Assembly (NCBI GenBank): GCA_024137785.1
Contig: JAHRHZ010000140.1
Location: 26,536,303-26,600,302, forward strand
Source: Ginglymostoma cirratum
Lineage: Eukaryota
DNA length: 64,000 nt
Direction of reading: 5' to 3'
Shown here: one piece after another, positions 1 through 64,000 of the stretch
Numbering within the stretch: the stretch's first letter is position 1
Layout: each line of letters starts with the position of its first letter
Notes under the pieces: generated by a model
The model's database searches: none
What the model saw: only the letters and a program-made list of their open reading frames with translations
Told to the model about the DNA's origin: nothing
Translations under genes and position numbers: made by a program

Positions 1-3000
1 AATATTTTAAGTTGCTGAACATTTAGAAATCTTCAATTCTGCAAGAACCACAACTATCCTGCTTGTCGTTTTCAACTTATGCGTACGCCTGTTGACTATG
101 CTCTGTGCTGTCAGTCATGTCTGTGAACATTGTTACAGGGAGGGATAAACTGAAAGTAAATAATAGATTGTGACTGCAGACATTTAAAGAAACACTTCTG
201 TAATACAGTTCTGTCTACACTGAGAATCTGGAGAGTGTCTTCTCTGCACATTACTGATATAGAAAATACAATGTTTATTTTAAGTGCAATTGTTAGAGGT
301 CCTGAAATAAGCTATTGGCTCATCCTTTACATAGTTAGGAGATTAATGCTTGTTTTAGGCAGCCACCAGTGACAATTAAAAAGTATTCCAACTAAAGCTC
401 AGCTAAAGTATTTTCAGGCCTACTTTGGCCACAGAAGGCTGGCCTATGAAAATAGGACATGTGCCATCTGTCTAACCCTTTCGTAGTGAGGGTAATGAGG
501 TTCAATGTCGACTTAGCTGAAAACAAGAAATTAAAAGGATAGAGAAGCAGGAGCGAGTATTTACCTCTGAGTTCCAAGTATGTCAGTGAAGAATAATAAA
601 TGTAGAATGTTTCTATATTGTGGAACCTCTATTTGTTGCACTGAAATTTGATTTGTATTAATATTCCAGTGTAAACAAATAAACTCTACAAGGCCCTGTT
701 GTGTAACTTCCGATCAGAGCGATCGCCAAAAGCAACTATGTAAGCCGTGACACAAATATGGCATAAGTTATATTAAGAAAATTCCAGAGCATTCCATTGG
801 TTGTATAAACTGAAGCTAAATGCTATAATTGTTGGGGTGATCCACGAATCAATTCTAGAATGTTGAACCAACCATCAAAAAAAAATTCACATTAGTGTAT
901 TGTGATTTCTTTCCACAGACAACCTAAATTACTATTCAGTCCTAAAATAATCATGTAAACTGGCGTTCAAACTTTAATGTAATGTAATGTTGTTAGTATC
1001 AATTTTCTAAGATATCTTGTCTGTGTCATAACACAATCTACTGGAACCTTCATTCCTGGATGGTCATTTTTCAAAATGCTGCTTCTTAATGCTGCTTCTT
1101 TTCATGAATCATGTGAAGCAAGATTTATTAAATATAATGCAAAAATACTGAGTAATGGTGAAAATTACAGACATGGGAATTACATTATTTTTATATTAAC
1201 CAGTGGCTGGACCAAGTAAACAATTTGGAACCATCCCGCTCTCTGCAAATCATCTCCATCTATTTATTGTCTGTGTTCTGTCATAGTTGTGAATTATTAC
1301 TGCACTGAAAAGTGAAACAATTATCCAGCTCTTAAGAATATACCATATCAAACAATTAAACAGCCGTTTGTTCTCCAAAGTGTCTCCCATCTATTCATCT
1401 CCGACTTGTACAGGTTTATGTACCAAGTGTGATTGCAGCCATTTGGAACCTTGCCTGAATGTCATTGAGGTGTGATTCAATTACACGATCTTCAGCTGCT
1501 GCCTGCACCAAATTATTTGTCAGCAGTAGTTGATACATCGTAACCAGCAGCATACTTACTGATAAGATCTCCCCATATTGTAGAAAAGGATGCCAGTTGA
1601 TTTAGCTCCAGAACCATTATCTTGTCTGACACCACTTAACTTAGCACAGGCCAAAGGCCAAATGTAGGAACTTCCTGATGTGCACTACACAGCATGACAC
1701 TGTACAGTGCTTCATCACTTAGCGCCAGTCTGCAATTCATATCAGGAAAGACAATCTACTGGGAGTAATGCATTTTGTGATGTTCTGAGAATGTGAAAAC
1801 CTCTATACAAATACAAATCTTTTATATTTTCCCTAACCAAATTATTATTTTCTTTAGGTATATCTTTATGATTTATTATCTATCGGAAAATTAATGCTCC
1901 TTCATATAATGAACCAAGTATCCCTCTACATCCAATATATATCCTCTACACTTTAGAAAATTATTTAAGTGACAGATGTTAGGGATATAACAGATTCATC
2001 ATGAAAACCATGAGATGGTTATTATCCACAAGTGGACCATCATTATAAATTATGATTTACACTCAACAGCTCCACTGAGATATGAATCGTATCCCTTAGA
2101 CTTTAAAAATGCATTTTGTTTCTAACATATGTTAAAAGATTAACTATATGAAGAACAAGAAGAAGTTGATCATGAAAAGAAGTGACAACAGACATACTTA
2201 ATAGTGCATGGTCCCTTGTGGCATAGTCCTTGTGCATCATTTCTCTTGATGTGGTACTTCCTGGCCCAGCCCGACAAGGTTCATGGTTGGCTTTCCAATG
2301 GTGCATTTCCCTGCAGCTTGATTGCTTGAAGGATGGTTGCTAAAAATAGAATTTCTCATTGTGCTGTTCCTCACGGCATTGATCTTTGTGATGTGTTTCC
2401 ATTTGTTACCGTTACTTATGGGACTGATCCACCTGGCATACTTCCTCATGTTATAGTTCCAGTGCAACTAAAGGTAAGCTGAGTCCTGACTACCCAGTTA
2501 TTGTGTGGCATGGATTCAGCATATTTATAATTCAAACTTTCTCCTCTATTTGACATTGGAGTGGAAACTAATTCAAGCAACTTGGATGTGAGGCAACACT
2601 GTCTCACTAATATTTTAAAAATATTTATCAGATATATCAAGTGTGGTGAAAAAGCTTAAGAAGCTAACAGAAGTAAAAGGTAATATTTTGCTAAAATTTG
2701 AGAAGTCATCAATTTGAAACATTATCCCTGTTTTTCTCTTCACTGAGAACATAAAGGAACAGCAGTAGGCCATACAAAGTCTCAAATCTGCTTTGACATT
2801 CAAAACAATCATGGCTGATCTTCAACTGCAGTTCAATGCCAGCTCCTCAAGAGACGAATAAAACTATCTATATCAGCCTTGGATACACTCAACCATGAAA
2901 TTTCTGCAACCCAGGAGGTAGAGAATTCCAAAGCTTGACACCCACTAAGAGAAATTTCTCTGACTCACAGCCTTAAATAATTGATTCTGAGATTGTGTTC

Positions 3001-3589
3001 CTTTGTTCTCCATTTCCCCACCCAGTGAAATACCCTTTGTGTCTACCCTACAAGCCCCTTCACAATCTTGTATATTTTAACATGATCAGTTCTCAGGCAG
3101 AGATACCAAGTGCACGATATGAATTAATGGTTTGAAGATGGTCCCAAGTCCAGTTTTGAGCCAGTCAGCCAAACAGGGATCAAGGTTCGAGTGAGAAAAG
3201 CCCTCGAGTAGGATGAAAAACAGAAAATGGTGCAAGATAATCAGGCTGAAAGGCAAAATAATTCTAAAAGTCTTGTAGTTTCTATTGGGCTTCATAATCA
3301 TTGAACACAGAAAGCAGAAGGCAGAAACAGAGCCACAGAAAAACACTTCGCAAAAGTTTGGGTGTATCCATGGCTAATATAGATAGTTTTTAACGGCAAG
3401 AAAATAGGTCACTTTCACTCTTCTCAGTGAAGAGAAAAGCAGGGATAATGTTTCAAATTTAAAACTAAGAAATTTTAAGCAGCAGCAGTCAAAGCAAGAC
3501 TCATAAGTGTGGAGAAATATCCATTACAGCAAAATAAGTGAGAAAACCCCAATTTCTGATGAGTAAAAGAAAATGAATACGAATACAAG

Positions 3590-4400
3590 CATGGAAAGAC
3601 GTGACATTTGAATTTGCCCTTTCACAAGGATTTAATCACAGACATGGTGGACGCAATTTTTAAGACACAGAATTGTTTATAAATTAGACTGCAAGACTGC
3701 TTAACATGATGGGCTGAAATGCCACTTCTCATGCTGTAAAAATCTCAGACCGTAGCAGGAAAGGTTAGCACACTTCTTTATGTAGTAGGAAGCTTTGCAA
3801 ATAGTGTAATTGCTCACCAAGGAGGTAGTGAAACATCAGACAAATTTGATGAAGTTTTAAAAGCTTTGGATAATCACTTCAGTCTCAGAACTGATAAAAT
3901 TCTGGAACGAGCAAGATTCAATCATAGTTTCAATAATCCTTATGAATCAATAGATGATTTTATTAAAGTTTACCTCTGCAGACTCGATGAGGAATGTGAC
4001 CATGGACATATGAAGGCAGAATTGATTAGAGATGTGACAGAAGAAGACATTGATGATGAGTCTTTGTCAGATCTTTTCTAGTTAAAGGAAGCTTCTCTCT
4101 GGACAAATCCATTCAGTTGGTAAGACTAGCAGAGGTCTAGAAAAGAACTGATTAATCCTCAGAAGAGAAACAACCTGAGCACAGGAAATCTACTGAATCT
4201 ATCCATTTGCTTGAAAACAAAATAGGAAAAGAAACCCAAGAAAAGATTATATGACTGGGTGAACAAGTGTAAATCTCAGAAATCCCCAGCAATGCTGTGG
4301 TACCAAAAACCCTCAAAGGCATGAGCAAAATCTTCCATTAAAACAGAAATTTTTAACGGCAAGAAAATAGGTCATTTTCAGAAAACGTATAAAAGCAGAA
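3590..4400 (+). mobile_element. Decayed Gypsy/Ty3-type LTR retrotransposon gag relic
   Basis: Fragments VSTLLYVVG and LDNHF...ILERARFN...ESIDDFI...EEC...KAELIRD, and a knuckle-like KIGHF at ~4363-4378. Frameshifted. Confidence 0.7.
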
Positions 4401-4559
4401 CACTGGCATTGAAAAACCATAAAAATCAAGTCTTCACACTCAAAATTATTAATAGATATCATAATCCTCATCTGAAGATAATCCAAAAGTCTTCCTCGGT
4501 GAGATCAATGGTCTCGATCAGACATTTTGATATGCAAACATTTCCAACAACAGGCATCT

Positions 4560-5585
4560 TACAGATTTCAAGTAAGACAGAGGAACAAGTGATGCCTCTG
4601 TTACACAACCCTGAATGAGGCAGAGTGTAGCTACAATGCTGTTCATTCTTTGACCAAGACAATGGAACAGAAGAGGACAAGGTTCTGCTGTTTGAATCAG
4701 CCCAGACAGCGTGTGCTGCATAAGTTTAGCAAGCTGTGCTCTGCACAACTGAAGCAGACAGAGAGGGGATATGATGGAGGCTGTGAGCTGGGAGAGGAGC
4801 ACCAGTCTTCCAAGGAGGAGGACAAGGGCATTGAGCACTGCGAACATCACATTTCACATGATAGAGCACAGCAGTGTTACATTTTGCAAGCCAGATAGGA
4901 CTTAATAAACACCCGTTCAGTAGATGACAGCTGGGTGCATTGATCATTAATTGACTGTAAAATTGTTGGTGCTCAACATGCAAGCACTTTGCTTCTGCTT
5001 CAAGTGGCAAATGGAGCTTTTATTGATTTCTCTTTACTCTCAATGTTGATGAATAGAAGTGACTATTTTGAACTATTTGAAGGCTTTCCTATATTGTCAT
5101 GGTGCCACAGTGAATAACAATCAGGTGCTGGGTTATGGTGGCAATAAGTAAAGAGCAACGGTGACTTAGAGTGTTGTGGAGGGGATATGGCTGAGGACAA
5201 GTAAGTTATGTGGTCTGCTGTTCAAACAGCACCGGGTAGGACTGTGCAGTTGTATATGTAAGGAAATGTCAGCCATGCCATGAAAGACTTTGATTGTGAC
5301 TGCCATGCCGCTACATTCATGAAGGGCAACTCTGGACGGTCAGCATTTGACCAGGTTTGTGGTTGCAGTAGCAAACATGCAACAGTTCCAGGGATGCCAG
5401 GAAATCCTGGGATATCCCTGTCGTAGTGAGTACTTCCAGTAACATAAGTGGGAGAATTGGACTAGCCCCAAACAGGGAAGGCTCAGTTGATAGTTAGTGA
5501 GGTTAGTTTGGGATAATCACATGATAAAATTTGCCAGGCAATGTGGAGAGAAGCCCTGAATGAAACTCAAGGAAGATTCAGTCCA
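4560..5585 (+). mobile_element. PIF/Harbinger-like transposase relic
   Basis: Degenerate C-terminal motifs (YNAVHS...EQ...RFCCL, then VLH) resembling HARBI1-type transposases. Boundaries approximate. Confidence 0.4.
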
Positions 5586-5901
5586 TGGTTTAAGAACAGA
5601 TAGTTATGTGATTAATCATTCATCAGGGATTGATTAACTCCGTGGTCCAGGTTATTTAAAGTAGTAAAACACATCCTAAGTGATATAGCAAACCAACTGA
5701 GTTGTGTATGCTGACTGCATATTCAGTCAACCTTGCTGGTTAGCAGAGCTGCAGTCTCTTCAGTACAGGGTTCCTGGGCCTTAAAGCTAAAATCTCTTAA
5801 AGACAAGGGTACACATACAACAGTTGCTAGTAATATCAACGGGAAAGAAAGTCAGACAGCCTATACTGTCTAATCAATTTCACCAACCCCAACCAGCAAC
5901 T

Positions 5902-6130
5902 AAAAACTGAAAGAACTGCAGATGCCGTAAATCAGGAATAAAAATCAGGTAGAAAAACTCAGCAGGTCTGGCAGCATCTGTGAAGAAAAAAATCAGAGCT
6001 AACATTTGGGGTCCAGTGACCCTTCCTCAGAACAGATGAGAAAGGGTCACCAGACTTGAAACGTTAACTGATTTTTCTTCACAAATGCTGCCACACCTGC
6101 TGAGCTTTTCCAGCAACTTCTGTTTTTGTT
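5902..6130. mobile_element. Hammerhead-bearing Penelope-like terminal element, subfamily A, inverted two-arm copy
   Basis: Arms ~5940-6030 and ~6036-6130 are reverse complements, each with a degenerate hammerhead core. Flanking direct repeat CCCAACCAGCAACT at 5888-5901 and 6131-6144. Confidence 0.8.
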
Positions 6131-6400
6131 CCCAACCAGCAACTGTCCAATGTCCTAAAATGTTTTTAATGATCACTATACGTGGAAAATGGCTTGCAAT
6201 GTAACAGTTAGAATACAAATTAAACATTTCTCCCAGAATGTATTGCCAGATGTCACTTATCATAGCAATTCAAATTAATTTGTTTTTTATTGTTAACAAC
6301 TGTTGGAAGTTCTCAGCTGCATAATGAATATGCAACATGATGATTTAATGTTAATGTAACTTAGTCCAAATGTATAATCTCAGACCTAATAAAGGGAGGA

Positions 6401-6507
6401 AGGGTTCTGAGGAAGGGTCACCGGACTCGAAACGTTAACTCTGTTTTCTCCTCCACAGATGCTGCCAGACCTGCTGAGCTTTTCCAGCAACTTTGTTTTT
6501 GTGCCTG
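6401..6507 (+). mobile_element. Hammerhead-bearing element, subfamily A, single arm
   Basis: AGGGTT-CTGAGGA-A-GGGTC-ACCG-GACTC-GAAAC-GTT-AACTCT. Imperfect TSD AAAGGGAGGA (6391-6400) / AAAGGGAAGA (6508-6517). Confidence 0.8.
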
Positions 6508-7379
6508 AAAGGGAAGACTTGGACCACTTCTGTGGGGATACCAAGACATCACTGTCCCACCAACTGAGTAAGTATCACTTTTCTTTCCACTGCAACTCTC
6601 ACATTAATCCCACTGTCAATGTCATTTGCAGCACACCACCTCTAATGACTGTCAGTGATGCCCTCTCTCTCTTCCACCTTACAGGTACCATTGTTCACCA
6701 TCACTGCGGAGAAATGGTCGGATCGCCCTACAGCTTCCTCCTCCATCTTGGGGGCAGAGAACAGAGGCCTAAGAGAAAGCATCAGCCAGACTGTCTCCTG
6801 CACATGCTCAGCGTCAGTCAGGACAGGACCCTGAGGTGTCAACACTGAGGGACAACATCCACATGGACAGGGAGGAACAGGAGCAGCAAACAGTTATATG
6901 GGGTGCAAAAGTCCTTATAGTCCAGAAGCTACAGGCTACGAGGACCCAATTCTCCAGGTTTTTGATGCAGGTGTGAGATTGTGTAGTGCAACACCATACA
7001 GCAAGATGTGCACCCATTGACTGAGGGCTGCTGACTAGCAAGGCAAGAGCCCTGGTTGTTTGATTGAGCTAATAGGCCTGGCCTAATTGCCAGTGCTTCC
7101 TGCAATGCAAGTCTGTGATTCCTAAATGGCCTCTGAGTGGTACCACGATGACTGTGCAGGGCTGATAAATATGGGATACCATTGCTGGTGAAGGAGGAAT
7201 TCATGCTCTGGTGGCCATGTGACCCAAGATGCAGTGTGGTGATGATCAATATGGAGACTCCTCACAGCCAGTAGTGGCTGGTCAGCAAGTTTCCATGTCA
7301 AGATTTTTTAATTTCTAGCTCATTTAGTGTATTTGGTAGCATAAGAATCTGAATATTAAAGAGGTCAATTGTGGCTTAG

Positions 7380-7729
7380 GGAGGCATAGTGGCTGAGTGG
7401 ATAGCATTGCTGTCTCACAGCACGAGGGATCCAAGTTCGATTCCAGCCTCAGGTAATTGTCTGTGTGGAGTTTGTACATTCTCCCCATGTCTGTGTGGGT
7501 TTCCTCCAGGTGCTCTGGTTTCCTCCCACAGTCCAAAGAGTGCAGGTTAGGTGGATTGGCTGTGCTAAATTGCCCAGTGTCCAAGGTGTGCAGTTTGGGT
7601 GGATTGGCCATGGGAATTGAAGGGTTCCAGGGATGGGGTAGAGCTGGGTGGGATGCTCTTCAGAGGGTCAGTGCAGACTCAATGGGTCAAATGGCTTGTT
7701 TCCACACTGGAGGGACTCTATGATTCTAT
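7380..7729 (+). mobile_element. tRNA-derived V-SINE (HE1-like)
   Basis: A box TGGCTGAGTGG, B box GTTCGATTCC, V-domain TGTGTGGAGTTTG...GGGTTTCCTCC...CTCCCACAGTCCAAAG, CR1-like tail ending TCTATGATTCTAT. Confidence 0.88.
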
Positions 7730-8619
7730 CACATTAATAAAGGTGTTTAACAGCAATAATCCATCTTTACTGGCAGCCTGTTACTGCCTAGCAAGAAACA
7801 AGTCTCTCTGTTTGGTAAATATTTAAATGATGTGACAAGTTACTCCCAACATCAACACTGGCCTTGCCACATTTCTTGTTTGGTTCTGTCACACATTTCA
7901 CCGCATCTCACATCACTCAGACCCCTATAAGATTTCACCCTGTACATTACATTTCCAAGTTTCACAAATACCTGTAACTATAGAAGTTCTACTATATGAT
8001 GCCTTAAAGCAAGGAAATTCATTGTAAAATATGCAATAAGGCATGCTGTTGGGGATTACTTAGTTAAGGTTTAAAAATAAATGAATTAAGAAGAGAACAT
8101 AAAAGAGTGAACTTAATTCATCTGCTCACATGATGCTGGGAATTGTAGGCTATTCAGCTTGTTGCTTATTGTTAGGAAAATACACAACAGTAATATAAAG
8201 TATATTATCAGTACTTGTTTAAAGAGCATAAAGCCATAAGAGACAGTTAGCATGTAAAAGCGATAAACCATGCCTCATAAAAATCAATGGAACTCTTGAA
8301 ACGGCAGCTAGTCTACAAAATGGGCATTACCTTGTACATACCTTGAAAAGGCATTGTGATTATGATCTAAATGTGAAGCATTTAAATAAGGTTGAGATCT
8401 ATGCAATAATTGAAGTGAGGTTGATAGCAATTGGTAGCAGGTGATGATAATGAATTGGTAATAGCTGTGTGTAGGGTAGCAACTAAATGTGTCCAACAGA
8501 TTTTCTATGCTCATACGATTTGGATGGGATTTTTTTGTGACTTTCACCATGTGTTCAATTCTCTGTGTCTACATGATGAGATAGCATTAAAAATGTGTGT
8601 GAACATAAAGCAAATAAGT

Positions 8620-9165
8620 TCAGGAACATAGGAATGGGCCATTCAGCCCCTCAAACAATTTATATATTCTTTATAATCATATATATTCTTTATCCCTGAA
8701 AACTATAATACCTTCAATTAAAATCTTCAATTTAAAACTTAACTTATTGTTCTAGCACTGATTGCCATTTGCTGAAGAACTCCCAACCTCTACCAAGGTT
8801 CATGTGCAAGTACATTCTGATTTCATTGCTGATAAGATCAAGCTCCAATTTTTTACAGTATATACCCATTTGCAGATTTCCAAACCAACAGAAATAGTTT
8901 CTTTGTTACCCTTAAAATCTTTAGCAGAATTTGATCAAATCATCCTTTAATTCTGTAAATCCCAAGGAATACGTTTTTATTTTGTGTCTGCTCACATCAT
9001 AAGTTAACCCATGAATTTCAGGTATCATTCTGATTAAATTACACTATACTCCATCCAATGAGTCATTTCTAATGCATGGTGCCTAGAACTGCTCATAATA
9101 TTCCAGATGTGGTAAAACTAGAAACTTGTATAACTGAAGAATGACTTCTACCACCTTGTATATAG
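8620..9165 (-). mobile_element. CR1-type LINE 3' fragment
   Basis: Reverse CR1 tail (GGCCATTCAGCCC) and decayed ORF2 end (CATCTGGAATATTATGAGCAGTTCTAGGCACC on minus). Confidence 0.65.
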
Positions 9166-9169
9166 ACAT

Positions 9170-10745
9170 CAAAGTAGAGGATTGTGAAATTTTATAATAA
9201 ATTATTAGAGAGAGAGAGAGGAACTACTTGCAAGTTTAGCAATCTTAATGATCAATAAATTCACAGGCCCAGATGAAATGTATCCCAGGCTTTTGAGGGA
9301 GGCAAGGGAGGAGATATCAGGGGCTTTAGGGGTAAATTTCTCTGGCCACAGCTAAGAGACCAGAGGGCTGGAGGGTGTTTGTCCCATTATTACAAAAGAG
9401 AGGAAAGCATACACCAGGTAATTAGCCAGTTAGCCTAACCTTAGTGGTATGGAAATTTTCAAAGGGACGGAATGCATCTGCATGTGGAGAGACCTGGATT
9501 GATTAAGAACAGTCAGCATGGACTTGTTAAGTGAAGTTGATGTTTGAAAAATTTGATTAAATTGTTTGAGGAGGCAATGAGGAGCATTTTGATGTGGTTT
9601 ACATGGATCTAAGGAAAGTTTTTGATAAGGTGTAAGACAAGTCAAGAAAATAAGAGCTCATGGGATCCAAGGCAAAGTAGCATACTGGGCTCAAAATTGG
9701 CTGCAAGGCAAGAAACAGAGGGTGATAGTAGTGGGATGGTTCTGTCATTGGCAGTCTGTTTCTGGGGGGTTGGCATTCACAGGGCTTGGTGCTGGGGCTC
9801 TTGCTGTTTGTGGTGCAATAAAATGGATTTAAATGCAATGGTATGATCAAGAAGTTTGTGGGTAATATGAAAATTTGTAGGGTAATAAGTAGTTTGGAAG
9901 GATAGCCGTAAACTGAACGTGTGCATCAATGCATTAGTCAGGTGGGTACAGCAGTGGAAAATGGGAGTCAAACAAGAAAAGTTAGAAGTAATGCACTTGG
10001 GAAGAGCTAACAAAATAAGGGATTACACAATAAATATAGGACTCTGAAAAGTACTGAAATTCAGAGGGAATTTGATGCGCATATGGCACAGATCCCTGAA
10101 GATAGATAGATACGCTGGTTCAAAAGGCATCTGCGATACTTGCCTTTATTAAACAAGGCACAGAATACAAGAACAGGGAGGTTATGTTGAAACCATATAA
10201 AATGATGGTTAGCCAACAACTGCATCCTGTTATGGTCACCACATTATAGGGGGGATGTGACAGAATGAGAGAGAGTGCAGAGGACATTTACTGGGGTGCT
10301 GCATGGGCTGGGGGGTCTGAGATATGAGAAAAAAATTGGATAGGCTGGGGTTATTTTCCTTTGGAAAAAAGAAGGTTGAGAGGGGCTTTGATAGAGGTTT
10401 ATAAGATAATGGGCTGTATAGTGTAGTTAGGAAGGCACGTTCTTCCATTAGAGGGTCAATAATCAGGTGGAATAGATTTAAGATGAGAAGTGGAAGGCTA
10501 AGGAGAGAGCTGAAGAGAAGGTTTTTCACCCCAAGAGTGATAGGAGCTTGGAACTCACTGCCTGAAAGAGTGGTCGAGTCAGAAACCTATGTGACATTTG
10601 ATCAGTATTTAAATAACCACTTGTGTTGTCCTTGCCTCCAAGGTTACGTAGCAAATGCTGGAAAATGGGAATAGTGTAATCAGAGTTTTGTTGATTGGCA
10701 CAGACGCAATAGGCCAAATAGTTTCCTTCTGCGCTCTAGACTGCT
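9170..10745 (+). mobile_element. CR1-type LINE (HER1-like), decayed RT region plus 3' UTR
   Basis: GPDEMYPRLLREAREEI, SQHG-like, and RRFFTPRVIGAWNSLPERVVE motifs; typical tail. Confidence 0.85.
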
Positions 10746-12103
10746 ATGTGTCTAGGAGTATTTGAGAAGTAAATTTAATTTTAAAGTAGGCACATGTGAC
10801 ACAGTGCATTTTGAAATGGCAAACAGGAATTGTATGCACCCACTGAAGGATGGTCCAATGAAAAACAGAAAATGACATGGGTATGATTATTGTCTACTTA
10901 TTGACAGTTAACTGAGTGTTGTTAACAAGATGAATTGAACTTTAGAATTTACCTCCAAGTTATCCCATTTATAAGTTAAAAAGAAATTAATCTAGGGTTT
11001 GTGGAATTCTTTTTGAGATGCCGCATTAAAAATAAAATGTTCATCCACCTCATTTTAATTTGTTATTTCTTCATGGTACAATTAGCATTCCTATTGGGTT
11101 ACATTCAGAAAGCTAGTGGCCCAGGTATATTAGGAGCATAATCAGAGGTACATTTGCTTGTACCTAAACGGGGTTGCACACACACCACCCACTATTCAAA
11201 CGTACACATCCCCACCAAAGGTACTGTAATACTCTAGTGCCTTCAATACATAGACTTCACCATGCGACCTCATTCCAGTTGTAACTGTGCTCTGGTGATG
11301 CCAACTTGTTGTGCAGCACAGAAATAATTTAAAGTTATTGGAAGCTGATGGAGCACGCACAATGTGTCAGACATGCAAACAGTCTAAACAACCCACACAG
11401 CAACGCTAACAATTTATCTTATGGCTGTGTTGATTGATAATGAATTAAGGTGTTAAGGTGTAACTGTAGGCACTTCAGCTAAATGCCATGGATACTTAAA
11501 AATTTCCACTTTCTGTCAGGAATATTGAAAATCAAGTGCTGTGGATTCTTATTTCAATCTACTAAGGACAAGCTAGAAATATAGTAAGAAATCTCAGCTC
11601 CTGTGAAATTATATTTTTAATAAAAATGTTTCATATCAGAAGTATTTGAAATGAACAATAATATTCATTTTGTTCAAAGATTTGTTTGAAACTCTGCTGA
11701 TATTTCACTTCTCTGCTGAATATTTAAATTTTCTATACTGTTTAGATTAACAGCTTGTGGGAAGACATTCGTTTCGTATTAGCTGTGGTAACAGATTTCT
11801 TTTGTCGTTTACTGCACATTCATTAGGTTCACTGTCAGACAACTTACCATTAATTGTTTTTTGAAAAAAATTGAATTTTCATGTATTCCTATGCTAACTA
11901 TTATCGCCCGATGCACTGTTTTCATACATTCTCTTACATGTATACAATTTTTGTACTACATGAAACATTAATGTGATTTTTCTTTCCCCTTTAGTTACCC
12001 CAATTTCCTCATTAGACTCTTTCTCCTTGCTGGATTTGCCTATATACCACTGCCCACAAGATGCAAGTGGAGAAAAACAGTTTAACAGTGAGGGAGAATT
12101 AAT

Positions 12104-12239
12104 CAGCTCTGAAGAGTCATATCGGACTTAAAACGTAACTCTGCTTCTCTCTCCACATATGCTGCCAGACCTGCTGAGTTCCTCCAGTACTTTGTTTTTA
12201 TTTCACATTTTCAGTATCTGCATTATCTTGCTTTCATTA
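12104..12239 (+). mobile_element. Degenerate hammerhead-bearing element (A-like)
   Basis: CTGAAGAGTCATATCGGACTTAAAACGTAACTCTG...GCTGCCAGACCTGCTGAG plus tail. Degenerate flanking repeat TGAGGGAGAATTAAT / TGGGGGAGATTAAT. Confidence 0.65.
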
Positions 12240-12974
12240 TGGGGGAGATTAATGAATTTTTCAGCTTTTGTAGGAACGGAAGCTGATAACTAATAATGGA
12301 ACAGATTAGTCAAAATTAGGTTACTGAGGGAAATTAATTTCAAGTCCGGTCTTCAATATTATTTCTTATTTGTGTAGGCCTCTAAAATGGGATGTCGTAC
12401 CACAGTAACTTAATATAATAGAAAATGTTTATGAGCGTGAAACTAAGAATTTAGGGAATTAGTAGGTATTATAATGTCTTTGAGGGAAAGAGGAATGAAA
12501 GCAAGGTGCAATGATCATGGAACAAATTTCAGAAGATGGGGCAAAATAACCGCTTAACATGTGAGAAATAGTCAACAATTATTTTAACCTTCCAAGATTC
12601 TATGCAAACTCAGACACGTTGGCATAATTAAAATATATTACTATAGTTCAAAAAGTATTGCTGCTGACACACAGCATGTTATGGTGATCGTCTATGAATG
12701 TGTAAGGCATAATTGTAGAAATCACCATCAAATTTCTGAATGTACTCAGATTAATTTCCTCTGCTATTTTAATGGAGGCACTATGCCATTTAAGCTGACA
12801 AACGCTTCTGGTAAATCAACAAAAAAAATTGACATGGATGAAATTTGCACAGCACTAATGGTAATCTAACTTTCAGAAAGGGAAAGTTGCACGACAGCCA
12901 AGTTAGATCTGAATTAGAAAAGCATAATGTTGTGGGCTAATTGATAATTACTATTTCTTTGCTCATTACATTCA

Positions 12975-13304
<330 letters not shown>

Positions 13305-13554
13305 TTATTTTCAATCAGAATTTAGTCAAATACATTATGCAGAATAAGAGACGTGCAGCTCTCATTAACTCCTGATATCCTGAGTGCATATTTTTGCAAA
13401 TACTTGAAACGTACTCCAAGGATTTGGATAAGCTAAATTGTCATTAAACTTCACACATTCCCACATCTTTCTCCCCCCAATTCCTACAACAGAAACAAAT
13501 GTTTGCGCCTTGCCTTTGACTGATTTCATGCATAATTCATTATTAGCACCCTTT

Positions 13555-13975
13555 TTGAGAATAGTTGGATAGGCTGGGCTTGGTTCTGCTGGAGTTTAAA
13601 AGAGTGAGGGGTGATTTGATTGAAGAGTTTCAAATCGTGAATGGTCTTGACAACATGGATGCGGAAAGGACGTATCCTTTTGTGGGCAAGTCCAGAATTA
13701 AGGATTCTGTTTTAAAATTAGGGACTTGCCTTTTAGGACAGAGATAAAGATTTTTTTTGCCTCCAAGGGATTTGTGTGACTTTGAAATTCTCTGTCTCAG
13801 AAAGTGTCAGAGGTGATGTTATTGAATATTTTTAAGGGAGGATAGGTTATTGTTAGGCAAGGGAATTGAAAGTTATTAGGGGAGATGGGAATGTGGAATT
13901 TGGAACACAAACAGATCAGCCATGATCTTATTTAATGTTCAAGCAGGCCTGAAGGGCCAAAGGCTTACTTCTAGT
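13555..13975 (+). mobile_element. CR1-type LINE 3' fragment
   Basis: LDRLGLVLLEFKRVRGDLIE motif and tail GATCAGCCATGATC...GAAGGGCCAAAGGC. Confidence 0.85.
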
Positions 13976-15022
13976 CATTTTTTACAAGTCCATTCAGCAC
14001 TACAGGAAGAGAAAGACTAGTAAATCTGTTTAGTTGTTCTTCATTGATACTCTGTGAATACAAAATCAAAAAGGGTATGTAGATTCCTAATGTAAAGTTA
14101 GTAATTGTAATGATAATGTAAATGTGCTTCTGAGGTAAGCTGTGACATGGTTGTGACTTCAGTAATCTATGTTATTAATTTTCCACAAGACTGGAACCTC
14201 TACAGCATGAAGTATTGCTGTTTTGTAGCCTTTCCATCTTATACAGTCTATTATTAAACACTGTATAAAAGTAACTCAGATGTCTGGCCTGAGCTTGCTA
14301 TGAAGACCCAAAGAACACACAATGAAAGACTAATTAACCACAATACATATTTAAAGACTTTGTCCAATTCTGATACAAGCACGTTTCAACCAAAAAAAAA
14401 GGTTGAAACCAAAACAAGAGTTCCTCAAAAAATTGTACATGCAGGTTAAATAAATGTAAAGATTTCTGTGCTACTGACTCAGATTTGTAGGTTTATTTAT
14501 AATGACTTCAGCATGTTCAAAGTTTGCAATGTTAAACATTAATTGACTCTCTATAGAATAGACTTTGAGATTTGGTACATTCCAACGCTGTGAATCAAAG
14601 TTGAGGTTTCCAGTCTCATTATAACCAACAATGTGATAGTTGAATCTAGTAATTAGTTCGCCACTTATCCTGGTGGAATTAGAAACTAGGTATGAATTGA
14701 GGGAAAGGGGATTCAGTTCACTTTGATATTTATTTCTTGTCAAAAGTCTTCAAATATAGAGATCTGCACCCCAAAGGTTCTTTGTGACTCATCCTTCATA
14801 TGCTGATAGCTCACAGTCAAGAAGGAGTCAAGAAAGTGAGAGATGAAGGAGGTGCGACCACAAGTTTACAACTGCTGAACTACATATCACTCTTCAAGAA
14901 ATCCACATTGGAGAGGTTGCCCACTGGGCTTACAGGAAAGGATGCCCCAAAATCATGAGGGAAAGAACAGAGACTCCTCTCCCCATCAGCATAGCCAACA
15001 CCAGGTTCCTCTTTAGATGTTG

Positions 15023-15182
15023 GGAAGCTTGACGTTTCGGGCCTAGACCCTTCATCAGAAAATGAAGGGTCTAGGCCCGAAACTTCAAGCTTTCCTGCTC
15101 CTATGATGCTGCTTGGCCTGCTGTGTTCATCCAGCCCCATGCCTTGTTATCTTGGATTCTCCAGCATCTGCAGTACCTTTTA
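15023..15182. mobile_element. Hammerhead-bearing element, subfamily B, short inverted arm plus full arm
   Basis: Minus-strand core CTGATGA-A-GGGT-CTAG-GCCC-GAAAC-GTC at 15031-15058, with an inverted partial copy at ~15062-15093. TSD CCTCTTTAGATGTTG (15008-15022) / CCTCTTAAGATGTTG (15183-15197). Confidence 0.82.
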
Positions 15183-15499
15183 CCTCTTAAGATGTTGCTG
15201 CCTCAGCTCCAAAAGCCTCAAACTGCAGCTGTTGCAGTTACCTTACATGGCTTTGGCCTCTCTGAGAAACCTGGCTGCAGTATGAGGATGAGAAACGCAT
15301 TCCAAGCAAAAACAATAATAAGCAGCAGCTCAGAACATATATTGTAAAATATAAACTATGTTGTATTTTTAGTTAGATTGATTACCTTGTGATATAATCA
15401 AGATATATGAGCTCAGGTAGGTGTGAAATTGAATTTTTAATAAAGCTGGTCAGAAAAACAAACATACACACCATTATAAAGATAAGGTTTTTTGCACGG

Positions 15500-16705
15500 A
15501 TAAAGGCCTTTCAACCCATCATATCTTTGTCAGTCATCAAGCACCTACTTACTTTAGTCCCACCTTTCAGCACTTGACCTGTAACCTGGCATGCTACGGT
15601 GTTTCTAATGTTCATCTAAATACTGTTAAGTGTGATGGTTCCCTCTTCAACAGCCTTTCAGGTTGTGAGTCCCAGATACTCCCCATCACCTGGATGAAAA
15701 TATTCTTCCTTAAATTCCCTCTATACCCCTGATTCTTACCTTAAATCTTTGCTCCTTGGTTATTGATTCCTCGACTAAGAAGAAAGGTTTCTTCTTAACT
15801 ATGTCTCTCATAATTTTGTACACCTTGATCAGATCCCTCCTTTAGCTTTTCTGCTCTAAGGAAAATGACCCCAGCCTGTCTCGACTTTGATCATAGTTCC
15901 AGCCCAGGCAACATGCTGATCAATCTCTTCAGCATCCTCTTCAAGGCAATCACATCCCTCCTATACTGTGGTGAACAGAACCCCATACAGTGCTCCAGCT
16001 ATGGCTTAACTAACATCTTATAAAGGTAAAATCACCATTGTCTTACCAGGCCAGGCAGGGCAGGTCTCTAAATAGACAGAGACAACTGGTGGTGGTTTTA
16101 CCCAAGGGTCTTCACACCTCAAGCAGGGGGAGAGGCTGAGAAGGAGAGTTCTTCATGATAACCTCAGCTGGTGTGGGAATCAAACTCACATTGTTGGTGT
16201 CACTCTGTATCTCAAACTAGCCATACAGGCGAGTGAGCTAACTGCCCCCCACTAATATCTTATACAACTCCATCATATTCCTCCAGCTCTTGCACTCAAT
16301 GTCTTGAATGCAAAAACAAGTATTCTATTTGCCTTCTCAACCACCATAGCCACATATCCATCTATCCTGTTGCTTTCAAGGATCTGTGAACTTGTTTTTT
16401 TTATGAATTCATGGGATGAAGGCATCGCTGGCTAGGCCAGCATTTATTGCTCATCCTTAATTGTGCAGTGAGAGGTTAAGAGTCAACCACATTGCTTTGG
16501 GTCTGGAATCACATATACACAGATGTCTGTATCTCATGTACATCACACCAAGGACCTGCTGTCTATCCTAGGGCCCTGCTATTCATTGTGTGCTCCCTTG
16601 CCTTGATAGCCCTCCCAAAATGCATCATCCTCACACTTGTCCTGATTAAATTCCATTTGTTACTGTTCTGGTCATCTGACCAGCCCATCTACATCATCCT
16701 GTAGA
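15500..16705 (-). mobile_element. CR1-type LINE 3' part with nested SINE insertions
   Basis: Reverse CR1 tail and ORF2 end (CTGGAGCACTGTATGGGGTTCTG on minus), interrupted at 16023-16250 and ~16395-16520. Confidence 0.8.
16023..16250 (-). mobile_element. tRNA-derived SINE nested in CR1
   Basis: Minus-strand A box TAGCTCACTCG and B-box-like GAGTTTGATTCCC. TSD ACTAACATCTTATA (16009-16022) / ACTAATATCTTATA (16251-16264). Confidence 0.75.
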
Positions 16706-17091
16706 CTAAGGAGGTGTGGAATATACAAGGAACATTTTGAATTAACCAAATTCTGAAGCAATGTTCAGGAGAAAAATAATTTGTTCTATTACTAATGATC
16801 TCCCTATTATTTTGGAATTGTGACCAGTGGATGGAATAGAAGTAAACACAATGCGAGAGAACTGCCTGTCAGCAGACTGCAGAGTCTTGTCAACTCTATT
16901 GACAGGAAAACCTTACCCTCAAGTCCTATTGTCCTCTCATTTTGCTGGATGCTTGGTATAACATTTGTCCCTTTATTGTGACATCCCCTTTTAATTGTTC
17001 CCATCCATTTGATATACACAGAGATTTCTACAGATAGCCCATGCAATCCACATCGCTGTTGACATTTTGTAACTAAACTGACCTAGCAGCT

Positions 17092-17186
17092 AAGATAACA
17101 AAGTTTAGAGCTGGATGAACACAGCAGGCCAAGCAGCATCAGAGGAGCAGGAAAGCTGACATTTCGGGCCTAGACCCTTCTTCAGA
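17092..17186 (-). mobile_element. Hammerhead-bearing element, subfamily B, single arm
   Basis: Minus strand reads CTGAAGAAGGGTCTAGGCCCGAAATGTCAGC...CTTTGTTATCT. No clear TSD. Confidence 0.75.
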
Positions 17187-18309
17187 TTCTGTCTAAAACC
17201 AACAAATTGTCATTTTGGCAACTTAACACTGAAGAGCAATAATTGGCTTAAGAATCCATAAAAAGCAGCTGGCATAGAAAATGAAAAACTTCATTGCTGC
17301 AAATGGAAAACTTTTCCAAGGTTTGGTTCAGCACGTATTAAAAAATGGCAAATGCTATGATTTGCCCACAGTAAAGTTACAATAAATGAATCGTTCTTTC
17401 AAGTCGATTTTGAAGTCTATAACTAGAAAATAAGTGGTATTTATTGGTCAGAATTTCATTTATTTTGGAAGCTCTTGCCATTTTACTATTTTGTTCTAAC
17501 AGCAAGAAGGCAAGTAACTCTGCATTTTCATAAGCATTGCACACTAAGGTCAGATGTGTTGCCTCAGTTGCCAATAAAATAATTAAAGAATATAGAAAGT
17601 GAATTATTTTATAAACATATTTGCAATGCTGACATTGGCATGTGCACTCATGGATTTTCACTGCTGATCCATCTGTTTTACATTTACTTAAACTTGCTAC
17701 TGAATTCATTTAACACCGACTCATCTCAGACGAATGAATAATTTTCAGGTCAACCTGCTGAGTGTGTTTTGAATGTGAAAGGAAATTGATTGAATGTAGC
17801 TTGAAATCTAATAGGAGAAATGCCTTAAGATTGACTCAATGAGTAGCCTGTAGTTAGACTGTGTGCTTGGAAGGAGTTTTCTGAATTAAACTATGAAGGT
17901 TTGTCCAAATAAAAAGTGATTGGAGCTGTCTGAGCCATAGGCCCAAAATGGATTTTAAGTTACTGAATACAGATGTCCTACTGATCTGGACCTGTATTTG
18001 CTTCCTCTCTTCACAAAAACCTGAGAAAGCAGGGTATGAATAGATGTATGGACATGACTAGGCACCAGTCCTACATTAATTTTAAAATCACCAGGGATAT
18101 CACGAGAGACTCTTCAGCCCATCACTCAAATCGGTCAATAAGATGGAAACTTCTTTTACAAAAAAGTTATATTTGTGTTTTTTTGACATTAACCTTCCGT
18201 CTTTCATTATTAGACTTCAGGCCTTGATTTTAATTTTAGTCCTATTTGTTTGAGCTGCTTTTGCAATAGGAAGTTTAGGAGTTCTTTACTCTTTTATTAC
18301 TCACTCATT

Positions 18310-18760
18310 AGACCATAAGACATAGGAACAGAAATTTGGCCATTCGGCCCATTGGGTCAGCTCCACCATTCAATCATGGCTGATAAATTTCTCAACCCCG
18401 TTCTCTGCTTTCTCCCCATAACGTTTGATCCCTTGACAGTCAAGGATATGGGAAATGCTGGCTGCCCAGTAATTATTGCCCATTCTTAGTTGCCCAAAAG
18501 AAGGTAGCAGTGAGTATCTGAGAAGTCACAAATGGTGCTGAATATTGTGCAATCATCAGCAGACATCCTCACTTCTGGCCTCATGAGGGAGGGAAGGTCA
18601 TTGGTGAAGCAACTGCAGATGGTTGTGCCTAGGACTCTACTCTGAGGAACTCCTGCAGAGAAGTATTGGAGCTGAGATAATTGACCTCCAATAATCACAA
18701 CATCTTCCCACGTGCCAGGTATGACCCTAACAACTGGAGAGATGTCCCCAACTCTCAATG
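18310..18760 (-). mobile_element. CR1 tail plus fragment of another non-LTR RT
   Basis: CR1 tail at 18310-18445. ORF 18486-18758 carries GVPQ..VLG...NDLP...ADDCT RT motifs. Confidence 0.75.
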
Positions 18761-19810
18761 AAGATTGTCTAGAATATGTAGAAGGCTGTGGAAATTTAGA
18801 ATAGAAAATTTATAACAGAAAGGTAAAGGCTGCAGAAGTTTATGATTAAGTTTATCACCTAGGACAAGTTCTGCTGAGATCAGGGAAGGCAAGATACAAT
18901 CCAGCATGAGGTAATTCAGCATCAGTTAGCAGTCAGTCTAGAACTCACTCAATAGCTCAAGATTCAGGAAGAACAGGAACAGTAGAAGTTCCCAATCATT
19001 CTAATCTCTCAGAGGTCTGTACCATGCTTGAAAAGGAAAGTGAAGGAGCCAGTTCATGATTGCCAGCTCATCAAAATGAAGTTGTACAAATTCTCAAATA
19101 GATAGTAAATAAAAGGACAAAGACTGTATTGCATTCAATAGGTATTTGACAAGTTTGAGAGTCTAAGAACTTTATCTCATCAAATCTCATCAAATTATTT
19201 CAGTCCCAGATATTGGCCTCAACTATAAGTTTATAATGGACGAGCAGTTAATGCTGAGTTACTATGGCATGACTGCCCTTGTAATCTCTGCAGTTTATTT
19301 TGCAATTTACCTCAATGAACTTTGAAAACTCCTTTTAAATGCTCATGACTATGCTAACGTTAATAAATAATTGCTAGTTCATGACCTTCCTGCTTTCTTT
19401 TATAATTGGCAAAGTAGGCTTAATTGATTCACGAAGGAGGTTAAGTTTAGCCTGGTGAGCAGTTGTGGTGTAAATACTAACACAATTTAAATTGGTTTCA
19501 ACATGCCAACTTGAACAAAATTAACTTACAGGCATTGGCATGGTGGTAAACCTCTGCTGATTCTTGAAATTGGGTGGCAACGTGAAGGAGTTAAGAATTT
19601 AACCAGTGCTACTGATGACAATTTGTTGCTGTGTATCAATCCGAGTGTTTTTATTATCCTCGAACATGTAAACTTTCTCCATAAGGCCACTGGCAGAATG
19701 ATCCGATTTAGAAACAGCAATAACTTTGCTTTAATTATTTGTTTTCTTTAGTGTGACATCAAAATCCCAACTTGCTCATTTTATCTCATGCCTCTTATAT
19801 AATACTTTCT

Positions 19811-20145
19811 AGAATCATAGGATCTCTACAATATGGAAGCAGGCCATTCAGCCCACTGAATTCACACTGACCCTCTGAAAAGCATCCCACCCTGTCCCTG
19901 TAACCCTGCATTTCCCGTGGTTAATCCACTTAGCCTGCACATCCCTGGACACTACAGACAATTTAGCACAGCCAATCCACCTAACCTATATATCTTTGGA
20001 CTGTGTGAGGAAACACGAGCATACAGAGGAAGCTCACACAGCCACAGGGAGAATGGGTAAATTCCACACAGACAGTTGCCCAAGGCTGGAATCAAACTCA
20101 GGTGCCTGGTGCTGTGAGGAAGCAGTGCTAACCGTTGAGCCATTG
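19811..20145 (-). mobile_element. V-SINE (HE1-like)
   Basis: Reverse complement of the 7380-7729 family. Confidence 0.87.
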
Positions 20146-20719
20146 TACAACCCAAGGTGCAAATATCTTGAAGAATCTGTTGTAGTGACTTGTTTTTGAA
20201 CTTCACTTTTGTCCTGAACATTTTAAACGAAGGAATATCATCATTTCAAGCATCTGATAGTCAGCAAGTCTCTCCTCCATTCTCCACCCTTCAAAGCTGG
20301 TTCTGTACCAGATATTGTCAGGCAATCACCACCAGCTTATTTCAATAGGAAAGGTGTTTGAATTGATCCATTTTGCCATCCTGTTTGCAATCTGCCTACA
20401 TTTTAATGAATGGACAAGAACGCCTCCTTATCTCCCTCCCACTCCCAGCTGTTTCACATTTTAAAGTTTCTGTGACAGATTGTGTTACAGAGTCATTTGG
20501 ATTCTCTGTTAATCCTCAGATTCCAGGTTTGTGATTCACTATCTTTATCATTGTGCTTGTTACTCGTCATCAAAATGTACTGATTAACCCCAATGGTACC
20601 TTTTCTTTATTCGCTCACAGGATGTGTGTGTCACTTGTTGGGCACACTGAAGGAGCAATAATATATTTCTAAGTCATGATGGTGACTGACCTGGGGGAGA
20701 ACTTGCAGATTCCCATGTG

Positions 20720-20892
20720 CTTTAATTTTGTTAACCAATGTCCTGTGGGACTTTTATCAAAAGCATTTGGAAAATTCAAGTATACTGTGTTCATCAACTT
20801 CCCTTTATCAATTTTATTAGTACCGTCAAACACTCCAACAAGTTCGTGAAACACTATTTTTGATTCATAAACCCAAGTTGACTCTGCCCAAT
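20720..20892 (-). mobile_element. CR1 RT fragment
   Basis: TNKIDKG...VYLNFPNAFDK (DFxKAFD motif). Confidence 0.7.
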
Positions 20893-20907
20893 AACTGTAA
20901 CCAACAG

Positions 20908-21147
20908 AGATAACAAGGTGTAGAGCTGGATGAACACAGCAGGTCAAGCAGCATCAGAGGAGCAGGAAGGCTGACGTTTCAGGCCTAGATCCTTCTTCAG
21001 AAAAATTTTCAGATTTTCTGAAGAAGGAGGTAGGCCCGAAACGTCAGCCTTCCTGCTCCTCTGATACTGCTTGGCCTGCTGTGTTCATCCAGCTCTACAC
21101 CTTGTTACCTCAGATTCTCCAGCATCTGCAATTCCTACTATCTCTGA
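20908..21147. mobile_element. Hammerhead-bearing element, subfamily B, full palindromic copy with tail
   Basis: ~100-bp inverted arms (~20906-21004 and ~21014-21112), each with CTGAAGA...GAAACGTC, then a ~35-nt tail. Perfect 15-bp TSD AACTGTAACCAACAG (20893-20907 / 21148-21162). Confidence 0.88.
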
Positions 21148-22254
21148 AACTGTAACCAACAGTTTGGGATGCAGGCTTCAGGCAAGTTGATAGTTGTCAA
21201 TTGAAAAAATTCCAAGTCTTTCACAATTTGCTTAAATGCAAGTTATCCAAAAGAGTTTTATTTCCCTGAGGGATTTTAATTGGTAATCCAAAGTTTTATT
21301 TAGAGTAGTGATGTATAGCCATGTCTATCATGTCTACTTGCTCCCAAAGTGGCCTGGGCAAGATATATCTTCTGTTGTTGTCTTAATTTTGTACTCTTTT
21401 GCTTAAATGCTCCATCATGACAACTACAGAGTGAAACTGCATCTGTTGATTGAAAGAAATATATGCACTGCTATCGAGTAAGAAATACTCTTGAGGAAAA
21501 CCTTAGGTATAGATTTTCTGACAAGTGACAATACTGCACAGATTGCCACACCAGCCTCTCCTTTTCAGGAAAGAATGGAGCTCTGCAATTTGGACAGGAG
21601 ATTCCACTCTACTCTCAATTAGAAATGCAGAACTGTACTTCCATTCTGACAGTTTTTCCATTGCACAAAACTGTCAGAGGTAGACGAAGCAAACTCCTTT
21701 TTCACAGCAGACAGCTGTTGTATTCTGATATTTAAAGATCCTGACAGCCACTTTGAGAGCTACTGTCAAACCATAAGTAACTGCGAAGATAGGTGCTAGG
21801 TGATAGAAGGACAGGACATCAGGTAAATAGAAGGTCAAGCAGCATAGATACCAGGTAAGTAAGATGCCAAGTGGATAGTATGCCAATTTGGCATGTTGCC
21901 AGCTGGGGTGGGGGAGATGGTGCCAGGGTCCACGATGGCAGGTAAGTGTTTAGGGTCAATTCAAGACAACGATCTGTGGCAAATCTAGGCCACTTGTAGA
22001 CTGAAGAAACTAGTTGTCCTTTCAATCTCAGGGAATTGTGGCTGCTATATATGGAGACAATCTCCTGTTCCTAATCCAGTTTTGTCTTATACTGGGCTTA
22101 TGCCACTGGATCTGTGGGTAGTTGGGATGCAGAGAGTAAAGACTAGCTAATAATAATTAACATCAAATGGTGCTATGCCCAAATTTGCTAGTTTTGTTAC
22201 GTGAAATTGTGTTTGTCTACTGGCAACAAGTGTACACTACGTGTTATAATTATA

Positions 22255-23040
22255 TCACATGAGCAAGGAGTAAGAGCAGGCCACTTGGTTATTTAGGCCT
22301 GCTACACCATTCAATTGCATGATGGCAGCTGTGTTTTCAATTGCAATTCTACATTCCCGCCTACCTGGACAATCATTCATCCCCTTGGTGGTCACGGATC
22401 TATTTGTCTGTCTATCTATCTGTCTATCTACCCACCACTGTCTTAAAAAAAAAATTCTGCATCCATTACTTTTTGAGGAATGGAATTCCAGAATCCTCAG
22501 AGAAAAATATTTCCTCATCTCTGTTTTAAATGGGTGACCACCTATTTTTAAAACTGTGATTCCCAGTTCTAGGTACTCACGCAAAAAGAAACATCCTTCC
22601 AACATCCACCCGGTCATGTCCCCTCAGGATCTTGTATGTTTCAATTAATTCACTTCTGACTCCTCTAAACTCCACACAATACAGACCTAACCTGTATAGC
22701 CTTTCCTCATCAGGCAATCTGCTCATCCGGGTATTTGTCAAATATATCTTCTCTGAACTTCTTTCAATGCATCAACATTGTTAGGAATAGGATTAAAATA
22801 GTTAGGTAGTTGGTGTTGATTAGGACAGACTCAAAGGGCTGAAGGACCTTTTTTTCTGTGTTATAGACCACTATGACTGTAACATCCTTTCATAAGTACA
22901 GTAACCTGTACAGAGAACTCCAGATTCAGTCGCACCAATGCCCTGTATAACTGAAGCATAACATTCCTAACCTTGAATTTAATTCTTCTTGCAATAAAAC
23001 TTAACATTCCATTCATTTTCCTGATTACTTGCTGATAGCT
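22255..23040 (-). mobile_element. CR1-type LINE 3' fragment
   Basis: NGMLSFIAR...VMLQLYRALVRLNLE and FKTEMRKYFS motifs. Contains a short TATC/TGTC microsatellite at ~22400-22430. Confidence 0.82.
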
Positions 23041-24124
23041 TTTCTGTGTAGATGAGCAGCACATTGACAATGAGAAGAAATACCCCCCATATTACTAAAT
23101 TATCTTTCTTTGGTTACTTTACTAAATGGGTTAAAATGGCATTTGTTAACAATACTATGACTGTAATTTCTATGAAGTGGTAATTTGAATGCCCTAAGTT
23201 AAATAGCTTATAACGAGATTAGTTCATTTGTCATGGCTTTGAACAGCCTTGCATGATTACACATGAACACTGAGCACCGTAAAGCTGCTCTACATCCAGT
23301 CAGATAAAGCCAACAATGAAGGAAAATTTATTCAACCAAGCTTACTGATCATAGATGCATAAAACTGCATCTGTTCATGAAATATGTGTGTCATAGATTC
23401 TGTTCAGATTGTCAAAATCATGATTTTGTGAATATACTGCACAAACATATACGAACTGAAGTGCATGTGCTGTGGCATTCACCAGACAGCAGATTCCTCA
23501 GCATCAGCAATGACATAAAAACAACCGTTGTTTAAAGATTTCAATCATGACTTACACTTCTGGCTTCCCAACTTCTGCCAATGTATGTGGAATGCCAATT
23601 GAAATGAGTTATGTGAAAAACTACTGACTTGAATGTATGGGCTTGGTGTTCAGTCATTCCTACCCAATGTAAATCATAGACGCGTATGCAGCAATAGCAA
23701 TTTCTATTGCTGTTCCCCTGACAAGTATTTCCCCCCAGAGTAGAAGCAAAGCATCACCCCTTTCAGTGATTCTCAAGTTCTTCAGGTAAATGTTGAATAT
23801 GACAGCCAGATTTCAGTGAAAGCCCTATGGCGAGCATGAGTGTGATGATGAGTGGGAGTGCTATAGTAGAAAATAAACATTTAATGAGTATGCTTTTGGG
23901 ATAAGGTACCTGAAATATAACTTTTATAACAGCTGGTGTGATTAACATGAAAAGTCTTTAAAAAAGAATACCAAATTTCTGTCAAGTAGGTAATTTTGTA
24001 TGTAATCTATTTAGCTGCTGTTCTGTCCATCTTTTGCCAATGAAGATAACCTTCAATAACTTATCTTACAATTTATTACTGGAAACAACATATCCAAATT
24101 ATCACTCTATATGTGCATAGATTA

Positions 24125-24313
<189 letters not shown>

Positions 24314-24434
24314 CTAAAATTCAACGCAAGAGAGTCATCATATTGTGGACACTCACAAAATGGGACTAAAAGGTGAATTTGTAAAGTCCAGTTCATGTAA
24401 ATATATGTAGGGAGCAACAACTTCTGGAAGTTTA

Positions 24435-24674
<240 letters not shown>

Positions 24675-27600
24675 TCAAGCAGAACTAAAATTAAACCAAA
24701 CATTGCTTACCCCAAATAATTTAAAATTTATTTTCTTCAATACCCTATTCATTGGGCTATTGCATGCAATTACCATTTAAACTAGAAAACTCATCAGTTA
24801 CACTATTCTATTCCCTAGATTCCAACTAAGGGTAACTAGCTGTAAAACAAAGCAAAGTCTAATATATTAACCACTCTTAGCTTGGCTTTTGGAAGGAAAA
24901 TGTCAATATTTCATATAATATTCTGCTTGCTTCAAGTTGCTTGCTTTATGTTAGAAGTTTCAACATTATTTACTTTCAGCTGAAAACTTCTTTTATATTG
25001 TAAATACTCAAGTCATTTTTACAATTCATGAATTAGATCACAAGATCAATTTGGCTTGAAAGGACCTTTCATTCCAGTTATTCTCATCTTTCTAAATACC
25101 ACGCAATAACATTCCAATAGCAGTCAGTGAATTGAGTGTAATTTCCATTTCAAACTATGTGAAGTTATGCCATTTAATTCCAAATCATAGAAATCAATTC
25201 CATTTAGTTGGAAACATTAAGTCATTGATTCATTGACCACCCTAAACTAGAGCTGTATAAATATCGGGGAGTTTATTTTGGACAAACTTTTCAATGTTTA
25301 AAGGAAGTTGGACCCAACCCTGGATCCTGAGTAAAGGCTGTTTCGTCAATTCCATTACAGATATCCAACATAGAGGCAAGCGATTTATACAATTTTTGAG
25401 TAACGTCTGAACTTTCTTCCACTATGTAGAATGTCACCAAATAGATTGCTCCAATTCTAACTTTCAGCCCCGTACGTACGTCAGTAATTCAGCCCATTTA
25501 ATATTTGTTGATAATTGGCAAATTGAATTGGATTGATACTCCCTCAAAGGTTCCTGAGACTGTTGATATTGGTATGATTAAAATAAGCATAGTTCTCAAA
25601 TTGCCTTTCGTTAAGTGTCAGTTCTAAAGGTTTTGCACCATATTTCATTTTAAAACTAAGTTCAATTTTTATCTGTCACAGAAATGCAGCCTAGCGAACA
25701 GCTGACTTGATCAAGGGGTGTCACTGGATGACTTGGCCAATTTTAATAGCCAGCCCACACTAGTGTATTAACTGCAGGCTTCCCAATCAAAATAACTTAG
25801 AATCTTGTGTGGAAGCTGAAATCATGAGATTCTGAGACCACCAGTCTGGACCAGGGTAACAGTCTCCACATGTAATAAGTGTCCTAGAAGAACTGGCAAA
25901 GAGATTCTCAGTCAGTTGATGAGGGATATACACCCGTTCCATAAAAAAACAATAAAATGTTAAGATTTTACACTTAGTTCCATCATTTCTGGCCTAAGAT
26001 TTTCATTCAAATGGTTTTGGATTAATGGGGAAGCCATCACTCCCCCTCCACAAATTGGGCTTTAGCTTCAGTCAGTTTTGAGGAAAGGCTCAGGCCTTGG
26101 TGAGTACAGCAGTCATTTCACAATCATATCATTGGAGACTTTTTGCACATATGAAAAGGATGTTGCTGGCTTTTGGCAATTCAAAATTGCATTTTCAAAT
26201 TCCAGATTAGGAATTTCTCCGGCTCCATTTTAATTGATTTTCTTTCTGGTTTCTATCAGGTGGATTGTGTTAAATCAATCTTATTGTTTGCAATTTAATA
26301 TGTTTTGCAAAAAGTAAGTAAATCTTCCATAGCATTACTCAGAAAATTGACCAACATTTATATTTAATAGCAGGAGTGTTTGTATTGTGCAATGTATTTT
26401 CATTGTGAAATGAAACAGTGATCTTTTACAAAGTCTTGATCCCTGCTCAGTAGATGGAGTATCCAATCAGAGTCACACTGCTTTTTAAAATCTCTTCAAG
26501 ATGAGGGTCATTTCATGATTAATTGCAGTTTAATGTGCTAGGTTTATTTTTCTGAGATATACTCTGTTGAATTCCTATTTTTCCAGAACAAAGCTCAGGA
26601 AAACAGCGGTTGTACAATTGACCCTCCAGAAGTTAGCCCATTTTAGTCAACCTGTTTGGACACATTGTGACATACCTTCAGGCAGGTGGGGCTTGAATCA
26701 GACCTCTTGGCCCAGAGATAGGGAAACTACCCAGAGTCACAAGTCCATTATATGCTGACAAGAGTTTATGCTATTTCCAAGGAAAAGCAAACTGGGCTTG
26801 CACTTGTGTGTGGGACAATTACATGCTGATGAAGCAGAAGGTGGCATTCTGAACCTTCTCATTTTATCATTGCAATACTGACTGGGTTATTGAGTGTGAA
26901 GGTGCACAGTGAAACATGTTACAGTCCGTCTTGTTATTCCTGGTCTTCTAATTCTGGTCCTCAAAATAAGTCTTTTTTTAAAGAGTAGGGAAAATGTTTC
27001 TTGGTTTCAGTGCAGCCAGCAAGGCTACGAATGCTTCTCCTCATTCAGCAAAACACTGTAGTCCTCACCTGCTCTATTTCTTGCCTTTGGTCCCACCCAC
27101 AGGACCATTCTACATGCTAACTTGGCATCAGAATTAGCCAGATCTCAATTGGTGAGCTATGCTGGGATGAGTTGGTACATGCAGCTCACCAGTTCAGTGC
27201 AAGTGGTAGTTGGCAGCCTATTCTATTCAGGTGTTCGGATTGTACTGCCTATTTCAGGTTGGGCTCAGTTATGAGAGTTCCTCTCTTTGTGCTTTCTTTC
27301 CTTTAATCTCCACTCATGAAAGAACAATTATCATAGTTGTTGACTGTATAGGATGGCTGGTGATAAACAAGACATGCATTATTGGGAACCAGTGACAAAT
27401 AGTATCATGAATGGGGGCCTGACTGCTAACATTTCAGAGTTGGCCTAGTTTATGAGTGGGTGGAAAATCCTACTTCAGTGCCTATGTTTATAAATGTGGT
27501 GGGAAGCATTGTTTAAATGAAGAAGCTAGCCATTGTATTCACTTCAATATTTACAGCAGTTAATAAAACATATTGGACCCCAGACACTTAAATGTTTGTT

Positions 27601-27710
27601 TCATGAGCACAATTTTTCGATGAATATTCAGGTTTCATCTGGGATATTTCATTAGAAAATTATGTATTTATGAGTGAATGTAAATTGTTGTAAAGAAAAT
27701 ACTTATCTTA

Positions 27711-27929
<219 letters not shown>

Positions 27930-28429
27930 TCAGTGAGAATTCAATGATTGGGGCTGAAAGCATCACAATGAGTTTTCAAGACGCTTAAAATGATATTTCT
28001 TAGCATCATTCTTACAGGTCTCTCATACAGCTCATTTAAATTGTATGCACTCTAAACATACCTTGACATATCCAAGGACGAGAATCATATAAAACATTCA
28101 GAAGATCAGGCAAGTGAGTAGTAAGCAATGATAAGGCATTAATAAATCATCAGTCAACTAAAGTTGTATTAAAGACAGTCTTTCATGCTTAATTAAGTGA
28201 ATAAATTGATTTGCTCCTTATTTTATATCTGTATCAGGGTGTAATTTTCAAAGTTAATGATGCACATTTGTATCATATGTTGAGCTGTAATCTTGTGAAA
28301 AAAAAACTCAATAATCTGATGAAGTAACAATGTGATACAGAAATCATGCTGGTGTGAAAATTTCAAACCTGGCATGTTCATTTTGTACAATAATCTTTGG
28401 CAATGTTGGGATAAGTGAACAGAGCAGTT

Positions 28430-29010
28430 AATAAAACATATGGACCCTAGACTCTTAAATACAAAAGCCAGAATGTTAAGCTATATTTAAATGAAACTTA
28501 GATTCCCTCCCAGCTAGAATATTGTGGCCTATTCAAAACACTCTTCTTCAGCAAAAACATAAAGGCTGTGGCAGGAGTACACAGCAATTTACAAGAATAC
28601 TTCCAGGGATGAGGAATCATAATTACCTGGATAAACTTGACAACTAAGGGTTATTCTCCTTAGAGCAAAACATGTTAATTTGATTGACATGTTTAAGAGA
28701 GTAAACAGTGGAAAGAGTGAACAAAATGAGAAACTGTTTCCAATGGCTTAAGTATCAATAACCAGAGAGCACAGAATTAAACCAATTGGCAAAAGAACCA
28801 TAAGCAACATGAGGAAACATTTTATGCAATACATGGTTAAGATTTGATATTCATTGTCTGATTACCACCAGTCAACAGTAACCTTCAAAAGGGAATTGAT
28901 AAACTACTTGATGGAGGAAAATCTGCAGTAATATGATGAAAGTAGAAGGCATGCAGCTAACTAATTATTCTTCAAAAGAGCTATTCAGTACTCTATCCTG
29001 TAGTATTCCA
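28430..29010 (+). mobile_element. Old CR1-type LINE 3' fragment
   Basis: Degenerate YKS...CAGCTAGAATATTG...CCAGGGATGAGG...TTCTCCTTAGAGCA motifs. Confidence 0.6.
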
Positions 29011-30422
29011 TACTTCCATAGATATTTGACATAATTATGATTGATTTGAAGTTTTTTTTTAGTTAAAAGCATTTGCTTTCATTTCTATTGCTCACTTAGG
29101 ATTCTTTTCTTGACAAATCATGCTGATGGTTTTTGATTAGGATCGAAAATAATTTCACACACACTCCAAGTGAAAATTTAAGACTGGAACTTGCTGATGC
29201 TAGACATTGAACATTTAACAATATCCTATCAAATTGCTATTCTTTCTAATTATACAGAGGAGACAACCAGCAATGTTCTCCTACTTTTAGTTATATAACT
29301 CACTGACCAGGCAGGCATCAACTCAGTTAAAGGGCTAGATTGTCATCAGATGGGAATAGGTTTGGGTTTTACTGCGCTGATTTCAAATTTACAATGCCTT
29401 GCAGATCACATGCTGTCTATGGCCTTTGGGTAGATCAGAAAGGCCTTGAGTGTGACTGTGCACACAAATCATCTGAGGTTATCCCTGAAGAAAATTTGAA
29501 TTCTCTACACCCCTTTGTTCCTTCATGTGTTGGTTTTGGAAGCCCAAAAAAAATGTGCTGCATTTGAGGTATGGAGGAAGACACTAGAGGAAGCCTGCTA
29601 ACATGTCAGGAACATTATGACAGATAAGAGTCAGAATACTTTAACAAACTTCAGATGCCACTATTAGGGGGTAAACTATAATTAAATTTCAAAGCAACAA
29701 TTCATCACAGGGCTTCGTTTGAAAAGATAAGTTTGCTGTTATATTGAACAGCATTCTTTTTGTAGTAAAGTCATTCAAGTGTATTTTCTACTGGGCATTG
29801 AACTAGGTATTTCAAGCAGTGTGAAAATGGAACAAGTGTATTTATGTATTCAAAACTGAAGAAAATAGCACGTTGAGTCCATGGCATGATAATCTGAATG
29901 GATTTCTTAAACTGAAGGATAAAACTTTCAGCAATGTTCACTTAGAGAAAATAAAAGCAGCCTAAACGAGATTGACTGACAAGATATTGGGTATAGCTTA
30001 AAAACACTATCTGGCTTTCAGTTTCAATATAGTCAACTGGTCATGTCACATAAAGGGTTAATGTGAATGTTAATGAGACAGTCAACATCATTATGAGAAG
30101 TGATGTAAGATCATATGGATACATTGCTAGAGGAAGATTGTTCTCTCTACAAGCCTCAAGTGAAGTTTTGTTCTCTAAATAGATATGTTGAATAAAAGGT
30201 GATGTTTACCAACAAACTAAGTTCCCTGCAATCTCTGTCAACCCAACTCCCATATATTTTCAAAGTAAAACAATATAATAACAAATTTTACATTTCTTGG
30301 TGATGATTCTGACAGCTGAGCCCATTATGAATGCTCTGTTGAGTTCTAAATTTCAATTATTCATATATCTCAGCAATGCCTAAAGTTCATTTGGCAGCTG
30401 TATGAGGTTAATAAATTACCTG

Positions 30423-30570
30423 ACAACACGGTGTGGAGCTGGAGCAACAGAGCAAGCCAGGCAGCATCAGAGGAGCTAGAAAGTTGATGTTTCAGGTCAG
30501 GACCCTTCTTTAGAACTTCTCCACACTGTGTTGTCTCTAACTCCAGAATCTGTAGTTCTTGCTATCTTTA
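30423..30570. mobile_element. Older subfamily B element with a mostly deleted second arm
   Basis: ACAACACGGTGTGGAG...GCAGCATCAGAGGAG...TTTCAGGTCAGGACCCTTCTTTAG, then CTCCACACTGTGTTGT and the tail. Confidence 0.65.
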
Positions 30571-32034
30571 CTAAATCATCTGCCATCTTTGATATTGTAA
30601 ATGAATATGTTGCTTTGCAACAGATTGATCACTTGAGCAGCTTTATTGTTTTTGAATGTTGCTTATGAATAAACTTTATTTTTCAGTGCATTTGAATGAC
30701 AATTTTATTAAACTTTTGGAAACTTTTCATGTCCATTTCAATAACAGCCTGATGTCTACACATAGTGGAACATTGGTGTGGCAGATACATAGTGGATATG
30801 AAGGGGCATAAAGAGTTTCAGGGAAGTCAGGTGAGGATAGAGATAGGTAGGTAGTGAGAGGTCATATTTATACTAGGTAGACTGCTGCTTCCAACAACCA
30901 AGTGGGTCTTCTAACCAGGATACCTTTGCACCCACACTGGATCACAGCTTGCAAAACCCAAAACCATTCCTGTTCACATTTCTCAACAGAGAAATGCACA
31001 GCATTTATTTCAACTTGAACATGGAGCTCAATATTTAATACCCTTTGGTTGGGATTGAAAGTCACAAGAAAATGTAACATTTCAATAGGTGAGCATTAAA
31101 CTGCAGAATGAAGTGATTTTCGCAGGGTCATTTGGCAGATGAGGTTTGCTAGGAAATGGTGCATTTATAGCATTTTGCTGAATACAAAGTAAGACATTTC
31201 AAATTGGAATGGTTTCCATACCATATCAATAATATATAGCATGTTTGTTTCTCCAGCAGGTAGAATGAGCAAATGTATCTAGTAAAAACTTGTTTTATTT
31301 CCATTGTGTATCTAATCAGATGAAAGAACTCATTGTGTAAGGAATATTGGGCTGCAGGTTGAACAATGTCATATTTGGCTTCCAAGGGAGGAGAGGATTG
31401 ACTGTAAATGTGGGACTTTGCAATAGACACAAAACAAAGTATCCAGAACATGCTCAAATCTGAACAGTTATGAGAAATAACAAGTCTATTGATCTTATAC
31501 ATGTTACATATTTGCAGTGAAAGCAAGTGAGGTACATATTTAACACACAATCAGCTGCATATTTTCTGTGTTGATAACTTTAGCGCTTAGATGGATAGAA
31601 TTCGGACAACATCATAGATCTGTTAACTCCACAAGCTGCAATATCTAATAGAGAGAAAATCAAGCACAAAGTGTTTACATTACAATGTCTACATCCAAAG
31701 TCTGTCCTAGTTACTCAAGTTCACCTTCTTTAAACATTTCTCAAGTTCTAGAAGTTTAACAGTTACTGAATATTTTATGACACAGCGAAGTTTATATTAT
31801 CATCATAACATAATAAATTGGGTGTGAATAATGTAGTATTGAAAAATTCAATAAATGTTTGTTATAGCTAGCTATTACATCCAAACTTTGCATTCACAGG
31901 AACATTAGTGCCTGGGCTAGCAGTAAGCTTTCAGATTGCAAAGAACAGCACATTTCCAGGAGCTTATCATGATTCAGGTGATGCCTAGTGTAGGATAGAG
32001 TGTGAGATATTTATACTTTGATCACATGAAATTA

Positions 32035-32674
32035 TGATGATATTGTGGCTTTAAGAGGGTTATTTTGTCCTTTTTTTGAAGAGGGGTTTAAGGCAGAGGT
32101 GACGAGCAGTTTACCAAAGCCACTAGAATAAACAACTTGTGAGGCCTTGGTGTTTTTTTTTAAAAGTTAGAACAATAGAAGCAGCCTGAATGGGTGTGGT
32201 CAAGCTTGCACAGAACCAGGATTTTTAGTTTTAGCTTTCAGCTGTTCTTGTTGGGGGTCTTGAAGTGGAAGCTATTTTTCCCCTCTCTCAGTCATAGCCA
32301 AATATGGGAGGGGGGTGGGGGTGTTCTCTTCCTGCTACTAGAGTTGCATACAAGACAATCTATTTTCTGAATTTGCCTTTCACCAAGAGTATGTTTATGG
32401 GATGTTATTATATTGGAACAGTTAATTAGTAATAGTTACTGAAACTATTATTCTGTTAAGTTTTCTGATAGAGTTGTTATTTCATTTCCTTCTTTCTTTT
32501 CTTGTATTTTAACTTCAGTGGATGGATAAAGTGTGTTTTGACTTAAATCTGGTAGTTTGACCAATCAAATTTCATCTGGAACACAAAGCCGTACATTTAC
32601 CTTTAAAATAATAAAATGTTAGGGTCTAGACTATCTTCTGAATATTTTGAGGAGCTTGGTCTGGTACATAATAC
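32035..32674. mobile_element. Probable solo LTR
   Basis: ~640 bp non-coding block starting TG and ending GGTCTGGTACATAATA (degenerate ...CA), with polyA-like signals. No clear TSD. Confidence 0.4.
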
Positions 32675-33212
32675 TATGATGCAGTAATGATATGGTGAGC
32701 ATGTCTCTTAAATATATACAGACATACTGACTGTGTGGTAGAGCACACAGTTGATATAAATAAATCAGCCCACTTAATGTAGATAGAATTGTAGAAAGTG
32801 ATTCAAAAAAATTTAATAATGCTGAGAAATCATTTGAGGAAAGGGTTTACAATAACACTGTTCTCCAAAAGTTTTCATGGAAAAGGGAGATCACATCTGA
32901 AAGGAACATGAAAAGCTATGGTTTCACAGTACCCCATGCCATGATTTCACTCAAAGCGTTATAAAAATCTGAACAATGTTATAATTCTGTTGAACATTGT
33001 GAAGTTATTTAATACCTCAATTTAACATAAAAAAGCCTTAAATTACTAAATGTTACAAACTGCTAAATTTAACAGAAGTTATAGGTTCATGATGTATCAA
33101 TGCTTTACGGTATGGCTCTGAACCTTACAAAACATGAAGGCTCCCTATTTAATCCTAGTCTCTGTTCAGTTAGCCTATCGCCACCTTTATTTATATTGTA
33201 TAGAGTATCAGC

Positions 33213-33850
33213 CATTGCTTACTGAGTAGCGCTCATGCCTCTGATTTGCATGGTTCCAGGATCAAGTCCCACTCCAAGGCCTAAGAACCAAAATCAAGGC
33301 TAATACTCTACTACATGGGGTGCGGTCCTTCAGATGAGATACAAAACAAAGGCCCCATCCCCCTGCTTTGATGAATATAAAAGATCCCACAGTACTATTG
33401 TGAAGAGAGTAGAGGTCTATCATCAGCATCAAACACAATAACAAAGTTGCTGGAAAAGCTCAGCAGGTCTGGCAGCATCTGTGAAGGAGAAAACAGAGTT
33501 AACTTTTCGGGTCCAGTGAAAGGAAGGGTCCCCAGGCCAGAAACGTTAACTCTGTTTTTTCCCTCCACAGATGCCGCCAGACCTGCTGAGCTTTTCCAGC
33601 AACTTTGTTGTTGTCCCTGATTTACAGCATCCGCAGTTCTTTTGGTTTCTAACATCAGCATGTTGGTCAGTAGCTACTCTGAAATCATTATCATAAAATT
33701 CAGAACATTATAAAATTGCTTTTAGTGGGAGTTTTCAGTGCATCTAATTGTATGTTCGCTGCATTATAGGAACGACTGCACTTCAAAAGTACTTCATTGT
33801 CTGTAAAGCACTTTGAGATGTCCAGTTATTGTGCAAATATATGCTTTATA
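33213..33850 (+). mobile_element. Deu-domain SINE (SacSINE1/AmnSINE1-like) with L2-like tail
   Basis: tRNA-like head (GGATCAAGTCCC), Deu-like CTTCAGATGAGAT...AAAGATCCCAC...GAAGAG, tail ACTTCAAAAGTACTTCATTG...GTAAAGCACTTTGAGATGTCC. Confidence 0.7.
33430..33647. mobile_element. Subfamily A palindromic element nested in a Deu-SINE
   Basis: Inverted arms with a central deletion removing both CTGA motifs, tail CTGATTTACAGCATCCGCAGTTC. TSD TCTATCATCAGCAT (33416-33429) / TCTAACATCAGCAT (33648-33661). Confidence 0.82.
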
Positions 33851-36711
33851 ATATAAATAAGGTATAACTCCAAACCTGCTAAGTTGTTTTTGTTAGTTTA
33901 GTAACGATTGCAACTCCATAATAAACAATTCATGCAAGAACATTTATATTTGAAATGAGCTGTATCTACTCTAATCTGAGTAATAAAGATGAAGGAAATA
34001 TATAAATGCAGGATTTACTCGAAAAGGTGCTATGTCCTTTATTTTCATGTCAATTGGAATGCAGATGTATGAACACATCAAGCTCACCTTGTGTTAGGTC
34101 TTGGGCTTAACTTAAAACATCAGCAGGTTCACTAATTGGTGATGAGGGATGAATTTGACCGCTTTCCTCATGTGTGCTCTGGTGACACTGGATATACAAT
34201 TTCTACTCATGGTCTACACAAAAGGTATCTTGCGTGTCTTGGATACTGCCTCCATGAAAGTTGCAGTCCATTTGTGGTCCTTGAAGCCCTCTTATGTCTT
34301 ACTTTAGGCATTTGTTCAGTAGATTGTCCATGCTGCCTCCTTTTCAAGAGGTAATAGCTGCCTTTCAGTGGTATTGTAATTGCCTGATTATCACACTGAC
34401 CCCAAAACCCCACCAGAAAGGTATGCAGCAAATGTACAATGTAGGAGGCATTAGCTGTATGTATGAGTTAACATTAACAGACAACACGTATATTGCAGCA
34501 TATCTGTGGCAATATTAACTGGCATTCTTTTGCTACACTCGTTAGGTGCCAATTTTCCAAACACAATCCAATTACTAAACTATTAACTTCGGATGTGAAG
34601 AATGAAATGATAATAGGTTTTATATTTTGTCTGTAGTCATCAGTTTGCAATGAGCCAAAATGTTTAATTTCAACTGTCTTATTCCTAGATCTGCACTTCA
34701 AAAAGTGATGCATTGCTGAGTTACCAGGGATTTTTTCAGCTTGGATTGTGTTGCATCAAACTACACTAGCGATGATTGTAAAGATAATATGATATGATGG
34801 TAGACATGATGTTAAGCAAATGAAAGGATAGCCAAAACAATAGACTTGAATTAAAATGGATCCAAAGCGCACCAAATTGATGCTAAGAGTAAAAATGATC
34901 CAAGATCCATTAAGTCTTAAGAAACAAGCTAATTAAATAGAATATGGTAATGGACGCTGTCACAAAGTGAGGAACGTGTACCTTAATGACCATTTATCAT
35001 TAATTGAAATATAGCGAGCAATGACATATAATAATTGTCAGGTAATAAAGAAACTATTCGGAATGCAGTCTATGCCATTAGGTTTTTAAAGACTTGGGTG
35101 AAATGATTTTTACATTAATATACAGTAAAAGTAATAATGAATTGATTCATATTAATGCCAGTATTTAAAGTAAATTAATTGTTAAATTGGATTGTAAAGG
35201 CACGGCATTAAAGAGACAGACCCTTATTTAGTATTACTTCCCTCACCTTAATTACTGAGGTCGCAATATAGTTTATTTCAATTATAAATCTTCTTAAAAG
35301 AACTGTGCATTCACAGTGTTGCAATCAGTATAACAACTAACAAAAGTAGCTTAGTGGGTTTGGAATTATACTTAACCCCAAAAAGATACTAACAGCCATC
35401 AGTTCCACAGTATGTAATATTTTCAGATTGGCTTCATTAATCTGTTACTTTGAGCTATTTAAGCAATTTTAATATGTAAACAATGTTCGATCCTTTTACC
35501 TTTCATTAGCGATTAACAAATGAGCATTAGAACAAGCAAAAGTGACAAATAGCACTCATTATGTGGTTGTACAATACTCCAGTGAATGGTAATTATGTTT
35601 TATAGACCAGGCAAGTTTAGAATAACTAGACTATTACATCATTGTGAATGTCTATGGATTTTACTTGAGACAAACACCGTTTATCTATATTTGGCTTATG
35701 AAGCATTTAATGTAATTTATACATGGTGAATTAACAGAAATTCTTCTGTATTACTATATATCCAGTAAAATTCTGACCTAATACATTAAGCTCAATGGAA
35801 AAACATAAAATTGTTTTTAATAACAGGACAGCACCCAGTCATTCAGTATGTTGATGTAATAATGCAATGTGCCATAGGGAATAAAGGCATTTTGCTTTAT
35901 GAAACAGCAGTTGATTTCAAACACATGGTTGCCTCTCTATTGACTGGATACAGAAATATCAATTGTCTGACTTTACTCCAATGTCAGTGGACATTTTTTG
36001 TGGCTTTTGCAAACTTCTACCAGCTTTGCCTGCTTGATTTCTGACTGGCATCTGATGTATAATGGTGAGAAATATGAATAGGCCGCAAATGAAGATAAAC
36101 TGGTTTTAGTATTGCTCTCTAAAACCCATGGGGAGGTATAAAATCAGTTCTCTCCATAATTTCCGGCTCCGCTCCAATTCATTGTTTAGAAATAAATACT
36201 ACATGAAGGTGAGAACTAATAATTAGAAGAACATTTTTTCCCTGCGGACTGTAACAGAATTTTAGCAGCAATAGCTAGGATTAAACAATGCAATCCTCAA
36301 AACAAAAGGAGTTCAGCCAACACCCTGGTGTGAAAAGGAATTGATCTCGACCGAATTTACTGAATGACGACTTGCACACTGTTTCTGAACTGCTGAGGGA
36401 TGGCTGAAATGCAGGGAGGGTGGGGGTAATTCTGGACAGCAGTGGAGCATGGTTGAAAGATGAAGCAATGAGATGACGTTCTGGAGCATTGATAGAAACA
36501 CGTGGGAAATCATGGAGCAATTAATAAAGACTGTCCTGCAGAGGGTCAAATTGATGTTCAAAGTCTATAGAGAGAGTTGGCTGGACAAAACAAAGCCTCT
36601 GGTTTCTTTCAATTACTTTACTTTTGCCAAATTTTCTTTTCTTTGTCTTTTGAGCTGGTATTGTTCCGGCAGGTGCCATGCATTCTGTGTATTTGAGTGA
36701 CATGCTTCTGT

Positions 36712-36833
36712 CAGTCATTGGCAGTCGCTCGCAGATGGGGATGACTCTCTTCCATTCCCAGGGTGAGTCCAAAGGTGGCTGTACAGACCAATACGGCTAC
36801 CACAGGCTCTGTTACACTTGGGGCAGAAGGTGG
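36712..36833 (-). mobile_element. RTE-type LINE 3' end fragment
   Basis: GGCAGTCGCTCG...GATGACTCTCTTCCA...GTGGCTGTACAGACCAATACG resembles reverse RTE 3' ends recalled from elasmobranch sequence. Confidence 0.4.
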
Positions 36834-38192
36834 CCTACAACATTTATGACCATCAACTCATCCTAAAGCCAGACACATGCACTTTCCAATGTTTTGGTCT
36901 AGATAATGTCATTAGGAAGTGGCCTGCCTACATATCCCAGATATTTTTAATCAATCTGTTTAGATATGTTATGACACATCTCTGGGAACAGGCGGCACTT
37001 AAACCCAGATGCAGGCTCATTACCATTGTGTCATAAATCCCTTTGCATAATTTTTTTAGCCTGATGTTGCAGACATTAATTCATAGTGCTTCAAATACTA
37101 ACCTAGTTATGTCCAGCTAATTAAGCATGGGTTGGCAATTACCCCTTTACTCTGATCTCTATGGCTCAGTCACAAATTATTGCTATCACCTGTTTTAGTT
37201 CCTTCTTGTGCTTTAACTGACAAAAAATACATCCTGACCCACTCTAATTTACCTCCTTTGGGACATTTCCAGTTCCTGAATGAGCTTTTTATCATCACTT
37301 GATCGTTAAATAGTTTGTGGTGAAGGAAACCCTTGAAGTGGGAGGTGGAGGGGAAGGAGGTAACTAGAATATAGGAGATTATTGGAAGCAATAGCTACCA
37401 AACTCCTTACTTACATTCTGAACTTCATTTATCACTGAAGATACAGTTCATTAGTCTTGACTGGGGTTATCCAGGCAGGAAACTTGAACCAGATCAGCAT
37501 CTCATATTACTGAAATGTGCTTTTTTGACAAATGCATAGAATTAGATTATCCTTCTTATTGAGGAGAATAATATGGATAGAAACAAAATATACAGAAAAT
37601 TATTAATAAGAAGAATTAATATAATTACTAGTACACTTTGAAAATTAACATGCGGGTACTGTTTATTTCTATTATTGAGCCAAAAGGTAAATTTCCATCT
37701 TCACTGTACTAGCAAAGACCTTTGCTCATGTTCTCAATATAGGTTTCCAACTAGAATCAAATTGAGCGCAGTGCATCTGAATGAATGGCAAGCGCTGCTG
37801 CAGGGTGGGGCTCCCTGCCAGGAGTAGGACATTATTAAAATCCAGTGAATGCACAGTGAGTAAATTCAGGTGAAGTTTCCAACTCAGCACAAAATGTGTG
37901 ATTGCAGAATTTAAAAAATCATTATATTTCAATCATTGATCCAGAATATTCGACAAAGAATATTTGCAATATTCAATTTAGTACTATTTCATTGGTTAAT
38001 GAACACTGGAAGTTCTACAAGTTGTGTGTTTCAAAATCATAACAAACAGTATATCTTGGTTATTATTAGACTAATAATAGGCAGCTGATATGAACACCAA
38101 CTGGATATTTTTTCAGCAGATAAAATAACTTTGCATGTCAAAATTATTCAACTCACATCCTTAACAAATAAGACAGTTCTTGAAAAATATCA

Positions 38193-38348
<156 letters not shown>

Positions 38349-38444
38349 TTAAACCCCAGTTTCAGGTTAATGAGATTTACAGTTGTAATACTTGCCGAAA
38401 GAGGCCCAGTTTCACAACAGTGAGCTGGGCCATTTTTCAGGCCT

Positions 38445-38720
38445 TTTTGTTATTCACTTGTGGGATGTGGGCATCACTGGCTACATCAGCAGTTATTGTC
38501 CATCCCTAATTTCCCTGGAGACGGTAATGGTATGTTGCCTTTTTGAACTGCTGCTGTCCTTGGGGTTTAATGGCATCTCCATTTCATTGAGGGACATAAT
38601 TCCAGGATTTTGACTCAGTGATTATAAAGGAACCGTCATACGGTTCCAAGTCAGGGTGATTTCTGGTTTCAAGGGGAAGTTGTAGGAGGTGACATTCCCA
38701 TGTATCCGTTTCCTTAGCAG
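38445..38720 (-). mobile_element. Non-LTR 3' end family (TTATTCA..GGGATGTGGGCATC.CTGGC); related copies at ~16395, ~20604, ~62897
   Basis: Same ~60-nt start seen at four loci in the window. Confidence 0.6.
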
Positions 38721-39344
38721 CTGCCTAAAACAGGTATTATGTACTTATATGTGTAAATGATGAGTCTAATATCTATGGTAGGCATCCAGAGAGTTTGGAA
38801 TTGACATTAATTTCGAGCTGGTTTTAGGCATACTGGTTGGGGCCTATGCCATACATGGGTCCTAAAATCAACTCATGTGAATTTCTAACCCAATTATCCA
38901 TTCTAGGCAGATTTGGAAAAAATTAGAAAATGAAAGAATACACACATACACTCATTAGAGAAAGAATGGAAGTGTGTTTACACAGTCTTAGAGCTGGTAC
39001 ATGGAAAACTGAAATCTGAAGTATTATCAGACAGCTAATACAAGTATATACAAAAGATAAACAAATATGTAAACAGTCAAGGAAAGGATAATATGCCAGT
39101 GTGCAATAAAAGCATGGCAAGTCGAAGTAAACTTCTGACAAGGGGCAAGAAATCATTGTTACAATGTCTTTAAAGACTAATTAACTTGAAAAAGTATTTG
39201 AACGTCAAGTGATTGACTGGCAGGATTGTACAATTTTAAGCTTTAAGACTTATATTATAACAAACAAGCAAAAAGCAGGATTGTCTAAACACATTTCAAT
39301 AGACAATTTATCCTCTAAACTACAGATTTTACCTTTTAAACATT

Positions 39345-39440
39345 TCAATCAACCTGTTCAGAGATGTTATTGTTCAACTCTGAAGCAGGTTGGACTAGAA
39401 CCCAGAGGTATAGACACTATCACTGCACCAGAAGAGCTCT
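39345..39440 (-). mobile_element. Short (~100 bp) tRNA-like SINE; related copies at ~26645-26745, ~36948-37040, ~62395-62486
   Basis: Minus-strand A box TGGTGCAGTG and B box GGTTC(A/T)AGTCC; shared end AACAGGTTGA in the copies. Confidence 0.65.
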
Positions 39441-40959
39441 CAGAATTTATTTTTTATAATGTCCAAAAATCCCTCACCCAGATATACTTTATTTTGTCCC
39501 CAGGTACAAGTTCAAACGTTTTTGCCCATTTTCCAGCTGGATAACCTCCAATTGATTTTGATGATGAGAGTTACTCTGGGGATTCATTTCTTTACCCAAA
39601 GCTAGGGGAATCTTCCAGCCTCAGTTAAATACTTTTGAATTTGATCTCTTCAATCCCAGCATGAACATCCACCTGCATTCTATGTGATAAACAACAGACA
39701 CTGCTGTCTCTAACTCTGATTCTTGCAGACTGACCTGTTTGTCAGGTTCAGCAATATCCCTGCAAGCATTATTCAAATGACTTGAACAGATTTTTCCCCT
39801 CTCAAAGCCCATCCCAAAGCAATGTGAATCATACGAACTATTCTTTCAAGTGTGAAATGCTTTCATCTGTTCTTTGGAACTACATTGATCTTGGAATTAA
39901 ATAGACAGTTTAAATACAGTGATTCATAAAATCTGACATGCCTAACACCTTCCTGTGAACCTGCTGCTCTGTTCTACCAACATTAAACATGCTGACAGTG
40001 CAAGTATTTTTGTGCTTCAACAGCCATCTAAGGGCGAACCCAAGTCTCTAATGACTCCTGTTGTCTCCCTTTGGACCAAAGCACATTACAGAACACCAGA
40101 GTGTCATTTCTCAGACTCAGATCTCTGCAAGGTGTATAAATAGTGCTGTTTCAGTATACGAATTACTTGAGTCTTCTCCCAACATTCACAACTCATTTTT
40201 AAATAAATGCTTCATATTACAGAACTTAACTATTGCTAAAAGGAGAGTTAAGAAGTTAAAGCTTTTTGTCACACTCATCAGAACTAATTTGCAAATAACA
40301 GATTGGAAACAAAGACACCATTTTGTACAGCGTGAGAAGAGGGTGTTGATTAACTGAGCTATAATAGGCATGGCGATGCGGCAAAAACTGTTAACCATCA
40401 ATCAATTCTCAGAAGAGGCAGGTGGATCTGATTGGTCAGAGTGTTACCATAGGGATTCAACAGTGTTTTCACAACCCCTCTGTTTGAAAGGAACGCAATG
40501 TACATACAGATTTCTTTGGTCTACGTAAAACAGACTGCTGAGTATTAATGTATGCAGCTGCTGGCACATACAAATGCATCAATCTACGGACCCAGATTGC
40601 AATCTTAAGTTGATTTCTGATGTAACATAGTCTGGATTTTGAGTGAATAATTTCCAAATGCACAATCACATTTAATGGTGGATAGACTTATCTGGGCTTG
40701 AAAGCATGGGCTGGTTGTACATGAGCAGCTTTGGCTGAATTGTATAAATTTCTTCCAGCCTTTGACTTAATGTATGTTGCTATATTGCCTTTATAGACAA
40801 CCATACCATAAACAACACCTGATTGACACATTCTCTCGTGATAAACTTACTTAAACAGAAACAGTTTGGTTGCACGAGTGATGCTCAATAGCAGTGATGT
40901 GTACCTTCCACAAAATTCTACAACCGTTCAGGAAGGCAGGTCACCACCACCTTATTAAA

Positions 40960-42560
40960 CAACTTTGCTACCTTGAGGATCTCAGGACATTCACTCCAAT
41001 GTCCCTCATATCTTGTATACCTCAGTATCTCTTATTTTTGTGAATTCTTTTGCCTTGTTTGACCTCCATGGCTTCCCCAAATACAAAATCTCACAGTTCT
41101 CTAGGTTGAACTCCATCAGACACTAAACTGCCCACTTGACCAGACCTTTGAATTTTCTGTGGTACATAACTATTCTTATCAATAACAACATGCAGCCTAT
41201 TTATGTTCCATCTACAAACCCTTACATATGACTCCCACATTTACATCCAAATTTTTAATATATACATCAAAAAAGAAGGTAGTACTGAGATCTGCAGAAC
41301 CCCACTGAAAATAGCCTTCCAGTTGACAAACACCATTAACAATAATCTTTGTTTCCCCATATCGAGACTATTTTGCACCTAGCTTGCCACATTCCCCTAG
41401 TCCCCATGGAGTTTTATTATTTTCAACCAGTCTACTGTGGGGGCCTTGTCAAAGGCCTTGCTAAAATTCACATATACGACATCAACTGCAATACACACAT
41501 CAATCCTCTTTGTTCCTTTCTCAAAAATTTCAATCAAGTTAGCCAAACATTGATCTTCCCTTAATAAATCTATGCTGTCATTGATTGTCCATACATTTCT
41601 ACATGATAGCTTACCCTGCCTTTCAGAATTGATTTGCATAATTAGCGCATTACTAAAGTTATACTGACTGCAATTATTTGGGCTCCTTTTTCAAGTAAAG
41701 GTACAACATTAGCAGTCCCAAAGCACTACATCTGTATCCACTGAGGACTGAAAAGTAATGTTCAAGTCTTCTGTTATTTCTTCTCTGGATTCTTCTATCA
41801 GTCTGGAATACATTTCATTTGGCCCCAGTGATTACCAATGTTCAAGGATGCTAATGCTAATAATACTTCTTCTTTCCCAATACTCGTCACATTCAATACT
41901 TCATGCTCCTCCTCCTGAACTATAATGTTTGTATTGACCTTTTTTTATAAGACAGCCAAAAACCGTTTGAGAACCATACCAATACTTTGCATCTCTGCAC
42001 ATAGTTTATGTTTTTGGTCTTTTGTGGGCCTCTCTCTTTCCATAGCTATCCTCTTAATGTATTGATAAAACAATTTTGGGTTCACCATGATTTTGGTCAA
42101 CAACATTCTTCCATTCCCTCTTTTCATTTTGATAATTTTATCTTGATTTTACCCCTCCACGTTTGATACTCTTCCCAGCGTTCTGCAGTTTTGAGTACTC
42201 CGCTGAATGTAAACTTTCCTATCCCGTGTTATTTTACCCTATAAACTCATTGAAATTCAGCAGCTCTTAGATTCAGCCATCAGATTCTATCTCTTCATGG
42301 GAACATATTTACTCCGAAGCCCTTGAATCTCCCTTTTGAATGTCTCCTATTCTGACAATGATTTACCTTTAAGTAGCTCTTTCCATTTCACTTTCGTTAA
42401 ATTACTCCTTAGCTGAGAAAACTTGGCTTTGCCCCAGATTAGAATTTTAATCCTGTGCTATTTTTGTTCTTTTCCATATTTATGTGAAAATTAATTGAAT
42501 TGTGATCACCACCACTAAAATATTCTCCCATGTTTTCTATTTGCCAAGCTCATTACCACT
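40960..42560 (-). mobile_element. CR1-type LINE ORF2 fragment
   Basis: CLANLIEIFE...VDVVYVNFSKAFDK and NPKLFYQYIK motifs. Confidence 0.82.
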
Positions 42561-42589
42561 GATTCTATTCCATGGAGGTGACAAATAGC

Positions 42590-43200
42590 TTAGTGAAAGA
42601 AAACTGTATTTACAGAGCGTTTTAAAGAGGGAGAGAAGTAGAGGTGGTGCAGTGTAGAGTTCATGGATAGAAATCCAAAGTTCAGGGATGAGTTGGCTGA
42701 ACATACCATTACTAATGGTAGATCAAAGGTAATGGCAAATGAGGGAGCGACAGGATTGAAAGAAGTCAAAATTTTAAGAAGGATACAAAACAGAAGAGTG
42801 TTACAGAACTGGGGAGATGGGTCGCCATGATGAGCTTTGGATACTAGATCGAGAGTTTTAAGATGGAGGCATTGGTCAATCATGAATCAGTAAGCATCAA
42901 GGTAGTCAGTAAGTGTAATAGTTTTTGCTCAGTCATGGATTGTAGCAGTTTTGGTTGAGTTGAAGTTTAGAAAAGGGGTGGCCAGCAGGGAAAGCTGGGA
43001 ATGAGGAAAGCATGGATGACAATTCTAACAGTGGATTAGCTGCAGAAGTGGCCAGGTCAGATGATATTTTCGAGGATGTGTCATCTGAAGCTCAGTTGGA
43101 GCCATATTGGATGCTGACATTATGTGAGGCACTGCTTGGAAAAAGGAATGGAATTGATGATAAACAAACAAAACATGTTTCAGTGACAATGGGTTCCTAA
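42590..43200 (-). mobile_element. L2-like LINE fragment
   Basis: Pyrimidine-rich minus strand with decayed ORF (FNPVAPS...MVCSANSSLNF). Weak. Confidence 0.4.
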
Positions 43201-43744
43201 TATTTAATAGAGAAAGTAAAGAAAACAAAAATAAGCTGCATAAAAATAACAATTTATCACAGGATACAGATCAGACATTACTTGCAATGTCCTACTTCAT
43301 CAGAGCACACACATTTAATCTTTAAGTAGAAAACTTTACCACTATTTTAGTTTCCTTTGTGAAACTGATTTTAAGCTGGCAGACAATAATATGTTACTTT
43401 AACACTTCAGGTCATTAATTCTATTGAGAGAGATGAACAGTCCATCTGGTTGGGTAGGAGTTACGAATTATCTTAGTTACAAACATTTCAATTAAATTGA
43501 ATGACCTATGCAGAGACAAATAACTGTCTGACAGGCTAAAGGGAAATAGGAATCTTCAAGAAAGTTTCCCCCTTGTCAACACCATCAGAAACAATGGCTG
43601 GAAATATGTGTTCCCATTCTGTGGAGATTTTGGCAGGGGAGTGGTACAGTGAAATAAGCAATCAGGCCAACAACACCATACCTATCACATGCCTGCCTGC
43701 CCTTACCCCTCTACTTTACCTGAGGAGAGGGAGGTGTCAAGTGA

Positions 43745-43866
43745 AAACTGAATGAACAGCAGATGCTGTAAATCAGAAACAAAAACAGAAATTGCTGGAA
43801 AAGCTCTGGCAGCACCAGCAGAGAGAAATCAGAGTTTTGGGTCAAGCGACCCTTCCTCAGAGCTCA
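43745..43866 (-). mobile_element. Subfamily A element, single arm with tail and internal deletions
   Basis: Perfect 13-bp TSD AGGTGTCAAGTGA (43732-43744 / 43867-43879). Minus-strand CTGAGGAAGGGTCGCTTGACCC remnant core. Confidence 0.8.
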
Positions 43867-45414
43867 AGGTGTCAAGTGACTTGTGCATCCATTGGACTTT
43901 TGAGGGCTGTAAGAGATCAATGAATCAGATTTGACTGTTGCTGGGGAGATGCTCAACAGGTTTACAGCCCCTCACCCCCTACATGATGCCAAGCCAATGT
44001 TTGTTCACTCCCCAAAATGTCAACTCTCGATCACCAGCTCCTTTACCATTGCCTGCCAGCCTCTCCACGGTAACACATCAGGTCCAACTCTCAGTCTGGG
44101 CTCCATTCCTAAAGCCCTTCCTTGGGGACTGTCATGGTCCTAGGAGTGGTCATCATTTCCAATGTCACTGAAACAATGCCCTTTGATTGGCTGGCAATCC
44201 TTGTGGAAGGGGCCAGAAGTCGTGCCTCTGTCCAACTAAAGGCCTGATAACTGTTAAATAGCTGCAGGATGAATCAAGCAAACATCATGGAGTTTTCTGC
44301 AAAACCCATGACTGCAAAGTAAATGAATACAATTGCATTGCAGCAACAAAATGTGCAACTTCTAGGAAAATCCAGATCTTGCACAATATTTTGGAATCTA
44401 AAACTCTTTTTATACTGCCATTTATTTGCATTGAACTGTGCAATAATGGAATCTGAGAGTTCAGCTCTGACATTTAGACTACTAAACCTAGCACCTCCAT
44501 TCCAGTGTCAGAATTCTAAAATCACGAGAGACGGTATCTCTTGGGATAAGTTTCTTGTATTTTCCCACTGCCAGCCTTACCAAATCCAACATGTTTCCTC
44601 TGGTGTTGATAATGACTGTGAGATGTTTATATTGCTAGCCTGTTGGGCAGCATCACGCTAAATGAAGACAAAAGCATCTTATATTAGAGCACAATGCCAC
44701 AATTAGAGCACAATCAGAAGCATCCAAAATTCTGTGCAGAAATGCCAACAGCAAAGCTGCACACACTGCTCTGGAACTCTCTTTCAAATCACTTCACATG
44801 AATCGCTGTCCTTTTAACCAGTACCTGAAGTGAGAGTTGAACAGTTCTTATTGAATCATACTTGCTCTCTATCTTAACATGTACACATATTTATTGGAAA
44901 GACTATAGAAGCTAGGATTGAACTTGGAGCAATGACAATTAAAAATGTGATTTAAATAGTGTCCAAAATTATGATGAGGTTGATAGAGTAATTAAGTTAA
45001 GAAGAAATTATTTCCAACCACAAAAGCTCAGTAACTAGAAGACAAATGAAAGATAATTGGTGAAATAACTACACATACATTTGGAGAAAGTTTTGATACA
45101 TTCAGTTGTTTTGATGTGAGCTGCACTGGTGGAAGCTGATTCAATGATAACTTTTAGAAAAATATTAGATGTATATGCGAAAAGGAAACAGCTGAAGGGC
45201 TAGAGGGAAAGAGGAGGGGGCAGCGTTTAATTTCATTGTTCATCAATGAACCAAATAAACCAGAGGTGATGGACAGAGTCTAAGTGTGGAGGCAGGCCTA
45301 AAAGTTAGAAGTTCTTTTATTTGGGTGGGAGAGGAAGGGCTTGGGTTTTCTCATATTCTTCTCATTTCATGAAACATACATGCAAAGGTAAAATGCCAAA
45401 TTGTATGAGCAGAC

Positions 45415-46200
45415 AGGAAATTCTGCCACCCACCCCCACCACCAACCTCCCACATCCAGACCTTGTGGGGCCCAGTTTCCAGGTGCACTATGTAAAAAGG
45501 TGTTACACAGTACTTCACTCTCAGCAACCCAGCTTCATTTAATCTCTGCTCATTCCCTCCACCCATCGCTGGAGATGGCACAGAACAGGCAAAAACTGAT
45601 GCCATGGATTAGTAACACCTCTCTAGAGGTTCTCCTGAATGCTGAACAGGACAGAAAGGACATTCTTTTCCACAGAGATGGCAACAGAAGGCCACCTTGA
45701 CTGGAAAGCAGCCTGCACAAAGGCACCTGCAAAGGTCAGCACCTGTGTGCAACTCAAGAGAACTTGGCCCCAGTGCCACAAGAGGATCAATGATCTGCTG
45801 GGCTCAGCCAGATCATTATATACAATCATCCACTTGATGCTTCATGTTCCTATGAGCACAAATCAGCATTGTAAGGTCACCAGCATAGAGGACAGTCACA
45901 CACTAGGGTGGGTGCCAGGCATCTCCATCGGAAGTTTCATGTGCAGCTCCCAGTTTTGTACCACTTGCACCACAGTAGTTCTACTGATCACACATTTGCC
46001 GGGTTTCACCCTCCAAACATAAAAATAAGCTCCAGCATCAGGTCACTGAAGATTCGCCACAACCCAGAGAATATCAAATCTCATAGCTTTATACCAAAGG
46101 TTTGCAAGGGTCAAGGACACCAGCCTAGCACATAGCTTCAGGATGAATAACTTACAATAAAACCTAACTTCCACCTTACAACATTCTTCTCATTGGTAAT
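45415..46200 (+). mobile_element. Harbinger-associated Myb/SANT-like ORF relic
   Basis: MAQ...PWISNTSLEVLLNAEQDRKDILF..DG.RR, frameshift, then W......VS....KRTWPQCHKRINDL at 45576-45800. Confidence 0.65.
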
Positions 46201-48479
46201 GCATACAATCACAGCTCTGAAGATTCACATCATCTGCATCTAACTGTATCTATGCACACCGTGGTGTAAACCCTTGCTAATATCTCCTAATGCTTCTTTT
46301 CTTTTGGAGGAGAAAAACATGCACAATAAGCATGAATGTACCAAACAGCAGATACCTGACATAAAGCTCAATGACTCCTTTGAGGAGCAAGCTAATAAGC
46401 TGACATGAGAGCAAAGAAACCACCCTACTAATAAAAGGGGCACAGGATATTATGGCTAATCTTAAGAAAGCCTCCAATCTGCTACCTCCAGCTGCACATC
46501 AAGCACTGATGCCTTAATGAAACCTTGGATAAGGGTGACAGCTTTGATATAATAAATATTTGCTTTTCTATTGTTACAATGGTGATAAATATGGACTATC
46601 AAATTTTAACTTCCATCATCTAATTATTATACCTGAGACCCTTCAAGGAACTAAAATAGCTGCAGTGGTTCACCTAATTCAGATTGAGTCAAGCTTTCTG
46701 AGTTCCATGTTGAATAAACTAAACTGCCTGCACTGAAGGAGACATTGATTTACTGGCTAGGTGAGAAGGGGCTAAGAGGCATTAACCTCCCTCCACATGT
46801 CCTATTCTCTCAAGGGAGAGCAGCTGCTATTGCATCCCAAACAGGGGAGGTGAGACAGATAAATTTATCTAGGGATTGTATTTCCAGCCACCCCAGAAGC
46901 TCATGATGGGCACCGTCAGCACTAAGCTCTGCCTGATCTCTCGGTACCCCAAAAGTCTCTAAGTCCCCTTTATCCTCGCATTACCCCAATGGCCCATTTC
47001 CAACCCATCACCCTGTACAGAGACACATAACATTGAAATTTGCCTCCGCCTGTCCTACCTACCCACTGAATCCTGAAATAACACCTTAATGATGCCCACA
47101 CTGCACCTCTACATGCCCCCTGAGGAGGCCATGGAGGTGGTCACTACCAATAATCTCCACCTCCCATTACTCTGCTCCTCCCTGTAGCCTATCACGCTGT
47201 CCAATATTATTGCCTCTACTGCCCCACTCAACGTCCGTGCCCCCACCTCTACAAATGCCTCTGCTCCTGCAACCCCTAATCCCCTCACCAAGCCTTGATC
47301 CCTCACTCCTTTTGGCATTGATGCCCCTACAAGTCCAGCATGCACTTTCCTCAATGATGAATAGACCAACTCCCAGGACTGTATATGCTCCAGATCACTG
47401 ACCAACAGTGACCAGACTCCTGATCACTGTCTTTGCAGTTCCCCAATGACTATATATGAATCCCTGGCTACTGGTGCTGGCCCGACATGCCTGACAGTCA
47501 GATACAAATCAGACAAATTACCTGGCCGTGACCAACCTGAGCAGACAACTGACCGTGACAAAGGGCCTCGGCTATGCCTGTGAGTGATTGCACTCGGACC
47601 CCCCGACTGGACTGAGGACTAGATCCCACTTAGGTTCTGACATGGACATTTGGTTGAATAAATGTGCATTGTGTTTACCACACAGGCGACTGGACATGCT
47701 GCCTGTGTTAGATCGATGTATCGGTGTGCTGTGAATCAAACTATTCACCGCAACTGAAGGATCCCGACTGACAAGCAGCTTGTTTGTCTTTGCAGAGAGC
47801 ACCTCAATTCAGCAGCACCAATAGCCTTTGGCTCTGGCTGCTGTGCCAATGTGCCAACAGGCATGGCACAGCCTGGCAAGGCATGGATGCTGCAAGCATG
47901 CAGATAGTAGGCACTGAGTGAGTGACCATTAAGAGAGCAAGCGAGCAGCTCTGAGTTGCAGCCTGGTCCAATCCATGAGCTATGTGTACAATTCCTCGCA
48001 GCAGTCATTCAATGTGAATGGCTGATGTGTCCTGCAATGTGGACCTCTGCTTCCTGAGCATCCTGTGAGTGAAGAGGTGCATATACATACAGTTGGTGCA
48101 CGTGGATGGTACTCAGAAATGCTGAGCATCATGGAGGCTCTTTGCAGCCAGTGGTAGGCTGGAGTTACCAAGTGCCTGCACCAACTTCCACATCGAAAAT
48201 CTCAAAGTGTAGTTTGTTCGACACATTCAGAAATTTAGGAAGCTGAATAGTAATGAGTCAAGTTGTTCATTCAATAAGGCATTTAACAAGCTCTAATCTA
48301 CCTTAATTGCTAACTTAATTGAAACATCTCCTTGGATGGCTAATCTCCTTCATTCTTCTCTTTGCGCCTTTGTTCACACAGATGATGAAGAAATGTAAGT
48401 ACATTTACAAATGAGATAATTTTTTTTTACATTAAAATATCACACATGCCACCTATGTGCTCTCCAAACATCTTCCATT

Positions 48480-50280
48480 CCCTGCCATTACATTGAAGTG
48501 CAGATCTGGACCCCACAGCTAGGGTGAAGGGAACTTGCTCAACAGCAAAGTCTGTCAGCCTTGGAATTTTGGTTGGGTGACCCTGAGGCTTTTATGGCTG
48601 GATGGCCAGACGGATGTAAACAGATGCAGGTTCACCCTCCTCAGGTTGATTGCCCAGTGAGTTGAGGGTGGCAGGCAGTGTGGAAGTGGAAAGTGGAGAG
48701 CCACCTCTGAAGTGTCCTGACAGGAGATTCCTTGGGGCCTGTATGTGGTTTCTCCTTGAGTTGGGTGCCTATCTCCTTGTGAGGAAGGAGGACCTGGAAT
48801 GAGTCCCCGTGTTGCTTTGTTGGTGGTGCTGATCATGAAGGGTTAGAGGGATGGAGTGCAGGTCTATTTGTATATTCAGTACTGAGTATGCTGGATGTGG
48901 CTCCCCATGGCAGCAGCCAAGCTGCCCATGGAAACAGCCAGATGCTCTCATGCCAGAAGCAGCCTGGCACAAGCAGCACTGGTGTAGTCCTCCAACCTTT
49001 GAGACAGTTTGTCCAGTGCCTCGAACAAACCTGTTGGCTACTCCTGTGTCAGTCATGCATTTTATTGAAGTTCGGAATAGCTGTTACCATGGGGTCATCT
49101 CCTGCCTGGCGCTGAACAAGTACCTGGTCTCTGGCAGAGCACCAAATGCCAGTGACTTGGGCATTTCTTCCTCAAGCAGCTGCAGAAATGCAGCATGGAA
49201 GGGCTCGTAAGCATATGCTTCCACCTCAATACCGGATAAAATACTCCTTGAGTGTCAGTATCTGTGCTGGTGGAGGATACAGGAGGCACTCTTGTCAGTG
49301 CATCCTCTGAGGAATCTGTAGTTTCTTTCCATAGAGATGAAGGAGAAGACGTGTAATGCAGGTAGCCTCTTGAAAGTGGAGAGTATGCAGATGACATTAG
49401 TGCCTGCCGAAGATAATAGAGAGAATTGCCTGTGAAATAGGGACATAATTTCAGGCATGTTAAGGGTACATTCACAGTGGCAGTCGTGGGACAGCAGCAA
49501 GCAATGGTCAAAGCTTCTAATTTTGTTCTGAGGAAATGAAGGCTTCAACACCATTAGATGAATGGTCATAGTTCTCATCAGGCAAGTCAAGGGAGGTAAG
49601 GATCAACTTCTTGTAGGAGATGAGGAAATAAATATCAGATCCAAGATGGTCCCCTTCCGTCCTCTGGAATGACAGAGAAAAAGGAATTGAGCAAGGTGAA
49701 AGTGGCTGGCATATCTGTCAGCATTGATGCAGATGAGGGAAAGATACTCTGTGTAAGTGATTCGTCAGTACAGAGGGCATGGAGGGTTAGTGGGGTGGGA
49801 ACTGCAGTCAGAGTGAAAGAAGATGTTGCATACAGCAGTGACAGTGGTAGACCATGAGCCTTGGTGGGAGCTGGGTGCTGTAACAGAGTTAAAGTGAATG
49901 TGAAATAGCAGAGACAATATAGTGGCACTTACCCTCACAAAGTGCAATGATCATTGACCTTTTTTCTCATTGCTGGTGTCTCTTCAACCAAAGGATACTG
50001 TGTTTATCTTGTGGACTAGACTGGCAGGCTCTAGTGGCACGGCCTCCTCTGGCAGGCCTGAGGAAAGAGGACAGTCCTCCTTTGCACCACCCCATCCACC
50101 AGGAACTTCAGGTTCCTGTTGGCAAAGCGTGGAGTTAACTTGTCTCTGTCTGCCATCACTTGAGTAATCCATGAGGAACAGGAACTGTGCAGGATGGTTC
50201 TGGATTAACTGCACTTGGCCTAGTGCACAACTACATTTTAAATATACTGCAAGCACCAGGAATCCCAGGAGATATGCGCT
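48480..50280 (-). mobile_element. Second Harbinger-associated Myb/SANT-like ORF relic
   Basis: Minus strand from ~50130 reads PRFANRNLKFLVDGVVQRRTVLFPQACQRR...KKVND, followed by a GC-richer decayed low-complexity ORF. Confidence 0.55.
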
Positions 50281-50289
50281 GTGAACATC

Positions 50290-50850
50290 TGAACATATGA
50301 ATAACAGTGGGCCACTCAGCCCTTTGAACCTGCTCTACTATTGAACAAAATCATGGTTGATCTGATTAAAACCTCAAAAATACATTCCTGCATATCCCCA
50401 TCAATCCTCCATTCACTTGGTAATCAAGCATGTATCGACATCTGCTTTAAGAATATTATAAGATTCTGCATCCACTGCCTTTTGAGGACAAATATTCCAA
50501 AGACTCACACCCTCTGAGAGAATCTTTTTTCCTCTCATTTCAGTCTAAACAGACATCCCTTTATTTTAAAACTATAACCCCTATTTCTACAATCTCCCAC
50601 AAGAGGAAACAAGTTATCAACATCTACCAAGTCCCCTCAGGATTTAATGTTTCAATTAAGTCCCCTCTGACTCTTCCTCTTTACAACTCCCTTTTCTTCC
50701 TATCTTTGTGTATTTAGCAAATTTAGCTATCACACTTCTATCAAAGTTATTTATATACATTGGAAAGAAGTCCAGCACCAATCCCTGTGGCACACCACTT
50801 GTGACATCCTGTGAGCCTGAGAAAAGATCCACTTATTCCTACTCTCTGCT
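50290..50850 (-). mobile_element. CR1-type LINE 3' fragment
   Basis: Reverse tail GGCCACTCAGCCCTTTGAACCTGCT...ATCATGGTTGATCTG. Confidence 0.7.
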
Positions 50851-51872
50851 GCATGGCAAATACTTTTACCACTGGTGAGATAGCTTGAGCGGTGCTTCAC
50901 AGAGTTATGGCTCATTGGTGATAATTTCAGCTGTGGAGAATAGTATGAGAAAGCTTTGCTACGGCTCAATACCAGCCCACATGTTGCCCAGGTTTTGTTG
51001 CATACAAGCAAAGACTGAAAACTGATGCAGCATGTTCCTTTGACCATGTCTGTAGTGAGAAGCATGTGAAACTCAGAATAAAGGACTGAATTTTACTTAT
51101 GTATTTGACTCAGGTTTAATACTATTTTTCCAACTGAGCACATCACATTCAAACTCAGTCTGTTCCCTCATTATGACCACTTTTTTCTCAGAGAATCCTT
51201 TACATGAAATAACTAACTAACACTATTTCAGTAAACAGGTGAAAGATCCAAAATACCCTCTTCCATAGTTGTTTCCGTGTGCATGGCTGGAGGTTTCAAG
51301 CTGCAAATTAATAATGGATGTAATGTCATATTATGGTATCAAGTTGGCACATACAGCAAGCATTCAACAAAACTGAGATGTATGATTCATGTTTATTCAG
51401 TCACACCACTGGAATGAAGCACGGACACCTCAATGTCCCTTTGCACTTTTCAAACTTATAGCATTTCATGAGCTATTTTTACTTGTAGACAAAAACAACA
51501 CATTAGAAGAGAGAATGAAGACACATAAAAGAGAGCCACATGATAGCATGGTCAACACCACTTTCCATCAATGCGCTGATGACTGAACAAAGGCTGATGG
51601 GGCAGTGGTTGGATTTGGCAGGCTTTGTATTATAGGACATGCCCGGACAATGTTTCACTTGGTTGGGCAGTTGTCAGTGTTCCAGTTCTATTGGAAAAGA
51701 TTGATGAGAGGTGCAGCTGTTTCTGGAGAACTACAGACTCAAGAACAATCATGGTGTGCCATTCATGCAAAGCACAGCACTTGACTACATTTTGATGTTT
51801 TTCATTGTCAAAGTAGAGGCTGAATTGAGTTGAAAACAAGTATATTTGCAAGGGAATCTGATTCAGCAATCA

Positions 51873-52103
<231 letters not shown>

Positions 52104-53744
52104 TCAAAATTTATAACAGAACAGTATTTCAAGTTAAGGTAGCTACAGATAATCGGAGGTAATTCACTCTATGTGATGGCCTTTTTGATAAAACTAGACC
52201 AGTACACATCCCATAATGACTGCAAAGCACACTTATTTTTCATCAATTTGATACAGAGGTCTGCTGAGAGTGCTTAGAAACAGTTTACTAGTTTGCCAAT
52301 GGGCCAGTCAAAGCTTTTACACTGAAAGAAGCATATACAATGTCCCTGGTTCAGCAAAAAAGGGATAATTTTACATTTATTTATCAGATACTTCTTCATT
52401 AACCATTGCTGACAAGACTTTACTTGGCTGGAGCAGTGTTTTTATCCAAACCATCTCACAAGTGTTTGATTATAAATCTTGACCATAGAAAGCCACAAGT
52501 TCATCAGTAATTCCATAGACATCAGTGGCGTGTTATCATAGAACGAAGTAATAACAATGGAAAGACACAATAGTGCTATTATCCCATCTATTAAGAATGG
52601 CTTACATGGATTGAGAGCAAGGATTCCAATTTTCAGAAATCTATGCTGATGATAGAATGAACAATTAATGTGTTAATTCAGAAATATGTAAAATGTGGTA
52701 TATCTCAGAACAAGATGACCTGTTTGACACAAACAGTTTTTTTTGAACCTATGGATATTTGGCAGAGATATTCAGTTTAAACTTTTACTTCTGGCGTGAG
52801 GGATAGGAGAAAGGTTAGACACTGATCTCTACTTTACATAATAGTTAAAGAGGATCATTGTAAAACACAATAATTAGTGCCCCAGCACTGATGATGCTCT
52901 CATACTACAGTCATGCTGCCAATTCTATTACCTTCTCAACATCTATATTTTGTTCGTGAATGGCATGTGAAAGGTCCTAAGCGGTCTATATAATATTGCT
53001 AATAAGTTTCACAATTTGTCTTTTTCACAAATAAAAAGATATATTATCGAAAGGTTGTTGTAACTATTCCTTCCTAGCCCTTTTCCCAAGACAGAAAGTG
53101 AACTAATACATTGAAGACAATGTCAGCAAGTAATTCACACAGGATTTTGTTTTTACTACACTGTAAAAGGTAAGAAGGCATCATTGGGTGCAGTGTAACT
53201 ATAAGATACTCAATAAAATAGGCTGTCTCAGAAGGAAATAATGTTACCTTATTTTTGAAAACATTTTGAAAGAATCTATTGAAGAATATTTATAAAATGC
53301 TGAGGGGAAAAGTCTAATAACACTGTGCCTATTTTTCAGACAATTAAACATCCAAAATGGTGGCAAGGCTTTGAGTACAGACCATATGGTGGCTCATTGC
53401 GCGCCATCGACTATACAGATAAAAGGGCTTCATTAAGGCAGACATGAGATTCTTTCGTTGCTTCAAAGAGAAAAATAGCAGCTGTTCAAGGCTCAGTGCA
53501 AAACTAGGCCACACTGATTGCCCCTGACTATGTGCCTAAATGGGAAATGGAAAATACAGGAGCATCTCCAGCTCTGTTGGAATATTAAAGACAATTGTCA
53601 ACTTCTAATCGGACCATTACACATGGAAAGTTCCAAACTGGTAAATCCTTGTTTTGCATTTATGCTTGGAATGTGTTAACCATGGTAGCATCTGTAATTT
53701 TAAAGTGAAGCTTATTAAATGCGGTTGGCCTCTGTTCATCTCTA

Positions 53745-53891
<147 letters not shown>

Positions 53892-54109
53892 TTAATTGGG
53901 TTTCCTGATATGTCCTTTCCGATTTCCTTCAAAAATAATTGAATTAATTCACATGTAAATATGTGACAAAAGGGAGCTGAATTTTCTTACTTGAGTCCAA
54001 AATAGAGTTGAATTCAAGTTACAAACATCGAGGGATATTGGGTGCAATCTTTCTGGACAAGCCTAATTAGGAAGACACCTGCTAAAGTACTGTCAAATTA
54101 GGGACAAAA

Positions 54110-56250
54110 ACCCAGAAACACAAAAAAGAGCAAAAATAGGCCACTTGATCCTTTGAGCTGGCTCTCCTATTCAATATGATTATGGTTGATCATACAGTGA
54201 TCCAAATCCTGTTTCTGCTTTCTTACTATACCCTTTGATCAATTTAGCTTTAAGAACTAGATCTAATACATGTTTGAAAACACTCAATATTTTGGTCTCT
54301 TCCTGTGGCAGTGAATTCTACAGGTTCCGTACTCTCTACATGAAGAATGTTCTCTTCGTCTCAGTCCTAAACGGCCTACCCCATATCCTTAAACAATGAT
54401 TGCTGGTTCTCAACTCCCTAGTCATCAGGAACATCACTCTTGCACTTACCTTGTCTAGGCCTGTTGGACTTTTGTATCCTTATATCAGGTTCCCCCTTCA
54501 TTCTTCTAAATGACAGGCAACTCAAAGGTGTGGGAGGGCCAATTAAATTGCCCAAAGTGTAAGGCAGCTGGCAGACTCATTAATGCTGTGTGCACTAAGG
54601 TCATTGTAGAAAAGGGAGGATGGCACAAAATGGAGAGAACGTTCTGCAGATGGGAGTGCCAGCCAATTCCTCATTCCCACCTGTATCCAGACAATCTGGC
54701 TGTGGATGCCAAACAAACAATTACGAACATTGGAACATATAAATTTTGTCCCTGAGGCCAGCTCCACCATTCAATAAGTAAAAGGTTGATCTGTCATGTA
54801 ATGAATTCCACATTCCCATCTACCTGCAATACACTTTGGTTCCCTTGCCTATCTACTTTCAAAGTGCTTAGAATTATTCAATGAACTCCCCAGACAACCA
54901 GGTCACACAACCCTATCTCATCTATGAGTTCTGAGGAAGGGCCACCGGACCTGAAACATTAACTCTGATTTTTTTCTTCACAGATGCTGCCAGACCTACT
55001 GAGCTTCCAGCAACTTCTGTTTTTGTTCCTACCTCACCTTTGTTGTAAAAGGGTGAATTCTAGTTCTGGATGCACCTACAGTCGGCTAATACTATTCAGG
55101 AGTTTACCAAGTTCTAGCAAGTTGCCCCTCACTCCCCGAGCTCCAGTGGAAGTATTCCCAGTCCGTCCAATATTTCCTCTTAAGATAACCCATTATTCCA
55201 AATATATCTCTAGTAAACCTCCCCTGAACCACCAGAAAATGTGCACAATATTTAAGATGTGGTCTCGTCAATGACTTGCATAACTCAAGTTTAACATCCT
55301 TACTTCTTATGCTCGATTCCTCTCATCATAAAGAATAGTATTCCATGAGCATTCACAACTACTTGCTGTAACATGCATACTAATTTTTAGAGAATAGGGA
55401 GATCCCTTTGTACCTCAGAATTCTGCACTCATTGTCCACCAAAGTAATAGTCTGCTTTTTCATTCATCCTACTAAAGTGAACAACTTTGCATTTTCCACA
55501 CCTTATATTGCATCTGGTAGAGTTTGCCAACTCAGTGAACTTAGCTATATTCATCTACAACATCCTTGTGTCTTTTTCAAGACATGCCTTCTTACCTATT
55601 TTCATTTTATCTGCAAATTTGGCTGCCATGCCTTCACTCCCACATCTAAATGTAAAGCTGAGGCCCTAATGAGCTTCAAGGCCATAAGTTATAGCTGCAG
55701 AATTAGTTCATTTGGCCCATTGAGTCTGCTCCACCATTCAATCGTAGCTGATTTGTTTTTCAACACCGTTCTCCTGATTTCTCCCTGTAACCTTCCTTGC
55801 TAATTAAGACCCTGTCCATTCGAGTCTTAAATACACTTGACCCCTACAAAACTCCATTTGTCACATCCAACCAAGAAAAATAACCATTTATGCACGCTTT
55901 CGGTTTTCTGCTATTTTCTATACATGCTAAAATGTTACTCCATACACCATGAGTTCCTATTTTTCATAATTTTTTTTGCGCCTTGTCAAATGCTTTCTGG
56001 AAATCCAAGTACAGTATGTTTACAAGCTCCCTTTATACATAGCATATGTTACTCCTTCAAAGAACTATAATAAATTGGTTAGACTTGATTTCCCTTTCCT
56101 GACTACCATGAGCTTTTCAATGTACCCAACCATAGCTTCTGTAATGATTGATTTTAACACCATTCCCACAATAGACATCAAGCCAGTTGATCTATACTTT
56201 TCTGCTAATCTCTCTTCCAGAATAGAAGAATTATATTGGGAATTGTTCTA
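54110..56250 (-). mobile_element. Cluster of minus-strand CR1 fragments
   Basis: Three CR1 tails (~54140, ~54730, ~55685) and the reverse DFQKAFDK motif at ~55980-56005. Confidence 0.72.
54924..55027 (+). mobile_element. Subfamily A element, single arm, nested in CR1
   Basis: GAGTT-CTGAGGA-AGGGCCACCGGACCT-GAAAC-ATT-AACTC. Imperfect TSD CCTATCTCATCT (54912-54923) / CCTACCTCACCT (55028-55039). Confidence 0.75.
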
Positions 56251-57118
56251 ATCGCCTGCTTGAAGGTAAATCTATAGTAGACAGTGTGAGGCATTCAAAA
56301 GGGTATTAGGCGTGTATAGGGCTAACATTTCTCCTTTAGCATGAAATGTAGAAGCAACAAACCCGGAGACCAATGGATATCCAGGAATATTCAGGACTGG
56401 ATATGAAGGAAAAGAGAAATGTATAACAGGTACAAAGGGAGCAAAACAATGGCAGCCCCAGAGGAGTATTGAAAGTGCAGGGGGATCTCAAGAAAGCAAT
56501 TCAGAGAGTAAAGAGGGGACATGAGAAAATGCTTACAGGCAAGACTATGGAGAATCCCAGAATATTCTGCATGTATATCAAAGGGAAGAGAGTAACCAAG
56601 GAAAGAGTGGGGCCCAAGAGGGCAATCTGTGCATGAAGTGGAGGACTTTGGCAGAGTGTTAAGTGAATACTTTACATCTGTCTTTACTCAGGAGAAAAAG
56701 GATGCAAATACAGAATTCAAGAAGATGGACTATGAAGTCTTTGAGCAAATCAATATAAGAAGTGAAGCGTAATTGGAGGTTTTGGCAAATTTAAAAGTGA
56801 ACAAATCCACAGATGTGAGTTGTATCCCAAATTTTCAAACCATCCTTGGCCACAGGGGTGATGCCAAAGGACTGGAGGACAGCTAATGTGGTCCCACTTT
56901 ACAAGAAGGGTGGTAGAGATAGGTCAGGGAGCTACGGACCAGTGAGTCTAGCATCAATGGTAAAGACACGACTGGAGAAAATAGTGAAGGAGAAAATTAA
57001 TCTCCATTTATAGAGACAAACTTTGATCAGAGATAATCGGCATGCCCTTGTCAGAGGTAGGTCACACCTAACAAATCTAGTGGAATTTTTCGAGGAGTTG
57101 ACCAAATGTTTAATGAGG

Positions 57119-57217
57119 AACAAAACAAAATTGCTGGAGAAAATCTGCAGGTCTGGCAGCATCTGTGAAGGAAAAAACAGAGTTAACGTTTCGGGTCCGG
57201 TGACCCTTCCTCAGAAC
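57119..57217 (-). mobile_element. Subfamily A element with intact hammerhead core, inserted in a CR1 RT frame
   Basis: Perfect 12-bp TSD TGTTTAATGAGG (57107-57118 / 57218-57229). Interrupts the CR1 RT segment LTNLVEFFEELTKCL...VDEVYVDFSKAF. Confidence 0.9.
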
Positions 57218-57218
57218 T
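57181..57218 (-). ncRNA. Minimal type I hammerhead ribozyme motif
   Basis: AGUU CUGAGGA A GGGUC-ACCG-GACCC GAAAC GUU^AACU. Helix I AGUU/AACU, 5-bp helix II, palindromic ACGU helix III. Activity not demonstrated. Confidence 0.75.
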
Positions 57219-59814
57219 GTTTAATGAGGGTTGGGTTAGTTGATGAAGTTTACGTAGATTTCAGCAAGGCCTTCAACAGGATCCCATGTGAGAAACTGAT
57301 AAAGGAGGTAAAACTTAGTGGGATACACAGTAACTTGACAAATTGGATCCAAAATTAGTTTAGAGACAGGAGGCAGAGAGTGGTGGTAAAAAGCTGTTTG
57401 TGTGACTGGATCCCAGTTTGCAGTTGTGTACCACAGAGATCAGTGTTGGGTCTCTTATTATTTGCATTAATCATAAATGATTTTGATGAGAATGTAGGGT
57501 GTGGGGAGGCTGGTAAGTAATGGTAATGACAGTGAGGAGGAAGGTGATACATTATTGGAAATATAAACAGATTGGTTAGGTGGGCAGAGCAGCGGCAGAT
57601 GGAATTTAACCTTGATAAATGTGAGGGGATGCTCTTTAGACAAAGGAACAAGATAAGGGAGTACTCAATGAATTTCAAAACACTAGGAAGCTCACAGGAC
57701 AGAGGGATCTTAGGGTGCTTGTCCACAGATCACCGGAGCTGGCAAGACAGGTTAATAGGATAGTTAAAAAGGTATACAGGATTTATTAGACATGGCATAG
57801 ATTACAAGAGCAGGGTGATTATTTTGGAGCTTTACATAACTTTGGTTAGGCCACAGGTGGGGTAGTATGTGCAGTTCTGGTCACCACACTATAGGAAGGA
57901 TGTGGAGTGGGTACAAAAGAGATTCACTAGGAGGCTGCCTGGGATGAAGAGGCTGGATCAGCTCAGATTGTTTTCTTTGGAGCAGAGAAGGTTAAGGGGG
58001 TCCTGAGAGAGGTGTATAAGATTATGATGGGCTTGGATGGGGTGAACAGAAAGCAGTTGTTCCCTTTGGTTAAACAGACAATAACAAGGGCATATAATGT
58101 GAATGTGAAAGGCAGGACAGGATGTTAACAGGGGATTTGAGGAAAAACCTTTAAACCCAGTGTGATGGGTGTTGGAATGCACTGCCTGGGAGGGTAATTG
58201 AGGTGGGAAACCTCAGCTGTTAGAAAGCACTTGGACAGGCACCTGAAATGCCATAGCATTCAGGGCTATGAGCCGAGAGCTGGAAAGTGGGAGTAGTGTT
58301 AGTAGTATAGGTAGTTCTCCTATAACTCGATAGTTGCATTCTTACACTGCCTCACACTATAGAAAATCACGCTATAGGGAAATCGCTATAGGAAATTGCT
58401 TCATTAAAAGAAAACCAGGACAAAATACACCTTTTAAAACCATAGTATCATCACACTGGTTTTTGCATCCTGATCACCTAAACCAAGGTCATCTCTAACT
58501 GCTCCACCAATGCCATCCTTACTTAATAGTCCTACCGCTTCACCTTCATATAGCTTTCTATTCTTCTTGAATGTTATTTACCTTTCCACATTTCGGACTG
58601 AATCTTGGTTATCATGCAACCTCAGCCTTATCTCCTTAAGAGTAATCAATTCCCCTCATATTTTTACTCCTCCCATAATATCGATGATATTTTGTTTGTC
58701 TATGTCTGTCTGTGTGTATGTATGGGCACTTAAGAAGATAATCCCAGGTGAAGTGAAGCTTGAGTATCAACATATTTTCCCAAGTGGATTCTGACACCAT
58801 TTACATTGCATCTGCAATACAAACATTTGTCTCAATGGTAACTATCCCACCAAACCCCTACATCCCCAAGAAAGGAGGTTTGGCTACCTGATTCACACGG
58901 TACTAAACATTTTTAACCAATTTTAAAATAGTGGACAATTAAAGAGTCAATGCTGCTTCATACAACATCTATTAACGATATCAAAACTCCTAACTCCAAA
59001 CTACTAAGGAAAATCTTTTGGCAAGCAAAAAGCATTAACCTGAAATTGTACCCTCTGCACAAATTCAAGTCCTTTCATTAAAACAGCAAAGCTGAAATTA
59101 TATTTCACCAAAATTCCTCAGAAGACCTTTAATGGAATTTTGAAGAACCTGTTCACAACTCCTGAACTGCCAGTAAGCCAATAACCCAATCTCACAAAGG
59201 AATTTCAGCTGTGGACTTTTGGATTCCATCTTAAATAGGATCCCTTAAATGTTTCATACTCAAGTTGTTGCTAAATTGAAGAAACTCTATTTTTTTCATC
59301 TAATTTCAACATGCATGTTTGCAAACCTTCCTGTGTTGTGAAATATCCACTACCATACCTCATTTCTAAGGGTGAGTGAAAATAAGCCCTACATTTGGTT
59401 AACTTTATAGTGGTGTTGTTGAGATCCTTACTAAAGCAGAGTCCAAAAACAGGGAGAGTGGGGCAATGTGCAACTAATGTTTAAAAAAGGGAAAAATGAA
59501 ATCACAATCTGCTTAGAAAAACATGGTGAGAATAGAAAACTTGAATTCTTCTGTAACAATTTAAGAAATTAATATGAAATCGACCTGTCATTTTACTAGA
59601 GATATTATTTAATCACGAACTTAGAATTTGATAAACATTTTATATTGCTATCACACAATATAATCTCAAGGCAATGATGAGTTGTCATCCCTTACAATGG
59701 TTCTATCCAACACAAGAGTGTATATTTTGAATTAGTAATTGTGAAGTAAACCTCTGGTAATCAATATAATTTGCTGCTCTTGTGTTTCTGGTATAGTGTA
59801 TTTAACTTATTCAA

Positions 59815-59940
59815 GAATGGTTATGGGGATAAGGCAGGAACAGGATACTGATGTGGATGATCAGCCATGATCATAATGAATGGTGGTGCTGGCTCGAAGG
59901 GCCAAATGGCCTACTCTTGCACCTATTGTCTATTGTCTAT
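59815..59940 (+). mobile_element. CR1 3' tail
   Basis: GGTTATGGGGATAAGGCAGG...GATCAGCCATGATC...GGCTCGAAGGGCCAAATGGCCTACTC. Confidence 0.85.
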
Positions 59941-61530
59941 AATGGAAACTAAAACAAGATCCACTTTTAACATTACTGCGTTTGGTAAATCTTTCATTGC
60001 TTCAAGCTGCTTCAAAAGACTTCAATATATATTACAAATTGCAAAATATGTTGGACACTGTCATTACACCCAACTTTAAGTGAAATTTATTCCACTCAGA
60101 ACTGGTGTTCATTCATGTGTTTTGCAACAACATCTGTTTCAACTTTTTGACAGAATGCAAAGACAAAGAAATATGACATCTTCACAGACTCATTCTCAGT
60201 ACAATGTTTCCAATAAGGATAGGTTAAATGTTATACATATGTCGCTATCAAGATCAGCCCACAATGCATCTGGTAATAATTTTGGGCAGCAAAGTGAAAG
60301 CTACTGCTATGTTCCTGTAAGTTTTCCAGACTTGCCCAAATACTCTTAAGAGGCAATACCATTTCATGGAGAGATCACGTTTTATTTTATTAATGGAATA
60401 ATGAAAATAACCTGTAAATATTTGCATATAAGATTTCATCGACAGATAGTAAATTTGTTTATAGTGGCAAGAGCTCCAAGCAGAGTCACATCTGTGGGTA
60501 AAGATCACTGTCAGCTTGTTCATTGATGACACTGAGAAGGTTCAATCAGTTGCTCTACTTTTCATTTAATATTATCCTTGGTCTGTCAACCTTAAAATAT
60601 GGACTGTAACCTTCTGGTAGAATAAATGTTTCCGGTTTTCAGTGAAACAAAATATAACCTTTTGAATTGCAATAAAAGAAAATACCATTAGTGGAGAGAT
60701 GTCACAGGCTTTACTATATTCATATTATGGTTCATCCTTGCACATAACCTCCCAGTCACATTTATCAGTCAGTACCAGTTTGATGTTTTGCTAACACCAG
60801 GAGCTTACTTCCATTCCTCAGGTAAGACTCAACGCCCAATATCTTCTAATCTATTGAGTCAGCCCCACACTGTTCCCGTGATGCAGGCCCATTTCTGTCC
60901 CAATTTGCTGGGGGCGAAAGGGGAAGAAGACAACTGTGGTTTGTTAAAGAGGCAAAAAGCATTCTGTTTTCATGGAAACAGCATTTCTGCAAATTGTGGA
61001 AAGAAGCTGAAGTGGGCTGGTGCCTTAGGCAGGAAACAAATGGAAAATACTGATAAATGGAATAGGGAGGGGTAGTGAGTTAGGAGAACAAATGGTCTGG
61101 TTGAATCATAGATAAACTCAAATGTTTTTAGATTTCCTTTTTGTGAATAAAATTGATAAATTATAACGGAAGAATCAGAGTGCACAACTTTTAAAGTAAC
61201 ACCTTTAAGGTTTATGGGTAGGACAGTCCTATGCCCCAAAAGTACACTAGACATTGAGAAAGGGCACCATAAGAATGTGGAAAGAGTGTAAGACTAACAT
61301 TTCCTGTCTCTGCCTTTGTGTTGATCTACCTGCCATAACCTGTTACAAATACTGACTTTAAAACTGCCCACCTAGTAAGCTCCAATTGTTAGGTAAAATT
61401 ATGAAATTAAAGTTTATTAATGAAATTGATTGATATATTTTGGAAAATGTAGGATCCTTTCATCTGAATGAATGTGATAAATGCAGACAAGGTAGGACTG
61501 ATAAGTGACAAGTAACACACACCCTAGACC

Positions 61531-61838
61531 TAGAATCCCTACAGTATGAAAACAGGCCCTTCAGACCAACAAGTCCACACCAACCCTCAGAGCATCCCAC
61601 CCAGACCATCCCCCTATAACCCACCTAATCTACACATCCCTGAACACTATGGGCAATTTAGCATGGCCAATCCACCTAGCCTGCACATCTTTGGATTGTG
61701 GGAGGAAACCAGTGAACCCAGAGGAAACCCACACAGACACAAGGAGAATGTGCAAACTCCACACAGACATGTGTGGATGGAATCAAAACCAGGTCCCTGG
61801 CACTGTGAGGTAGCAGTGTTAACCACTGAGCCACCATG
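61531..61838 (-). mobile_element. V-SINE (HE1-like)
   Basis: Reverse complement of the 7380-7729 family. Confidence 0.87.
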
Positions 61839-62251
61839 ACAGGTGAACAATCATTTCTAGCAAGAGAGAATCTAACCACTGTCCCTCAACATTGACCAGC
61901 ATTGCCTCCACTGAATCCCTCACTATCAGCATCCTGGGGGTTACCATTGACTAGAAACTGAACTGGATCAACCGTATAAATACTACTTATCTGGCTACAA
62001 GAGCAGGTCAGAAGCTAGGCATTCTGTAGTGAATAATTCACCTCCTGTCTCCTGAAAAGGACAGGTAATACAAGTTAAAATTAATCCCTATAATTAGTAA
62101 ATGGCCTTTATTCTTCAAAGCAAAATTACCTTTTTTAAGTAAGCACTTCAGGATTTATATCTTTCAATATATTTAAAATAAATTAACAGAAATACTTGAA
62201 GCACATGGGATGCTTTTCAGGGCCTGATGGCTCTGGAAGTCATGTTTCTTT

Positions 62252-62371
62252 AAGGTGTGGAGCTGAGTGAACACAGCAGGACAGGCAGCATGATAGTGCC
62301 TGACCTGCTGTGTTCATCCAGCTCAACACCTTGTTATCTCAGACTCCAGCATTAACAGTTCCTACTATCTC
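62252..62371. mobile_element. Subfamily B palindrome with the ribozyme cores deleted
   Basis: AAGGTGTGGAGCTGAGTGAACACAGCAGG...CCTGCTGTGTTCATCCAGCTCAACACCTT followed by the B-type tail CTCCAGCATTAACAGTTCCTACTATCTC. Confidence 0.72.
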
Positions 62372-62589
62372 CTTTGCTTGTAGTTATTTTTAATTAACCT
62401 GTTCTGACATGTTTTGAAACAGGTGGGACTTGAACCTAGGCCTTCTAACTCAGGATTTGGAACACAACTACTGCACCATAAAAGCCACTTCCATACCTTG
62501 TGTATTGGCCCCTCTAGTGTAAATTACCTTTTATTTGAGATTAGTAAGTAATGCACTGCAGTGCTAACTAGAGTTTTGCACTAAATGTT

Positions 62590-63500
62590 TCTGCAACTGT
62601 ACAAGGCATTGGTCAGACTGCACCTTGAGTATCACAATCTTCATACCTTTACTTATGTATGAAAGAGGAATGTAGTTTCATTGGAGACAGTTCAAAGGAC
62701 ATTTATTAGATTCATTCCAGAGATGTTAGTGTTTGGCTTATGAAGATAGATCATGCAGTTTACGCTTATATTCTCTGGAGTGTAGAAGAATGAGAGGAGA
62801 CTTGATTGAGGTATATAATATGCTAAAGGGAATTGACAAAGTGGATATAGAGAAGATGTACCCTCAAATAGGACAATCTAGTTTGAGAGATTGTAGTTTT
62901 TTTTTAATTCATTCACCAGATGTGGGTGTAATTGCGCATCCTATTTGGCTAGAGGGAAGCTAAGAGTCAGCAATGTTTCTGTATGTCTGTAGTCACACAT
63001 AGACCAGTCCAGATAAGATGGTAATTTCCTTCCTTAAAGGATATTAGTGAACCAGATGTTTTTTTTTCTGAAAATTGACAAGAGTTTCATTGTCATTATT
63101 AGACTCTTAATTCCAGATTTTTTGCTGAATTCAAATTCCACTGCAGAATTTGAACACAAGTGCCCAGAACATTACCTGCATTTCTGGATTAATAGTCCAG
63201 TGATTAGGCCTCTAAAACATCAGGATAAGGGGTAGCAGATTTAAAACAGAGATGATGAGAAATTACTTCTCTCAAAGCATCACGAATCTGTGGAATTCAT
63301 TATCCCAGAATGTGGTGGATGCTGGGATATTGAGTAATTTTAAGAAGGAGACAGACAGATTTATAATTAGTAATTGGATCAAGGTTTGTGGAGAGTGGGC
63401 AGGGAAATGAAGTTGAGGTCAAGATAAGATGAGCATGTTCATTATTAAATAGCAAAGCATACTTGAGGAGCCAAATTACTTCCACTTGTTCCGAGTTCTT
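62590..63500 (+). mobile_element. CR1-type LINE 3' fragment with nested insertion at ~62897-63215
   Basis: LYKALVRLHLEY, LYSLECRRMRGDLIEVY motifs; resumes at ~63220. Confidence 0.82.
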
Positions 63501-63519
63501 AATTTCTTAACTGTCTAGC

Positions 63520-64000
63520 CTTTAGCCATCCGTTGGTCACATTGCTTCTGCAACTGTTGATCACTTCAACCGCTACCTCATGTCTGCACTTCATTGCTTT
63601 ATCCACAATGAATCCATACCTATATCTGTGGTTATTCCCCTGGTTAAGGCCCATTATTTGCTCCCTCAAGTCCAAGGCACACTAAATTAAAAATAACCAA
63701 CGCACAACTGGCTTAGCTATTTACTTCATTGCTGGATCTGGTTCGAACATATCTTGAGTTATCTCCTCCCAAAATCATCCTGGGTTGCAGAGAGTTTCTT
63801 TATTCCATGACATTCAATTTCCAACAGACTAATTATCTTTCCCAACTGCCAATATCACCCCTTTGATTCTTTAGTACTTGTAAACTATCATGCAATCTCC
63901 AACCTCCCCATCACCTCCAAAATCCTTCGGCATGCTGTTGCCGCCCAAATCCACCACCTTTCCTCCAACGGCGAGAATCTCTCCAATCAAGCTTATATAT
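63520..64000 (+). mobile_element. Probable L2-like LINE RT fragment
   Basis: NY..ISNLP..SKIL...VAAQI-like motif at ~63885-63955. Confidence 0.5.

Follow-up and report, generated by a model that had tools for sequence, protein, structure and literature searches.

Penelope-like elements (PLEs) of the Neptune type with an endonuclease (EN+) carry just one open reading frame (ORF) for a reverse transcriptase (RT) with a C-terminal GIY-YIG endonuclease (EN) and a Cys-rich linker, and they show pseudo-LTRs (pLTRs), frequent 5' truncation, an adjacent inverted copy, an optional tail of 30-40 bp and target duplications (PMC8557442, PMC3846280). The minimal hammerhead ribozymes of metazoan PLEs have no helix III stem, a palindromic 15.2-16.2 region, an extra base between 9 and 10.1, a G10.1-C11.1 pair and a short helix I, and are found mostly as solo copies and as opposite-strand pairs (PMC4209133). 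Non-LTR retrozymes, with a type I hammerhead and an origin from PLE pLTRs, are present in a chondrichthyan (preprint 10.64898/2026.07.22.740005), and a PLE expansion has been described in a shark (10.1101/443036). The repeats analyzed here, hammerhead-bearing stubs of 100-240 bp in a 64-kb window of the Ginglymostoma cirratum genome, share the listed features of these three systems. As a class they are ordinary: the minimal hammerhead, the optional tail of 30-40 nt and the inverted arm have already been published for PLEs (PMC4209133, PMC8557442, PMC11167929), and their potential interest is mechanistic. The repeats are almost certainly the terminal module (minimal hammerhead, body and optional tail) of PLEs, and we estimate a probability of about 0.7 for the whole explanation developed below, namely that they represent the terminal module of two PLE families and that the short copies arose by run-off at a 5' end.

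Hammerhead-bearing repeats in the window

All twelve loci claimed in a sequence-only reading of the window are present; the numbers by which they were listed are left edges, and the hammerhead lies on the plus or the minus strand depending on the locus. The twelve loci comprise 17 arms. Five loci (5902, 15023, 20908, 33430 and 62252) are head-to-head inverted pairs, which had gone unmentioned, and seven are single-armed. The core sequences given for subfamilies A and B, the body motif and the optional tail of ~35 nt were correct, with 3' ends mostly at +90-109 or +120-139. The core, however, is intact in only 3 of the 17 arms, absent at 62252 and without its GAAAC-GTT part at 43745. Subfamilies A and B were confirmed, but the units at 12104 and 30423 fall outside both and into other related families.

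Family A includes an inverted pair with decayed cores, consisting of a left arm with a tail (5902..6033, minus strand) and a right arm without one (6037..6131, plus strand), within a 14-bp target duplication (5888-5901 / 6131-6144). Three family A units have no tail: 6404..6506 (plus), with an intact minimal hammerhead (core from 6407); 54927..55030 (plus), which begins at the first base of helix I and has a decayed core; and 57119..57218 (minus), with an intact minimal hammerhead (core from 57214) and an exact 12-bp target duplication. A second A pair, with a 14-bp target duplication (1 mismatch), combines an arm beginning within helix II (33435..33519, minus) with a tailed arm in which the 5' part of the core is absent (33521..33651, plus). 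The A-like unit at 43745..43864 (minus) has a tail, a deletion of the 3' half of the core and an exact 13-bp target duplication.

In family B, a short arm with an intact minimal hammerhead (15023..15062, minus, core from 15058) is paired with a tailed arm that has lost a few 5' bases (15062..15187, plus), and the pair has a 15-bp target duplication with 1 mismatch. An older variant without a tail lies at 17092..17186 (minus). Variant arms without a tail (20908..21004, minus) and with one (21014..21147, plus) form a pair within an exact 15-bp target duplication (20893-20907 / 21148-21162), and 62252..62371 is an inverted pair of B-variant body/tail arms (~62252-62290, minus; 62291-62371, plus) with no hammerhead core. 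A third, older related family is represented by a tailed unit with a helix II A-U pair and a decayed core (12105..12235, plus), and an older B-related unit, also decayed in its core (30423..30515, minus), is followed by a short inverted tail piece recognized by eye (~30517-30570, plus). Neither tRNA genes nor, by tblastn, a PLE protein remnant were found in the window.

At 6 of the 12 window loci the insert is flanked by a target duplication of 13-15 bp with at most 1 mismatch; of 300 random flank pairs, 1 reached 13 bp. Duplications of 8-17 bp were seen in many fetched copies, and none was found in many others. That five loci are near-palindromic with flanking target duplications could be taken to mean that the inverted pairs are DNA-transposon MITEs and that the hammerhead likeness is incidental. 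Such an origin, however, fits neither the arm lengths and junctions, which differ from copy to copy, nor the 8-17 bp variation of the duplications, nor the single-armed state of 7 of the 12 loci; moreover, the unit runs on into RT-EN ORFs. It is this RT-EN link that refutes the MITE alternative, which had been set against the PLE reading, and leaves it almost no probability.

The proposal of a minimal type-I hammerhead with an ACGU palindrome was directly supported, the core nucleotides, the extra base after A9, G10.1-C11.1, the palindromic 15.2-16.2 region and a short helix I (only ~4 bp) all being present. A strict minimal-hammerhead descriptor was passed by only 3 of the 17 window arms (6407+, 15058- and 57214-), and by a mean of 0.0 on 100 dinucleotide shuffles. 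Genome-wide, 2021 exact cores of A and 19583 of B were counted, with 0 for the reversed-pattern control. The Rfam check suggested for the window returned no hammerhead family at E<=5; its only hits were weak and microRNA-like, and these were discarded because they are caused by palindromes. Helix II was claimed to be kept. It covaries between families, with A paired with U in 37 of 38 matches with a 5-6 nt loop, but within a family it decays without compensation: in A, G>A is uncompensated in 57 of 62 matches (both hand counts among the first 100 matches listed). Folding of four units gave stabilities no better than those of shuffles (z -0.66 to +0.35). A predicted body-tail helix showed no compensatory change and is therefore not claimed.

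Linkage to RT and GIY-YIG reading frames

The proposed search for longer copies joined to an RT plus GIY-YIG ORF yielded full-length copies. Two autonomous RT + GIY-YIG PLE families, with a Neptune-type linker and 62% amino acid identity to each other, have subfamilies A and B as their terminal repeats. This linkage directly supports the PLE origin of the repeats; the idea of a separate ORF-less system is unsupported. All 12 loci found in a GIY-YIG search have a downstream B unit on the same strand, 11 of them at ~345-390 bp, and of the 10 loci that an A-linked protein piece retrieved (the query locus among them), 9 have a same-strand A unit. One locus (L053) is a full element with an inverted piece, a 5' repeat, an RT-EN coding region and a 3' repeat, and in two others (L261 and L256) the hammerhead runs into the ORF. 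A pseudo-LTR or partial tandem with an adjacent inverted, 5'-truncated copy was seen at L053, L040, L041, L046, L256 and L261 and in the five window pairs. A CX2-5CxxC linker between RT and EN and a CCHH motif in EN, linker and EN motifs of the kind that define the Neptune type (PMC8557442), are present in P0001 and in the L251 frame; judged by the linker motif only, both families are putatively of the Neptune type.

Of 30 intact-core copies examined in each family, 21 in B and 6 in A continue upstream into element sequence. The claimed density of about one per 5 kb was borne out outside the window, where 35 stretches of unmasked sequence contained 44 insertions in 210.7 kb (one per 4.8 kb). 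The 3' ends of 69 arms fell into two classes, 32 at +90-109 and 30 at +120-139, with 7 elsewhere.

5' ends at helix I and the origin of the short copies

Of the first 30 exact-core copies of each family, 24 A and 9 B copies have a 5' end no more than 3 nt from the helix I start (-3..+3), L073 and L233 having been moved to the long class by eye. Hand counts among the first 100 matches listed, all from the first contigs, gave 85 true ends at +1, 22 at +48 and 18 at -62 (odds ratio 20-26). This ~20-fold concentration of 5' ends at the first base of helix I is an addition to the known picture. Of six copies in which the hammerhead is joined to the ORF start, four begin at +1..+3 and the other two are tandem.

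A TATA-like hexamer is located at -29 in 30 of 44 long A copies and at -31 in 80 of 89 long B copies. In both families it is the only recurrent TATA-like hexamer within up to 300 nt upstream, 29-31 nt before the helix I start, and a similar spacing was noted by eye in 3 long copies of the third family. The first base of helix I has an initiator-like context. Among 80 metagenome relatives (23 distinct hammerheads), TATAAA at comparable spacing occurred in only one family (6 hits). The D. virilis arrangement, in which an intron ends at helix I, was rejected: no shared leader exon precedes the short copies in two sets of first 100 matches listed, and B has no AG there.

The TATA-like box is absent from short copies, which argues against their being an independent non-autonomous family (SINE- or retrozyme-like) copied from short masters by PLE proteins. 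Non-autonomous PLE derivatives have been described (PMC8557442; preprint 10.64898/2026.07.22.740005), and of the intact-core A copies 80% are short and have a 5' edge that is fixed. The same edge is, however, common to ORF-containing copies, body variants seem by eye to be shared by short and long copies, and the 64-kb window contains no tandem arrays of the unit, so that we regard an independent family as unlikely.

In family B, a G precedes 49 of 85 ends at +1 versus 20 of 95 ends at three control sites, and the excess persisted after removal of 16 CTG re-priming matches (33/69, p=4e-4), as expected if the cap is copied. The corresponding signal in A without CTG matches (26/78, p=0.09) was not significant, and simple copies whose target duplication was resolved (8 of B, 16 of A) contained no lone-G linker. 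The G before +1 in inverted arms may come from microhomology.

The 5' pile-up, the TATA-like hexamer and the ORF-containing copies that start at the same place suggest that the short copies are run-off cDNAs made near a capped 5' end; most stubs would begin at the first base of the ribozyme because element RNA likely starts there. Alternatively, the short copies could be ordinary 5' truncations derived from the 3' repeat, with RT stalling or cDNA fold-back just past helix I and a pile-up that reflects structure. The pile-up does match a helix boundary, the junctions of some inverted arms lie at or close to the 3' strand of helix I, and microhomology is present at many junctions. Stalling nevertheless leaves unexplained the TATA spacing in two to three families and the G enrichment at +1 that is absent from control sites; a helix I of ~4 bp in folds no more stable than shuffles, and the many junctions that are simple rather than fold-backs, also make it improbable. 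Palindromic junctions are common, which could point to head-to-head units formed by self-priming on an antisense RNA template, an idea stated for rotifer Penelope elements (PMC3846280). The 3' ends instead fit two internal priming sites on a sense template (cf. PMC11167929) and the promoter-like motifs are on the sense strand, and we consider this origin very improbable.

We therefore favor run-off, and the short copies probably derive from internal priming ~100 or 135 nt from the transcript 5' end followed by run-off at the predicted start in helix I. From DNA we observed the PLE repeat identity, the two 3' end classes, target duplications, inverted arms, the 5' pile-up and the TATA-like hexamer; the transcript steps that we infer would be as follows. 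The endonuclease would nick the target, and the nick would prime cDNA at either internal site, as has been found in vitro for a lizard PLE (PMC11167929). RT would then reach the capped RNA end and re-prime or fold back, giving short duplications and inverted arms, after which the insert would be sealed. The template could be full-length RNA or ORF-less RNA from any truncated copy that retains the TATA box, with the ribozyme mostly uncut, although a minority of templates may be cut. Short copies, having no TATA box, would therefore be dead on arrival, with neutral decay to follow.

At the ribozyme cut site, 55 of 100 matches have an end, versus 22 of 100 at +48 (first 100 matches listed), a ~3-4-fold enrichment that is a possible trace of cleavage in vivo. 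RNA reads, from one unstranded polyA run and a further raw-read run, showed no pile-up of starts or ends at either the start or the cut, and 73% of them continue into unlike sequence. Loose read ends at 2899 are not cleavage products; their source is a one-base variant. We see about even chances for the resulting prediction that transcription starts from a TATA/initiator promoter at the first hammerhead base, so that the ribozyme lies next to the cap and would decap the RNA by its cut, that internal priming gave on the order of a million module-only inserts, and that the excess of cut-site ends without an extra G is a record of cleavage in vivo.

Comparison with known systems

To our knowledge, PLE promoters have been mapped for very few elements. 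The very large genomic sample offers a precise and testable predicted start site, and a run-off origin, if true, would give a simple reason for the abundance of solo minimal hammerheads in animal genomes. In open-access main texts, we found no paper that treats hammerheads of shark PLEs or places a start site at helix I; in its available text, Cervera and De la Pena 2014 (PMC4209133) neither names sharks nor proposes such a start.

Unlike Neptune-type EN+ PLEs as described in the available text of PMC8557442 and PMC3846280, the shark elements have very dense module-only copies, at ~one per 4.8 kb, whose 5' ends are fixed to the edge of the hammerhead. By definition, retrozymes are tandem repeats (preprint 10.64898/2026.07.22.740005), whereas the shark units are dispersed monomers or head-to-head pairs, and no ORF-less head-to-tail tandem of at least two hammerhead units was found in the window. 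In Anolis Poseidon PAc (Frangieh et al. 2024, PMC11167929), two internal RT start sites define the tail and uncleaved RNA is the main template, both as proposed here for the shark. PAc belongs to the Poseidon clade and its ORF starts inside the hammerhead, whereas the short reading frame in the shark body stops ahead of the probable main start; the available text of that study does not take up run-off copies. Transcription of D. virilis Penelope starts inside the pLTR (PMC2377424), like the start predicted here, but 46 nt upstream of an intron that ends at helix I, and not at helix I itself (PMC2377424, PMC4209133), and TATA plus Inr-like motifs occur in the pLTR of one rotifer family in A. 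vaga (PMC3846280). For the shark families, +1 is predicted at the base with which the hammerhead begins, and neither a leader exon nor an intron was seen.

Hammerhead units in the window and genome-wide

All 12 loci (left edges 5902 to 62252) listed as hammerhead-carrying insertions in the sequence-only reading were confirmed. BLAST with natural copies as queries identified 17 arms, and five of the loci are head-to-head pairs. The common layout around a hammerhead core was found in part: a strict minimal-hammerhead descriptor recognized an intact hammerhead in three arms (6407, forward strand; 15058 and 57214, reverse strand). Applied to 100 dinucleotide-shuffled versions of the window, it passed a mean of 0.0 arms. 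The locus at 62252 has no core. The division into subfamilies A and B was retained, except that 12104 and 30423 belong to older related families. The suggested Rfam check gave no hammerhead match in the window. Target duplications of 13–15 bp were present at six loci, compared to 1 of 300 random flank pairs.

The insert at 57119 lies within a fragment resembling a reverse transcriptase (RT). The window also contains three copies (7385-7728, 19810-20142, and 61531-61838) of a repeat of ~330 bp with a tRNA-like head, which resembles the shark HE1-type SINE. Dispersed repeats resembling LINE 3' fragments are located at 10145-10489, 15733-16013 and 57782-58027, and further ones at 18309-18425, 54130-54221, 55679-55794, and 59820-59939.

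In the 4.36 Gb genome, the exact A core occurs 2021 times and the exact B core 19583 times. The high density noted for the window (about one per 5 kb) recurs in 35 other, much masked stretches, where 44 insertions in 210.7 kb of unmasked sequence correspond to one per 4.8 kb. Extrapolation of this density suggests a genome-wide copy number of roughly 0.9 million.

Linkage to Penelope-like coding regions

Longer copies joined to an RT and GIY-YIG endonuclease (EN) open reading frame, as expected for units derived from Penelope-like elements (PLEs), were found for B and for A. The B locus L053 consists of an inverted piece followed by a 5' repeat with hammerhead, an RT-EN coding region and a 3' repeat. 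Pfam searches with two long frames detected GIY-YIG above and RVT_1 below the cut-off, and the nearest named proteins (72–90% identity) are from carpet sharks, which points to a shark-like host. At all 12 loci from a genome search for GIY-YIG, a B unit is located downstream on the same strand, at a distance of about 345–390 bp in 11 of them, the remaining one being rearranged. All 16 longer A loci contain an EN-coding piece and an A unit downstream of it, in L251 only on the inverted arm. An A unit was present at nine of ten loci found with an A-linked protein piece, and 6 of 30 A copies have upstream sequence encoding a related EN in common. Over 514 amino acids, the A frame shares 62% identity with the B frame. 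A and B elements are also inserted beside or into each other's terminal repeats (L061, position 1415; L220). In both families, a frame of 28–30 codons (approximately L053:2915-3000 and L261:3960-4055) starts at an ATG within the GATGCTGC motif. It stops at or just past the tail, upstream of the shared MPTLKK start, is lost in some variants, and is possibly an upstream ORF.

Copy ends and a putative start at helix I

Positions are counted from the first base of hammerhead helix I (+1). Among 69 arms, 32 have their 3' end at +90–109 and 30 at +120–139. Within the first 30 exact-core copies of each family, 24 (A) and 9 (B) start between -3 and +3, with L073 and L233 reclassed by eye as long. Ends were further analyzed by matched searches for a non-template base preceding a 27-mer, in which true ends were counted by hand among the first 100 listed matches. 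True ends numbered 85 at +1 (of 1831 matches), 22 at +48 (of 1336, a denominator inflated by a substitution variant), 18 at -62 (of 184) and 55 at the ribozyme cut site (of 1519), ten of the latter being palindromic fold-backs. The odds ratios for these first 100 matches were 20 (+1 versus +48), 26 (+1 versus -62) and 3.5–4.3 (cut site versus +48); in estimated counts, cut-site ends are ~2.3–2.8 times as frequent as +48 ends. Of six copies joining hammerhead and ORF start, four begin at +1 to +3 and two are tandem, indicating that the 5' edge also belongs to ORF-containing templates. The first 3–7 unit bases are repeated at the 5' junction in L117, L125, L129, L159, and L160, as if RT had re-primed at the template end.

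The +1 A of both families sits in an initiator-like context. A TATA-like hexamer recurs at -29 in family A (30 of 44 long copies) and at -31 in family B (80 of 89 long copies), and no other recurrent TATA-like hexamer was found within up to 300 nt upstream. In a third family, a similar motif near -30 was seen by eye in three long copies, in which a script found no recurrent hexamer. Of 85 B ends at +1, 49 have a G immediately before them, versus 20 of 95 at three other sites; omitting 16 CTG re-priming rows leaves 33 of 69 (p=4e-4). For A, the numbers are 45 of 97 and, with CTG rows omitted, 26 of 78 (p=0.09). Against a promoter at this position count that 24 simple copies whose duplications were resolved showed no lone-G linker, that neither start nor cut was visible in RNA reads, and that only one of the hammerhead families in 80 metagenome relatives carries TATAAA at a comparable distance. 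In that family, TATAAA lies 37–38 nt before the core (L290, also 39; L295, L305, L310, L311), a spacing resembling that of the shark families.

From the observed unit parts, ends and motifs we infer the following steps of copying. Transcription from the repeat would begin at helix I, and the RNP would nick the target and prime at +100 or +135. Priming near the 5' end would run off at the cap and give module-only inserts, re-priming and fold-back would give short duplications and inverted arms, and priming in the 3' repeat would give long, variably truncated copies. What survives of the earlier ORF-less idea is that ORF-less long copies with a TATA box could be templates in trans.

Ribozyme conservation and comparison with known elements

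Covariation of helix II, proposed earlier as a check, was observed between families but not within A. By hand count, 37 of 38 rows of the third family carry a compensatory change, while 57 of 62 G>A rows within A remain mismatched, as expected from selection in the parents and neutral decay in the copies. Helix II of this third PLE family (L266, L267, L270, L274-L277) contains an A-U pair; the family is also the one with the TATA-like motif seen by eye near -30. Head-to-head arms cannot form the dimer since they lie on opposite strands; a full-length RNA would carry two same-strand hammerheads that could do so. Every aligned family has a motif in the body that could pair with a section of the tail (alignment A1, columns 58-64/115-121), and no compensatory change was seen there in these families.

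Truncation, inverted copies, tails and duplications of PLEs have been described (PMC8557442, PMC3846280), as have TATA and Inr-like motifs in a rotifer pseudo-LTR (PMC3846280) and a PLE expansion in whale shark (10.1101/443036), and a 2026 retrozyme preprint includes one chondrichthyan (10.64898/2026.07.22.740005). The Penelope start of D. virilis lies 46 nt before an intron (PMC2377424), which counts against a start at helix I in the shark families. The A and B architecture agrees with the minimal hammerheads outlined in PMC4209133, and both families contain the Cys-rich linker of Neptune and Nematis, a likeness by linker motif as given in PMC8557442. The two classes of 3' ends of the shark arms match a published tail pattern whose origin was traced to RT starting at either of two internal sites when the RNA is uncleaved (PMC11167929).

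What the first reader, a model, noticed from the sequence alone, without database searches (positions are those of the whole stretch)
20893..21162. Palindromic twin-hammerhead insertion with perfect 15-bp TSD and 35-nt tail
Seen: two ~100-bp arms in inverted orientation meet at their ribozyme ends, so either strand's transcript contains a CUGAAGA...GAAACGUC core. Only the right arm continues into a ~35-nt extension. AACTGTAACCAACAG flanks both sides. Established: inverted pseudo-LTRs with a ~30-40 nt tail are typical of Penelope-like insertions. Inference: one insertion event made both arms by template switching, and in RNA the ~100-bp hairpin would mask the ribozyme and offer an ADAR/Dicer substrate.
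Basis: partly seen in the sequence, partly recalled or inferred. Interest (0 to 1): 0.75.

Follow-up and report, generated by a model that had tools for sequence, protein, structure and literature searches.

The report
Head-to-head Penelope retrotransposon mini-insertion
This is one of thousands of small hairpin-shaped leftovers of a Penelope-type retrotransposon in this genome, ordinary in itself, but the copies together suggest that the element starts copying at both cut DNA strands, which could explain the unusual shape of such insertions.

Summary
In detail: 98-nt inverted arms (94% complementary), a 36-nt one-sided tail and a perfect 15-nt flanking duplication. It is not unique: at least 3,053 such head-to-head junctions exist in the genome. 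The arms are the hammerhead-plus-tail end of a Penelope-like element with RT and GIY-YIG domains. Inverted arms, tail and TSD are published PLE hallmarks. Both ribozyme cores in this copy are decayed, and only 1 of 40 short arms starts at the cleavage site. The population adds a rule: 43 of 44 insertions with a TSD (mode 14 nt) pair one tailed with one tailless arm. Either arm can be longer, both outer joints look like priming joints, the centre looks end-joined, and the arms usually share a donor. Best reading (0.55): reverse transcription is primed at both staggered nicks, at the two start sites that bracket the tail, and the two cDNAs are joined head to head. Snap-back copying remains possible (0.27). 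The element sits in a carboxypeptidase intron; editing or dicing is untested. New member of a known kind.

The parts
20893..20907 (.). left copy of the target-site duplication (15 nt; last nt also fits the arm)
   Evidence: microhomology
20908..21004 (-). tailless arm: element read on the - strand, ending at the inner site (site 1)
20973..21000 (-). minimal hammerhead core, decayed (helix II closes with G-U, third pair mismatched)
   Evidence: sequence
21005..21013 (.). copy-specific central spacer, with a 6-nt piece (21008-21013) matching the neighbouring arm end
   Evidence: family pattern
21014..21111 (+). tailed arm up to site 1: element read on the + strand from the putative RNA 5' end
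21018..21045 (+). minimal hammerhead core, decayed (helix II broken); nominal cleavage after 21045
21112..21147 (+). 36-nt tail between site 1 and site 2; in the parent it runs on into the 5' part of the ORF
21148..21162 (.). right copy of the target-site duplication (first 3 nt also fit the parent continuation)
24435..24674 (-). open frame holding an exon of the host M14 zinc carboxypeptidase gene, upstream of the insertion in gene direction (context only)
12975..13304 (-). open frame holding a later exon of the same gene; the insertion lies between these exons (context only)

Best explanation
It is a dead mini-insertion of an endonuclease-bearing Penelope-like retrotransposon, made in one event. 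Shown: the arms are the parent's segment from just before the hammerhead core to two end points about 34 nt apart; the TSD is about 14 nt; one arm is tailed and one is not; the centre is unique to each copy. Inferred: the RT-GIY-YIG protein, probably as a dimer, nicks both target strands about 14 nt apart. One 3' end primes reverse transcription at the outer site (tail end), the other at the inner site, usually on the same RNA or on RNAs from one donor. Both cDNAs run to the RNA 5' end, 3-5 nt before the hammerhead core at an initiator-like motif. They are made double-stranded and joined head to head by end joining that adds short templated pieces. Priming at the RNA's 5' copy of this signal gives the 240-nt palindromes; priming at the 3' copy gives the long inverted insertions. 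The hammerhead marks the segment but does not make its ends.
For: One tailed plus one tailless arm in 30 of 31 short and 13 of 13 long TSD-bearing insertions: 43 of 44, p = 5e-12 against independent choice. 0 of 6 tail/tail palindromes have a TSD. The tailless arm reaches further 5' than the tailed arm in 8 of 13 long cases, by about 1.8 kb in L081. The outer joints are alike: no inserted base in 37 of 50 (tailless end) and 46 of 50 (tail end), mostly 0-3 nt microhomology. The centre has inserted bases in 41 of 42, all 42 spacers differ, and 21 of 42 hold a templated piece of 6 nt or more against a shuffle mean of 4.1, max 9. Single tailless arms with their own 12-14-nt TSD exist (L087, L035, L094). 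Arms share non-CpG variants (88 against 28.8 +/- 5.3) but not CpG decay (1 against 4.7 expected). 5' wall: 64 of 84 arm ends match the parent for 3-5 nt before the core; none of 66 incidental arms starts between -32 and -8. PMC11167929 reports that the anole PLE protein cuts and extends both strands in vitro, starts RT at two internal sites that bracket the tail, is predicted to be a dimer, and does not need hammerhead cleavage.
Against: All of it is inference from finished insertions. Long palindromes can lose their centre asymmetrically (recalled), which would also leave either arm longer. In L096 and L098 the arms end within 13 nt of each other over 1.3 kb, as snap-back predicts; two cDNAs on one broken RNA would do the same. 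One variable site is discordant between arms in 10 of 59 pairs against 4.2% background, so 'one RNA' is not universal, or the site is hypermutable. 11 of 42 short and 6 of 19 long pairs had no TSD at my threshold. The 19 long pairs were picked by hand from 55 loci. No RNA data support the transcription start. No empty site was found.
Confidence: 0.55

Rival explanations
1. Snap-back or template switch: one cDNA primed at the tail end reaches the RNA 5' end, folds back, copies itself up to site 1, and is cut or joined there; later central deletions make the arms unequal.
For: Arms share donor variants. Near-equal arms in L096 and L098. Templated pieces in the spacer show that cDNA ends do fold back briefly. 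It also predicts one tailed and one tailless arm.
Against: It needs an extra rule to stop at site 1, which is an RT start site in the anole element (PMC11167929). It needs deletion from the tailed arm in 8 of 13 long cases. The site-1 joint is as clean as the tail joint, while the centre is the untidy one. Single site-1 arms carry TSDs. Arms disagree at one variable site more than background.
Confidence: 0.27
2. Self-priming on an antisense transcript, as proposed for rotifer Penelope elements.
For: Proposed in PMC3846280 to explain head-to-head palindromes and intron retention (passages).
Against: It does not explain two fixed outer ends matching sense-strand RT start sites, a 14-nt TSD at both, or a 5' wall in sense orientation. 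Sense RNA is the template in vitro.
Confidence: 0.06
3. A palindromic master element (SINE-like or MITE-like) is copied whole.
For: Stereotyped size of about 240 nt in the 30 best matches, which were chosen for likeness to the query.
Against: 42 of 42 spacers differ. Arm lengths run from tens of nt to over 2 kb with the same end rule. TSD length varies from 11 to 17 nt, and the two ends are not inverted repeats of each other because of the tail.
Confidence: 0.05
4. Two separate insertions at one site, or later gene conversion between arms.
For: Tail/tail palindromes without TSD exist (0 of 6 with TSD) and may have arisen this way.
Against: One TSD encloses both arms in 44 cases. CpG decay is not shared between arms (1 against 4.7), so they were not homogenised after insertion.
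Confidence: 0.04
5. This copy is kept for a host function as an intronic dsRNA hairpin (editing, small RNA or splicing control).
For: It lies between exons of a carboxypeptidase gene. Both junctions are shared with two related organisms. The hairpin is very stable.
Against: Its arms differ at 6 of 98 positions like other copies. Three further such palindromes with TSDs lie in the same window, and thousands in the genome.
Confidence: 0.03

Closest known systems
Endonuclease-bearing Penelope-like elements with inverted pLTR, tail and TSD (Pen2a_Av, PMC3846280; general scheme, PMC8557442)
   Same: Inverted 5'-truncated copy head to head, 30-40-nt tail on one end, TSD around the whole unit, hammerhead in the repeat, DKG motif, C-terminal GIY-YIG.
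   Different: TSD mode is 14 nt here against 8-10 nt in the rotifer examples read. The commonest form has no ORF at all, only two cDNAs of about 95 and 130 nt. Copy number is in the thousands.
Poseidon from Anolis carolinensis (PAc, PMC11167929)
   Same: Hammerhead about 100 nt before two end points that bracket the tail; both strands cut and extended; ribozyme not needed for insertion in vitro.
   Different: The parent here has the CX2-5CxxC linker motif of Neptune/Nematis, which Poseidon lacks. The arm appears to be 5' untranslated sequence, whereas the PAc ORF starts in stem II. The parts of that paper I read do not link the two start sites to inverted insertions.
Metazoan minimal hammerheads of PLEs (PMC4209133) and non-LTR retrozymes (bioRxiv 10.64898/2026.07.22.740005)
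   Same: CUGANGA / GAAA / UH core with a palindromic ACGU in place of helix III, extra base before helix II; PMC4209133 notes pairs of motifs 100-700 bp apart on opposite strands.
   Different: Retrozymes are direct tandem repeats thought to use circular RNA. These arms are inverted, their ends are not at the cleavage site, and helix I is 2 bp.
L1 twin priming (recalled, not read)
   Same: Both target nicks prime cDNA on one RNA and give an inversion inside one TSD.
   Different: L1 twin priming gives non-overlapping segments with a variable internal primer site. Here both cDNAs cover the same segment from two fixed sites.

Membership tests
EN+ Penelope-like element (parent) | RT domain with DKG motif | tested here: met
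   L081 frame of 478 aa holds the motif; RVT_1 E = 7e-6, below Pfam's cut-off
EN+ Penelope-like element (parent) | C-terminal GIY-YIG endonuclease with two cysteines inside the motif (CCHH) | tested here: met
   GIY-YIG E = 5e-5, above cut-off, downstream of RT; cysteine pair seen; definition from PMC8557442
EN+ Penelope-like element (parent) | pLTR in tandem or inverted arrangement, tail on one end | tested here: met
EN+ Penelope-like element (parent) | Hammerhead motif in the pLTR | tested here: met
   166 distinct cores with helix II of 3 bp or more in the fetched loci and window; activity not tested
EN+ Penelope-like element (parent) | RT groups with PLE RTs in a tree | not tested
   no reference PLE proteins were fetched
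Neptune/Nematis clades | CX2-5CxxC motif in the RT-EN linker | tested here: met
   C-X4-C-X2-C before the GIY-YIG in L081 and L090; definition
Neptune/Nematis clades | Phylogenetic placement in Neptune or in Nematis | not tested
   no tree with reference elements
Active type I hammerhead (this copy) | Conserved core letters | tested here: met
   both strands
Active type I hammerhead (this copy) | Intact helix II and a helix I of 4 bp or more | tested here: not met
   helix II stops after 2 pairs on both strands; helix I is 2 bp; neither core passed the scan; no Rfam match
Active type I hammerhead (this copy) | Self-cleavage | not testable with these tools
   needs an assay
Non-LTR retrozyme | Direct tandem units, each with a hammerhead | tested here: not met
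   arms are inverted; short direct tandems exist elsewhere in the family
MITE / DNA transposon | Terminal inverted repeats at both ends and a fixed TSD of 2-9 nt | tested here: not met
   one-sided tail; TSD mostly 12-15 nt and variable

The most novel reading that the evidence does not exclude
Penelope-like elements routinely insert by double priming: one RNP nicks both strands about 14 nt apart and starts two cDNAs at the two sites that bracket the tail, so the inverted pLTR, the one-sided tail and the TSD all come from one geometry. The 43-of-44 one-tailed/one-tailless rule and thousands of TSD-bearing mini-palindromes would be its genomic record. I did not find this model in the held library; subscription papers, supplements, Repbase and Dfam were not seen.
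Probability: 0.45. Interest if true: 0.65.

Novelty: new member of a known kind. Interest (0 to 1): 0.4.

Why it matters
The single locus matters little: it is a decayed repeat in an intron. The family matters as a natural experiment. How PLEs make inverted repeats and a one-sided tail is described as undefined in PMC8557442, and the published proposals are self-priming or endonuclease resolution. Thousands of short insertions with readable TSDs and two fixed ends allow that question to be tested by counting, and give a precise prediction for the existing in vitro system. The palindromes also put many roughly 100-bp dsRNA stems into introns, which makes them candidate editing substrates, untested here.

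Tried and rejected
Rfam scan of the window: no match. Empty-site search: contigs of organisms A and B run from both flanks into the element (records 2, 7, 9, 15, 29), so no empty allele was seen. No contig spans the centre, 941 joints were not shown, and organism C had no cover on most flank bins. Expression: no RNA holder listed, which is no evidence either way. Hammerhead cleavage as the source of the ends: rejected, 1 of 40 short arms starts at the cleavage site. A cap-derived extra G at the 5' wall: 6 of 15 by my reading, not above chance, no claim made. Target-site motif: only a weak T bias at both nicks. Gene conversion between arms: rejected by unshared CpG decay. A tree of long arms had low support at most nodes. 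A Pfam accession I recalled for PLE proteins is not in the library. The first 30 loci are biased towards the query, so counts rest mainly on the position-ordered junction set; 8 of its 50 junctions were dropped for unreadable bases. Only 75 of 158 open frames of the window were scanned for the host gene, so the exact intron is not fixed. Earlier findings of the scan: none returned.

Full report
Observation. There is a perfect 15-nt direct repeat at 20893-20907 and 21148-21162, and 98-nt inverted arms at 20907-21004 and 21014-21111, 94% complementary, 9 nt apart. The right arm alone runs on for 36 nt. The RNA folds into one long hairpin, z = -23.8, with 0 of 200 shuffles as good. Each strand carries a minimal hammerhead core. 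In this copy both cores lose helix II at the third pair and fail a permissive scan, and Rfam finds nothing in the window.

It is one of thousands. A search of the 4.36-Gb own genome gave 3,245 first-look candidates, 40 scored. An exact pattern for the central junction matched 3,053 places against 0 for the reversed control; this is a lower bound. The same window holds three more head-to-head insertions with 14-15-nt TSDs, two of them from a second family.

The parent. Upstream of the core, many copies continue into a shared pyrimidine-rich sequence; downstream of the tail, many continue into a shared sequence in which a reading frame opens right after the tail. [quoted passage not shown] The linker has a C-X4-C-X2-C motif, which PMC8557442 gives for Neptune and Nematis and not for Penelope/Poseidon (passages). 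I built no tree with reference elements, so the clade is tentative. The arm is therefore the pLTR end of an endonuclease-bearing PLE, and probably its 5' untranslated region (inference).

TSD and ends. I took the first 50 junctions in genome order, chosen only by their centre; 8 were dropped for unreadable bases. 31 of 42 have a TSD of 11-16 nt, mode 14, against 3 of 150 mismatched-flank controls. In 30 of these 31, one arm ends at the tail end (125-133 nt from the core) and the other does not: 24 end at 90-100, 5 earlier and 1 at 107. One insertion has no tail and none has two. Of 19 long head-to-head pairs picked by hand from loci L080-L134, 13 have a TSD (control 1 of 40), and all 13 pair a tailed with a tailless arm. 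Together 43 of 44, p = 5e-12 if each end chose independently. Six tail/tail palindromes were seen and none has a TSD. Of 40 short arms found by chance in the flanks, 24 have an inverted partner and 16 stand alone.

The centre. Arms stop at a wall: 64 of 84 ends match the parent for 3-5 nt before the core and none for more than 8 (the pattern allowed spacers up to 30 nt). Among 66 incidental arms none starts between -32 and -8, 19 of the 40 short ones start at -7 to -1, and 1 starts at the cleavage site. The wall falls in a CCATTTC motif that fits an initiator consensus (recalled). D. virilis Penelope has an internal promoter (PMC2377424, passages). A transcription start is thus the likely cause, but no RNA evidence was obtained. 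All 42 spacers differ, 41 contain inserted bases, and 21 hold a piece of 6 nt or more matching the neighbouring ends (shuffle mean 4.1, max 9). This resembles polymerase-theta end joining or RT slippage (recalled). Each palindrome was therefore joined anew and not copied from a master.

One template or two. In 63 pairs the arms share 88 non-CpG variants against 28.8 +/- 5.3 for shuffled pairs. Long arms share private variants in 9 of 16 pairs, up to 14, against 0.31 per kb between insertions. CpG decay, which follows insertion, is not shared (1 against 4.7 expected in 34 pairs), so this is common origin and not later conversion. Against a strict single template: one site is discordant in 10 of 59 pairs (background 4.2%, p = 0.0002; independence would give 28.8), and at 333 variable columns of 17 long pairs both arms carry the minor allele 105 times and only one arm 52 times. 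Hypermutable sites could explain part of this.

Mechanism. PMC11167929 (parts 1-2 of 4 read) reports that the anole PLE protein cuts and extends both target strands, starts reverse transcription at two internal sites that bracket the tail, is predicted to be a dimer, and does not need hammerhead cleavage. The geometry here fits directly. The left arm's top strand and the right arm's bottom strand are both antisense to the RNA and both start at a TSD end. Their start points are 34-35 nt apart and share a TATCTC(A/T)GA motif. The two outer joints look alike: no inserted base in 37 and 46 of 50, mostly 0-3 nt microhomology (this set mixes query-biased and position-ordered loci). In long insertions the tailless arm reaches further 5' in 8 of 13 cases and the tailed arm in 5; a simple fold-back copy cannot hold sequence that the first cDNA lacks. 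I therefore favour priming at both nicks with head-to-head joining (0.55). Snap-back with later asymmetric deletion stays open (0.27), since near-equal arms in L096 and L098 and the shared variants fit it as well. Self-priming on antisense RNA (PMC3846280, passages), a palindromic master, and separate insertions fit worse.

The ribozyme. The commonest form in the fetched loci has a 2-bp helix I (92 of 166 cores); an older variant has 3-4 bp and the second family in the window 4-6 bp. PMC4209133 (parts 1-2 of 4) found such motifs inactive as monomers and weak as dimers, and noted pairs on opposite strands. One transcript of this palindrome holds one sense core and its complement, so it cannot form a cis dimer. 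The predicted probability of a central helix II pair is 2e-16 in the hairpin, but also only 4e-7 in the single arm and 2e-4 in a parent-type arm. Masking adds little to a fold that is already disfavoured.

Context. Open frames at 27711-27929, 24435-24674 and 12975-13304 on the minus strand match successive parts of Peptidase_M14 (nearest solved structures are carboxypeptidase D/N/M types). The insertion is thus very likely intronic and transcribed in pre-mRNA (inference). Two related organisms carry both junctions, so it predates their split; no empty site was seen.

Verdict. The architecture is a published PLE hallmark, so the locus is a new member of a known kind. The double-priming account was not found in eight searches of the held library. 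I also read parts 1-2 of 5 and passages of the 2026 retrozyme preprint and passages of PMC9977147. Older subscription papers, supplements, Repbase and Dfam were not seen and may hold the family or the model. Interest 0.40: low for the locus, moderate for the testable rule.

Noticed in passing
window 5888-6144 and 33416-33661: Head-to-head palindromes of a second hammerhead-bearing family with one-sided tail and 14-nt TSD; its helix I is 4-6 bp. The same geometry in another family.
   Followed up: partly
window 15008-15197: Older subfamily of the same element: short 36-nt inverted arm, tailed arm, 15-nt TSD with one mismatch.
   Followed up: partly
window 57104-57229: Single arm of the second family flanked by a 15-nt duplication with one mismatch.
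   Followed up: no
window 12975-27929, minus strand: Exons of an M14 zinc carboxypeptidase gene of the CPD/CPN/CPM-like group; gene not named.
   Followed up: partly
L089 4669-4975, L090 4416-4771, L094 4966-5267, L081 4535-5127: Direct tandems in which a short unit starting at the 5' wall follows 60-330 nt of the ORF's 5' part, as if a cDNA ran off the RNA end and jumped to another RNA; a possible record of pLTR formation.
   Followed up: partly
window 21112-21147 against 33616-33650: The tails of the two families share a central motif around CAGCATC-GCAGT although their arms differ; a candidate protein-binding signal.
   Followed up: no
L010, L019, L055, L077, L132, L117: Palindromes with a tail on both arms all lack a TSD; their origin is unexplained.
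   Followed up: partly
window 7390-7728, 19810-20142, 61531-61838: Three copies of another repeat of about 340 nt, 73-76% alike, one just upstream of the finding.
   Followed up: no
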